Shown here piece by piece: positions 1 to 64,000 of a DNA stretch of 64,000 nt (its first letter is position 1; each line of letters starts with the position of its first letter). This DNA comes from Oopsacas minuta (Eukaryota; Animalia; Porifera): the NCBI GenBank assembly GCA_024704765.1, contig JAKMXF010000177.1, positions 1-64,000 of the forward strand, in the 5' to 3' direction. The position numbers and the translations under genes are program-made. The notes under the pieces are model-generated. The model worked only from the letters and a program-made list of their open reading frames with translations, searched no databases and was not told the DNA's origin.

Positions 1-1432
1 GGCTCCCAGACTGAAATGATGTGCTACACCCTGCAAGGACTCCATTTTAGAACGATCTGGAGAATAATATTCACGAACTAGAGTCTTCAGCGCTTCCTCA
101 CACTGTTGGGACCGCCTCCGCTTGGTTGGTGGCTTGCCAACGAGGTAGTTAGTATGCCGCACCTCCACTAGGCCCTGCTCACGCTTGAGGGAGAGGAGGA
201 ACTTCCATATGGTGGGGTGATGGCAGCCGACAGTGGCATTGAAGCTGCGGTGCCATGCCTCTACGGCGTTGGTTGTACGGGGGAGTCCTAAGGGCGTGCC
301 GATGTGGTTGTTCCACAGGTGAATAGGGTACGTCGCCGCTACATGGTATCCGGTGGCAAGTGTGCGGCCGATATACGTCCTCTCAAAGTAGTCGACTAGT
401 TCGCCTATCTCAGGCGTAAGGGGGAGGTCCATCGCCACTTGATCAAACAGATCGGGTACGTCTGCTGGTCGGGCAAAAGCAAGGGCTGGTATCCTCCGGA
501 TGCGCATAGCCAACTCTTCGTTATGTGTGTAGGCAGACTGCAGCCCTACAGACTGCACATGCCGCCAGATATTCTGTGTGAGGTGGAAGAAGCAGCACTT
601 CACTACTGTGTTAGGCCAGACATGCTCAAAGCTGGTAATCGCGCCCTTCTCAAAGTCCAGGAGCATCTGTTGAGGCTGGGCAAGTGGACAGAGTAGGCGG
701 ATCTGTTCCCACATCCTCAGGTAGGCAGCCTCCGTCTTGTTGGGCAGTAGCACGAACAGGCTCGGTAACAGATGACCGGTCTTCATAGGATCATCTCCTC
801 CACGGAGTCCATGCACCACATACACCTGGGCGAAGAGGGGCGGTGCCGTCTCGAAGGTGCCATCAGCTAGCCAGATCTTGCTTCGCTGCAGCATCCCGAG
901 GTTGTGTTGTGTCGCGAAGATGAGGAATCTGTGTACATCGTCTGCACCAGAGTCGTAGAGCAAGAACTGTTCTCCCTTGGCTGTCTGCTGGTAGAGCTAG
1001 CTCTGCTAGAGTGGTAGGCTGTGCTGGAGCTGCAAGTACACTAGCACGTTGGCGTTGTATCGTCCGCTTCAGGCTGTCCAGTTTGGGGAGTTTAGCAGCA
1101 GTACCCTCTGATGCTGTTTGCAAACTCTCGCCCACTATGTGGTGTGTGCTATCCTGGGACTCCCGTGCTCTCCTCTTCATGCCTGCCTTCGCTTCACAAC
1201 AGTCCGCTGTCTGCTCGTCAGGCCCATGGGAGTGCTCATTCGTGCGCTTGACTATCACCATCCCTTTGGTATGAACTCTAGCTTTGCAGACCCCTCTTTG
1301 CTCACACAACCAATGCGTCACATCTCCAACTCTCCTCTGCACTCCAAATAAAAATCCATTCTCCAACAGCTTATCTCCTCCTCTTTGTGACTTGATCAGC
1401 CTAAAGGTCGGCTGATCAAGAGGTTCCGCCAT
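1..1432 (-). pseudogene. FLYWCH + MULE transposase with a frameshift near 990
   Basis: ORF 863-1432 has FLYWCH-like ..GFLF..HWLCEQRGVCKARVHT..EHSH. The shifted frame reads QTAKGEQFLLYDSG..IWLADGTF..LLDFEKG..CCFFHLTQ..TTNAVEAWH..HPTIWKF, giving the D, D, CxxH and E motifs of MULE. Confidence 0.9.
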
Positions 1433-1859
1433 TAAGTATTGTTAAATTTCAAAGATGCAATTTAATAAGATATAATGAGAAAATGAATCTGAGTTAGAAT
1501 TAGATCATTTTCTATTTATGTCCGAAGATTGCAAATATCACAGGTGATCACATCCTGTTTACTACATTGCTCCTTACCAAGTATAACCTAAGAGTATTTA
1601 CTTCGTGTGTGTTTACTTAATACTTACTATAGCAATCTTTGGAATTCATATCATTAAATGGATTCATGGAATCATGTCATCTAAAATTAGAATTATGTAT
1701 CCAATTAAGACTTTCCGTGTGCAGAAATAATTATTAGAAAATTGATTATTTATGTGTACTTAGAGTAAATTAATTAACTAATATCATATCAAATTGGCCA
1801 ATCAAATAAGGTGCGAATTGTCGCAGTGCGAATTGTCGTGGTGCGAATTGTCGGTATCC
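1..1859 (-). mobile_element. MULE/Mutator DNA transposon (FLYWCH-type), 5' part; runs off the window start
   Basis: Terminus at about 1859 (GGATACC followed by tandem GACAATTCGCAC repeats, 1810-1859). Encodes a FLYWCH domain plus a MULE DDE transposase. Confidence 0.85.
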
Positions 1860-1860
1860 A

Positions 1861-3108
1861 GAATTATTTACAATCACTTTCAATATTCTACACATAGAAT
1901 TTGGCAAGAACACAAAACAAAGTATTGTGACTCAATATCAAATTTCAGAACAAAATACACAATATATTGTGCAAATCATAGCATTTCACTCTGTTTGATT
2001 AGTAACAGATTTAAAGTTGTTAGCTGAACCATGTGAATTATTTACAATCAGTTTCAATATTCTACACATAGAATTTGACAAGAACACAAAACAAAGTATT
2101 GTGACTCAATATCAAATATCAGAACATAATACACAATATATAGTGCAAATCATAGCATTTCACTCAGTTTGATTAGTAACAGATTTAAACTTGTTAGCTG
2201 AACCATGTGAATTATTTACAGTCAGTTTCAATATTCTACACATAGAATTTGACAAGAACACAAAACAAAGTATTGTGACTCAATATCAAATATCAGAACA
2301 TAATACACAATATATAGTGCAAATCATAGCATTTCACTCTGTTTGATTAGTAACAGATTTAAAGTTGTTAGCTGAACCATGTGAATTATTTACAGTCAGT
2401 TTCAATATTCTACACATAGAATTTGGCAAGAACACAAAACAAAGTATTGTGCCTCAATATCAAATTTCAGAATGTAATAAATACTATATAGTGCAAATTA
2501 TACCATTTCACTCAGTTTCATTGGGAACAGATTATATGTTGTTAGGTGTACCATGTGAATTATTTACAGTCAGTTTCAATATTCTACACATAGAATTGGG
2601 AAAGAACACTAGACAAAGTACTGTGACTCAATATCAAATATCATAACATAATACAAAATGTATTTGCAAATCATACCATTTCACTCAGTTTGATCATTGA
2701 CAAACTACTTCTTGTTTGCTGAATCATGTCAATTATTTACAGTCAGTTTCAATCTTCTACACATAGAATTTTGAAAGACCACTAAACATACTATTCTGAC
2801 TCATCATCAAATTTCAGAACATAATACACAATATATAGTGCAAATCATAGCATTTCACTCAGTTTGATCATTGACAAACTACTTCTTGTTAGCTGAACAA
2901 TGTGAATTATTTACAGTCTGTTTCAATATTCTACACATAGAATTGGGAAAGAACACTAGGCAAAGTACTTTGACTCAATATCAAATACCACAACATAATA
3001 CACAATATATAGTGCAAATCATAGCATTTCACTCAGTTTGATCATTAACAAACTACTTCTTGTTTGCTGAATCATGTGAATTATTTACAGTCAGTTTCAA
3101 TTTTCTAC
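1861..3108. repeat. Tandem array of about 7.2 copies of a 174-bp unit
   Basis: Unit start (GAATTATTTACA) at 1861, 2035, 2209, 2383, 2557, 2730, 2904 and 3078. Confidence 0.95.
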
Positions 3109-4266
3109 CTATATAACTTGTGAACTTTGAAAGAAAATCCGGTTCTAACGTTTCCCACTGAGAATATATCATACCCTCCTTTTCCTTATTTGTCTTTGGA
3201 GCCTTGACCATTATTCTGTGCTTCAGTACACCCCATAATTTCTCAATAGGGTTGAGATCCGGGCGTTTGGGTGGCCAGTCTATGCGTCTAACACGGTGTG
3301 TCTCTTTGATAGTACATGAAAACTTTGATGTACGGATACTCGAATTATCCTCTTGCAATTTCCATCCATCAGGGTATAATGTATCTGCAGTCTGAAACAG
3401 AACTTCATTTAGAACATTACAATACTGTTCTGAATTAAAGTTATGCTTGAATACCTTCACTGGGGTGGCACCTCAAGCAGACATTCCTCCCCAAATGTGT
3501 ACTTTGGGAGTATGCCGTGCAATGTTGAGGGTTGTTCGTTCACCTCTTGTCCACATTCGAATTCTACCCTGATTTAGCCAGATAGAACATTCATCCGTGA
3601 ATATGGTATCTTGTGCCAGTGAATATTCTTGTGTTTCTTGGCCGACCCTACATGTATTTTCTCATTCTGGGGAGTGATTCCCGGCCCTCTGATCGGAACT
3701 TTCTTATAAAGTCCCATACTCTTTATTGTCCTCCATATCGACTCTCTAGATATATCTAAACCCTGAGTGACCTGAAATTCACTTGCTACCCTTCTTACAG
3801 ATACTCGTGGATTTTTCGGAGCTTGGCTACAAGAGATATCTTGTTATTTTTGGACATTTTCATTGGTCTACCAGCTCCTTTTCGATGCTTCAAATTTTTG
3901 GAATCTGACACTGTAGCTTTGACATTATACACGGTCTTCAAAGAAATTCCACATCGCTTAGCAATTGACTTTATAGTAGTTGTTTTCAATTTTATCAACT
4001 CTGAAACTTCTTGACGTTTGGCTTGTTGCATTTATTTCGAAGAATTCTAGTTCACCACAGAATAGGGATAAAATGCTCAGTAATCACCAAGGATGACGCG
4101 ACAAAATCAAAGAAATGATGTGTAAAATCAAAAAAATTTGAAATTACAAAAATATGTATAATATTGTTCATGTAAAGTGATCGATATATATCAATTTCGT
4201 GCTTTTGCAATATTACGGGTTCTTAAGAAACAATCAGAAAATAGTAAATACCTTCGTGTCAGACTG
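3053..4266 (-). mobile_element. Tc1-like transposon, 5' TIR plus frameshifted DD34E transposase
   Basis: TA|CAGTCTGACACGAAGG terminus at 4266. HTH ORF 3795-4031. Catalytic motifs WFTDEC, LQEDN and DLNPIEKLW. Confidence 0.9.
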
Positions 4267-4268
4267 TA

Positions 4269-7200
4269 TCTTCATACAACAATCCATTGATAAATAACTA
4301 TGGTGATGCATCACTCCATGGTATATCATAGCTAGCTCAGTTGATATTATCAAATCTTCCTCGTGACCAGTGGCGTCGTGCTCTATGGGCCTGGGGGGGC
4401 CTGGGCCCCCCCAAATTTCATGAGCCGCCTCCAGATAATTTATTTCTCCCTATTGACTAATGCTTTTCGCTTTTGGTCTTGATGCATACTACTGATAGCT
4501 ACATCATGTACATAGGCCAACTCTTAATCTTTTGTTTTATATCTCAATTTTGAACATTATTTGATTCTTTTTTCCTAACTTTCGTATATAGTTATTATCT
4601 TTTGTTCGTCAATGAATTTGGATAAATATTTTCACCCTTTGTCACCATGTTCTCCTCCAATTATCCAATCAAGTGATACTTCTACAGATGCAGTACCACT
4701 AATAGTTCTATAGAATCGGAGACTTCGTTTGTGAATTACTCGTTGTTGAACGATGCTATGGGACAAGAATTTGTAATTCCAGTAGGCAGATTACTTCGTG
4801 CTGAATACATCAAATATGGACCTATACGACCGAAACTACCAAATAACTCATACCCTCAGACATTATTTCATGGGAAAATGAGGGCTTTTCAGGCAAATTG
4901 GTATATTTCAAGACCCTGGTTAGTGTATAATAAGTATAATGATTCGGCTTTGTGCTTTCCCTGTCGTGTTTTCGGTTCTGCATTAAATAAATATGATAGA
5001 ATACTTGTGAAAGATGGATTTAGACAGTGGTCACATGCGTTAGAGAAAATAGAGGATTCGATAAACATTCAAAAAGTGAAAATCATTCCATGTGCATGGA
5101 AAAATGGACTAGTTATTTACATGAAACTCCGGTAGATGTCCTCATCAGCGAAGATATGAAGAAAGCATTATCTCTTGCGAATAAAGAAAGGCAATCAAGA
5201 AAAGATATTGTTCATCCCCTGATTGATGTAGTTATTACATTAGCCCAATTGAACTTGCCTTTTCGTGGTCATAATGAAGGAGAAGTGTCTGCGAATAAAG
5301 GTGTTTTCAAGGGAATTGTCGAACTTATTTCTCGTTATCACCCACCTTTAATGATTCATCTACAAAAGGGACAAGCAAATCCAAAAGGTTATCCCAGTTA
5401 TTTATCACCTACTTCTCAGAATGAAATGATTCAGTATAGTGCCGAAATCTTGAGGGAAGATATTATTGAAAATATTCAAATAGCTCACTTTTTTTCAATT
5501 TGTTAAGATACTACTCCAGATATAGTTAAGAAAGATCAGTTATTTATTGTAGTAAGATACGTTAATATAAATGGTGAAATAATTGAATCTCTACTTGACT
5601 TGATTGATCAGGCAAATTATACAGCTGTAGGGTTAGTGGCAACTATTGTTGAAGTTTTGTGTAAGCACAGATTACTGATCGAATCATTACGTGGTCAAGG
5701 TTATGATGGATGTGCAACAATGGCTGGTGATATAATGGAGTCCGAAATTTATTTTAAGTAAAGAACCCTAGAGCAAATTTTGTACATTGTTATGCGCATC
5801 GGTTAAACCTAGTTATTATTGATACTTGTAAACGCAATGTGATCACTAGAAATTTCTTTGGAATAATGCAAAAGCTGTACGCATTTATTGAGGGTAGCAC
5901 AAAGAGACATGGGTTATTTAAAGATATCCAGATGAAATGCTATGCCAGTCAGGGTGAAGGGAAGAAAATAGGCACACTTAAATCACTAAGCGATACTAGA
6001 TGGTCTTCCCGTGCAGAGGCATGCCAAGTTTTGCTTGAAAATATTAGTGTTCTTCTAAAGGTTCTAGATTCTATTATATACGATGGTAAATATGATTCTG
6101 GTGTAGTATCAGATGCTTTCTCTCTATCAAAATGTATAGATTTCCAATTTTGTCTATGTTTTTAGTTACCTTTACAGATATCTTCAAATTGTGTAGTATC
6201 ATTTCAAAATATCTTCAAAATGAAGATCTTAACATATCATCAGCAAGTCTACATATTGAATCTTTGATTAGTATATTACAAGAATATACAACTGAAGCAC
6301 ATTTTGATCAATTATATTCATAAGCTGAAATAATTGCTGAGAATATTCGCGTCACATATAGTGAACCACGTCACATGAAGGTACCTACAAGGTTGGATGA
6401 TAGTAAACACCATGTACCAATAGTGTTAACTGGAAAAGATCGTATGAAAGAGAAATTCTTTAATGATGTGATAGAGTTGATTAAAAAAGCGCTTCAGAGT
6501 AGATTCTCACATGAAACCATGCCTCTTCTCAAATCTATTGAATGCTTAAATCCTCCTAAACCTGAAACTATACAGGATTTAAGAGCACTATCAAGTTATT
6601 ATATTGGCGACTTCGATGCAGATTTTATGGAATATGAATACAAACTTCTTGCGAAATCAATTGAATTATCCAATATCGGGAAAATTGGAATTCATAAACT
6701 TTATCTTTATATAGTCAAAGAAGGGATAGCCAAATTATATCCCAATTTAAACATTCTATATATGTTGATTCTTACACTACCAGTAACATCCTCCACATTT
6801 GAACGTTCTTTTTGAACATTAAAGCTTATTAAGACTCGATTACGTAGCACAATGTGTGAAAACAGGTTAAGTAATTTACTGTTATTGTCCGTTGAATCTA
6901 ACAGAATGAAATCAATCCCTGAAACATTTGAGAAGATTCACGAGAGATTTTGGAATACTCCCAGGAAATAGTGTATATCAGTACTGAACATATGAACACT
7001 AATTTAGAAATATAATAGTATTTACCATAGATTACTTGAAATATAGTTTGGACCAAAGAGAGTTCGAGTACAATTATTATGATATTTATAACTCTTTTGG
7101 GATGTATTATTGACTCTATGCCCCCCAGAAATTTTCCAAGCACGACGCCACTGCTCGTGACTGTTTTCCGCAGTAAAAAAACTTGACATGGCACAAGAAG

Positions 7201-8039
7201 CAATACCTGATTCAACGAGGGTATTATGTTTTCCGCTATTGCGATGTGCAGTTATAGCCTTGATCCCATCATGCTTCACAGTAAAAGAACATTACAAACA
7301 GTGCATTTTGCAGAGTTGAAATTAACCTTTGATAACCAACTGCTATTAGAGGGGTTGGTAAGCAATTGAATACTAAATGAATACTCTATTCTTGCTTTTT
7401 TAGGCTTTGTTTTATTCATTTTTCCAAATTACAGTGAGTGTAGAATACAAACTACCTATGGAATGCAATCTAAAGGATGAATTTATATCAATATTAATAA
7501 TACTTAGATAAACAATCAAGATATATTATTAAGATGTTGTCTATTAGTTTAGGAGGATAACTAAAGTCTCAGAATACGAAACTTGAAAATCATAATTTGT
7601 ATAAAACCAAACACATCAACCATAGTGCGTAACTAAACTAGCTTACTCAGGGTACAGAATAAGTAGGGAGATAGCAAAATGAGGGGGAGTCGGAATAAAC
7701 GGGACCGCATATTCGATACCCTCGAGTAGACAGTAGTATACAAGGTTTGAAATATTATATGGATCTGAGACAGGTAATTGTAGAAATCCAAGTAATACCA
7801 AATTCATGGGTGAATAATAAATACTAGACAGTAGAAACTGGACAATCATATTTGAATTCCATATAAGCATTTCTAGAATAATATAGATCTGAGTTGTCAG
7901 ACAAGGAATACTGAACTATGTGTACTGTACGTACGAATAACTAGCAACTAGGAACCTAATTTAAAAATCATAAGAAGTCAAATCCTCCATTCCCGGACTC
8001 CGAACAAATGGCTCCAAACCCTAACGTCTGGCAACCCTA
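4269..8039 (-). mobile_element. Inverted 5' half of a TAGGGTTGCCAG-ended hAT element (BED-like finger N-terminus), interrupted by the 4368-7153 hAT
   Basis: TIR ends at 8039 and is followed by TTTCCAAC, the reverse complement of the TSD at 17261-68. Removing the nested hAT gives WLSKV..KCTVCNV..VKHDGIKAITAH..YHGVMHHHSYLSMDCCMKI. Confidence 0.85.
4368..7153 (+). mobile_element. hAT transposon (ZMYM1-like/TTF-Zn finger type), decayed
   Basis: TIR CAGTGGCGTCGTGCT at both ends and 8-bp TSD CTCGTGAC (4360-67, 7154-61). ORF fragments show RPWLVY..LCFPC, LPFRGH, SDTRWSS and ERSF. Confidence 0.95.
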
Positions 8040-8047
8040 TTTCCAAC

Positions 8048-8710
8048 TGAAAAATCCACACATGCCAGTCCAAATGAATAATGAAGAGCGGAAATTGAAC
8101 TTGCACCTCGTAGACATCTTTTATTGACAGAATTTGGTGAACTTATCGATGCAAGGAAAATATAACACAGTGATGGATTTTATGGATAAGGTCAACGGAT
8201 TGTTAATGAAATTGGATTTCTAGAGAGGAGATTACGCAAGGAATATACAATCAATTTCAGAATTTTAACACGCACATTATTGAAAAGAAAGAGGCTCTAT
8301 ATTCAGACTCAAAAGGTCTGCTGGAGCACTTGATATTTCTAAAACAAGAATATGTTCATTTTGGGGATCTGAGCAAAAGTAAGAAACATCCATTAATATT
8401 CCTGTAGATTACATCTCGTCAGTTTCACAGGAAGAGTTTTTTGAATTTCGTATTTGATGAGAATACTAAAAAAGTTCTCTCATACAATTACACAACATGT
8501 CCAATAGTATTGGCACATCCTGTCACAATTGAAAAGTGGCATAAATAGGCATGCCACTGAAGACTAAAGATGACTTCGACATTCTTGAACATTAGATATC
8601 ATAAACAATGAAAACAAGATATTTTTCTGCTTTGTGCTGCTGCACCCAAAGTTTCTTTCAACATATTCATGTCATGTGCAACTCGTTCCACTAGTTGTCC
8701 AGTGTCCCAA
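8048..8710 (+). pseudogene. Decayed C-terminal half of a Charlie/Buster-type hAT transposase
   Basis: Remnant motifs LVDIF, NLVNLSMQGKYNTVMDFMDKVN and PKFLSTYSC. Confidence 0.55.
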
Positions 8711-9542
8711 TACTCTCGGCTATGTAGTTTATGATGTAGGATATTCAAGTTATACTCGATCTATCTAAAGTGACCATCAGGATCCTACTCGTCTTCACTT
8801 TTACATAATTGTGTGATTCTGGTTGTTCTACACTTGTTCTGGTAATTGCAAACACAAATCGATTTTTGTAGAAGACGACATGCGATCTGGAATTTCTAAT
8901 ACAGAATCTGCCATATGAAAACTTACTATGTTGAAACAAGTTTCAATCTAGTAAGTTTATATATGACAAATTCTTGATTAATGTGATTATATGTAAGGAA
9001 TACAAAATATTTTGAATTAAATTATGTGTTAATTAATTATGCATATCCTATATATTTGCCTTACATCATGAAGATTACTAAAAATTTACCTAACGACATG
9101 GTATAAACAGTACTTCGTTCCTGGAATATATAACAGCAAAATGTCAAAATTGGATTATCCATAGTCCAAAATTTCATTTAATATATATTAGTCCATCTAA
9201 ATTATATTTTAGTGGTGACACTGGAGCTCCAACGTGGCTTTTGTTAATTAATCTCAGAAATCGTATTTCGTCCATTAAGAAATACTCAAATATTTTGCAT
9301 ATTCCGAATGATTATTTTCTACTAAGTACAGCAATGATATTATAATAAATCCATCTAAGACTCAAAATTTCCAATACTTGGGGTTGTCAGAAAAACGAAG
9401 TGATCTGGCAATTGCCTCTGGTGAGGAAAAGATTAACTATTAGTAACATTATAGTTTTAGGTAATATCTATCACTTCTATACAAGAAATGTATCGTCAAT
9501 TTCTTTAGTAATCAATGCTAAATTGGATTATGGTTAATTTAG

Positions 9543-9569
9543 AATTGTAAATAATTTCGTGTCAGACTG
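9543..9569 (+). repeat. 3' TIR of the Tc1 element whose 5' TIR is at 4266
   Basis: AATTGTAAATAATTTCGTGTCAGACTG|TA matches AATAGTAAATACCTTCGTGTCAGACTG|TA at 4240-4268. Confidence 0.8.
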
Positions 9570-11897
9570 TATTACCCTGTGTATTTCCTGACTCTAAAAT
9601 CGCAACAAAGTTCCACTGTGTTAGAACTAAATCCGAGGCATTCATTGGTGATTTTTTATGCCCTCACTCTATAGAAGTGGTCACTAATGAATTGAATATT
9701 ACAAATAACATATTTTACTCAACTTATACCGACTCCTCTAACAAAAGAAATCTAACGCATTATCCTCTTGCTGTACATTACTTTTCAAAATCATTTGGGG
9801 CTAAAAATCGAGTTATTGACTTTTATATCTGCTCTGAAGAAACTTCAGATTCTATTTCTAGTAATATACTTACAAGATTTAAACATAATCAAATGAATAT
9901 ACAGTATTTAGTAAGTTATAGCGCTGATAATGCAGCAGTAAATTATGGAAAATATAATTCGGTTTTTACTTATCTTAGACAACTGTGCCCAAAGCATATT
10001 TCTTCTAACTGTAACTGCCATGTTATACATAATAGCCCACGTTTTAGATGTAAGGTTTATCCTGTGATATAGAGTTGCTCGTAATAAAAATATTCAATGA
10101 GTTTCCATATCAGCAAAAAGGGTGAAGGAGCTCAAGCCTTGCTTCGTGTATCTACAAATTTAATACAAAGAGTTATTACACCATGTCCTAACAAGATGCC
10201 TTAGCCTTCTACCCGTTTTAGACCGCTGAATATTATCATAGCCAGCTATATAGGTCTACTTTTACAACTTGGCGAGGATCAATGTCCAACATTTATTTGG
10301 GACTTCATTAAATATCAAGAACATGGGTTAAATGAAGAGGATGAACTATCCATGAATGAATGTTTTCTATATTTCGTGCATAGTTTTATGAATGTTTCCA
10401 AGAATCTATTAAGAAACCTGAAGATAGCACTACTCAATCACCTGAGGTATACAACATAATGTGTAGGTTGAGATCTAATCTGAAAGATAGACTTCGAGAT
10501 GGTTTTTATTGGTTCAAAGTTAATCAGTGTTCACCTAAACTTCAAGCACGAGAGCAAGTTAGGTTTAAAGATGAAGCTAATCGTGTATTCCAAAGGATTA
10601 TTTCATACCTTGACAAGTGGTTTGATTACGAAGGGAGCATTTATAAACACATCCAAATATTGAATTTAAACAGGGAAGAAATTACTTTTGATGAGCTCAC
10701 TAAAATTGCTTCTCACTTCCAAATCAAGATCAATGGGGATGATATGTATAATGAATTTTGTTGGCTAAGAGAATGGAGAGTAAAACAAAGAGAAAATGTC
10801 TTACCGTCGATGAGCAGTGGGTAGATTTTTTTCCTATGCAAATAGTCCAAATATATTAAGTTTGGTTGAATTTGCTCAAGCATTACCAGTGAGCAATGCG
10901 TATGTTGAAAGAATTTTTAGCCTAATGAAAAATCTTTGGACTGATGAAAGGAATCGATTAAGTACAGAAATGGTAAAAGCAGAACTTTGTGTCGATTGTA
11001 CTATTCTTTATCATGCAAAGACTTCTATAATTTTATTAGACAAGAGAATCGGTTGTTGAAAACCGCCAATCAAGTGATAAGTATTTTTCTAAATGATATA
11101 CAATCAATATATAGTATTTGCGACTCCCATAGCACAGTGGTTTAAAATGGGAGTTAGTAAAGAATAGGTATTCTAGTACCAGATAGCCATATGCAATGTA
11201 TTATTTGCGAATAGGTTATGGTATCCGAGGAATCGAATGGGGTAATCAAATTTCTTCTATGGCTTCTAGATTTCTGGATATGACGCCATCACATATCATG
11301 ATGAGGTCACATTTAAAAAATTATTTAATAAAACTCATAGAAATTTCCACTTCATAAGAAAAATCTCCTATTCTGCATATATACTATTACCCTGTATAGT
11401 ATTTGGATAAGAGTGTATAGATTTAACATTTTAATGAATCTATGAATTAATTATAAGTGAATCAACAATTTCGTCTATGGAAGAATCTAGTAATCTATTT
11501 TCGGTATTATCCCTACAACACTTTGCTCTTTTTGTGTGGCCATGTTCCCCACACCTTTCACAAACTAAACTTGAACGAAATTGATTCAATACAGGGTCAC
11601 TTTCAGAGGCCAGTCTCACGAAAATGTCCATTGCATTATCTTCAAATGAAGACTTCCTTGCAAGATTCTCCCTATACTTTCTTAGTAACTTGTTGCATGC
11701 CTCGGATCCCTCTTCAGAGAAACTTCTCAGACCTCGCCCAAGGTTGAACTCTTTCAAAATTTCTTCTGAGTGAGCTAATACCCTGTGTAATGTTGGGGTA
11801 ATGCTCACCCAAGGTAATGAATCAACGATCAAGAGATATGTATTGGTGCATAGATCACCAAAGACCTCGGTGTTAATGATCCTGTCTGAATTGATTA

Positions 11898-14618
11898 CAC
11901 TGCTCAACAATTTTTTTTTCATTTTTTGTTGCATGAGATTTTTCAATTGATTCTATATAATTTTGGGATGCTGATTTCAAATCTGCAATCAGTTTCTTTC
12001 TGCATGCTCTAGTTTTCATGCAATCGACAATTTAAATTTTTTCGTTTGTGGTACTTATTTAGTACATAAATCTGATCTCCACCAAATACTTTTATCTATC
12101 AAGCCATTTTTCTTAGATTGTAGCTGTTACTATGATTTAGTAATGGCTTCAATCTATTGAAAACAAAAGCACCACTCTATTGTTCTCTGAAAACATGACA
12201 CTATTAGCGAAGTGTCAAAATTTAAATAAATCAAAAATCATCATGTTGATTTTTTTGAAATGATTTAATTCAAACAACCCTAAGTGATTGTAGTGAAGTA
12301 TCGTGGATAGATGCAGCAGAATAGGCATTTAAGCTGTATTTTTCCGCTCGTCTGCTGGTAGCCTTAATTAGAACCAAGGTTTTGTTATTCAGTTTGTTTG
12401 TGTTAAGTTACATAGAAATCAACAGACTTTCTTTCGATTCTTAACTCTTCAGATTTGATCATGGCTTCTTCTAGTAGACATAAATGCAAAAATAACCCTG
12501 ATTCATTTTGTTACATCTGTGGTGTGTATACGCTTTCGCGTCAAAGACGAAATATAACATCGTTTGTGAAGCGTGCCTACATAGCATACTTTGGTATCCC
12601 TCTTGGTGATCAAGATAAGAAATGGTCTCCTCATATTGTGTGCCATAACTGCGAAGAAATGCTCCGAGACTAGACAAAAGGAAAGCGGAAGGGTCTGCCT
12701 TTTGCCATTCCAATGGTGTGGCGTGAACCCCAAGACCACATGACTGACTGCTACTTTTGCATGGTCAATACAAAAGGTGTTGGCAAGAAGAGCCGACAAA
12801 CGCTTTCTTATCCTAGTATACCATCAGCTATGCGACCTGTCCCGCACTCTGATAGACTTCCTCCTCCGGTCTTTAGTGGTTTTGCTTTTCCTGATGATGG
12901 AGAAACTAAATTGGAAAGGGAAGAGATCGTAGAAATGGAATATCAAAAAACAGACACAGAATCAGAATCTGAAGATTCTTCTCGTGAAACCAGAGTAACT
13001 GTCCAGCAGTTTAATCAATCAGAACTGAATGACTTAGTACGTGATTTAGATCTGCCCAAGCAAGCAGCTGAGCTCTTAGCCTCCAGGCTCAAAGAAAAAC
13101 AGGTGCTGGGTCAATCTGTAAAGGTTTCCTTTTTTCGAAAAAGAGAAGAACTCCTTCTACCCTATTTTTCAGTGGAAAATAAGCTGGTATATTGCAACGA
13201 TATTCCTGGTCTTCTCGGACAACTGGGTATCTCCTCATATGATCCAGGAGAATGGCGATTGTTTTTGGACAGTTCCAAGCGCAGCCTCAAGTGTGTTCTT
13301 TTACACAATGGAAATGTTTATGGAGCTGTTCCAGTTGGTCACTCCACTGTCTTGAAGGAACAGCATGATGACATTAGAATTGTTATGGATTTACTCGGAT
13401 ATCATGATCACAACTGGATCATTTGTGTTGACCTCAAAATGGTTAGTTTTCTGCTAGGTCAGCAAAAAGGATACACTAAATTTCCATGCTATCTGTGCAT
13501 GTGGGACAGCAGAGCACGTGAAAAACATTGGATACAGAAGGAGTGGCCCTTACGTGAAACATTTCAAGCTGGCATGCCTAACGTAACACACGACCCGATC
13601 GTAAGCAGAGACAAAATTGTTTTTCCACCCCTGCACATCAAGCTAGGTCTGATGAAACAGTTCGTTAAAGCCCTAAATCCTGACAATGAATCCTTTCATC
13701 ATCTTGTGTATACTTTCCCTGCTTTGTCATATGATAAAATCAAAGCAGGAGTGTTTGATGGACCACAGATACGTACACTTATTCGCGACAAAAACTTCAT
13801 TCAGAAAATGAATGTCAGGGAGAAAGCTGAATGGCTATCTTTTGTGGATGTTATACAGAACTTTCTTGGTAACAGAAAAGCTCCAAACTATGAAATGCTT
13901 GTATCCAAGATGCTCTCAGGGTTTCGTGATTTGGGATGCAACATGAGCATAAAAGTACATTTTCTGTACAGCCACCTGGACAAATTCCCTGAAAACCTTG
14001 GGGCTGTCAGTGACGAACAGGGAGAGCGTTTCCACCAGGATCTTATGACAGTGGAAGAACGTTACCAAGGTCGATGGGATCGACATATGATGGCAGACTA
14101 TTGTTGGGGCATTAAACGTGACTGTCCTCACAAAGCGTACAAACGCAGAAGTTATAACAGGAAATTTTGTCCAGATTTGTAGAATATTTGAATCTTTTGC
14201 ATCTTGTCATTGATCGCTTTAAGTTACTATTGTAGATTGCCATCGTTCTTTTCTACGTTATTTTGCAAAAAAAATCAATTTTTACATGCATATTACCAGC
14301 AAAACTGTTGTTTTTTACATTTTTTAAAACATTTGTTGCCCATCTGTCTACAAATACAATTTCCATTGGCAACATAAAAGTTTTTTGGCACCTATTTTTG
14401 TTTTGAGGCTAGTTATTCAACTGCAAGCAGAACATCATTTGACATATCATGTCACTTTTTCAAAAAATATGAATTTTGTGCAAAAAAATTAAAAATCTCG
14501 ATTTGCAAAAAATCTAGAGCTTGCGGAAACAAACTAAGGTCGGATTCGGATTCAGCGCCCCAATATTAGGTAAAAACAAGTGTTGGTAGAAATGCAACAA
14601 AATTTTTGTTGAGCAGTG
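11898..14618 (+). mobile_element. Chapaev3-type (CMC group) DNA transposon nested in the RAG1-like ORF
   Basis: TIR CACTGCTCAACAA at both ends and 3-bp TSD TTA (11895-97, 14619-21). Confidence 0.9.
12461..14182 (+). pseudogene. Chapaev3-type transposase with a single premature stop (TAG at 12671-73, probably from TGG)
   Basis: CKNNPDSFCYICG..FG..LGDQDKKWSPHIVC..MVWREPQDHMTDCYFC..FLDSS..VDLK..CYLC..LHIKLG..HFLYSH..SDEQGERFHQ. Family assignment is from recall of Chapaev3 transposases. Confidence 0.8.
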
Positions 14619-17268
14619 TTATTCGAAGAATAGCTGACAAGTGTGTTTGTAGTTTTGAAAGTGTTTCTTTGTGTTCTGTTTCAACAACTGACAATACACA
14701 CTCAAAGTATTTCGAATCACAGGAAAATGCTCGACGAGCTACACTACCAGTAGAGCTAGTACCTCCACTTGCATTCGGCTGATCTATCCTCATTCCTGTC
14801 TTCCCTTCAATCAGATTTCTGACAAATATCATTGAATTTTTTATCGTCAAAGATGTTGGTGACCATGTACGTTTTCCACAATTCAAATGATAAATTAGTA
14901 GATTGAACCACCTGAAAATGCCAGTGTACGAGTGTAACGGAGATGCTGGAAGGATGTTTATTGTTGAGGTTGGTTCGTGTGTTATGTTACAACGTTGGTT
15001 TGAAGGAAGTGAGAAGAACGAATGGCTGTCTTCTATTTCACCGAAAAGTTGAATTGCATCAGTAATGTACCTGTTGATAGGAAATCCCTGTATTATCAAC
15101 TCACGATCATTGAGTTCCTTATGTGTTGCTGTACATAATTGACAACTTGCCCCACCTGCCCCAGATAGAATTCCTGCCATTTTCCCATCAAGCATTGATC
15201 GAACAATGTCGACTCGTACTTGCTGATCAGGGCCAAGAGTAAATCCTTCACTTCTCATAAGATCAGTATCAGTATTGATTAGATCGTCCATAAATCGCTT
15301 GATATTAGCTTCGTTTTCTTTCGCAGCGAGGAGGAAAATCGGACGTTGAGCAAAAGGAGAATTGGGAGTGTTATTTTTCCAGAGTTCGCGACCGCTATTG
15401 CTTATTACCTTTACAGCTCTGATACAGAATAAGATAAACGACTTAGTATCTGTATTCGTGTTTGATTGATTATATACAGTGTGACTGCCAGAGCCATCTA
15501 GTCCGTCTGCTATCTGGAATTGCAGGGGAAAATCTTGACTGGAAGTGGCGGTAGCGTGGACATAAGCCTGCAAAAAGTATGGCGGATGTGATGGGCATAT
15601 GGCATATATACACCAAGTGGAGTTTCAGGATTGGGGTACATCTGAATATCCGACCGTAAAATTATGCTGTTTGTTTCTTCTACTATCCTATAGTATGCCG
15701 GGAAACGAATATCGCTAGATAGCAAGTGGTATCGGAGTTGTGTGTATTTCCTCCTGCCAATTTCCAGGAGATCTAGAAGGAACACTGTCTTGGTAACATC
15801 GAGCTCTTTCTTCAACAATTTACCGAATTGACCCGAAAACTTGTCATAGACTACAGATTTTGAAACTTTAGCTATTTCTCGCTGTTTTGTTTGGTTCGAT
15901 AGTAGTTGCAAGGCAAGTGCAGCTATCTTGATTTCTGAAGTATTCTCAACGATTGAGAGTGCTTTGATAGATTCCAAGACATTTGAGAGTCGTGAGCGTT
16001 GTTGTTGCATCGTGAGATTGTCAATACTCTTCCTATGGTTTGCAGAGAGTGTGGATATGACTTCTTCATCATCTGAAGACAGCTCAACGGTATCATAAAA
16101 ACGGTTCCTCTTCAACTCTGGTTCCATGGATATACCACAATGCCACCAGTCTCCCTCTAAGCAATCTAGCGATTTCTTTGCCTTCCTGATCCTGCTTCTT
16201 ACTCGGAGGAGCGTTGCTTCCAATTGTTTCCTTTCTTCGAAGTCAATTTGAAAGTTCTGCTCAAAGAAACTGAGTGTCGTCGAGATACAGTTATTGTTGT
16301 CTTTCAAAATCTTCGCAAATTCAAGATGAGAGTTAGGGAAAGTTAGTTCTTGAGTCATTGATAAAGCGTAGAAAACGGTTGATTATCAGCAAATTCAATT
16401 TGTTAATGTCATATTAATCATGTATTTATATATTACATTTATTGGTAATTGAAATGCTGCAATCGAGTAGATAAATTTAGCATATAAATTGCATAGCAAC
16501 AAAAAGGTGACAATGGAATTCGCTGAAATTTTTCATGTTGCGCACTGTTTCGGGGCGCATCATTTTAATATGTCTTTCTAGATATTATAATGCCATTTTG
16601 GAATTAATTTCTAAGTGGTGTTTTGTGGTGTTTTTTTTTGCGGTCATTTGGAAGTTCTTTTTTTAAAATTATTGTACCTCTAAAGTAGCATTAATCAAAT
16701 CAACTTTGAATCCAAATTAGTAAAGATACATTGACAAAAATGAGAAATCAGATTTAGCATAACTGAATTGTGTCGACTAAATAAAATAAATTTGATTCGG
16801 AGAATTCTGCGACGCTCTCAAGTAAACTTAAATTGGTGCTAATATTAGCATCACTGAAACCGCAAATAGAACTATTTTTGATTGATTCTTTAAATTCATA
16901 TTGTGAGAGCTATATGTATTCGATCGAATTGAAATTTGAAACTAACATTATTCAAACAAACAAGAACGAGTTTAAACCATTAAAAATGAAATCTATTTTT
17001 TGTCTATTCTTTGGATTCAAACTACTGTGCATAGTTAGCAATCATGTGTTTTAATTGATCTGAAATATGCGCTGAAACCTGCATAATCCGATACAGGTTG
17101 GGACATGAAAATATGTGGGATTAGTAAAAAGATTATTCGGTGAAATTTCAATGTAAAAATCTTATCCCTAAAATATTGTGTCGAATAGGAAGCAAATCTG
17201 GTTAATATTGGAGACAAGAATTATGTCCGGGCTTGGTCTTATAAAGATCTGGCAACCCTAGTTGGAAA

Positions 17269-18642
17269 TCTAAGGTTTCCTGGACTAGAATCAAATTCTT
17301 TACATAGCTCTATGAAGAGACGCGTATTCAATGTATTTCCATTTATATAGTTGAGCTTGATAACTAGAAATTACATCAGTTAATAAGGGCGGGAGGGCTT
17401 TGAAAAAGGGGATGTCTAAGTATGATACAATGCAATTGCATGACATCGTAAAAATTGTGCCTTAACTCGTGTTTGGTATCCAGAAGGACATCCCAACATT
17501 GGTGGTGCATCGCAGGTACAGGTTGTACAAAGATTTTCCAGTCTAAGTCGTTAGCTGATAAAAATACATTCACCTTGACAACTAAATAAATTACTTTCGT
17601 TGTTGTTTGCAAAGGGAGGTAAACACAGTACATCTTCTTTGAAACAACCATCATAAATATACATAACAAATCATATTGTCTGAGCGTATGAGGAACATCA
17701 GTAGAATCATGCAACTGAATATTGAATTATCCCAATGGGGCTGTTTTCACTCCGGCCATAAGCTTTAACTAGATATTTCTACATATCTAAGATACGAAGA
17801 TGAACAGTGTTATTTGTAAATGGTAACAGGTAATTACTTGCGTTGTTTCACCTAGCATTATTCTCACAATATCTCTGATGCAAGGAAGAATCAAACTTTC
17901 CCTAATTTTATGAAGTTTCTTCGCAGTGAAATTAAAATAAAAAAAGATAAGTTTCAATAGCTGAAATTAATTGTTACTTACTCGTCCCAGTTGTATCTAA
18001 CCTGACTTGTTCACGCCATTTTCTTTCCTTAGAAACATATAAAGTGTGTTTATTTACACTTCGGGGTAGCCCTCGATAAGGTGGCTTTTAAGGAAACTTA
18101 GTTTCATACTATCAGCAAAAAGGGGACAGAAACAGGAATCACACTGAGGGCGTTCTAAACCACTTAAATATATCTATGTGAAACCAAACCTGATGAAGAC
18201 ATTCCAATAATTTCTCTTCTTTGCAATAATTTGAAATTTATAATTAAGTGAAGAAAATCGAGATGATAAATTGAAATTGCGAATGTATTGTGTCTACACT
18301 TACTTGGTTGATTTATTTTAGGAATGAATATTCAGTATTTACAGGAAATAGCCACAAACGGGTATAATTACTTACTGAGAATTACATAAGAATGCAGTAA
18401 TTGGGTCAAGCAACCATTTATTGATTTAATATTGTTAAAATTTACTTTCGTGAAAGAGGTATATATCTTAATAGTTCAAATATAGACATATGATTGTCAC
18501 ATTGTGGTATAAATAAATTGCAAAAGAAAATTAGGAGAATTGATTTCCACAATTCCTTGGTAAACTTTGAAATAATTAATCTTTCGACATTGCTATTTGG
18601 AATTGGAGCTCATGCACGCGTGCCCTAGGTTGGGAACCCCTG
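17269..18642 (-). mobile_element. Decayed 5' half of a Charlie/Buster-type hAT element
   Basis: Terminus CAGGGGTTCCCAACC at 18642. Remnants QLHDSTDV, LDWK and LNTRLFIELC. Confidence 0.6.
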
Positions 18643-20079
18643 TATTATATGGAAAATATCCAATTTTATGGCATAATCAAACATTTAAAATGTCAGTTAT
18701 TTGCACTTAAGGCTTAATAATAACTTATATTATAATATCTAAAACAATTGATGCCTTTGTAAATCGCTAAATCTACAAACGTTTACTTAATACTGCGTTA
18801 TTATACAATTTTGATTCTCCCATATTTATCAAAACTTAATTTCGGTCGTATAGTGCATAACTGGGCCAAAATTCATAATCAGTCACGAGGCCTTATGTAT
18901 AGGAGGCTATGATATTACCGCATTTCCTGAATATGCGCCACATTGTTTTCTGGCAATTTTTGTATAATTCTATATACAATTTTGAAAATACAAATGATTT
19001 AGAGATAGTAATTACCTTTGACAAATATGCCCAAATTGTCGTCAAAACACTCTTATTTAGGTATATCTTTGTGACAATTTCATCCCTCCACCGTTATTTA
19101 AGCCTTGACACTTATTATAGGAAATATTTTATTTATATTAGACATACATATCATAGAATTATTGAGATTTCTGAGATTCGATTCCCTAACAGATTCATCC
19201 AGATTCTCTGAGGTTCGACCACTTAGCAAATGCTATGAGCAACCATACGGAATTCAAAAATGCAAAGAATATGCTTCGTATCAATTTTTAAGACGCTACG
19301 CCATATTGCTAATAAATTGCGGAAACACTGTGCTGCCCCCTTAAGGACATGGTGACCCAAATGTTCTGGTTTTGGAGGACGTTCTTCTTTTTAGATTAAT
19401 TGTCTTATTTCTTTGTTGTATGGGAGAGAGGATTGCCCATACCCTCCCTTTTGAAACTGTGTTGTAATTACATTCTGATAGTTCTCTCATGAATTTGTGA
19501 TTTAATGAATTATTGTGAAAAATTATTCCGCATATTTAACCATTGACCTGGAAGGTGGCGATTCTTCTCAAGTTTGATTTAGATATCGGAATTCTGTTTG
19601 ATTTAATATTACTGCTCACTAGATAGTGCGTCAATGTAATTGACATAGAAATCTAGATATCTATTAATTCAGAAACATGAGTAACAAGTTTCGTAGTTAA
19701 TTTAGGTATCTTTCTTCTCAAATATACCTATTATTCAGTAGTGGCGGACCTAAGCCACCAACATACTTTGATCTTCGAAACTTAGGTTAACGGTGATGTA
19801 TCCACTAAAATAGTCACTGAAGGCGTTAAGGTATCTACTGATGGAACATTATACTCCAAGCCTGCGTGGCAAGTATAATTGTCATTGTGAGATGAACTAT
19901 CATTTACATCTTTTGGCCATAGTCCAGTTCAGAGGTTTCACATTAATTGGAACTGGTCAAAACTAGAAGTATATCATTGAAATAAATAATGGGAAAAACA
20001 GTAAATACAAATCAGAAATTTTATGGTCAAGATCAATGAAGTAAGAAACAACCAAACAATGTGATGCGTTACAATAATT

Positions 20080-20331
20080 TTACTCGCACCCGAATTTTCG
20101 CTCAAATGAGCTAAGAGCAATTCCGAATGCTTGTAGCGGACAGAGAGGAGATCTATAGTCGAGAGTAAAACGATCTCTTCCAACCTTTCCAAATTGCAAT
20201 ACAATAACACCATCTTCATCAATTAGTTGAAAGTTTTTTACAGAGGCTTGAGTTACTCTACCATTGAAATTTAATATGTATGTTTGAGACTCATTATTCC
20301 ATTCAGGAACTTTGTTTTCCAATTTGATAAT
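20080..20331 (-). CDS. TUB: Tubby-family protein, last coding exon
   Basis: Acceptor tttttcactgttttAG|ATT. Translation [75 protein letters not shown] is the canonical Tub-domain C-terminus. The TUB versus TULP paralog cannot be assigned. Confidence 0.95.
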
Positions 20332-22421
20332 CTAAAACAGTGAAAAAATTAAAGACTTTTCACACAGTGGTTGCAATTTTTATGGAACAAAGTCCAAAAC
20401 GTACTGAGGACAAGATTCCGTTCATATGTGCTGTTAACGCCGGGTACCATAGTAACCAACTGAGTTAGAAGCAGGACCTAAAAATACTGATAACACAAAC
20501 ATTTTTGAATGTACTGTTTGATGAATTATACAATAATATCTTAAATCATAATCTGCACGGACATAAGTTTCACCAAATGAATATAAGTGTATTGAAACAA
20601 TACAATTTAAATTAATATCCATTTTAGAAGAGAAATATAGATTTTGAATATACAAATAATCGAATTATAGGTTTTAGAGTGTCAGAATGGAATTGTACCT
20701 CAATGATTGAGCTAAATAGACGATGCAAGCAATCTCAAGGCCAAACATTGGAATGTCCACGAAAAGGTATGGAAATATGAATATATGCAAGCCATCCCAC
20801 CAAAATACAATCTCCGAGAAAACAAAAATGAATATATATATGTACATGATAGCATACATGCAACCGCGTAGACAGGATTATTCATTAGGGTCTTGAGCGA
20901 GCGAAGCGACCAAATGGGGGTCTGAGGACATTGCGCCAGCGACTATAATATACAGTAGAGTCTCCAAAAATGGACACTTCGAAAAGTGGACAACACCATG
21001 CAACACAAACCTCGTGGCAGGGATTGAATTTGCCAAGCATGAAATTCATACTTAAACCGCTCCGAGGAGCAGATAATTCTCTACAACGGCCAGAATCCAT
21101 GTTCCCAACATGTCTGTTATTCGGGGACTTCCCTGTAATCATAAAAGTTTAGCGCATATCGTGTGGTTTGGGACACTTTATTGTATTGATCACTAACCAC
21201 TTATTCTGCAAAGAAAAATCTCAATTCTTCCTTCTGTGCCTATGTAAAGTTCACGAAATATATAACAATGGATAATTCAACTATTATATTCTACTATGGA
21301 AACATTAGCGTGAATTGGGAATTTGAAACTGCAAAATCAAATTCTAATTTACTTACTTAGTTTGTTGAGTTTAGCAACTAGTGGAGCTTCTATATTGACT
21401 TCATGTGACAATTATAGTAGTCTCAAGCTTATGAACAAAAGCCATGAGCTATTAAACCAATTTCGATTTCTGTCCCGCCATCAGAGGTTAGTAGATCAAA
21501 TGGGACATGAGAATACCCAAGATCCTTTGTATCACCAATGGAAATAACTAAACAAGGTTGGGACTCTCAAAAATGCAACACACTCTGGCAGAGCTCGATA
21601 CATTTAAACCCTCCATATGATTCCAGGAAAACGACATTCCATAAAAAGAAAGCGCAGGCAAAGATCCAATATTTCCAATTCTTCTGCTCAACGTCAAATT
21701 TCTAAAGACCTTGGATAGCATGTTTCAGAGAACAAAAACTGAAGCTCTGAATTATCATTGGAACATAGCAGACTTTGCAGAATATAAGAACAAAATAATG
21801 TTCAAAACTTTTAAGTATAAATTGTATCTCGTGAGAATATGTCAGAGACATTTAACCGTATGGAAAGAGCGTGCATTCGAAGACATTCTTGTTTTGGCCC
21901 GGATTTAAGAATGAGAGGACAAAAATTGTATTTCCACAAATGGTGATAAAGATTGCTGCAAACTGGTATCAAAAACTCATTCTTTATGGTCACTTTAATC
22001 GAATAGGGAGTACTTAAATAAAAGGCAACCATTGTGGGGATGTCAACAAGATGGAGCACCGGTAAATACAGCTATTCCCACACAAGATTCAAAAGGGACT
22101 AAATTAACAAATTGTATAGGAAAAATTATTGACTGCGACACAGCCCTGGTTCAAAACCCTTGTGATCTTAACCCAGAGGCAAAATAGAAGCAACTGTGAT
22201 CAATTAACAGGTGAATTGGTAGTGCTTTTAAACAGCACGACCAGGGAAAAGCAAAAATCTATGAAAATCTCCATGAAATTTTGAAAAATATATTCAAGGG
22301 AAATCTTAGCCAATTCTGGAGCTAGTCTAGAAACTTCTGTATAGAAACTTCTGCATATAACACATATGATAATTATTCATTAGAAATATTAAATTGTTAA
22401 TAGAAATGATCTAACAATATA

Positions 22422-23761
22422 CAGGGTGTCCAGAAATTATGGATACCATGAATTTCTATTTTATTTGACCATATTTTGATTTATGTTGTTTCCTAAGTAT
22501 ATATAATGATATTTCATTTATGTTCATTACCGATTCAATCTTTTCGCAATTTTGAATTTCAAAAATCAAAAATTTAGTGAAATTCTATATAATTTATTTA
22601 ACCACAATTTCCTATCTTTATTAGCGTCATTATCATGAATATTGAGATTCGTTCACGTGCTATTGATGTGATAGAAGGCGACATGACACAGAAAGATGTA
22701 GCTAATCGTCTTAGTAAGGAATTGCCACTATTAAAAGGTGGTGGAAACGCCATATCAATAACCAGAGTCTCCATCATAGACCCGGTACAGGAAGGCCGCC
22801 AAAATTGAATCCAGTGGCAAAGATGATAATATCAAAGTCTTTGGGAAAAAGACATCATCCCATAAGGAGATTGAGTGCATAATTGAAATCTAAAGGACAT
22901 TCTATTTCGAAAAGTACTGTACACTGTTATTTGAAGAAGTCTGTTGACGCTAAACCCTTCAAAAGGACCAAACAACCGAAATTGACACCAAAAAAAAGGA
23001 AAACAGACTTTTGTTCTGCCAAAAATATCGAAATTGGTCAGTGGAAGATTGGAAATGCATTCTTTGGAGTGATGAGTCTCCATTTAAACTTTTTCATCTT
23101 TTAAACCATCAAAATGACCGAATTTGGGCAAAGAGTTCAGCAAATATACCCCCACAGCAAACAGTAAAATTTCCTCAAAGAGACATGGTGTGGGGCATGA
23201 TGAGCTATCAAGCGGTCTCTGAACTGCACATAATACCTCCTAAACAAAATATAAATGCCGCCTATTATATGGATGAGATATTGGCCAAAACCTGTAAAGA
23301 TGCAATTAAACGCAAAAGAAAGACAGGGAATATCTTTCAGAAGAGAATGCTTCCAGACCCGTTGAAATCGATATTCATGCAAGATGATGCTCCATCTCAC
23401 AGGGCCAAAATTTCGCAAGAATGGTGTTATAAACACTTACATAATTTCTGGCAGAAAGAAGTGTGGCCAGGTAATTCGCCAGACCTGAACCCCATTGAAA
23501 ATCTTTGGGCAATACTCAAGCAGAAGCTTGAGGAGGCACCCCAGCCGAACAACCTTCAAGACCTCATATTTTCTTCTGAAAAATGCTGGTCAAACTTAGA
23601 TTCTTCGCTCCTCGAAAATTTAATAGTAGGCATGCCGAAGAGAATTGCAAAATGTATAGAATTATAAAGAGATTATATAGATAAATGAAATGAATACATG
23701 GTGGTAGTTTTCGAAACTTATAGCAACTTATGAAAGGTATCAATAATTACTGGACACCCTG
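22422..23761 (+). mobile_element. Tc1-like transposon with both TIRs and a frameshifted transposase
   Basis: TA|CAGGGTGTCCAG..CTGGACACCCTG|TA. Motifs WSDES, MQDDAPSH and DLNPIENLW. Confidence 0.93.
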
Positions 23762-23906
23762 TATATATCCACAGATTGAACATACTGTTTTGAAATGTAT
23801 TATTGTTGCAGAACTGATGCATCACCTAGTACACAAAATAGAATGTATTGGCCAAATTAATGCAGTCTACATTCAATACTAATACACTAGAGTGTAAATA
23901 TAAATA

Positions 23907-25075
23907 CAAAGGGAGTTCATTTACTTCGTAACTCTTAGAATATTTATATTATATAAGTGAGATAGGCCTCAAACACTACTATATATGTTCAAAGTAGTCT
24001 CCCTTGTGCTTAACTACAAGCTTTAAACGCTCTATCCACTTGAAAAATGTTTTCTTATACTCTTCTTGTGGTATGTCTCTGAGGTACCGTTGGATGGCCT
24101 TCAAATTTGCATCCGTTCGCCAAAAACTATACCTGGTAGATGTTTTTGAGCCCATCGAACAGCCAAAAGTCGCACGGTGCTAAGTCAGGGCTATAGGGTG
24201 GATGTTCCAATTCCTCAAGACCTATAGAAGCAATCTTTTCCTTGACTTCCTTAGATTTGTGCGGTCTGGCATTATCATGCAAAATTTTGATTCCTCAGAA
24301 ACTCGTGGCAGGCGACGCACAATCTATTGTTTCTCGATTTCCGAAAGAAAAACTGTTGCATCTATGTGTCCAGTAACTGTTTGCCCCTTATGAGTTCAGA
24401 TTTAGCAGACTGGACCATATGCATCGAAAATATGGTGTACATTACTTAGGGAGCCCAATGATCCGATCTTAGTAGTTATGGGGAGATCTCCCTTTTACAA
24501 TCCATACTTTGTCCTGTTCTTTGCGAGTTGGCTCTGAATATCTTATCCACGTCTCATCATCGGTACATATTTCAAATAGTCGCCTCTCATCGCATTGGTC
24601 ATACTTTTCAAGCAATTTTTTTGTAATTCTGACCTGGGTCTTCTTTTGAGTCAGATTCAACAAATGTGGGACAACGTGAGCAAGCTTTGGACATGCCAAG
24701 ATGCTTGGTCAGAATTGCATGAACACTTACCGTTGACAAGTTTAGACTGGTAGCTAACTGCTCTATCGTAATATGGGGATCAGAGTCACAAATTTCAGCT
24801 AAAAGAGCAATATTGTTTGCAGTAGTAGTAATTATAGGTTACCCCATCCGAGGGTCATCTTCTACCGACACCCTACCTTCACTGAAACAAAGACTCTATG
24901 TCTTAACGGTTGATTCCGAACAGGCATCTACATCATATACCTGTAGAAAATCTTGGTGGATATTCCTTGGCGTATCGCCGAGTAATGGTCGGATGTTGAT
25001 GTAAGCTCTTTGTTCAAGTAGAAATTCATAAGATTTTGAAGACACAACTTCCTCTGTGGTTGCGGTAACCTATCT
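23907..25075 (-). mobile_element. Decayed mariner-like element
   Basis: Fragments ICTDDETWI, LHDNARPH and HPPYSPDLAPCDFWLFD. One probable TIR at 23907. Confidence 0.8.
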
Positions 25076-25349
25076 TCAAAAGGGTGTTGTTTTGACAAAA
25101 ATAGTCCCCCTACATAAATTGCTCGGGGGACAGATTTTGTAAAATATCCATGTTACTCGTCAAAAATTGTCTCCGCTACAAATATTATCCCTTACCGTAT
25201 ATTGTATTGTCATGATCGGTTAATGAAACCTTAAATAATACTAGTTTAATTAATTCTTGAGATAACATTTTACATTGTTTGTAACAGTATAAATGCCATT
25301 GTTTACTAAAGATAGTACTGTTAATTACTGAAATTATTTGCATTTATTA

Positions 25350-26590
25350 TCTATGGAACTCCTTGAATATGAATCAATTTCAAATTTCAATACAACTGAT
25401 TGTTATCCATCAGGCTATACGAAAAATCAGAAGAGAGGTTTCAAAGAAGAGCTTCTGACTACCGAATATACAAAGGAAAACTGATTAAGCCATCTGGAAA
25501 AGAGCACTTAATTGTAATCAAAGAAACTGAATTGTATGATATTCTGAAGGAAATACATGATAACTCAGGGTACCAATGAGACAGCTATACGTATAATATT
25601 GGAAAAGATGGATATTATTGGCCAAGTATGTCGAAAGATATTACGTTATATGTTCAAATTTGTGCACGTTGTGCAAACAATCAACCATGCCTAAAAAACC
25701 TACAACTCCTCTACAACCTTTTCCAGTGATCACAAAAATTTGGTCCCGAGTGGGCATGGATCTAACAGGCCCACTGATATATTCAAATTGTTTTAAATAC
25801 ATTTGATCGGTAATTGACCATTTTACTAGATGGTTTGAAATGCGTCTTCATTGTTGTAAAGAGGCTCAAGAAGTTGCTGGTGGTTTATATTCTGTTTACT
25901 GCAAGCAGGGGGCACCAGTTCAGATAATCAGCGACAACGGTACCGAATTCACTAACCAGTTACATAAAACATTGCATCAAGTGTATAATTGTAAATAAAT
26001 CTTTTCGATACTTTACCAACCTCAGATCAACGGACTAGTTGAATCATCGCACAAAGCATTGAAACGCTCGCTCGTCAAAGCTTTGGACGAAAAAAGGGAA
26101 AATTGGTACTATTATTTAAAAGAAATTACATTCTCGCTCAACATAAGACCTCGCCATACCACTCACTTTTCCGCATTCGAACTAATGAATGGTTTGAGAA
26201 CACCTCGCCTTCCCATCCAGGCTGAAAACCTTGCACTATATCTTGACGTTGTGTCTTTAACTCTTGATGAGTGGGCTGCAGAAGATGATATCATAGAACA
26301 AGTCGATTCAATACACAAATTTCAACTACAAAACCAAGAAATTGCAGGAGATCATCCACACACTCCAAATCATTAATGAATGCACAAGCACGACAAAAAA
26401 TAAACCCAGTCACTTTCAAGAAAATCGAAAAGGGAGATGAAGTATTGATTGAAAATAATTGTCTCAAGAAGAAAGGTGGAAAATTGGAAGATAAGTGGAA
26501 TGGTCCATACCTCATTGATAAAGTTAACCCAACCAGTGTTCGAATAGTGAAAAACAAAAGAACACAACGTGTGAAGCATGCAATGTAAAA
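25350..26590 (+). pseudogene. Ginger/GIN-like DDE integrase (Gypsy-integrase-related DNA transposon), decayed
   Basis: CYPSGYTKNQKR, H..H/C..C Zn finger (EIH..YYWPSM..C..C), VGMDLTGP, IDHFTRWFE, IISDNGTEF, PQINGLVE and KLEDKWNGPY. Confidence 0.8.
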
Positions 26591-26669
26591 CTTTGGAAGA
26601 AAGTATTAACCGATGCTAACAAATGCATAATAAATTCGAATTCAGAAATAGAACTTAGTCCGAAATAAG

Positions 26670-27540
26670 ATGAAGAGGCAGAATTACATTCCCAGATATT
26701 CCCTTTCTTATCTCCGTCAGGCAAACTTAAACTCTGGACACCATATACGATCAATTCTTAATCAAACAATATCTTATTCGCAAACATCGCAAGATGCAAG
26801 TACTAGTGAAGATATGTGCGTTACTTGGAATGGTCATTTCAATGGAGTTAAATTGGTCAACACTTGCTCAGTCGACAATTTCTTAACACTCTTAAGCCTG
26901 TACCAAGACAATATACTGAAAGCATTTCATCTAGCAGGAGAAGCTCCAAGCGATAGTCTTAATTCTATCTTCACAATGATTGATGAGGGAAATTTCGACG
27001 AACTTAGAATGTGGGTAGCTTCTCAGGTAAGAATACCACTAATCAATATTGAATACAGCATGTTTGCTTCAGAAGGGAGCATCGTCAAACTTTTCAAAAC
27101 CTTGCAATTTGCTAGGATGCTTCCAGAATTGTATTTCAATGTCGCAGCTGGTGCTGTCAATTAGAGAAAACCTGAATTTGATTAACTCCAGACATTCAAA
27201 CATAGCTGTCAAACTTCTATTGATCACCACATTAGTTTGAGTTACAAGTGCTAAAATGCAAAGACTTGCATACAAACTTAGAGTTTCTGTCAAGGAAATT
27301 TTTGAAGGTAACCCTACTTCTCATTTTTGAGGTAGGACATATAAATGTCGAAATTACTCAAGACAGTTGTATTGAAGAGGAAATTAAAATTCAGCACAAA
27401 GAAGCAAAGCTACATTACACCCTCCTCGGTTAAACGATCCATCCTGGACTCCATTTGACAATGAAGGTAAATACAATGGCTCATGGTACAGATATGACGG
27501 AATGAGGAGGCCAAAGTTAAGGAGGTGCAATAATTTTGAG
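26670..27540 (+). pseudogene. Second ORF downstream of the Ginger-like integrase; possible USP/C19-like cysteine protease
   Basis: Cys-box-like LVNTCSVDNFL. Frameshifted His-box-like YTLLG*TIHPGLH..NGSWYRYDG. Confidence 0.45.
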
Positions 27541-27729
27541 AGTTTACAGGGCCGAAAAAATTGCATAATTTATGTCATAACAAGAATAGTAGATGAGTAG
27601 TTAAGAAGGATAGTTGTAGTTTGCATCCAATAGTTATCTCACAATCTGGGTATTTAGATCAAAAATGTAACAATATTACTTGTCTTTATCCAAGATTGTC
27701 GAGGCAATTGGGCAGCAGACAGCCGTATA

Positions 27730-30700
27730 CACAGTGGCCAATTCTTGCGAATTACTAGTATTAGGGTTTTACGCGTTCAATTTTAGAGATAGGCTTATAA
27801 AATACATTATTACTGTATAGTAAGTCGACTATTGCGGTTCTTTAGTTGATTTCAATTTTGTTGTATCACATCAGATTTTCAATATATGACGTAATCGTAA
27901 TTACCATATACAGTAATACAGACATCTAGATATCCACTAAACTGAGTTTTTATTAGAAGAAATAGAATATGAATATATAATGGCTATGGTAACTGAAGAA
28001 TAACTAACATACGAATATCTTATTGATGAATTAATATTAAATGCAAGAAGAGTTCATCTATGGAATTTTGAAGGAGAGAATCTTCATTATCAATATTATT
28101 TGTAACGTTTTCACCTTGCCTGTTTTTACACAATTCTTTTGATGGCCTACTTGACCACAGGTGGAACAAATGATGATCCTTCTGAATTTTTCATTCAGAA
28201 TTGGACAACCATAGATGTAGAGCCTCATTGCAACATCACTTAACCCACTTAGAAAATCTGATTTCCTGCTCAAATGTGTTGAAAACTCTCGGGTCAACTT
28301 ATGTCCTTGTTCTAACTCTTCTTCAGAAAGACTACACAATCCTACCCTGTCATTTCTCTCAATAAACTGATGGGCATGAGCCAAGAATTTGTGGAGTGTA
28401 TTACTGACACCCAGGGAAAGGTTTGTAAGATTAGCATGTAGGTTTCTTGACTTAACAGACGAAATCTGTCTACATCGACAACTTCATCACTATTAGCAAC
28501 TCTGAGTAATGCAGATAGATTCCTATGAATCTCTGTCAGAGCATCTCTATACACATTTGGTACAAACGATAAAGCGATCCTAAAACACGGTTTTTATATA
28601 TGAAAAAAATGTTCTTGCCATGTTACCAGTGCTTGTGTTCCCACTTCCTCCTGGTTGGTCGAATAATAAGTTCATAAGCTCATGGATACGCTTGCATACT
28701 AAACCTCGATAATCTCGCACCATTTGATCTTCAGTCCACTTGGACTTTCCTGCTGCAATTCGGTAGATGAGGTTCAAAAACTAATCTAAAATCCTTAGTA
28801 AGAATGTAAAGGTGCTGCAGGAAATACATCAATGCCACTTGCAGGTTCGTGTGTAATCCCACACCGCTGCTTTGTATTGTAGCTCATCAGCTCTTTTCCA
28901 TCAGAGGTTAATTGACGGATTGTCTCTTTGATATCCTCTATCGAACAATCTAATGGAAACCCGCAAACCACTTTCGTAATGCTATTGATATCACTTAGGG
29001 TTGCTTTGTAGGCAATACATGACGCTCCTCCTTTACCTGTCATTGTTGCTAAGGTTTTTCCGTCAAACATTGAAGCTTTGACTTCTACTTTAACATGGCC
29101 ATTTAGGTGATCAAAACCATTCTCATTTAGTGAAACAATTTCAGGGTTTAGTAACTTGCTCAATTCTATCACAGTGTCAATAGTCTCCTTTTGGCAAGTA
29201 AGTGCTACTGGTTGGTTGGAAAAACAGGAGTTAGGATGCCTATTTTCCCACAGAACATTCCCGAATCGATCTATTACCTGAAGGGGTGAAACCATAAAGA
29301 CAATATAATTTGATCGGTCTATATTCAAGTCTGACAATAACCCAGGAGAGGAATGAGATCCAGAACCATCCAATCCATGCTTGATTTTGAGTGTTAATGA
29401 ATAGAAGTGTGGTGCAGGAAAATTTAGCAAACATTCTTTTAACAACCGGTCAAAGAGAGAAATTACATGTGATGAGTAAGATATATAGACCCCTATAGGA
29501 TTGGAAACATTTGGATACCAGTCGAATGTTGGAACAATTGATTTTCTAATTTCACTAATTTTTCCCAAGTTGCCAAAACGAGGCCTTCTGATTGGAGATA
29601 ATATTTAAGATCTCTCCATTTTCCTTTTCCCAGCTTAAGTTGATATGCTAAGAATGTTGATTTTTCTGGTGAAACCATGTTACTGAGGGTTGGTATCGAT
29701 TCTTCGTTATAGATTTTCCAAGCGATATTTGCGATGCCTTTAAAACCAATTTGTTCTACAGCTACAATATACAGGAGGAGAGCAACGTAGCGAATGACAG
29801 AAATATTTCCAAGTTGTGCTAACTGACGGATGGAATTAAGTATCCCAGTCTGATCAAGCCTTATCTTCTTTGAACGAACTTGAATGTCATCAATTGATTT
29901 TCTCCTCTCTACATTTGGAACCAATATAGCACCGCTTTCTACATCACAGCCTGAAACAGAAAGGGATGATTGGGTACTCTTAGGTTTAACAAGGATCCAT
30001 GGAATACTTGCACTCCACCACTCACCATCTAAGCTCTCAATAGATTTCTTACTCTTTCTGAAATTATATGATATACTTTAGACATTAGAGAGTATACAGA
30101 ATGTCTCTTGTCTTCTTCGAGATTTAGTATACGCACCACTTCATCTGTTGCTTGATTGATATAATAGTCGTGAACCTTTAATATGATAGCCAAGTCAAGA
30201 CGTGTTTTCGGGCTTTCAGATACTATTGTTGCTTCAGCCATCTTTATATTGATAATTAGAGGTTTAATAGGTTATCAAATTAATGAACTTGTATACTACC
30301 TCGTAATATGCAGTATATATAAATAATTATTACGTTATATTGGTGTAAAATTACCATGTAATTACATTACATTGTACCATAGTAACGTAGAAGTGAGAAT
30401 GGAATTTGACAATATTTAATATGTTGCGCAATGAAGCGGCATTTGTACTTTAAATATAATGTTTATATTACTTGACAAGAATACATACTAAAAATTCAGG
30501 GTGGAAACTAGTGGAAACAAATTTTGCTGCCAACAGGATGGCTTATGGCCGAGAGAAATTTCTACAAAATTTTCACAGTATTGTATACGTAATATCTGAT
30601 TAATCTTTTCGCTCCTGAAGAAATTCAACGATAGATTCAAATTCAGCGCAGTCACTTTGCTTGGAAAGCATGTAAATGAACAATAGTATGCATCATAAAT

Positions 30701-30920
30701 TCAACAGATTACTGAAATAGCTTCAGGCATTCATATAATGGATGTATAAACATAGAATACAGCAATGAAGTCCTACATTTGATTGACCACAAAAATAGAA
30801 ATACTTAACTGTTTCATCTGATACTTTACATATCGCTTGTTGAATATATCTAGAGTCTAATTCAAAATTCAAAATGGTATAAATTGAAGGTAAGAATTTG
30901 GGCCTAATGTACCCTAGTAG
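27730..30920 (-). mobile_element. RAG1-like transposon B; decayed ORF about 30241-28058, 5' terminus truncated at the junction with C
   Basis: 3' terminus CACAGTGGCC at 27730. Motifs KHGLDGSGSH, SMFDGK, APLHSY, NTSTGNMARTFF, SEEELEQGHK..LSRK and CSTCGQVGHQKNC. Confidence 0.88.
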
Positions 30921-33916
30921 CACAGTGGCACGGCATGTGGGAATAGGTGAAAAAAATATAACCTCAAATTGCTTTATAGTGTTGATACTTGAATTCAGCA
31001 CCCCCACAAACCTCGGAAAACATTTGACATCTCTACAATAGACTTTCCATTTAGCTCCTACGTCTATTCCAATGAGAGCATAATTGAAATTCGAAAGATT
31101 GATTTATGGTTTCAATTTTCGGTCATGATGTAATTTTGAATAATATGGATTCTCCACGTCAAATAACTGCTATTTATAGTATACCAATCGAAAGCTCTTA
31201 TGTTGCTGAATAATAAATCACGTTAATCTTGGCTCCAATGAACAGATGAAATTTACTATCCTCATTTTAAACAAGCTTGTTCGTACAAGTGCAATAAATA
31301 GAAACACGTTTCATTAAAACTCTAGTACTTTTTGCCTTCACTTGCGGAACTTTCCATTGCACTTTCCTAATAGCTCTTTTCGTCCTCTACAAAATACACT
31401 TTAAATTATGGTGTCAGGAAGTGTCAACGATATTTTTTTTGCGATTTTAAATATAATCCATTCACAATTATCTAATTTTTGGCCCATATAAATCATAAAT
31501 AATTGTTGTGGTTGTTTATTAGCACATTTTTCATTATGAATAACGAAGATGCATACACGTTCTTAACTGCACAAAAGAATAAAACAATCACTTCTCTTGC
31601 GTCCTCGTTTATTGTCCTCAATAATTTGGAAGAAACAGAGCATGATACAGTTCGGAGAAAATTTTCGACCCTCAGAGAAGATAGGAGAGAATACCTGAAA
31701 CGAGCCGATATAACTACTTGGAATGCGATACCTTTTCATACACCACTTAAACACCCGAGATTGAGTACAGGTTATCAATGCTCAGATGAAGTCATGGTGA
31801 TAGGGAGTGTTTCTTCTAGCCAATCAACCTCTGTTTTCGAAGAAGATTTTAGTAAGCCCACCCGTAAGCCTCTAAGGGAATTATCAACTAAAGGTCTTCG
31901 CAGCCGATTGTCCTCCTTACTAACACATCTTGAAAAGGTTGCTGTACAAGAGAATGTTTCCAGTAAAGAACTATCCTGTTACCTGATGATGCTATGTTCA
32001 CATACTGAATACGACTTTACTACTACCAAGTTCTGTAAAGAAATTATTGCTAAGGGAAGCTTCGGTCCAGTCTGCAATAAATTAACCTGCGATAAAGCTG
32101 CGTTCTTGATGGATTCTTTAGAAATTGGAAAGAAGAAATACATCGATTTAAGACGATTATTGCTTTCAGATGTCCAGCTTCCAGGTTACAATCGATTAGC
32201 TACCTATCGATCTCAAATTTGCTTGACTAATGACATCTTTTCAGTTGATCGAGAACATCGGGTAGGCATTGCTGTATCTTACAAAAAGCTTCTGACTCAT
32301 ACAGTAAACAGAATATTGACTGCTTCTGCCAATGAAATTCCCAGCGCCAGCAATCCTAAAAGGATACGAATTTCAGATGGACTTGACGGTTCTGGCTGTC
32401 ACCAGGTTTATCAGCAAGCGACTCACCCCAATATATCAACAAAAAGTTTTATTTTATTCGGGTTTAAGGTGATTTCCATATCCGACACCGATAACAAACT
32501 GATTTGGAAAAACCCTCTACCAAATTCTCCTTTCTCAATTAGACCCGTTGCGATACTAGCTCTACAGGAGAACGAAGACAATATTCGATATCTTATGGAT
32601 ACACTAATCAATAAGGAGTCCACAGAGATAACGGAAAAGGGTTTAGAACTAACAAGCGGATTTTGTGAAGTTGAAATTCAACGTTTACAATTGGATGGCA
32701 AAATGGCTAAGATTATTAGTGGAGCTGGGGGTGCATGTTGCCAGTTCTGCACAGCGACATTCAAACAAATCCATGATCCGGATATCGTAAAAGACGGTTT
32801 TCCAATTAATCGATCCATCACAGACCTGAAAGTATTATTTGATAAAGTTAACGAAGAGGAGTTTCTATCACTATCTTCTGACAACAGATTCAACGTTACA
32901 CACAGACCAATATCTGACTTAGAAATCATACCCAGTTCGCCTTTGCATGCATATCTCCGATGTTTTGGCTGGTTTTACATCTAATTAGCCATTTGCACGC
33001 AGGAGTATTTAAGTGGTCACCAACTTCTAAGAGAGTCTCAGATGCTAAAACTTTCGTTACAAGTTTAATTAAAGACAATCTCAATATTATTATTGACATC
33101 CCTTCAACACAAGGTAGCACAACGACTACTGGTAATGTGGTAAGACGATGCTTGATAAGAAAGGATGACAACGATCAAGATTTCCTCTACTGGGTTTTGA
33201 CAGTGATCCCGTCTGAGTTCAAGTCCCACATAATTGAAATTCACACATGCCTAGGAGCAATCCTACGCGTCTATAATAGCAGCAGAAGAGTGGATACAGA
33301 AGAACTAGCGCTTGTTTGCAGTAATATCTACCAGTCAATTCTCTGTGCATTTCCTTGGGCTAATGTTTCCCCGACGTTACACAAACTGTTAGCACATGCA
33401 CCGGAAATCATCTCAACGTTTAATGATGGACATGGGCTAGAGAAGTTATCTGAAGAAGGACTAGAGGCTTCTAACAAATATATTCGGAGATACAGAGATC
33501 GTCTTGCTCGCAAGTTTTCATTTGAAGAAAATTTAAAGGATGTATTTGTTCGATTGGTTTCTCACAGTGATCCCATGCTGTTAATGAATCGCAAGTTTTC
33601 TATTCCAAGGCCTCCATCTAGCCAAGGACTTAGAAGTAGCCAAGATATTTTAGTGAACACCCTTATTCGTGATCATGAAGATCATAATGATGATTAAAAG
33701 TAAACCTCTCAATCGATTAATAGAAAATTTGGGGAATTTTCACACCTCAGATAGGTGACAATGACGTCATAACTTTGTCACCTGAAGGGATAGAGAAAAA
33801 ATGAGTATCCCATTCGATTCGTTGGGCTCGAAAACCTATATGACAATAATATATTTGAGGACCTATGTGCCATCAAAATGCCTATTTCCACATTCTGACC
33901 ATTTCGTGCCATTGTG
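30921..33916 (+). mobile_element. RAG1-like transposon C with both TIRs but no matching TSD
   Basis: CACAGTGGCACG at 30921 and CACAATGGCACG (reverse complement) at 33916. Flanks AGTAG and TATTT differ. Confidence 0.92.
31536..33697 (+). pseudogene. RAG1-like transposase C (about 720 aa), broken only by one 1-nt frameshift in a T-run near 32975
   Basis: RKPLRELSTKGLRSRL (NBD-like), DGLDGSG, LQLDGK..CCQFC, SPLHAYLRCFGW|LHLISHL, TTTGNVVRR, LHKLLAH and SEEGLEASNKYIRRYRDRLARK. Confidence 0.9.
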
Positions 33917-35439
33917 TATTTGAATATGCATACGATAATATACCTGAATGTATTAATAGGTGAATAAAAGATATTGCAAAATATTTACAAATCAGTTTAA
34001 AAATTCGAAAATGATTTTCATAAGGTATCTCATTGTGGTACCAAATTTCAAATGCTGTACTACATCTGAGACTTGTGGTACAAATATGAAAATGCAAATA
34101 TGCCAACAAAGTTTGCTTTAAACAGTTCAAAAATGATATATTGGGATACTACAGACCTGTGGAATCATAATATGCTATAAGAACTGTCCCCTCTAACATG
34201 AACTCATGCAATCTGCAATTGAACATGTCATTATATCATTATATATATAATGAGAAAATACTCGCCAATTTAGTCAGGGCATGTTAAGTAAAATAGTCAA
34301 ATAATTCTTTCAGGTATATTATTGTATACATCCTCGAAATTCGGCATATGAACAGGATTTGCGGTTGCATAGTGGTGCCTAAGTCCTTGTCTTCAGTTAG
34401 TACATATATTGTTTGTATTTCATGAATCCATTGAAGAAACTGGAACGCCCCCAGGGATGATTTTGACATGCAAAGGTATTTTGAGTCTTGGACGAAAAAT
34501 CACATATTACAAAATTATGACGTCATTTTCACCTTCTTGCAATTTTGAAAAGTCATCTCAATGACTACTGCGCAACCAATATACGTGATAAAGTACACCC
34601 TCGATTATCCGGACACCTTGATCATACACTTTTGATTGTGATGTTAGGAGAATTTGAAATAACATATTTTTTCCTATATGAAATTCAGAACTCAGGCATA
34701 GGTGAAATTATGAACTTTTTATTCGTAAATTAGACTGAAAATCATTACAATTTGGATCTAAATGGTCACACGTTCGGAGAACTAATTAATGAAGTAGAAT
34801 AAACCATTTTTTGAGATGAAAATCGAACAATTTTCACAAACTAAATGTCCTATTCTGCTGTTCGGAAAACCTAGGTCTTAGATAATTGAGGATCTACTGT
34901 ATCAGTTTGAAATTTGAAACACCAGGTACCCATCAATATGCCAAATGTCCGGACGTCATGATTTTAGTCTAATACTAACTAATGATGGGGTTATTACGCA
35001 ATCATAGATTTACAAAAATTATGTTTCAAGACCTTCAGGAAGTGCACAGATTTCTAATCCAAAGCTGCGTCGCAGCTCCAGTATTACGAAAGAAGGCCAT
35101 TGACTGGATTTTTGATCGACGATGGATAGAAGGTTAGAAATACGCAGAATCTTACTCAATTTGGGAGACAATACTAATTGATGCAAGACAGTATTGTCAA
35201 TGATAAAATATAAATATAGATTCGGACCACTACGTAATTTATCAGATGAAGTACTATAGCATGGGGTTATACTGTCTGATAGCTCGAACTCTGAGGAGAA
35301 GAATAAAAGATTCAGGGTTTGACTGACTACAGAGAAAACATTGGTCACAAATGTAAGTTCATAATGCGTATATAATACTCGAATCCTCAGGCAATTTTAG
35401 AATATATTTTATCTACTAGCGATAATAAATAACCTGAAA

Positions 35440-35700
35440 TCGACATTACAAAAAGACAATGCGCCAGGGCACAATTAGCATGTACGAGAAACTGCATTCC
35501 TCAAAAGGATATTCCTCTACTATTTTGGCCGCCCCAAAGTTCAAATTTAACTATAATCCTTAACGAAATTAAAGATGTAATAAAAGAAAAATGGGGCAAA
35601 ATTAACTCAGAGGACCAGCAAGGTTTAATCATAATTTTTGCCGAAGAGAATGGAAGCTTTGGCCAATACGAATGGTGAAATCACAAATTATGAAAGTGAG
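35440..35700 (+). pseudogene. Tc1 transposase C-terminal remnant
   Basis: QKDNAPGH, WPPQSSNL and PKRMEALANTNGEITNY. Confidence 0.55.
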
Positions 35701-35964
35701 ATATCACTAAAATAGATATTAACAAACTTACATACGTTCTAAAAATGATCACGGAACTTCGGTTTGTAAATGATTTTGCAAAAATTTATTTGGACTTAAA
35801 TTTTATACTATATTACACATGTTGGCAACTTCTTATCGTTGGTACAATTTAAGAAAAATGTCCATCTAGATCTAATCGTATTGTTTCTATACATATCGCT
35901 AAACCAAAAGAAATATTTGCATTTAGAAGAATGCTGTTCGCTTTACCACGACTATAATTTGTAG

Positions 35965-36495
35965 CAGTGGTTCTTAATCATATTTGAACCATTTCTCCCT
36001 TCGGGATACCGAATCAATAATTTTCCCCTTGTATCCACAATAATGAACTAGGTATGAAATTTTACATTTTTGCGAACACAATATAGTAATCATAATTCCT
36101 ACATACGATATACAATCTACGCAAAGAAAATGTATGTAAGTGCAATACTCAATCGCTATGAATATATTAGTTCATTAGTGTGATACTTAACACTGTGTTT
36201 TCCAGACCAGCTAGTCGAAGGGAGTAGGAGATAGCGCAGAAGGTAGATCGTCGTCACACTTAACTTGTTACTAGTTTTGTCTTAGAAGGAAAATAGTGCA
36301 GAAAATCCACACTCGCACAGGTAAGTTGAAGAGAATAGTACAAAAATTTCAAAGCATATCCACTGGTTCTGGGATAAACAAGTGTCATTTGCACCCAAAA
36401 AGCATGCAACTCTGTCTCTTTGAAAATGTCTTTTGCCAACGAGTCATTTGGGCACCAACAACTGTTCATAAACTTCAATAGGAATGTCATTTATA
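35965..36495 (-). mobile_element. 3' remnant of a Charlie-type hAT
   Basis: TIR CAGTGGTTCTTAA at 35965. C-terminal fragment AFWVQMTLVYP..ALKF. Confidence 0.6.
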
Positions 36496-37620
36496 CTAGG
36501 GCGTTCAATAAGTCTTGCAGGTGTTATCATAAAAATATGATACAAGCACTATATAAACTAATTCACTATATTATTTATTCAAAGTAATCCCCTCCTGCAG
36601 ATACACAAAGTTTTAACCTTTCCACCCACTTGTAAAACACATTTCTGTACTCTTCTTCGGGGATGGATTTGAAGTACTGGTACAGGCCAGTTCTGAGTGC
36701 CTGTAATGTGTTAAAATCTTTGCCTTGAAGGTAGATTTTAAGCTTGGGAAATAGCCAAATATCACACGGAGCTAGGTCTGGTGAGTATGGTGGATGGGGA
36801 AGTAATTCCAACCCTTCTACATCCAAGAAATCTTTGCTAAGTTTAGCTGAATGGGAACTGGCGTTATCAATTAAAATCTTCATTCCTCGAATTCCGGTTT
36901 TCGGGCGGTACTTTTCTATATTTTTTATCAAATTTGGAAGCACTTGCTCTGTAAAGAAAGTAGCAGTAACAGCCTTGCAACTCTCACAAGGTAATTGCAA
37001 GACAACTCCATGACTACTGAAGAAGATGGTACACATAATCTTAGATTTTCTGAAGTCGGGCCTAGGAATTTCCGCTGGTTGTTCGTCGCTCCTCAAACAT
37101 GTTCGCTTCTCATACTTGCTATATGGTTTTGAATAGTACACCCACGTCTCGTCACCAGTAATAATCTCTGTTAGGCGTAGAGAATCGCAGTTCTCATAAG
37201 TTTCAAAGAGTTTCTTGGCAATATTCAGTCGTGCCAACCTTTGATTCTCACTGAGCTTATGCGGGACCCATTTCCCACAAATCGATTGGTAGCCAAGCTC
37301 AGTCGTCAGAATTGTATGAATAGCTCCCGATAAAATCTCCATGCTTTGTTCAAACTGATTGACAGTAATGCACTTGTCTTCCATGACCATACTTTCAATG
37401 AGTGCGATATTCTCTGAAGTGGTGGCGGATACGGTCTTCCAGATCTTGGCTAATCTGTGACATCAGCATCACCAGACCTACACGGACAGTCCATCGCTCT
37501 ACAGTAGATCTGGAAGGAAATCCACGTACAATATCTCTTGTGACTCGCTGGAGATCTGTACGGCCTGGATCTTGAGTATTGTGCTAAACTCTATGTAAGC
37601 TCGCCATTTGAGCACGTTGG
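36496..37620 (-). mobile_element. Mariner (DD34D) element, 5' end disrupted
   Basis: ORF 36575-37390 with ITGDETW, IDNASSH and HPPYSPDLAPCDIWLF. TA|CTAGGGCGTTCAATAAG terminus at 36496. Confidence 0.9.
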
Positions 37621-37729
37621 ATGGCAAAAGCTATCTAAGCGTGGAAAATAGAGCTACTCTTTCGGGGAAACGAGGAAGCACTGCATCTCGCCGGAAAGCA
37701 ATTACAAGGTCTTCAACGATTCAACCGAT

Positions 37730-38290
37730 TTGTTATCCTTGTATACATCCAGTCGTGGTACTCGTGCAACCTCGCTGTTGATGCTGCATTCAACGATAGA
37801 GCGCTAATTCATCGTTTACAGGAATACAACGACGTGGAACTGAGTCGTGTCGGTTTGCGGATGATGGTCATACACTCTTGGCACCTTTCTCCGGAGTTGG
37901 CTCCGCTAGCGCTATTCTCAAACCATGTGCATGACGAGATCAAAGTTCAGCTTGTTGCAGGTATGCAGCAAGATCAAAGCAGACATCTGTTAACTAAGCT
38001 ACCGGGCTCTCTTAATGAACTTGATGCATCGCTGTCATTTTTTGAGATATCAAGATTAGACTCATCATTCCTAAAAATCTCTCAATACTTGGAGCTCCGA
38101 TCTAAGCTACATAGTGGGTTAACGATTTGCTAGGCATTTGGCCTATGTAAACAATGTTGCTGAACGTGGGATCCAGCTGATTGAACAGTTCAACAGAAGT
38201 TCAAAAGACGAGGTCCAAAAGCAATGCCTACTACAAGTGGTAGAGCAGCATGGAAACACTTCAGGACTACTCCAACTATGTCTGAGCTAA
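37730..38290 (+). pseudogene. C-terminal remnant of a hAT-related (hATm-like) transposase
   Basis: HSWHLSPELAPLALF and VNNVAERGIQLIEQF..DEVQKQCLLQVVEQH. Subfamily name is from recall. Confidence 0.5.
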
Positions 38291-38314
38291 ATTTCATTTA
38301 ATCTATCAATAATA

Positions 38315-41300
38315 CAGTCTGTCACTTGAAATTGGGAAAGTCTTTTTCAATGTTAGAATGTTCCTAATTGCATTTTCAAATTGGTTATCGTAATAATATT
38401 GATAGTTTGTGTTTTTCAACTATTTCTAGTCATTTCTTAACCAATTGAACTTCTTTAGCTGACTGCGCACAGTGTGGTAAAAAGGCGAAAATGAGGGATT
38501 AGCCAAATTGTAACTTCAAATCGATAATATTTGTATTATACTTATATATGAAATCGACCCCGTACATTTCACTGGACAAGTCAAATTTTTAATTAACCCA
38601 CTCAAAATATGTGAGGATGACGTCATCACTAAAATCACTAATTCATAATTTTAATAGATTATCAGGGATTCATAAAGGGTATCCTGTTCAGATGTTTCAA
38701 GCATGCTATCTTCGTTTGATTTAGCCTTTCTAATACTTTTGTGACGATTTAAAACCAATACAGGGTCACTGAAGCACAAAAGTCTGACTAAAATATCACG
38801 CAAGTTGTCAGAAAAGGAAGTTTTTCTTGCTAGATTTTCTCTATACCTTCTGACATACTTATTGCAAGCCTCTAAACACTCTTCAGAAAGGTTTTGCAGT
38901 CCATAACCATGATTATAGCAATAAATTATTTGAAAACAATGAGCAAGCAGTTTATGAAGAGAGGGAGAGATGCTTACCCAAGGAAAGTGATTCAAAACAA
39001 TTCCATACGTTTCCTTGCAAAGATTTTCAAGACCATGACAATTAATGTGGTCTTTGCTGTTAACTATCCTCAAAATCACCGAGAGGTTGTTTTGAATCAT
39101 TTTAAGGGTTGGTTTATCAACTGGGTTAATAGTGGAGGTAGCGCATCTGAAGAAATCTCTTTTATCTCGAAAACAGTCTCGTGCAACATTGCCAGTTGTT
39201 GAAGTCCCCCTTGACTAGAAGGAATATCGATTTTGATACTACATTTGGCTTCTATAATTGATCTTATTCGTTTCAAAGAATCCTATACTTTTGTGCATGT
39301 AGGTGACCACTTTTTACAACCTGCGTCTAAGTGATATATGAGTAACATATACCACCTAAAGACACAGAGGTACGCATGCAATAGAGAAGCTGCTAAAATG
39401 TTTATTTCGGAAGTAGGGTGGTGGGTAATGCCACAGCGTTTTTGGAAGGTAGGGCAAATATTTCGTCCTCATTAATACCGTCAAATAGTTGATTAGCATC
39501 AGTAATGTATCTATTAATTGGAAAACCTGATCTGGCCCACTCTAAACTATTGATTTCCTTTCCTGTGGCCGTGCAAAGATGACATGATGCACCACCCGCT
39601 TCATCTAATAGACCTGCCATTTTGGTATCAAATATAGATCGAATAATTTCTACTTTTATGTGACGATTTTCAATTGCAATTTCTTGTTCTACAATTAATT
39701 TAGTTGCGGGATTTATGAGTGTATCCATAATAAATTTAAGGTTTTCGTGATTTTCCTTCAACGCAATTAAGCAGACTGCTCTGAATGAAAAAGGTGAATT
39801 GAGGGAAGTATTGACGTATAATGAGAAACCTGTGTTATCTGTTATACTGAGAACTTTAAATCCGAATAGAATAATACTGTGTGTACCTAAACCTGGATTT
39901 GAGTTCACTTGGTTGTAAGAATTGTGTGAGCCTGATCCATCTAGACCGTCTGCAATTCGAACTGACAAAGGATATTGTGAGTTGTTTACAATGGAATCGA
40001 AGCTTAAAAGATGTCGCTGAATTGTTAGTTCGAGTATTTCGAAATAAGGAACTGATACACCAATAGAGTTACCTTCGGGATTAGTGACAAATAAAACGCT
40101 TCGTGAAAGAGAAATTTCTTGACGGTATTGCGATATTACTTTATAGGATGGAAATACGATATCTTGTTTCAGTAATTTCTTCAACTGTGTGATTTGAATG
40201 CTCCAATTTCGAGAAGATCAATTATATAACTTGACATAGGTATCGAAACTTTCTCTACATTTCCGTACGTGCCTGTTGCGATGATTTCTTTGCATATACT
40301 GGAAGTTTCTCGATCATATTCCTGGTTAGAAATTAATTCCAGAGCTAAAGCAGCAACTTTCTTCTCGTCAACCTGCTCCCTTTGGGCAACGAACTGAATA
40401 TGCTTTAGCAAAACGTTCAAACGGTTTCGAGCAGCTTTCATTGTGAGTTTGAATAATGGTTTTCTGATCTCTGTTAGATTCTCTTCAATAAATGAGTGCT
40501 GCTCAGGGATAGAATCGACTGTGTCAATCGACATTAGTGATCCAGAGTTACAAGTAGTGACTGAATAAAACTCCATACCCTCCCAAACATTTAAGTTGTA
40601 AATCTTCTGGTAATGATCTCTGGATCTTCGAAGATTTCTTAATTTCCAACGAATAGTTTCAAACAGATCATCTGACAAGGAATGAACTTCAATTATCTGA
40701 CGAGCTGCACCAGAACAATTCCAACCATGTGATTTATAGATATCGTATGCTTCTTTTTGTGTAATAAATGTTTTATCCATTGAACTGGTGGAAGGAAGTA
40801 ATGTCTAGTAAGAATCAATAATGGGATAAATAACACAAGTTTGAAATTGAGCCGATCCCAGGGAAATTTGGATTGAAATTCGAAATGGGTGGGGAATGGG
40901 GCGCTAAAAATTGTATTAAATTAAGGGTAGTACAGTACTTTAACATTGTTAAAAATATAGAGGCCCCATATTGTACCCATGTAAAAATCTACCTCTGAGT
41001 ATGTCGAAATACATCCCAAAATTTGGTAATTTTCGGGGTTTCGAAAAAGAGTTCTCTCAAAAATTTCTATTAAGTTTGGGAGATATTAATCTTCAAAGTT
41101 ATGATAGTAATACTTATAAATGAATCACGAATTGAATTACTTGCAAGTAGGCATTTGATTGCATCTACTGCTAGAATTTATGATAACGTAATTATAGTTC
41201 GGAAAATGTTTTGAAACCTTATAAAATTACGTCATTAGATAATGAAAATTTAAATTCACAAATAGAAGCTGAACCACAGTAAACACAATATAGTTGTATT

Positions 41301-42625
41301 CTCGACAGACTATTGAACAATATTAGAACAATTATAGATAGTTATGAGACCACAAAAAATTTGGCTAATTCTAGATGATACCACACTGTGCTGCGGTTGC
41401 AAAATATTTCAATTTATACTTAGTTACTAATCAAATATTCTATATAAATATTTATCACTTGAATTTCTCGCAACACTCCTATTTCTTCGCTAATAATTCT
41501 TTACTTTCATCAATTCAAAACCTTAAAATGAACGAGCAAGAACAGCGTAACATTATCAAGATACTTTTCGACACAGGAATCACGAATTGTATGGAATTAT
41601 CTCGAAGAACTGGAGTTCCAAAAAGTACAGTTTATCGCACTGCTTACAAATTGAGGAATGCTGAATCCGTTGATAGAAAGATTGGTTCCGGGAAAGAGCG
41701 TCAGATCAAAGCAAATAACGCTAGATCACTTGTTAGTTTGGCAATCAACAATCCTAGGTTATCTGTGAGGAAGTTGACTTGCAAATTTAACAAAAGGCGG
41801 GGTCTATCGTTCTCACACGAGGCTGTAAGGATTGAGATGAAGCGGTATGGCTTCACCCGCAAGGTTGCTAGAAAGATTCCGATGCTTACACAAACCTATA
41901 AGGCTCATCGTGTCGATTGGGCTAAGTCTAACAGATGTAGAGATTGGGAGAAAGTGATATTTAGCGATGAGATGTCTATTTGGCTAGCTGGTGGCAGAGC
42001 ATGTGTCTGGTGTAAAGGTGATTCGAAACCAGTAAAACCCAGTACGAAACACTCTCCTAAATTGCATGTTTGGCAGCGTTTTCAGCACGTGGAACGTTTC
42101 CTATCAAGATTTTCAGAGAAAATCTCACCGGGCGACTTTACTGCGACATTCTGCACGAATGTTTAGTAGAACAAGCAAGTGTCTTGTACCCTGATGGATG
42201 GGTTTTCTAGGAAGACAACGATCCCAAACACACGTGCAACCTTGCTAAAGGATACATAGAGGTGAAAGGGATACATAAGATGGATTGGCCTACTTGTAGT
42301 CCGGATTTGAATCCGATCGAGAACCTCTGGTCGTGGATCAAGAGAGAAATCGATTTGAAGTCACCACGAAATTTAAATGAGCTGGAAAGGGAGCTAAATG
42401 AAGCATGGAATTATTTAGAAAATGAATTTTTACGTCCATTTTGGTCATCGATGCCAAAAAGAGTCAAATTAGTACGGAAAAGTAACAGAAATAAGATAAA
42501 TTATTGGGCCTACTATATTATTGATTGTTTAAGGATTCTAATAACATATTTAGAATAGAAACACACTAAATGTACTTGTAGCTAGGGAAAAACAAAGATC
42601 TTCCCAATTTCAAGTTGACAGACTG
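38315..42625 (+). mobile_element. Tc1-like transposon carrying RAG1-like element D in its 5' non-coding region; transposase about 41528-42520, frameshifted
   Basis: TA|CAGTCTGTCA(A)CTTGAAATTGGGAA at both ends. Motifs FSDEM, EDNDPKH and DLNPIENLW. Confidence 0.9.
38468..41390 (-). mobile_element. RAG1-like transposon D (2923 bp); decayed ORF about 40780-38651
   Basis: TIR CACAGTGTGGTA at both ends and 5-bp TSD CTGCG (38463-67, 41391-95). Motifs RKPLFKLTMKAARNRL, DGLDGSG, SIFDTK..CHLC, LHKLLAH and SEECLEACNKYVRRYRENLARK. Confidence 0.95.
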
Positions 42626-43259
42626 TATACAATGAATTACAAAAATATTTGACTTCTTCACAAAAATATATAAATTGCACAGATAACAAATTTCTGATGG
42701 TAAATCTGAAATCTGCATAATCGATTCACCCAGGTTAGCATTTCAAAGCAAGTTTCTAGCAAAAAATTAAAATTCGAAATTGTTAAAAAACGTGTAAAAT
42801 ATAATTTACGAAGCCATTGAGGGACCCCTAAATCACTTCATAAATATCTGAAATTCTTTCCACAATCATTTTATGATATATAGAAACTTCTTAGGGGGTC
42901 CCCATAAACCTTCAAAAATTCGATTTTTTTGGGACGCACTACTGCATGAGTGTATTAGTGTGGTGAATTAACACGCTCTCGGTACCGTTACTATAGCCCG
43001 TCCCTAATATACTAGGTAGTACTCTGCGGGTTTATAAGTTCAGATCCTACAAACTTTACTTTATACGAATAAGACAGATACCTAACGACTTAGAACCGTA
43101 AACTTTGATATATCATTTATATACAAACGGGTATACTCACAATGTATTGCGGAAATGTTACTCTTTAATATTAATTATGACGTCATTTAAATATTCATTT
43201 TGGCCTCCATTACTATTATTTACCTTAAATATTTCCCTGCTTGATAATTTGCTCTGAGA

Positions 43260-44232
43260 ATGACTCAATACGAGAAGAAAGAAATTGTGAAGACACTTCT
43301 ACAATCCGGGAAGCTTTTGCCCAAGGAAATCTCTGTTAATTGTGGAATTTCCTTACCTACAGTTCATAATGTTAAACGCCGATTAGATGAAGGTGTACCG
43401 CTATCTCACCAAAAGGGAGCAGGGAGAACCAATAACTTGCGATCTTCCATCAAATTGTCTATTCTTCACCGGGTACGATGTAAACCATACCTCTCTTTGC
43501 GAACATTAGCAAGTCGTACAGGTAATAAGGCTTCCTATCAGACTGTCCGGAGAGCGTTGAAGAACAAATCTTACAACAAACCCTACCCTGTTCAGATCCC
43601 TATGCTGAGTGAAAAAATCGCATGTACAGCATAGAATGAGCGATAAAGTACAAATACTCGAAGAAGCAATGGGTCCAAACAATATTTCTCGACGAGATGT
43701 CAATTTGGCTCTCAAGGGGAAGAATAAGGATGTGGACAAAATGCAACAAAAAAGGATCGCCTAAACAACGAAGCAAGTCCCAAAGATACACGTGTGGGCT
43801 GCATTTTCATCTATGGGTACATTCCCATTGTACGTTTTCACAAACAATATGAACAATGGAATGTTTTTAGATATAATTGAAGGATATTTGATAACTCAGG
43901 CACAGGTATAACATGAAAGTCACGGGCGATTAGTGATGGATAATGATCCAAAACCCACCTCGCAAAGTGTCCGCACATGGTTGGCACAAAATGTACCAAA
44001 TCAGATTCCATGGCCTTCACAAAATCCAGATCTTGACCCCATTGAAAACTTGTTCGCATGGGTGAAGCGAGAGATACTTAAGCTAGGCCCAAGGGCAATT
44101 CCAGAACTGAAACTCAATTTAGAAGCGGTCTGGAATCGTATTCAACCAGATTTTCTTTGAGCTTACTGAGAATCAATGCCCAGAAGATGCCAACTAGTAG
44201 TAGAGGGCAACGAGCATCCTATTAATTATTAA
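43260..44232 (+). mobile_element. Decayed Tc1-like transposase; TIRs not confidently placed
   Basis: HTH ORF 43260-43634, FLDEM, MDNDPKP and DLDPIENLF. Confidence 0.8.
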
Positions 44233-46001
44233 GATCTATTACTTCACTTTCAATTTGGGGCATATATGGCAATGTATACTATAACTTTAATAATTTTCGG
44301 CTTAAGTAACAATTCTAAATAATTATGTAACAGAGTGTATTTGAACGTATTATCCGTCTAGCTTATTCTCGAATCATGAGATATTGACACTATTAGATCT
44401 GTATAAGTAATATTATTATCAATTATTATACAATGTGGTTAACTATGTTGTGATTTCTCATTAAAGATTCGAGGACTGCTTTTTGATGCAAAAGTTAATC
44501 TCATTAATAAGCCTAATAGAAGTCACGTCACCAAAATTGTAGAGGTTAAGTGGATACTTACAAAAGGTGGAACCATACTGCCACCGGAAACTCACGAATC
44601 AGCCAACCTGAATAAGAAAATGTATTGATATTTGTACAAAAATATTTAAAATAATTCATGATTAAATAAATTAACACAGATGAACGTATTTAGGTTTCAG
44701 CTGTTTTCCAACCAATCAGCAAATAATAAGATCATATGACGTCTTTTCGGAGTGAGAATATTTTCTACATAAAAACGTGTGATTCATCACATCCTAATTG
44801 TGAAAGTTGATAACTTCGCTATCTTCATTAATGTTATAAATTACATATTTGTACTTCGAATCAACTATAATCCATTACCTGTAGATTCATAGTTTAGAAA
44901 ATAACTCTAATTTTCAGTCAATGTATTACTTAGTTCAGGACACTGAGGAATATAAACTAAAGTAGATTGATGCGCTGAAATATGCAAAAATATAATATAT
45001 ATAATTACTTCTATTACTTCCCGTAATTATATGGTATATCTTTTCGTAAAATCGATTGACACGAATTACACTATAGAGAAAATTCTACATCTAATAATAA
45101 GTTGCTAAGTGACGAAATTGACAATAAGATTTTCTTCTAATCATAAATAAAATTCCCCAGAAAATTATTTAGACCTCTGTTCTCAAATTTCATAATATTT
45201 CATAAATACAAAATTTAAGTGAATGTATTACATAAGCATTACAGTTTGCATATTTTGCAAGATTTTAGGGTTGCACACATCCTTTTGTGCATCAACCAAC
45301 GGGAATTCTGAGTATTTAGTAGAAATATATGAACATTTTATTCTTTCGTAGAAACGTATCCAAAAAATGTTTGATGACGTCAGGAATTATAACTAAATCA
45401 ATTTATGTATGTTTAGTTCAGTTTAAAGTAAGTGGCCGAAAAAGCGATAGAATTGGGGTGATATTTCTGTGAAACTTCTATTGACTAAAACTTTTACAAT
45501 CTTTGCACCAAATATTTCGCATTATGAGTTAACAATATAAATTGCCTTAACCCTATAAATACTATCTTCCTATAATTTGTAAAATCACAGGAAAATGTAT
45601 TAAATTAGCGTAGTATAAGTTTTTTGAGACTTTAATCGACTTTAAGCACAAATTACTAGTGACATCGTAATATACACTATCACCACAACAAACAATACAC
45701 TGCATTAATGTAAGTTCCATAAATCTAGTGCTATGGCTTCACCTTATATACTTTGTATCAGAAATCTAATTAATAGTATAGGATTCACTACTGAAATAAT
45801 CAGGATGATGAAAATGCTGTTACATAATAGCAAATATTGCCGTTTGCTGTGGACAGGCCAATTATGCCTATTAGCAACAATCCTAAAGTCAGTTAACAGT
45901 TAAACTTTGTATTATTTGCTTTGAGGTCAAAATATTGTAGAAATAACCTAAGTATAACAACCTAAACAAATTACTCCATTTAGGTATTATACAGTATAAA
46001 C

Positions 46002-48347
46002 CAGTGGTTCTCAACAAGGGGGATATCCTCCCATTGGGGGGATGACAATACCGAAGAAGGGGGATACATATCCGCAGAGAACAATCTACACTTGGGGTGT
46101 GCGTAAATAATCTAGTCAGAGGAGGCTCCTCGCTAGCGCTACTTATTTTATATCTTTGTATTCAATTTCTCGCTCTTTTAAAAAGCCATTTGCATATTAC
46201 GTCGATAAAGTTAGTACTCAGATATAATTATTGTTAATACTTTGTAAGGGTTCGAAAATATGGCATGCATCTGACAAATATAAATTGCTTTGTATGACAA
46301 TAAATACTATGTAATCGATTGTGAATACTTATCGATGTGTAATTCCAATAATATGAATAATATAGCATCCTATTGATCGATACAATTTTCATTTTACAAT
46401 ATACATAAATATGACATAGAACTGTATCTACATTAATTCATTTTCAATCTTATCATTGCAATACTTTATTATACAATCAGAAGATTATGTCCGAACCAAA
46501 TGCAAAACGCAGAATTCGACATTATGATCCTCTTATCTGCAGTTTGGATTCATTTCTAGTCCAGACGAATTAAAACCTCTTTGTTTGACCTGCCATGTAT
46601 GCTTGGCGAATGATTCCATGAGGCCTCATCATTTAAAAGCGTATCAATTTTCAAAACATCCCACAGAGGTGGGCAGCCAATAGAGTACTTTTCGCAGAAA
46701 AAGAAACTCTATTCGAATCAACACAAATCTTTTTTTCTCTTCACAAGTCTACCGATTTGAAATGTCGTATTTTGACATCCTATGGAGTATCTTTTCTAAT
46801 CGCAAAGCTTAAAAAACTCCACACAGATGCAAAAACTCTAATCAAACCTTCACTGTTGGCATGTGCCAAGCATGTTCTGGGAAGTGCGGCAGCTGAGAAA
46901 CTAGACAAAATCCCGTTATCTAATGATACAGTAAAAAGGAGGATTAGTGAAATTTCACAGAATTTAGAAGATAAATTGGTTCGGCTTAAAAGGATATTCC
47001 TATCAGCAATCTACTCTTATGTCTGTATGCGTTTCATCGATAACGATTGCATAAAGGAAGGATTGCTTTTCGTTGATTATTTTAAATGTTGTTGCACTGG
47101 ACAAGATATCTTCATGATGGTTAGATCCTATTTGACTCACATCAGATTAGTTCAAGCCAAGTTGTTAGTGTTTGTACAGATGGAGCTCGAAATATGACTG
47201 GTAGAGATACTGGATTCTGGGGATGTTTTAAATGGGAAGTAGCGCAGTACAGTTTTATCCATTGTATGCTTCATAAACAGGCGCTAGCTGCTAAAAATCT
47301 CCAGCCTGAACTTCATGAAACACTTAACCTTGTCATCAAAGTTGTGAACTTTGTCAAATCAAGTCCTTTGAACGAACGTATACTAAAAAACTATGTGAAG
47401 ATTCGGAAGCAGAACACGACGTCCTCCTTTTCCACACAGAAGTTCGCTGGCTTAGTAGAGGAAAAGCTCTTGAACGAGTATATTCTATTTATGATCAGTT
47501 ATGTGAATTTCTAGATCAGAAACATATCTTCGAGACAGAAGAGTTTTCATCGATCTATTTCAAACTGAAATTAGCTTATCTCACTGAAATCTTCTCTTAC
47601 TATAACCTGAGTAATCTTAGGTTGCTGGGAGATGGGATTTTTCTTCAAGCGGCTATAGAAAATGTGATTACATTTCAAAATAAGTTGAAATTCTTTCGTT
47701 TACGTATACTGAGCAACCATTGGAACATGTTCCCACGTGTAGAAGCACTTCTTTCTCTTTCACCACATCTTGAAGTTGAATTTACTCCACTTGTCGAAGA
47801 ACATTTGATGAATCTAGTCACTGATTTTTCCAATCGCTTTTCGGAGGTTCCATCAATCCCTAAATACCTGATAACCCCGATGGATATGTCACTGGAAGAT
47901 ATGATGGACTTAGACAACATCCTAGGAGACGAGTTGTTATGTTTACAGGGAAATGAGGAGGCAAAAGCTAAATATTCTTGTGCAAACAAAACGAAATTCT
48001 GGTTTTTAGTGAAGGGGATAGCACCAAATATTTTCAAAACAGCTGAAATATTGCTTTTGCTTGCATTTCCAACAACATATTTTTGTGAGAAAACGTTTTC
48101 TTCAGCAAATTTTCTTGGGTCAAAACACCGCAGGCGACTAGACTTCAAGGAAGATTTAAGGATATCAGCATCGAGTTATAGTCCAGATATTGAAATATTA
48201 GCATCTAAAAAGCAATTACAAGGTTCGCAGTAATTACTGTTAATTTGAATTAAAAAAAAAGAATTTCAAATTAATTGGGGAGAGGGGAGGGCAAAAGGGA
48301 GAGTAAACTTCATGGGAGGGAAGGCCAGAAAAGGTTGAGAACCACTG
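46002..48347 (+). mobile_element. Charlie/Buster-type hAT transposon, decayed
   Basis: TIR CAGTGGTTCTCAAC at both ends and 8-bp TSD GTATAAAC (45994-46001, 48348-55). Motifs IPLSNDTVKRRI, HCMLHKQAL and FPTTYFCEKTFS. Confidence 0.95.
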
Positions 48348-49652
48348 GTATAAACTCGTAATAAGAATACGTTTAAGTCCTTGAAAACAAAATCTAGGCT
48401 AAATTTCAGTAAAGATAATAAATTTTGTCAGAACGAACTGACATATTCATATTTGTGGCACTTACCAAAAATATGTGCGCCAATCCTTAATTGAAAAAAG
48501 AATGCGGCAAAAATGGACATCATCTCCAACTATATAAATATTTGCAAGTCAATTTAGTGAATCTCAAACCTTTATTTCATTCGAGAAATAATATTCCGGT
48601 GATGTGCAACTTCTGCTACATATGGTAGTAATATGAAATTAGAAATATAACAACAAGATATTCTCTAAACAATTCGAAAAACTCACAATGGGGTCATACA
48701 GACCTGTAAAATTCAAATAAGCAGTTAAAAATGTTCCATCTCAATAGGTTAATATGCAATCTTCAATTGGACATATAGTTAGCTCATTATTTATTTAATG
48801 GGCCAAATGAGGCCAGAAATACATAAATTGAAATATTCATCAACTACTCAGTTCATTATCAGCGCACAAGAAATGAATGGTTATTAAAAAACATGTAAGG
48901 ATGTTAAAAAAAATCACGAAATCTATTCAACGAGTAAGGCTGAATAGGAACCACAATTTTGAGGAATTCAATGCCAAATAGCTAATGGAATCAGCGAAAT
49001 ACAGATAAAATATTGACCACTTCGACAAAAATTTTGCGAAACTTGATAAAGTAGAATTTACGATAAATGCTCCCTATGAAACCGCTTATTGAGGAGTTTT
49101 AAGGGTAAATATGTACTATATACTCTATACTAGAATAAATTAACAAGATTTTAAGAGCCCCCGCAGCAAGAAGTTTCGCGAAGACGCCCAGCATAATTCT
49201 GCGAAGCATGCTTGTATTTAATAGAGTTTAACCTTTTATTCAATCTGAAGCAAGTATTGCTGAATAAATACCATGGAAAAGCAATAAAAATCCAACAATA
49301 AAAACACCTTTGTGGTAATACAAACTGCATTATTTCATGAGGCACACGGAAGCGTCACTGTTAATGTTCGCTTAAGAAATTTCTGTTGAAAACACTGTCC
49401 AGATCACATATTTAACTACTCGCTTTACAGCACCTAAAACTGCCAGTTCAGCAGCTATAAATGCCTCTGAGACTCAAATTTGTTAGATTCCACTCCACAA
49501 TTCCGGGAGCCGCCCTTACAAGATAAAGTGCCCACCCATAAATTCCTGTGTAAACCTCAGGTCCAGGTTAAAGAAAGAATACTTTGAAGGATATATCACA
49601 GTCAGGACAAACCTAGACTATTTAATATGCAATGAAAATACAAATAATATAC

Positions 49653-50108
49653 CAGAGTAGAATCCTTCTGATGAGACGCATTATTGAGTGAATCTTGATT
49701 TGTAATACGTTTCCCTTCGATTAAATTAGGTAAAAAAACATTCATTCGACGCGGACCACGTAATCCAAAAATATTCTTTTCATATGTAATCAAAGATAAT
49801 TCTTCTCGAATATTACTTCGATCTGGGAGAGCTCTTTCACTATCAGGACTAACTCCTTCAGAGTATATGATAAAGCCAGTACCGAGAAAATTTGCACGAA
49901 GCTTGCCAATGTTACCAATACCACACTTTGAAAGATCTTGCATATTTGTCGTAATCAGATAGTTACAAAATTTACTCTTTTTACGTCTTCGAGAAGCCAA
50001 GATAAATAAATTTTCATTTGTCTTAGGGTCTTCAATAAACATTTGATAGGTAGGAAACATATTTTTATCGAGACCGTGCTTGTCACGGTGTATTTGGCAA
50101 TAGTGAAC
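49653..50108 (-). CDS. TUB: Tubby-family protein, internal exon (152 codons, phase 0 at both ends)
   Basis: ataatAG|GTT start and CTG|GTatatt end. Translation VHYCQIHRDKHGLDKNMFPTY..LASRRRKKSKFCNYLIT..GKLRANFLGTGFIIY..YEKNIFGLRGPRRM is the Tub-domain N-terminal half. Upstream exons were not located. Confidence 0.93.
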
Positions 50109-50320
50109 CTATTATAGAATATAGTATGAATTAAAGAATGTTTGTTTGTAAATATTATTGGCAACTACATCGAATGCAATTTGAATAACTATAGATAGTA
50201 CAATTGACAAGTACATAGACTACAATATATAGGACTAACTGTAAAGAATCAATTCCTTTGATAAATTTGCGATTATCCAACTACACATAGAACAAAGGGT
50301 AAAATGTGATTTATCATATA

Positions 50321-50907
50321 CAGTGGAAGCTGCTTATTCGGGACTCGCACAATCAAGATATCCGCTTAAACGGGACAATGTTTTAAGCACAGATTTTTAC
50401 ATGCAAAAATTGGCGGTTAATTGGGACATCGAATAGGTTATTCGGCAAATCTTATCTCGATTAACCGAATAAGAAAATTTCATTATAATTAACCTGGCTC
50501 ACTCACCTCATGTCCCATTGCCTATTCCATCATGTATAAATTGTCTCAATAATCCACTGTTGTTTATCTAAATGTTTCCATGATCCTATGGAGTACGAAA
50601 TTGAAGTTGCGGTAATATGCAAGTGTATTATTGTTTTAACTTTAATTACTTACTTTCTACCTATATATCGTGATGTTTTTAGTTACCTCTTCAAACGGGA
50701 CAATACCCTTACTAGTTACAACAACTTATCTCTACTAGATCCTATATAATTCAGGATTTAGAAGTAGTGTAATAAGAAATTCATGTTTACGTGACAAAGA
50801 AAAACTAGTAGCAGATACGTAAATAAATCATAATCGCAAATAGGGACAATCGGTTAATCGGTACAAAACATTGACTCTCAGCAGTCCCGATAAAGCGGAT
50901 TCCACTG
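50321..50907. mobile_element. Non-autonomous pogo/Tigger-like MITE (587 bp)
   Basis: TA|CAGTGGAAGCTGCTTATTCGGGACT at the left and TA|CAGTGGAATCCGCTTTATCGGGACT (reverse complement) at the right. Confidence 0.85.
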
Positions 50908-51189
50908 TACTAGACGGAATGAAGGACAGAAAGAGTTGCTAAAACGCAAACACTTCGTCAGATGCTTCTTGGACTCTCAATGATGTATTATTGGTTATAT
51001 TATGTCTCATAAATATCATCCTACTCATGGTGAATACAATATCGATATATAATCCTAACTTAAATCAGTAAAGACTTTAGTTATAGTGACTCAAGTATTG
51101 AAGTACAAGTTGAACAGTGATCCACTGAACTTGAAAAATTGTAGAATTTGTAACATTTTCACAACCCTGCTATTATTGACAGATATGGA

Positions 51190-52080
51190 TGTTGACAATG
51201 GGAAGTTATAGGTCAGAAATCCTGCTATTGGTAAAGATTAATCTGGTTCTACATAGACATACATAGCAAAGAAGCTCAGAAATGATGTTAGAACAGTGAG
51301 AAGGTTATAGACAAAAGTAATTCTTCGAAAAACAGAGGAAACAGAAAAAATTTCTGTCTGGCGAATAAAGACTGGACTCTCGTAGACTGAAAAGACAACT
51401 TCTGTCTGATGAGTCTAAACTTGAGAAATTTCATCCCAAGAATCGACAAAATGACAAGATATGGACAAGTGATAGCTCAAATATGACCCAAAACAATCCC
51501 AAATTTGCCAAGGAATTCGCAATTTAGGGGATAATGAGCTTTCCCAGTACCTCCAAACTGCACTTCATCCTTCCCAAACTACAGGAATGATGGCCGACTA
51601 TATTGATGAGGTCCTGGTGAAGTTATGCTTGCAGGCTTTCCCGAAACGATGAAAGTGGCCCAGTTTGGGAGAGAAATATGCGTAAGTACAAGTCAAAAGA
51701 TAACTTTATGCAGGATGGTGCCACTGTTCTCACTTCCAAAAAATCCAAGATGGTTTCAAGAGGAACGTACCAAACTATTGGATAAACTAGAATGGCTATG
51801 CAACTCTCCTGACGCAAACGTAGTTGAAAAGCTGTGGGGATTTTGAAGGAAGAGCTAAACAAGCTGGACACCCAAAAGTATCTCTGACATAAAAACTAAA
51901 ATTGGCCTAGATGACAATAAACAGAACTATTTGCAAACTTTGATAGATAATGCCTAAAAGATAACAACTTATATCAAATTAGATGGAAATATAAATCCCA
52001 ATGAACAATCATACATATTCCAATTTTCTATTAATACACAGATAGAAATATAATGGGGTAATAATTTTGAGGCACCATTA
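51190..52080 (+). mobile_element. Heavily decayed Tc1-like element related to 22422-23761
   Basis: Remnants LSDESKL, HPKNRQNDKIW, MQDGATV and SPDANVVEKLW. Confidence 0.7.
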
Positions 52081-53346
52081 TACATGTAGGTCAATATTAA
52101 CACAACTCAGAAGACCTGTTCAACAGTCACGATGTACCGCATTAAGCATATATTTAATTTCATAAATATAACATTGTGAAAAATGCTCAATAAAGTTCTG
52201 TATTTATTCAAACCAAGATTTAGCATTCGGAGTATTATTGTGATAGGAAGAATGTAAATAATATATAATTAAAAATTTGTGAGGTAAAATCTTGAGGTTT
52301 CCCTGGTTCAACACTTATTTTTCTATATTTATACTTATTTTCACGAAAACAAGTAAATCTCAAAGTATTGATCACTTTATCATAAACACAAAAATAAACG
52401 TAACTTCATATTTATCCTAGTGGTATCTAAAGAAATGTCCATTTTATTAGAGGCAAATAGGCAAATTATAGTGCAATTTTGAATTATCAAACATAGTAAG
52501 ATGTTTAACAAATTGGACCTGATTGGTAATGTTCAGAATTGATAGAAAACACAACATGTGATAATTTTAACATTTTGACACCTTTTTAGAGATTAACAAC
52601 CTGGAGTCCATGAACGACGGTAGGGGCCCACAGATCTATTGCAGTTTATGGGTCTACAGAAAGTGTTAAAATTGGTATAGAGGATCCATGGGTGAAAACT
52701 TTGGGAAAGCGGACTTAGATCTTAGGGATTGTTGCCAAAATTGTCATATTCGAGTCAAAGGCAAATTTCTAATATCTAGCAATTAAAAGTTCCTCAATCA
52801 ATCTCGGGCAATAGAGCCCATCGAGTTTGAAAATATATTATTATCTGGCAATTTCAGACTTTGGATGCAACGAATTAATATTTGCACCGCAAATATATGT
52901 TCATTAATATTCTTAAGTATTTCCAATGAGTTTTCTTATAAGAACATAATTTGGATGCAAACAATCCGAATCACAAATAGAAAGATAGCAAACAGAAATC
53001 TCATATTGTTCATAGAAAATCTGGAGAAGCTCAGGTGCAAGCCAGACATTAATCCAAACAGAAATTCTGACCCAAGTGAGAATAGTGAAAAATAACCCAA
53101 AACACCAATTTAACTCACAGAACTATAGTACTGGCAAACAATAAATTATCCATTGTATATCGTGGAAATACGACTAATATTTGAATAAACATACGATAAT
53201 TTATTGAAGGAACTATTAGACTATGTCAGTTTACTTAGTGCTAACTAAATCTAAGAATATTTTTCGAATTACATATTTCCCAGCTTGAATTTACTCAATA
53301 AATAGATAATGAGCAAGGATATATTCTATCCAAATTGTAGACAGCA

Positions 53347-53772
53347 CTAATGAGATGGAGCAATTCTGATAGCATATTCGCAATCTACTGGTGTGTATTA
53401 CCCCAGTATTAATTTATGAACTGATTAAAGCATATATTGTTGATTTATTGGCATTTTTATATTTGTGCCACAAGTGGTAGAGGGGCACACCACTAGAATA
53501 TTGGCACAAAAATGAAATACTATATAAAATCATTTGAGACTCTTTAAACAGATTTGGACATATTTGTTAGCTGGAAATAAGTCGATTTTTGAAACATGAA
53601 AATAAACAAACGAAGTGGTAGGCACATATTCGCACTTCTGCCACTTGTGGCACAAATATGAAGATGCTAATAAATCAACGAGATTTTCCCCAAACAGATC
53701 GAAATATCCATTTTGGGGTAATACACACTGGTAGAATTCGAATATGCTATCAGAATTGCTCAATCTAATTAG
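53347..53772. repeat. Foldback/MITE with about 58-bp terminal inverted repeats and an inner inverted repeat
   Basis: CTAATGAGATGGAGCAATTCTGATAGCATATTCG..GTGTGTATTACCCCA mirrored at 53718-53772. Inner ATTTGTGCCACAAGTGG pair. Confidence 0.85.
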
Positions 53773-55179
53773 AATTTTATAAATTAGGAGTAGAAATTAA
53801 TTTTAGCTTATTATTTATTTAATGAGTAAAGTCGGGCTAGAAAATAGGTAACTCGAAAAGTATTCACCAGTTTTGTCAGGATCATGTTAACTATCCTAGT
53901 CAAATTGTTCTTTTAGGGATATGATCGTATACCATTCAAATATTCAACATATTTCAAGGATTTACAATTATATATATTGTGGTGTCGAAATACTTGTGTT
54001 CGATTAGTGCGTATAGTTTAGAATCGACGAATAAAGAATAAAATAATCGTTCATTGCATGGAAAGTGGTTGCATATTATTAATATCATTCCTTATCTGCT
54101 TCATTGCCAACATTTAGCTATGCGAGTGGATCACACCGAACGATATGTGTCCACAAGCCTAAAATGTTTCAGTATTGACGAGGTGTTTTACAATATACAA
54201 GGCCTGGAATACAATGGGTGGGTATCTAGCTACGAATATGAGAGAATTAAGAGGAGAAATATATCTAGCAACATTGGTTAAACCTTCATTTCATACAGTA
54301 TATGAATACCGGATTATTCAACAATTATGGGATATAACGCACATAATGTATAAGCCATATAAATATTCATGAAAATTTGATTTAACATTTGATTATTAGT
54401 TGATAGCTACATTCAATCTCGTCGTAAAGGGGTTAGTTAGAAATCAGCCAGTTTTGTATTCGGTTGAATAATCAGCTTCATATCTACCATGCCAGATCAT
54501 AAGGAATTAAAGATCAGAGTGACGTAATATTAGGATGATATAACATGTATTCCCCATATTTCATAAGATTCCCGTCCAATCAATTAGCTTTCATCAATAC
54601 ATACACATGAGCCAAATGCGGCACAGCTTAAAAATGATAATAGTATGAATATCATACGAGCAAACGCATGGAAAATGAAGCACATAAGTACAGTGGAGTC
54701 TCCAAATTACAGACACTATGGGGATTGAATTTTGTCCTTGGTTGGTGAGATGTCCGCTTCTGATAGACTAATTAAGGATTATTTGCTGTATTAGCAACAT
54801 ATTTCGTTCCACGAGCTTGTCGATTGTAGAAGTGTTATCGGCTTTTCGTAGTGTCCGTTTGGGGATACAATTACGTATATAATATGTGTATATATGTTTG
54901 CATCCCATAATTGATTGAAGAAACTGGAGGACCCACAGAAGCCTATTAAATGGAATTGGGATGGACCATGGAAAAGAAATATTCATTTCTACAAAAGACA
55001 GTAGAAGGAACGTAGTGATAAGTATATCCCGTCGTGTAGCTACCAAAAGCATCAAGAAATGTAGCTGTTTAATACTTAAGGTAATCTGAAGAACTGAGCT
55101 GTTGAACAGCACAAAGAACCTATGTAGATTAGTTGAGCAGTAGTTACGTAATTACCATCATTCTAACATAATGTATTTA

Positions 55180-56275
55180 CATGGTGGCCAATAAGTTCTG
55201 CCCCATAACTTCATATAGTAATATATTATATGTAACCATGATAAATAGGTAGCTTTGGTATTCAATTCATTGATTTTAAGTCTTAGGATCGCAAGTCAAC
55301 AGAATAGTATAGCATTTAGTACATAGCAACAAATTTGGTGGCAATGGAAAGCAAACGATCAGCAATAATTGAATTATTCAAAAATGGGAAAAATCAAAAG
55401 GAAATCATGAGAATACTAAATATTCCAGAAACAAGAAGAAAGTTGATATTTCGTACTATAAAACGATTCAACGAGACTGGTAGCATTAGAGACAATCCTA
55501 GAAGTGGTCGCCCAGTGTCAGTTACGACTGTACGGATGAAAAAGACAGTCAGGAGTCGGGTATGGCGAAATCCTCAGCGATCAGTAAGAAAAATGGTCAA
55601 AGAACTAAAAATATCTCGTGGATCGCTTCAAAATATTGTAAGAAGAGACTTAGGGTTATCTTCATTTTAAGCGGAGAAAAGTTCACTTCATTACTGATCA
55701 AATAAAAATGAAGAGGCTGTCAAGAAGCAAAGGATTCCTTTCTCGATTCGCCACTCAAGGCCTAGATCGAGTACTTTTTTCTGACGAGAAACTCTTTACT
55801 GTGGAGGATGCATCAAATCGTCTGAATGAGAGAATTTTGTCGACATGTACCGCTGTCATCCCTGAGAAATACAGATTTGTCAAGCGAATCCAGAAACGAC
55901 TCTCGGTGATGGTTTGGGCGGGAATATCCTCTGTTGGTCGGACACCGCTTGTTTTCGTCCCATCTGGTGTAAAAATCAACGCTGCAACATACAAGGAACT
56001 CATTCTAGAACCATTAGTGAAAGACCTTGGCAAGACAATGTTTGAAAATAGTTTATTTGTGTTTCAACAGGACGATGCGCCTGCTCACACTGCAAAAAGC
56101 ACTCAGGAGTGGCTTGGTGCGAATATTCCCCACTTAATCACGAAGGTAGAATGGCCTCCCTCTAGTCCAGACCTAAACCCTTGGATTTCTCTCTTTGGTC
56201 AATTTTGGAGTCAAGAGCCTGCTCGAAGTCTCATGCGAATATCGAATCATTAAAGTGATCTTTGAAGCAAGATCA
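55180..56275 (+). mobile_element. Tc1-like element lacking its 3' end
   Basis: TA|CATGGTGGCCAATAAG terminus. ORFs 55335-55670 and 55708-56253 with FSDEK, QQDDAPAH and WPPSSPDLNP. Confidence 0.85.
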
Positions 56276-57314
56276 GGTGACTGAGCAGGCGAATACATAA
56301 CCTCTATTTTTTGCTCACCAAACCATTGCTTAATACCCTTTGACCTATGGCTTGGGGGTTGTCTTGCTGAAAGGTCCATCCAGAATGTAGAGAATGCAAA
56401 TCAACACCTGGGATTAGTGCATTTTCCAATATATCAATGTAGGAATTTGTCTTGAGGTTCCCAGATACTTTCAACAAGAGTCCTACGCCACTCCAGCAAA
56501 ATCATCCCAAACGATGATGCCACCTCCACCAAACTTGCAAGTTTTTAAAGACAGCTCTTTGAGAACTCCTCCCCTTTCATCCTCCTGACGAAGGCTCTCC
56601 CATCATTAGTATACAGAAGGAACCTAGATTCGTCACTGAACACAACTCTTGCCCATTCTTCAGTATTCCAATTCTTGTGCGATCTTGCGAAGGAAAGTCA
56701 GTCTCTTTTGTGCTTGGTAGTAAGGCGGGGCTTCCTTCACGGTGTTCGTCGGAACAGTCCAGCCCCTCGTAACCTTCTCTGAACTGTTGAAGTGGAAAGT
56801 TTTATCGAATATCTGATAACACTTCAGCTTTGATCTGAGTAGCAGCCTTAAATCGATCCTTTTTGCATTTTCTGACCAATAAATTGTCTTGCCTTTTGGT
56901 TGTGACACGAGGCCTACCCGGAATAGCGAGGTCTCTTACCGTGACAGTGAGCCTGTGTTTCTTAAGGATCTCGGCTACACTTTTTGACCACACCCAATCA
57001 TTTTAGCTACCTCCCTCTGAGTATGGCCACTTTCTGAAAGTAGTATCAGGTTGGCTCGATTTTCAATAGAAATTCGGGGTTTAGAAGGCATTGAAAATTC
57101 GATAAAAACAGATAAATTGGAAAAAAAGAATAGGAAATAAAAACTGTAAGTAGTCAAATATAATGAGTGGATTAGCTGTGTTGGTGTGTTACTTGTAAAA
57201 ATACATATGGCTGAGTATGGTTTCGCAAGAATTCAACTATCTGGTCAGTGTATATAAATTAACATTTGCTATACTGTATACATTCATTTTAAGCAATTCT
57301 TTTGACCGGCAATG
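56276..57314 (-). mobile_element. Second Tc1-like element lacking its 3' end, joined tail-to-tail with the previous one
   Basis: TA|CATTGCCGGTCAAAAG terminus at 57314. Motifs GRPRVTT, FSDES, FQQDNP and SPAQSPDL. Confidence 0.8.
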
Positions 57315-58403
57315 TATAAGCATTATTATATACACCATATAAATGATATGACCAAACTGTTGCATCTAGCATTGGTGAAATCTATAACCAGAGGATGGTG
57401 TTTATAGGGAAGATAAAAAGTTAACTGCAATATATACCTTGTGAATTGGAAATCTCTTATGTCATAAGAATCATAGCCACAATATTTCAAATATCATAGT
57501 TGGGCTGAAGTGTCAACTTATTTCCCCAGCAAGTTATCAATATCTACAATAACTCGAAGCGTTTGCTATTCCTCCATCACCATCCAACACTCAAGCATCT
57601 ATATTCCAAAATTGGCTTGGATAATGAATTTCGTTCGTCTTAGGAGAGTTCTAGGTCACAATTTAACCAAAGAGAAAGAAATTCAAAAGAACGAAATTCA
57701 TGTTAAATCAGAATTAGCCTATAAAGGAAGAAAGGTATTTAGATCATCTCTAAATACCACTGAACCTGCAAAGAGAATATTGGCTCTTATGGTTACCAAT
57801 ATATCTAAGAAGTAGTCCACATTCTTGTTTAACATTAACCCCAATAGTAAACCATCTTACACAGAACTGTAACTTTTCATATTTCCTTACTTCTTTTGCA
57901 AAATGACCTCCTGGGCATCATTTTGGAGTATACAAAATGATGGCAGGTGGTAAAATACCATATTACCTCATGTCAGATCCTCGAAAGCGAGTAGTGCATA
58001 AAGTTATCTAGTATCCTAAAAGTTTTTCAAATCAAGATGCAGTACATCATTTATCACTTAAAGATTTCAATGATTCCTCCAAAACTTCAACAGAACCTGC
58101 TAATACTCTTAACAAGGAACATTTTCTATCATCTATGCCAGAATAGTCGGTTATTAAAGTCTCAAATTCAACTCAACAGGCACTGATGTTAATTGCTGGA
58201 TATACAGTTTATTGTAACTTCAAGAATTCTACATGTTTGCAAAATTGCTTATCTTTCTTTACAGAAAACAAAGAGATGGAAATTGAAGCATCACAAGAAT
58301 CAATCTATAAGCTGTTGTAAGTTATAGATCGTGGTGGATTGAAATGGTCATCTGGTATTGTAATCAATGTCCTAGTTTGCTGGTGGAAATTTTCACTCAG
58401 ATC

Positions 58404-61400
58404 CAGTGGCGTAGCCAGGCCTTGAGCTCAACTTGGGCACACCTGGGGCACTAATTCACTTTTAGTTCTTGGCGGTACAAGTCATTCAAACAATCAACTA
58501 TGATAATAATAGTGTATATTATATAATAAGTAATTTCTAGCAATTTACAAACTATTATATCCTGCGATTCTTGCGCTGATAAGTAAACCGGTCCACAACC
58601 ACTTCTAATGGAAGACTAGAGCAATATCGCTTTATATAGACTAAATGGCTAGATTATTAAGCCTTAATTGGCTCATGGTTGAGCGCAGATAAGTCTTCGT
58701 TCGTTTGAGAGAGGAAAATGAACGCTCACAAGCTGCACTACTAACAGCAATAGTTAACTCTATGTCTAGTAACCGTAACGACTCTGGAAAGGCTGCCTTC
58801 AGTGATCTTGGTTTCTCAATAACGTCATGAATATCTTCCATGTGTTGGTTTCTCAGAACTTTCTTTGCCTGCATCAACTCAATTTGTACATCTTCCTCCG
58901 AAACTTTGGAATTTACAAGCATAAGCTCGATCGTGGCAAAGTCAAAAAATTCTTAGACTTGGGAGAGCAAGCTGAAATTCCTTTCATCACAACTTTGATT
59001 CGTTATTTAAACGCTTGTTTAATTCATCTATCATGCAATCAAGTACACGATAATAGATGCCAACGCAGTATTGATCTTCAGTTGAAAGCTCTTCTCGATG
59101 TCCAACTGTAGTAGTGAGTAAGGCAACACACAGTTTAGCAGGTAATTTGTGGTTTCTTTTTCGTGGTAAACTGTTTATTTCGATGTGGTGATCATCTGCA
59201 ACCGTTAGAGCTTCATTTCAAATTTATTTCCACTGTTTCTCTGATCTATAAGTCTGAAGAGTTTCAATGGTTGCTCAATTAATGACATTGCAGCACTAAA
59301 ATCAAGGTCAGGATCCTGAAGTATCTTTGATAAAGCGTTCGTCATACTGAAAAGCTGGTTGGGTATCACTAAGCATAATACGAATGTAAATTCGAATATC
59401 TGAAGAAAAAGTCCTTTTGCCTCTATTGCTCGATCTCGCTGCACACCATCAGAAATGGATCGAGGAGTAGTTAATACGGCTCCAAAAGTCTCTTTGAAGT
59501 CTTAATCGCCTCAAAACGACATGCAAAACGTGTTTCAATTAGGCGTTTGAGCCAGCGTGGCTGTTTCTCTGGCCTTTGTTCGCTTGAACCTTCTCGAAAA
59601 GGGCATTAAATTTCCCAGAGGATAGGAATAAATACACTGCTTCCATCAACGAGAAGAAGTCCTATGCCATAGGTACACCCTTTATAGAGTCGAGAAGAAC
59701 AAGGTCCAAGCGATGTGCACAGCAATGAATATATAGGGCCATTGGAGCAGATACTCGAAATCAAGCCTGGACACCTGAACACCTGCCACTCATAACAGAT
59801 GCTCCGTCGTAGCACTGATACACACAGTTTTCTGGAAATAGGTTGCAGCTCTGAATCACATAATAAATATACTTATAGAGTGATTCTGTATCCATTTGTT
59901 CTGCAAAAGTATACCCAACAAAACGCCCATAAACGCTACCATTGTTAACATAGCGTAAGACAATTGAAAGTTGCTCCTTTCGACTGATATCTCTGGTTTT
60001 ATCTACGAGCAACGAGTAAATACCGGCCTTTTGAACCTCATTGGGTATAGTCTGCAAAACCATATCGCCCATTACACCCAGAAGCTCGTTTTGAATTTCA
60101 GGTGAAGTGTACTTTGCATTCTGTGGACCTTCTTTGATACGTTTCCCCACTATCTGATTATGATTACCAATAAAAGTCAGTAATGATCTAAAGTTTCCAG
60201 GATTCAAAGACTCTCCGGTCTCATCATGTCTCCTCAGTGCTATTTCTTGCTTTACGTATAGAAGGATAATCTCCGCAATGGTTTTGGCATAGTGACGGTT
60301 TTCCTTTATCACATTCTTTCCGATTTTGTCTAGACTACGAGCTATTGTTGTTCTATGCTGAATGTTGACCTTGTATCTCCCCAAGTATGGACAGCCTCCA
60401 CATGTGCCATACTCTTTCTGTGCTCAATGAATCTTCCTTTTTGACCAGTAGCATGTTTCCAGTCCCTAAAACGAACTTGTGTGAAGGTGCATCTGGCCGA
60501 TTCAAGCAACTGGAATACCATCGACATGGGAAGCAATAAGCTGCATCTCGGTACAGAATATTCAAGCCAAGAGTAGGTCTTATGCCAATCTGGATTAAAT
60601 GAGCGGAGTTTTTCTCCAAACTTAGTTGTAGGGAATTTAATACAAGGTTGCTTTGGTATATCAGATAAGTACAGCACAATATCTATAGTGATACATATTC
60701 GAAATGTAAATAGGCATATGATTAATATATGTACATAGAGGGTTTCTATGATATCTCAACATGACATTCCTCAGTTGTATCTGTGGAGATAGTGCCGCTC
60801 TCAAACCTTCGCTCTGCACTGCTCGCTGTTGGTGGATCATGTAACTTTGCTTGACTATTCATACATTAGTCCCACTGGATGAAGTCATTTCAGTTTGATC
60901 AACTCGTAGTTGTGACTCAGTCAACTGAATTTCTTCCTCTAATGTCCTTGAGGATTCCTTGTTCTCGTTCTCCTTAGGTAGAGGCTCTGTGCACTATAAA
61001 CTAGTCAAGGAAATCCTCTTGGCCATTTGGATGATCTAGTTGTAATTACTAAAGAGAATGTAAACTAAGCGATACTGAATATCTGAACATGCCCACTGGC
61101 CCCAGTTCCTATCTCATTACTAGGTTGTCCAAAAGGTTCGCAGAATTTTATCCCTAGTTTGTGTTATAAACACTCGATCAATTAGCCTATTGTTTCGATT
61201 AATTCTAATATCCCTTATCTCAATTATCCTAACTTTTGTAATCAAAAAGTTTGGTTTAGGTATTCTTTTAGCATCATTTACGATTGTCGTATTTTTTTCT
61301 AAAATGGAAAACTCAGAAGATGGGAAACGATATATCATTTGGTTTCTCTGGAAACAAAATAAAAGTGGAAGTGAGATTCTCTACGAGATGGAAAAGGTTT

Positions 61401-62778
61401 ATGGTAGTAAATGCCCTGGTAAATCGATGGTTTACAAATGGATTGACAGATTTAATGATGGGCATTCAACTGTTGATGATAACCCAAGACCTGGTCGTCC
61501 GAAACATGTTCCAACCAAGAAAATATCAAAATTATATCAAACATTCTGATAAAGATAGACGTGTGACTCTGCGGCAGTTAGAGGAAGAATTGGGGATGTC
61601 AAAATCAATACTTGATAAGATTCTAACTGAACAATTGGGAATGTCGAGAGTTCTTTCTCGTTGGGTTCCCAAATTGTTATCTGAATCTCAAAGGATTGAA
61701 AGGGTTCGTGTTTGTCGCCAGCTCTTACGGATTTCTAAGAAGGAGCCAAGGTTCTTTGATCGTTTAGTCACAGGGGACGAGACTTGGTTACATTTTTATG
61801 AGCCTAAGACAAGTTTACAGACTAGTCAATGGAAGCGTAGGCATGAAGCAACTCCTATTAGACCCAGAGCCGTCGCATCAGCAGGTAAACGGATGGCAAC
61901 AGTTTTTTGGGACACAAAGTGAATAATCATGATTGATTGGTTACCTAACAAAGTAACAATAAATACTGAATACTATGTTCAAGTTCTGAAGAAATTGCGC
62001 GAAGCTATCAAGTCTAAGATGCGTGACAAGTTGAGTTCTCATGTTTTGCTTCAGCATGATAATGCTCCAGCCCATACCAGCAGGCGAACTTTGGATGAAA
62101 TTCAACATTTAGCGTTCGAATTACTCCCATATCCCCCGTACAGCCCAGATCTAGCGCCCAGCAACTACTGGCTTTTTTCAGAAATGAAAAGACCACTTAG
62201 AGGTAAACGTTTCAGCGATTTTGAGCACCTTAGGTCCGCTGTAAATTCATGGATTCAAGGTACCCCTGAAAAATTCTTCACCACAGGAATAAATAAACTC
62301 CCATCAAAATGGAAGAAATCTATTGAGGTAAAGGGTGAATTTATTGAAAACTATGAACAATAATTAGTTGAGCATGATCATTGATAAATAAAATATATTT
62401 GCAATTCCACGAACTTTTTGGACAACCTGGTACATAGTTGTCAATCTTTAGCGAGCTTCGATTATCGGAACTTTTGGACTTGTTCTAACGAGTCCGATAA
62501 TCGAGGTTGCACTTATTTGAAAATAATAAAATGCACCCGAAAATATCAATCTATTGAGATTTTACAAAGCTATGGTTGAACAATAATAGGGCAGTAATGT
62601 AGCTGTATCCATTAGAAAAGAATATATTTGGATTCCCTCTTTAGGATGGATAAGCCCTTGCAGCAGCCCCTAAGATTGAAATAGTGAGGTCGTGGGCCCA
62701 CAATAGGTGCGACAACCGGGGCCTCAGCTGCGCTGACCGGGGCCTGGCCCCGGCTGGCCCCCCTTGGCCACGCCACTG
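58404..62778 (-). mobile_element. hAT transposon (ZMYM1-like) with a nested mariner
   Basis: TIR CAGTGGCGT(A/G)GCCA and 8-bp TSD CTCAGATC (58396-403, 62779-86). ORF fragments WLEYS..AAYCFPCR, NPGNFR, CYDGASVM and SSAACERSFS. Confidence 0.93.
61120..62430 (+). mobile_element. Mariner element with both TIRs and a frameshifted transposase
   Basis: TA|C(T/C)AGGTTGTCCAAAA(G/A)GTTCG at both ends. Motifs WVPKLL, VTGDETW, QHDNAPAH and YSPDLAP. Confidence 0.93.
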
Positions 62779-64000
62779 CTCAGATCGAACTTCAACCTCA
62801 ACTTTTTCAAGAACTTATTGAAGGACCATCTAGAAAATTTTAGTTAACTTAACACTAAGATTACTTCAAAATCAAGAAGGTGAATACCGCGAGAACAAGC
62901 GGCACAATTGTAATACAATTGGTTGGGATATATTAAATAAGATACTCACTACAGGCGCTTATAGTTTTCTCTCGAACAAAGTCAATAACCTGGATGGTCT
63001 ACATAAACTTGAGTTTGAGAATATTCGAAAATTGAAGAAAATAGTTTGTATGAAGCATCAGGAAAAGTACAGGGAACACGGGAAATCCGATTAAAATCTG
63101 GTATAGCCTCGGGCAGCCAAAGGCTGGAATATATTGTTCAACGGAATGATTCAATATTAGGTAACCACCAAATAATTCAGTACTAGGTATTAGGTTGGTC
63201 AAATCACATATTTGTATTATAACCATTATTCAGTTCGAGCGATTGCAACCTTGAAAATACGACACATGTCACATTCATTCTCTATATGCTTCAGAAAGTG
63301 GGATGAAGAAATTTAGTTGGATAGTAAGTTGCGTATGAAAAGTATTTAGTGGAAGCAGAAATGAAATATACGTTTAATGTGCAAACTTTCGAAATCGTAA
63401 ATTTGATATTTTGTCTCGACTGTTGGAGTAAAGTATACGTATATGTTGGATAGTATTGACATATACTCCAACATTCGGAGTATTCAGTGTTGGGCTTCAT
63501 TTTCTTTGTAAAATTATCGAGTATATGAATTCTTGCGACGAAGAAACAATTGATAATATATATTTGTAGAAAAATTATACCATGTAAAACAGATGTTTTT
63601 ACAATAATCTAGCACCCATCACCTTTTTCATTCAAATCGTTAGAGTTTAGCAATTTATAGTTTGGAGTACTTTGTCTCTAGATAGAGAAATGATTGGAAT
63701 TGTATTTCCCTTATGATTACCTAAAATATGGACTCGCCTTTGTCTAACCTTGTCGCTGTATATAGTTGACATAAAGATTTCAACGATTTAAAGTATGAAG
63801 TATATGTTAGTTAGTAAATTGTTTCAAACTAAGCAATAATGTGAAACATAGATAGAACCTGATAATAGGCGAATTTGCCAATAGTGAAATGTTATTTTTT
63901 GAAGAAATAAGACCGAAAATCCTTCAATGCAAAACATCATGAAATGATTCATAAAGCCCATTCAGAACAACCTAACCAGGTGTCCCAGGAATAATTGAGA

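Follow-up and report, generated by a model that had tools for sequence, protein, structure and literature searches.

In V(D)J recombination the 12/23 rule has been shown biochemically, with involvement of RAG2 and HMGB1. The origin of this rule is still debated; a 'Transib seed' was reportedly proposed by Yakovenko in 2021. Several Transib families with RSS12-like 5' and RSS23-like 3' termini were described by Kapitonov and Jurka 2005 (PMC1131882), and 12/23-like TIRs are carried by Transib5 of D. melanogaster as well as by Transib2_AG and TransibN1-3_AG of A. gambiae (PMC1131882; reviewed in PMC8355894). Asymmetric TIRs were reported for all Subgroup I and some Subgroup II Transibs, and in AanRAGL the spacers between two conserved elements measure 4 and 13 bp, an offset of 9 bp (Tao et al. 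2022, PMC9435367). In PflRAGL-A of Ptychodera flava the asymmetry amounts to 10 bp (Martin et al. 2023, PMC10629977), and both of the latter studies make the case that asymmetry of the TIRs is ancestral. Most of the region equivalent to the RAG1 nonamer-binding domain (NBD) is missing from HzTransib, the TIRs of which show little or no similarity to the nonamer (PMC4840297). According to Carmona et al. 2016 (PMC4840297), RAG2 helped to establish the 12/23 rule, RAG1 alone being indifferent to asymmetric substrates.

Here, a 64-kb stretch of DNA (the window) from the glass sponge Oopsacas minuta was analyzed. It contains four elements, A to D, which we assign to the single-gene Transib DNA transposons. 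Their ends follow a layout known from earlier reports on some Transibs; in the sponge elements the offset is 9 bp, and the second box is no A-tract.

Transib elements in the window

Element A spans positions 11133-17029 on the minus strand (5897 bp) and is flanked by a perfect TSD, CATAG (11128-11132 and 17030-17034). In its 3' TIR (11133-11168, plus strand) the heptamer at 11133-11139 is followed by AAATGG at 11145-11150 and, after a 23-nt spacer, by AATAG at 11163-11167. In the 5' TIR (16994-17029, minus strand) a 14-nt spacer separates the heptamer CACAGTA (17023-17029) from AATAG (17004-17008). The transposase, with a CCGHC zinc knuckle at its C-terminus, is interrupted by a nested insertion. 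This nested element N (11898-14618, plus strand), which lies outside families A-D, has the TSD TTA, 13-nt termini CACTGCTCAACAA and a box TGTTGCAT whose distance to the terminus is 16 nt on the left (5') and 6 nt on the right (3'). Its ORF (12713-14182) has a predicted fold remotely like that of RAG1/Transib, and a Pfam search with N gave no match.

Element B (27730-30920, minus strand) encodes a degenerate transposase with a CCGHC tail. Its 3' TIR is intact, with the heptamer at 27730-27736 and ATTAG at 27760-27764 (23-nt spacer). At the 5' end exactly the outer 9 nt are missing at the junction with element C, and the inner ATTAG remains at 30904-30908. The transposase of element C (30921-33916, plus strand, 2996 bp) is spread over two frames that overlap, 31503-32984 and 32960-33697. 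The 5' end consists of the heptamer CACAGTG from 30921, a 14-nt spacer and AATAG at 30942-30946; the 3' end, read on the minus strand, has the heptamer CACAATG at 33916, AAATGG at 33899-33904 and AATAG at 33882-33886 behind a 23-nt spacer. This copy has no TSD in the window (flanks AGTAG versus TATTT).

Element D (38468-41390, minus strand, 2923 bp), the transposase of which is split into several pieces, is flanked by a perfect TSD CTGCG (38463-38467 and 41391-41395). At the 3' end the heptamer from 38468 is followed by AAAAGG at 38480-38485 and, after 23 nt, by ATTAG at 38498-38502, and at the 5' end CACAGTG at 41390 (minus strand) lies 14 nt from ATTAG at 41365-41369. The termini of D were confirmed independently by an empty paralogous site, where a contig runs from 38462 directly into 41391 and the two sides share 5 letters. 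The length of the elements without nested insertion is 2.9-3.3 kb.

Spacing and polarity of the terminal boxes

The original prediction held that every intact end of A-D combines a heptamer with AWTAG at a distance of 14 nt (5') or 23 nt (3'), in fixed polarity relative to the ORF. Re-reading of the coordinates and determination of the ORF strand by tblastn (minus for A, B and D, plus for C) bore this out for 7 of 7 ends, each of which is built from CACARTR, the 14- or 23-nt spacer and AWTAG. The heptamer is mostly CACAGTG, with CACAGTA once (A 5') and CACAATG once (C 3'), and both types of ends open with the RSS-type sequence CACAGTG(G).

Since AWTAG is a short motif with a post hoc definition, its spacing could have been a chance pattern chosen after the fact. 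Among the approximately 60 CACARTR sites in the 64-kb window, however, AWTAG at 14 or 23 nt was found in seven only, all of them termini (7/7, versus 0 of about 53 non-terminal heptamer-like sites). When 288 heptamer-like sites from the window and the fetched loci were compiled, the spacing 14 occurred ten times, 23 nine times and any other at most four times, so that the histogram peaks at 14 and 23 only. An unbiased diagonal scan gave the +9 diagonal as the best internal match of 5' versus 3' ends in A (10/12), C (11/12), D (12/12) and in two further families, E (12/12) and J (10/12); in shuffle tests this diagonal reached P < 0.005 for C, D and E. For B the +9 diagonal tied with another offset (7/12), and the 14/23 spacing is there read from the ATTAG positions. 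A full copy of the B family, L012 (5' end at 5327), has the heptamer, 14 nt and ATTAGG, as predicted for the missing 5' end of B; two other B copies considered as a source of this end, L010 and L011, are both 5'-truncated. The chance reading is thereby effectively refuted, and we regard its probability as negligible.

Column conservation across the families placed the second box at positions 20-26 of the 5' ends and 28-36 of the 3' ends, with the approximate consensus G.AWTAG(G) and the 3' copy exactly 9 bp further in than the 5' copy, whereas the spacers were randomised. In A, C, D, E and J the spacing between heptamer and second box is about one helical turn shorter in the 5' than in the 3' end, and B fits by its box positions. 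Because the label '14/23' depends on the chosen start of the second box, the 9-bp offset is the robust quantity. As had been proposed, the box is unlike the vertebrate nonamer: it is neither A-rich and nonamer-like (AAAAAAATC-like) nor an A-tract. A weak A/T-rich tract follows the second box at 5' positions 30-36.

Conservation in further copies and families

The same box positions were kept in additional copies, namely L012 of family B and the loci of families E (L004, TSD TAGAG) and J (L013, TSD GGGCC) from O. minuta. The bipartite ends, with their unequal lengths and fixed polarity, are real and conserved in at least six O. minuta families (A, B, C, D, E and J), the proteins of which share no more than about 30-55% identity. 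The motif itself was less constant than claimed: AWTAG stands in all seven ends of A-D, but the second boxes of J read AATTG and AGTAG, and those of families from other assemblies deviate as well (F, ATTGA; G, TTTAG and ATTGG; I, ambiguous). A strict 'AWTAG code' in the relatives from other assemblies was ruled out by these deviant boxes in F, G and I. The +9 register is also weak or ambiguous there, with F best at +13 and I at 0, 3 or 10. The end anatomy is kept in these relatives, although less strictly. They too have 5-bp TSDs (F, CGGAA and CACCA; G, AGGTT; I, AAGTT). Copy L005 has no TSD, no 3' end was found for L008, and L007 was rejected as a test copy, its ends being destroyed by LTR-retrotransposon insertions.

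According to tblastn the transposases of the families are 29-65% identical. All families are related, and the shared geometry is partly inheritance. This would suit a neutral history, in which the 9-bp difference arose by accident, for example as a 9-bp duplication in an ancestral 3' TIR, was tolerated by a flexible DNA-binding domain and was then kept by descent within one related radiation; the 3' insert of E and C indeed looks partly duplicated. However, the spacer sequences have diverged almost fully and yet contain not a single indel in either spacer across six families, relatives in other assemblies have the boxes at the same positions, and offsets of comparable size, 9-11 bp, occur in independent RAG-family elements (PMC9435367, PMC10629977, PMC1131882). 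We consider a purely neutral origin quite improbable.

A further motif in the 3' ends

That both proteins and spacers differ strongly between families, as stated originally, is correct for the proteins but only in part for the spacers. The 3' ends of A, C, D, E, J and G contain AAATGG, AAAAGG or AAATGC at positions 13-18, and that of I has such a motif from position 14; it was found in no 5' end and is also absent from the 3' ends of B and F. Having AAATGG or AAAAGG in common, the 3' spacers do not differ freely between families.

This extra 3' motif allows another reading of the asymmetry, i.e. two binding sites versus one. The transposase would then have two sites to bind at the 3' end, AAATGG at 13-18 plus the main box near position 30, and only one at the 5' end. 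The two ends would differ in site number and affinity, a situation known from many transposons whose left and right ends are distinct, and the consequence would be a set order of assembly or cleavage, not a requirement for helical phase. AAATGG resembles the AAATAGG box and is specific for 3' ends (A, C, D, E, J, G and I), and the extra 9 nt in the 3' end of E resemble the adjoining 9 nt. On the other hand, B and F have no AAATGG and still keep the main box at the 23-nt position, and a simple model based on site number needs no constancy of the main-box distance, which is invariant in the six O. minuta families. On balance, a functional asymmetry of this kind seems to us rather unlikely, though a serious contender.

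Transposases and their N-terminal region

The best PDB match of the ORFs of C and A was HzTransib, and the family profile likewise matched HzTransib best (6pqn, E 2.7e-45). The top Foldseek match was 6pqx (E 8e-23, TMt 0.84). By these matches the transposase is a homologue of the RAG1 core (RNase H-fold DDE). Uninterrupted transposase ORFs occur in family E (L004, 4001-6133) and in family F (L002, 4001-6160). Pfam searches with the ORFs of the window gave nothing but a weak, sub-threshold RAG1 match for C. The view that these elements are devoid of RAG2 agrees with the window: no RAG2-like kelch gene lies between the TIRs, there is a single ORF without room for a second gene, and every long ORF within C and D is a piece of the transposase.

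At the N-terminus the sponge transposases exceed HzTransib by about 200 residues, and the alignment of HzTransib to the family profile begins only after the NBD-like region, which in P0010 corresponds to about residues 95-185. When a profile of the N-terminal part only was used (A3), the RAG1 NBD structure 3gna was the top match (E 2.8e-5), followed by 15 matches that were all to RAG1. The structural model has three helices at residues 117-172, the NBD-like region being predicted with moderate confidence (pLDDT 55-66). As judged from the profile matches, the transposases contain an N-terminal region homologous to the NBD of RAG1. The GRPR motif of RAG1 is not conserved in it; RK(P) is found instead.

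A CCGHC tail is present in A, B and the proteins P0018, P0023 and P0030, and C, D, E, F, G and J lack it. That the same end geometry occurs with the tail (A, B) and without it (C, D, E, J) points to the NBD-like region, and away from the tail, as the candidate reader of the second box.

Comparison with described systems

The claim that no such code had been described is not supported, since asymmetric ends were published earlier (PMC1131882, PMC9435367), including one case with a 10-bp asymmetry (PMC10629977). Comparison with the descriptions of Transib and RAGL TIRs gave the same kind of asymmetry, and the 9-bp offset in AanRAGL; hence the concept is not new. The Transibs of Kapitonov and Jurka have the same polarity as the sponge elements. 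Transib5, Transib2_AG and TransibN1-3_AG, from insect instead of sponge hosts, share with them the single gene, the CAC heptamer, the 5-bp TSD and a second box at a short 5' and a long 3' distance. According to the published descriptions, however, the insect elements have an A-rich nonamer-like box, spacers of 12 and 23 (+/-1) and an 11-bp offset, whereas the sponge elements have G.AWTAG(G), a 9-bp offset and the extra 3' AAATGG.

Among the RAG-like elements, AanRAGL has the same 9-bp offset but also a RAG2-like gene, which the sponge elements lack. Subgroup I Transibs possess the CTT1 (CCGHC) tail together with an NBD equivalent (PMC9435367), whereas in the sponge set the tail is restricted to A, B and some relatives. 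PflRAGL-A resembles the sponge elements in its heptamer with a conserved adjacent region, asymmetric spacer and distal box, and its protein combines an NBD with a CCGHC tail as in families A and B; it differs by the RAG1L/RAG2L pair, the GRPR/K motif and an AT-rich nonamer-like box, where the sponge elements have no RAG2L, RK(P) and a non-A-tract box. HzTransib (6pqn and related) is the closest solved structure to the sponge catalytic core.

V(D)J RSSs and sponge ends both have CACAGTG, a second element near position 20 (short) or near 29-31 (long) and an enzyme with a homologous NBD. Unlike the sponge ends, RSSs are not the transposon ends of a genome-wide family; their nonamer is ACAAAAACC, and their offset is 11 bp instead of 9 bp. 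The 12/23 rule is biochemically demonstrated for RSSs, whereas the sponge ends are known from sequence alone. A search of the text supplements of Tao et al. 2022 (PMC9435367) yielded no reference to sponges, and a literature search found no paper pairing Oopsacas with Transib. The finding thus extends a published pattern to Porifera and does not introduce a new principle.

Possible function of the asymmetry

The best explanation for the data as a whole, which we consider probable though by no means assured, is that the Transib ends are bipartite with a 9-bp offset, that the second box is read by the NBD-like region and that a pair of one 5' and one 3' end is the preferred or only productive substrate. 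The NBD-like domain would bind the second box as a dimer, in the way the RAG1 NBD binds the nonamer. A difference of one helical turn would make the ends non-equivalent in the synaptic complex, and consequently the 5'/3' pair would be preferred or the only productive one. Against this explanation stand the moderate confidence with which the NBD-like region is modelled, its RK(P) in the place of GRPR, a second box that is not A/T-rich like the nonamer, and the role in the 12/23 rule that Carmona et al. 2016 (PMC4840297) assign to RAG2. A stronger version, in which a RAG2-less Transib transposase enforces true pairing of short and long ends via a RAG1-type NBD that reads a 9-bp-shifted non-A-tract box and, in addition, AAATGG as a third site at the 3' end, is put forward tentatively, as possible rather than probable.

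The O. minuta genome harbours at least six co-resident Transib families, some of them apparently intact, which all have the same fixed end geometry together with an NBD-like domain and either carry or lack the CCGHC tail. They form a natural comparative series for the reading of the distal box by the NBD, the need for asymmetry without RAG2 and the division of work between tail and NBD. If the pairing rule of RAG2-less elements is true, the principle behind the 12/23 rule would predate RAG2 and would already have been operating in transposons of early-branching animals.

Identity and gene content of the elements

The ORFs of A and C, two of the four Transib elements in the window (A-D), matched best the Helicoverpa zea Transib transposase (HzTransib, 6pqn), followed by RAG1 and BbRAGL. 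In the protein search, LOD99_* proteins of assembly GCA_024704765.1 matched at 94-98% identity, which assigns the window to the glass sponge Oopsacas minuta. Each element carries a single ORF within ~3 kb and hence no RAG2-like gene; the greater length of A, 5.9 kb, is due solely to the 2.7-kb element N nested in it at 11898-14618. Tc1/mariner-type transposase remnants at 23011-23667 (Pfam DDE_3) and 36575-37390 (DDE_3 and Transposase_1) both sit between Transibs, the region being a nest of transposons. Positions ~1929-3050 hold tandem repeats with ~174-bp periodicity, in which CACAATATATWGTGCAAATCATAGC is found at 1958, 2132, 2306, 2827 and 3001.

Anatomy of the element ends

Re-reading of the window sequence confirmed in all details the seven ends described in the original prediction, the interpretation of which was supported in part. 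Full-length relatives served as tblastn queries to orient each end relative to the transposase frame. At the 5' end, A (17029, minus strand), C (30921) and D (41390, minus strand) show a heptamer, 14 nt and a box of the AATAG/ATTAG type; at the 3' end, 23 nt separate the heptamer from the same type of box in A (11133), B (27730), C (33916, minus strand) and D (38468). The two strands of the window together contain ~60 CACARTR sites, and AWTAG follows at a spacing of 14 or 23 in these seven alone. When 288 heptamer-like sites from the window and ~120 kb of fetched loci were analyzed, spacings of 14 and 23 were counted 10 and 9 times, respectively, and other spacings at most 4 times. Three further heptamer sites may be Transib ends, either decayed or from non-autonomous elements, or may be coincidental: those at 20363 (plus) and 22036 (minus), inverted and 1.7 kb apart, have CACARTGGTTGC in common (11/12), with neither a matching target site duplication (TSD) nor AWTAG at 14 or 23 found, and that at 19332 (minus) reads CACAGTG + 12 + ATTAGC.

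Perfect 5-bp TSDs flank A (CATAG) and D (CTGCG). Among public contigs aligned to D, one ran from 38462 straight into 41391, with 5 letters common to the two flanks; it represents an empty site at a paralogous position and fixes the termini and TSD of D independently. The D flanks (38268-38467 and 41391-41590) are a high-copy repeat, with a contig word depth of ~1,400-4,000 compared with ~600-1,500 inside D, and one public contig carries a D flank without D. Inspection of the flanks revealed no TSD for C in the window; likewise, the C copy in locus L005 has no matching TSD, and that in L001 has CTATC/CTATT. At the junction with C (30921), the 5' end of B (30904-30920) lacks exactly its outer 9 nt (heptamer + 2 nt). 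Since B stops exactly 9 nt short and C is without TSD both here and in L005, the junction would reflect a deletion, or recombination among copies, and not a simple insertion.

Geometry in further copies and families

In two additional copies of C (L001, L005) the ends are the same as those of C in the window, and a full-length B copy (L012) gave the 5' end predicted from the truncated B, CACAGTG + 14 + ATTAGG. Of two further O. minuta families, E (L004, TSD TAGAG) has 14 + AATAGG and 23 + AATAGG; in J (L013, TSD GGGCC) the box positions are unchanged, the boxes themselves reading AATTG and AGTAG. In a motif-free scan of every diagonal between the internal parts of 5' and 3' ends, +9 was the top diagonal in A, C, D, E and J (10 to 12 matches/12); in B it shared first place (7/12). 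The 9-bp offset is the invariant; the '14/23' label shifts with the chosen start of the box. Boxes at positions 22 and 31 were recognisable, in degenerate form, in families from two other ENA assemblies (ATTAG/ATTGA in family F, TTTAG/ATTGG in G, AATAGG at the one end found of H); family I from these assemblies was ambiguous.

Column conservation, computed with one sequence per family, revealed two conserved blocks in 5' ends (positions 1-8 and 20-26) and three in 3' ends (1-8, 13-18 and 28-36). The middle 3' block, AAATGG, was absent from the original description; motifs of this type, starting at 3' position 13, occur in A, C, D, E, J and G, whereas no 5' end has one. They lie at 11145-11150 (A), 33899-33904 (C) and 38480-38485 (D, AAAAGG), and also in the 3' ends of L004, L013 and L006. 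AAATGG is similar to the AAATAGG box and may be an extra binding site. In every family, the 5' TIR has a weak A/T-rich tract adjoining the second box on its inner side, at positions 30-36 (e.g. 30950-30956); this tract coincides with the A-rich nonamer position of the published Transib consensus and may be mere AT-rich UTR composition.

The nested element N

N has 13-nt CAC...GTG termini (CACTGCTCAACAA) and a 3-bp TSD, TTA. Its ends are also asymmetric, the terminus being followed by 16 nt (5') or 6 nt (3') and then TGTTGCAT; here the box lies farther in at the 5' end, by 10 nt, a polarity opposite to that of the Transibs. For the 489-aa protein (ORF 12713-14182), the Pfam search found no family. 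The top 42 PDB matches to its predicted fold were all HzTransib or RAG1 (Foldseek E ~1e-6, modest TM 0.36-0.41). More than 2,000 homologues with 55-70% identity occur in bats, frogs, Hydra, insects (beetles), copepods and tunicates, a host distribution that suggests horizontal spread.

Transposase domains and relation to described Transibs

With a profile built from 14 full-length relatives, the alignment to RAG1 begins at the nonamer-binding domain (NBD), whereas that to HzTransib begins only at profile position 168; HzTransib is without most of the NBD (Carmona et al. 2016, PMC4840297). An N-terminal-only profile matched best the RAG1 NBD crystal structure 3gna (E 2.8e-5), the next 15 matches all being RAG1 chains. 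The AlphaFold model (pLDDT 78.5) predicts three helices in the NBD-like region, and Foldseek aligned ~70 more columns to RAG1 chains with NBD than to chains without it. The C-terminal CCGHC zinc knuckle is present in A, B and some relatives and absent from C, D, E and J, and end geometry is alike in tailed and tailless families. Because of the NBD homology and this shared geometry, we infer that the NBD-like domain would read the distal box. If the analogy with RAG holds, boxes lying one helical turn out of register would be bridged by a dimer of such domains, and a 5'/3' pair would be the productive synapse.

Several Transib families with RSS12-like 5' and RSS23-like 3' termini, the same polarity as in O. 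minuta, were described by Kapitonov and Jurka (2005, PMC1131882), who noted that the 12/23 rule is derivable from such a structure; the hypothesis of Yakovenko et al. (2021, PMC8355894) is founded on these termini, and Carmona et al. argue for a role of RAG2 in establishing the rule. According to Tao et al. (2022, PMC9435367), asymmetric TIRs are found, together with a CCGHC tail and an NBD equivalent, in all Subgroup I Transibs, Subgroup II includes both symmetric and asymmetric TIRs, and AanRAGL has spacers of 4/13, i.e. a 9-bp offset. PflRAGL-A combines a 10-bp asymmetry with NBD and CCGHC tail (Martin et al. 2023, PMC10629977). The claim that such a code was undescribed is therefore not supported, asymmetric Transib ends being already in PMC1131882 and PMC9435367; a literature search found no mention of Transibs in Oopsacas. 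Because these published asymmetric TIRs of Transib and RAGL elements precede them, the O. minuta elements add members to an already described kind of asymmetric-end Transib, and their novelty is modest. At the sequence level, the features local to the O. minuta set are the 9-bp offset, the non-A-tract box and the third, 3'-specific motif.
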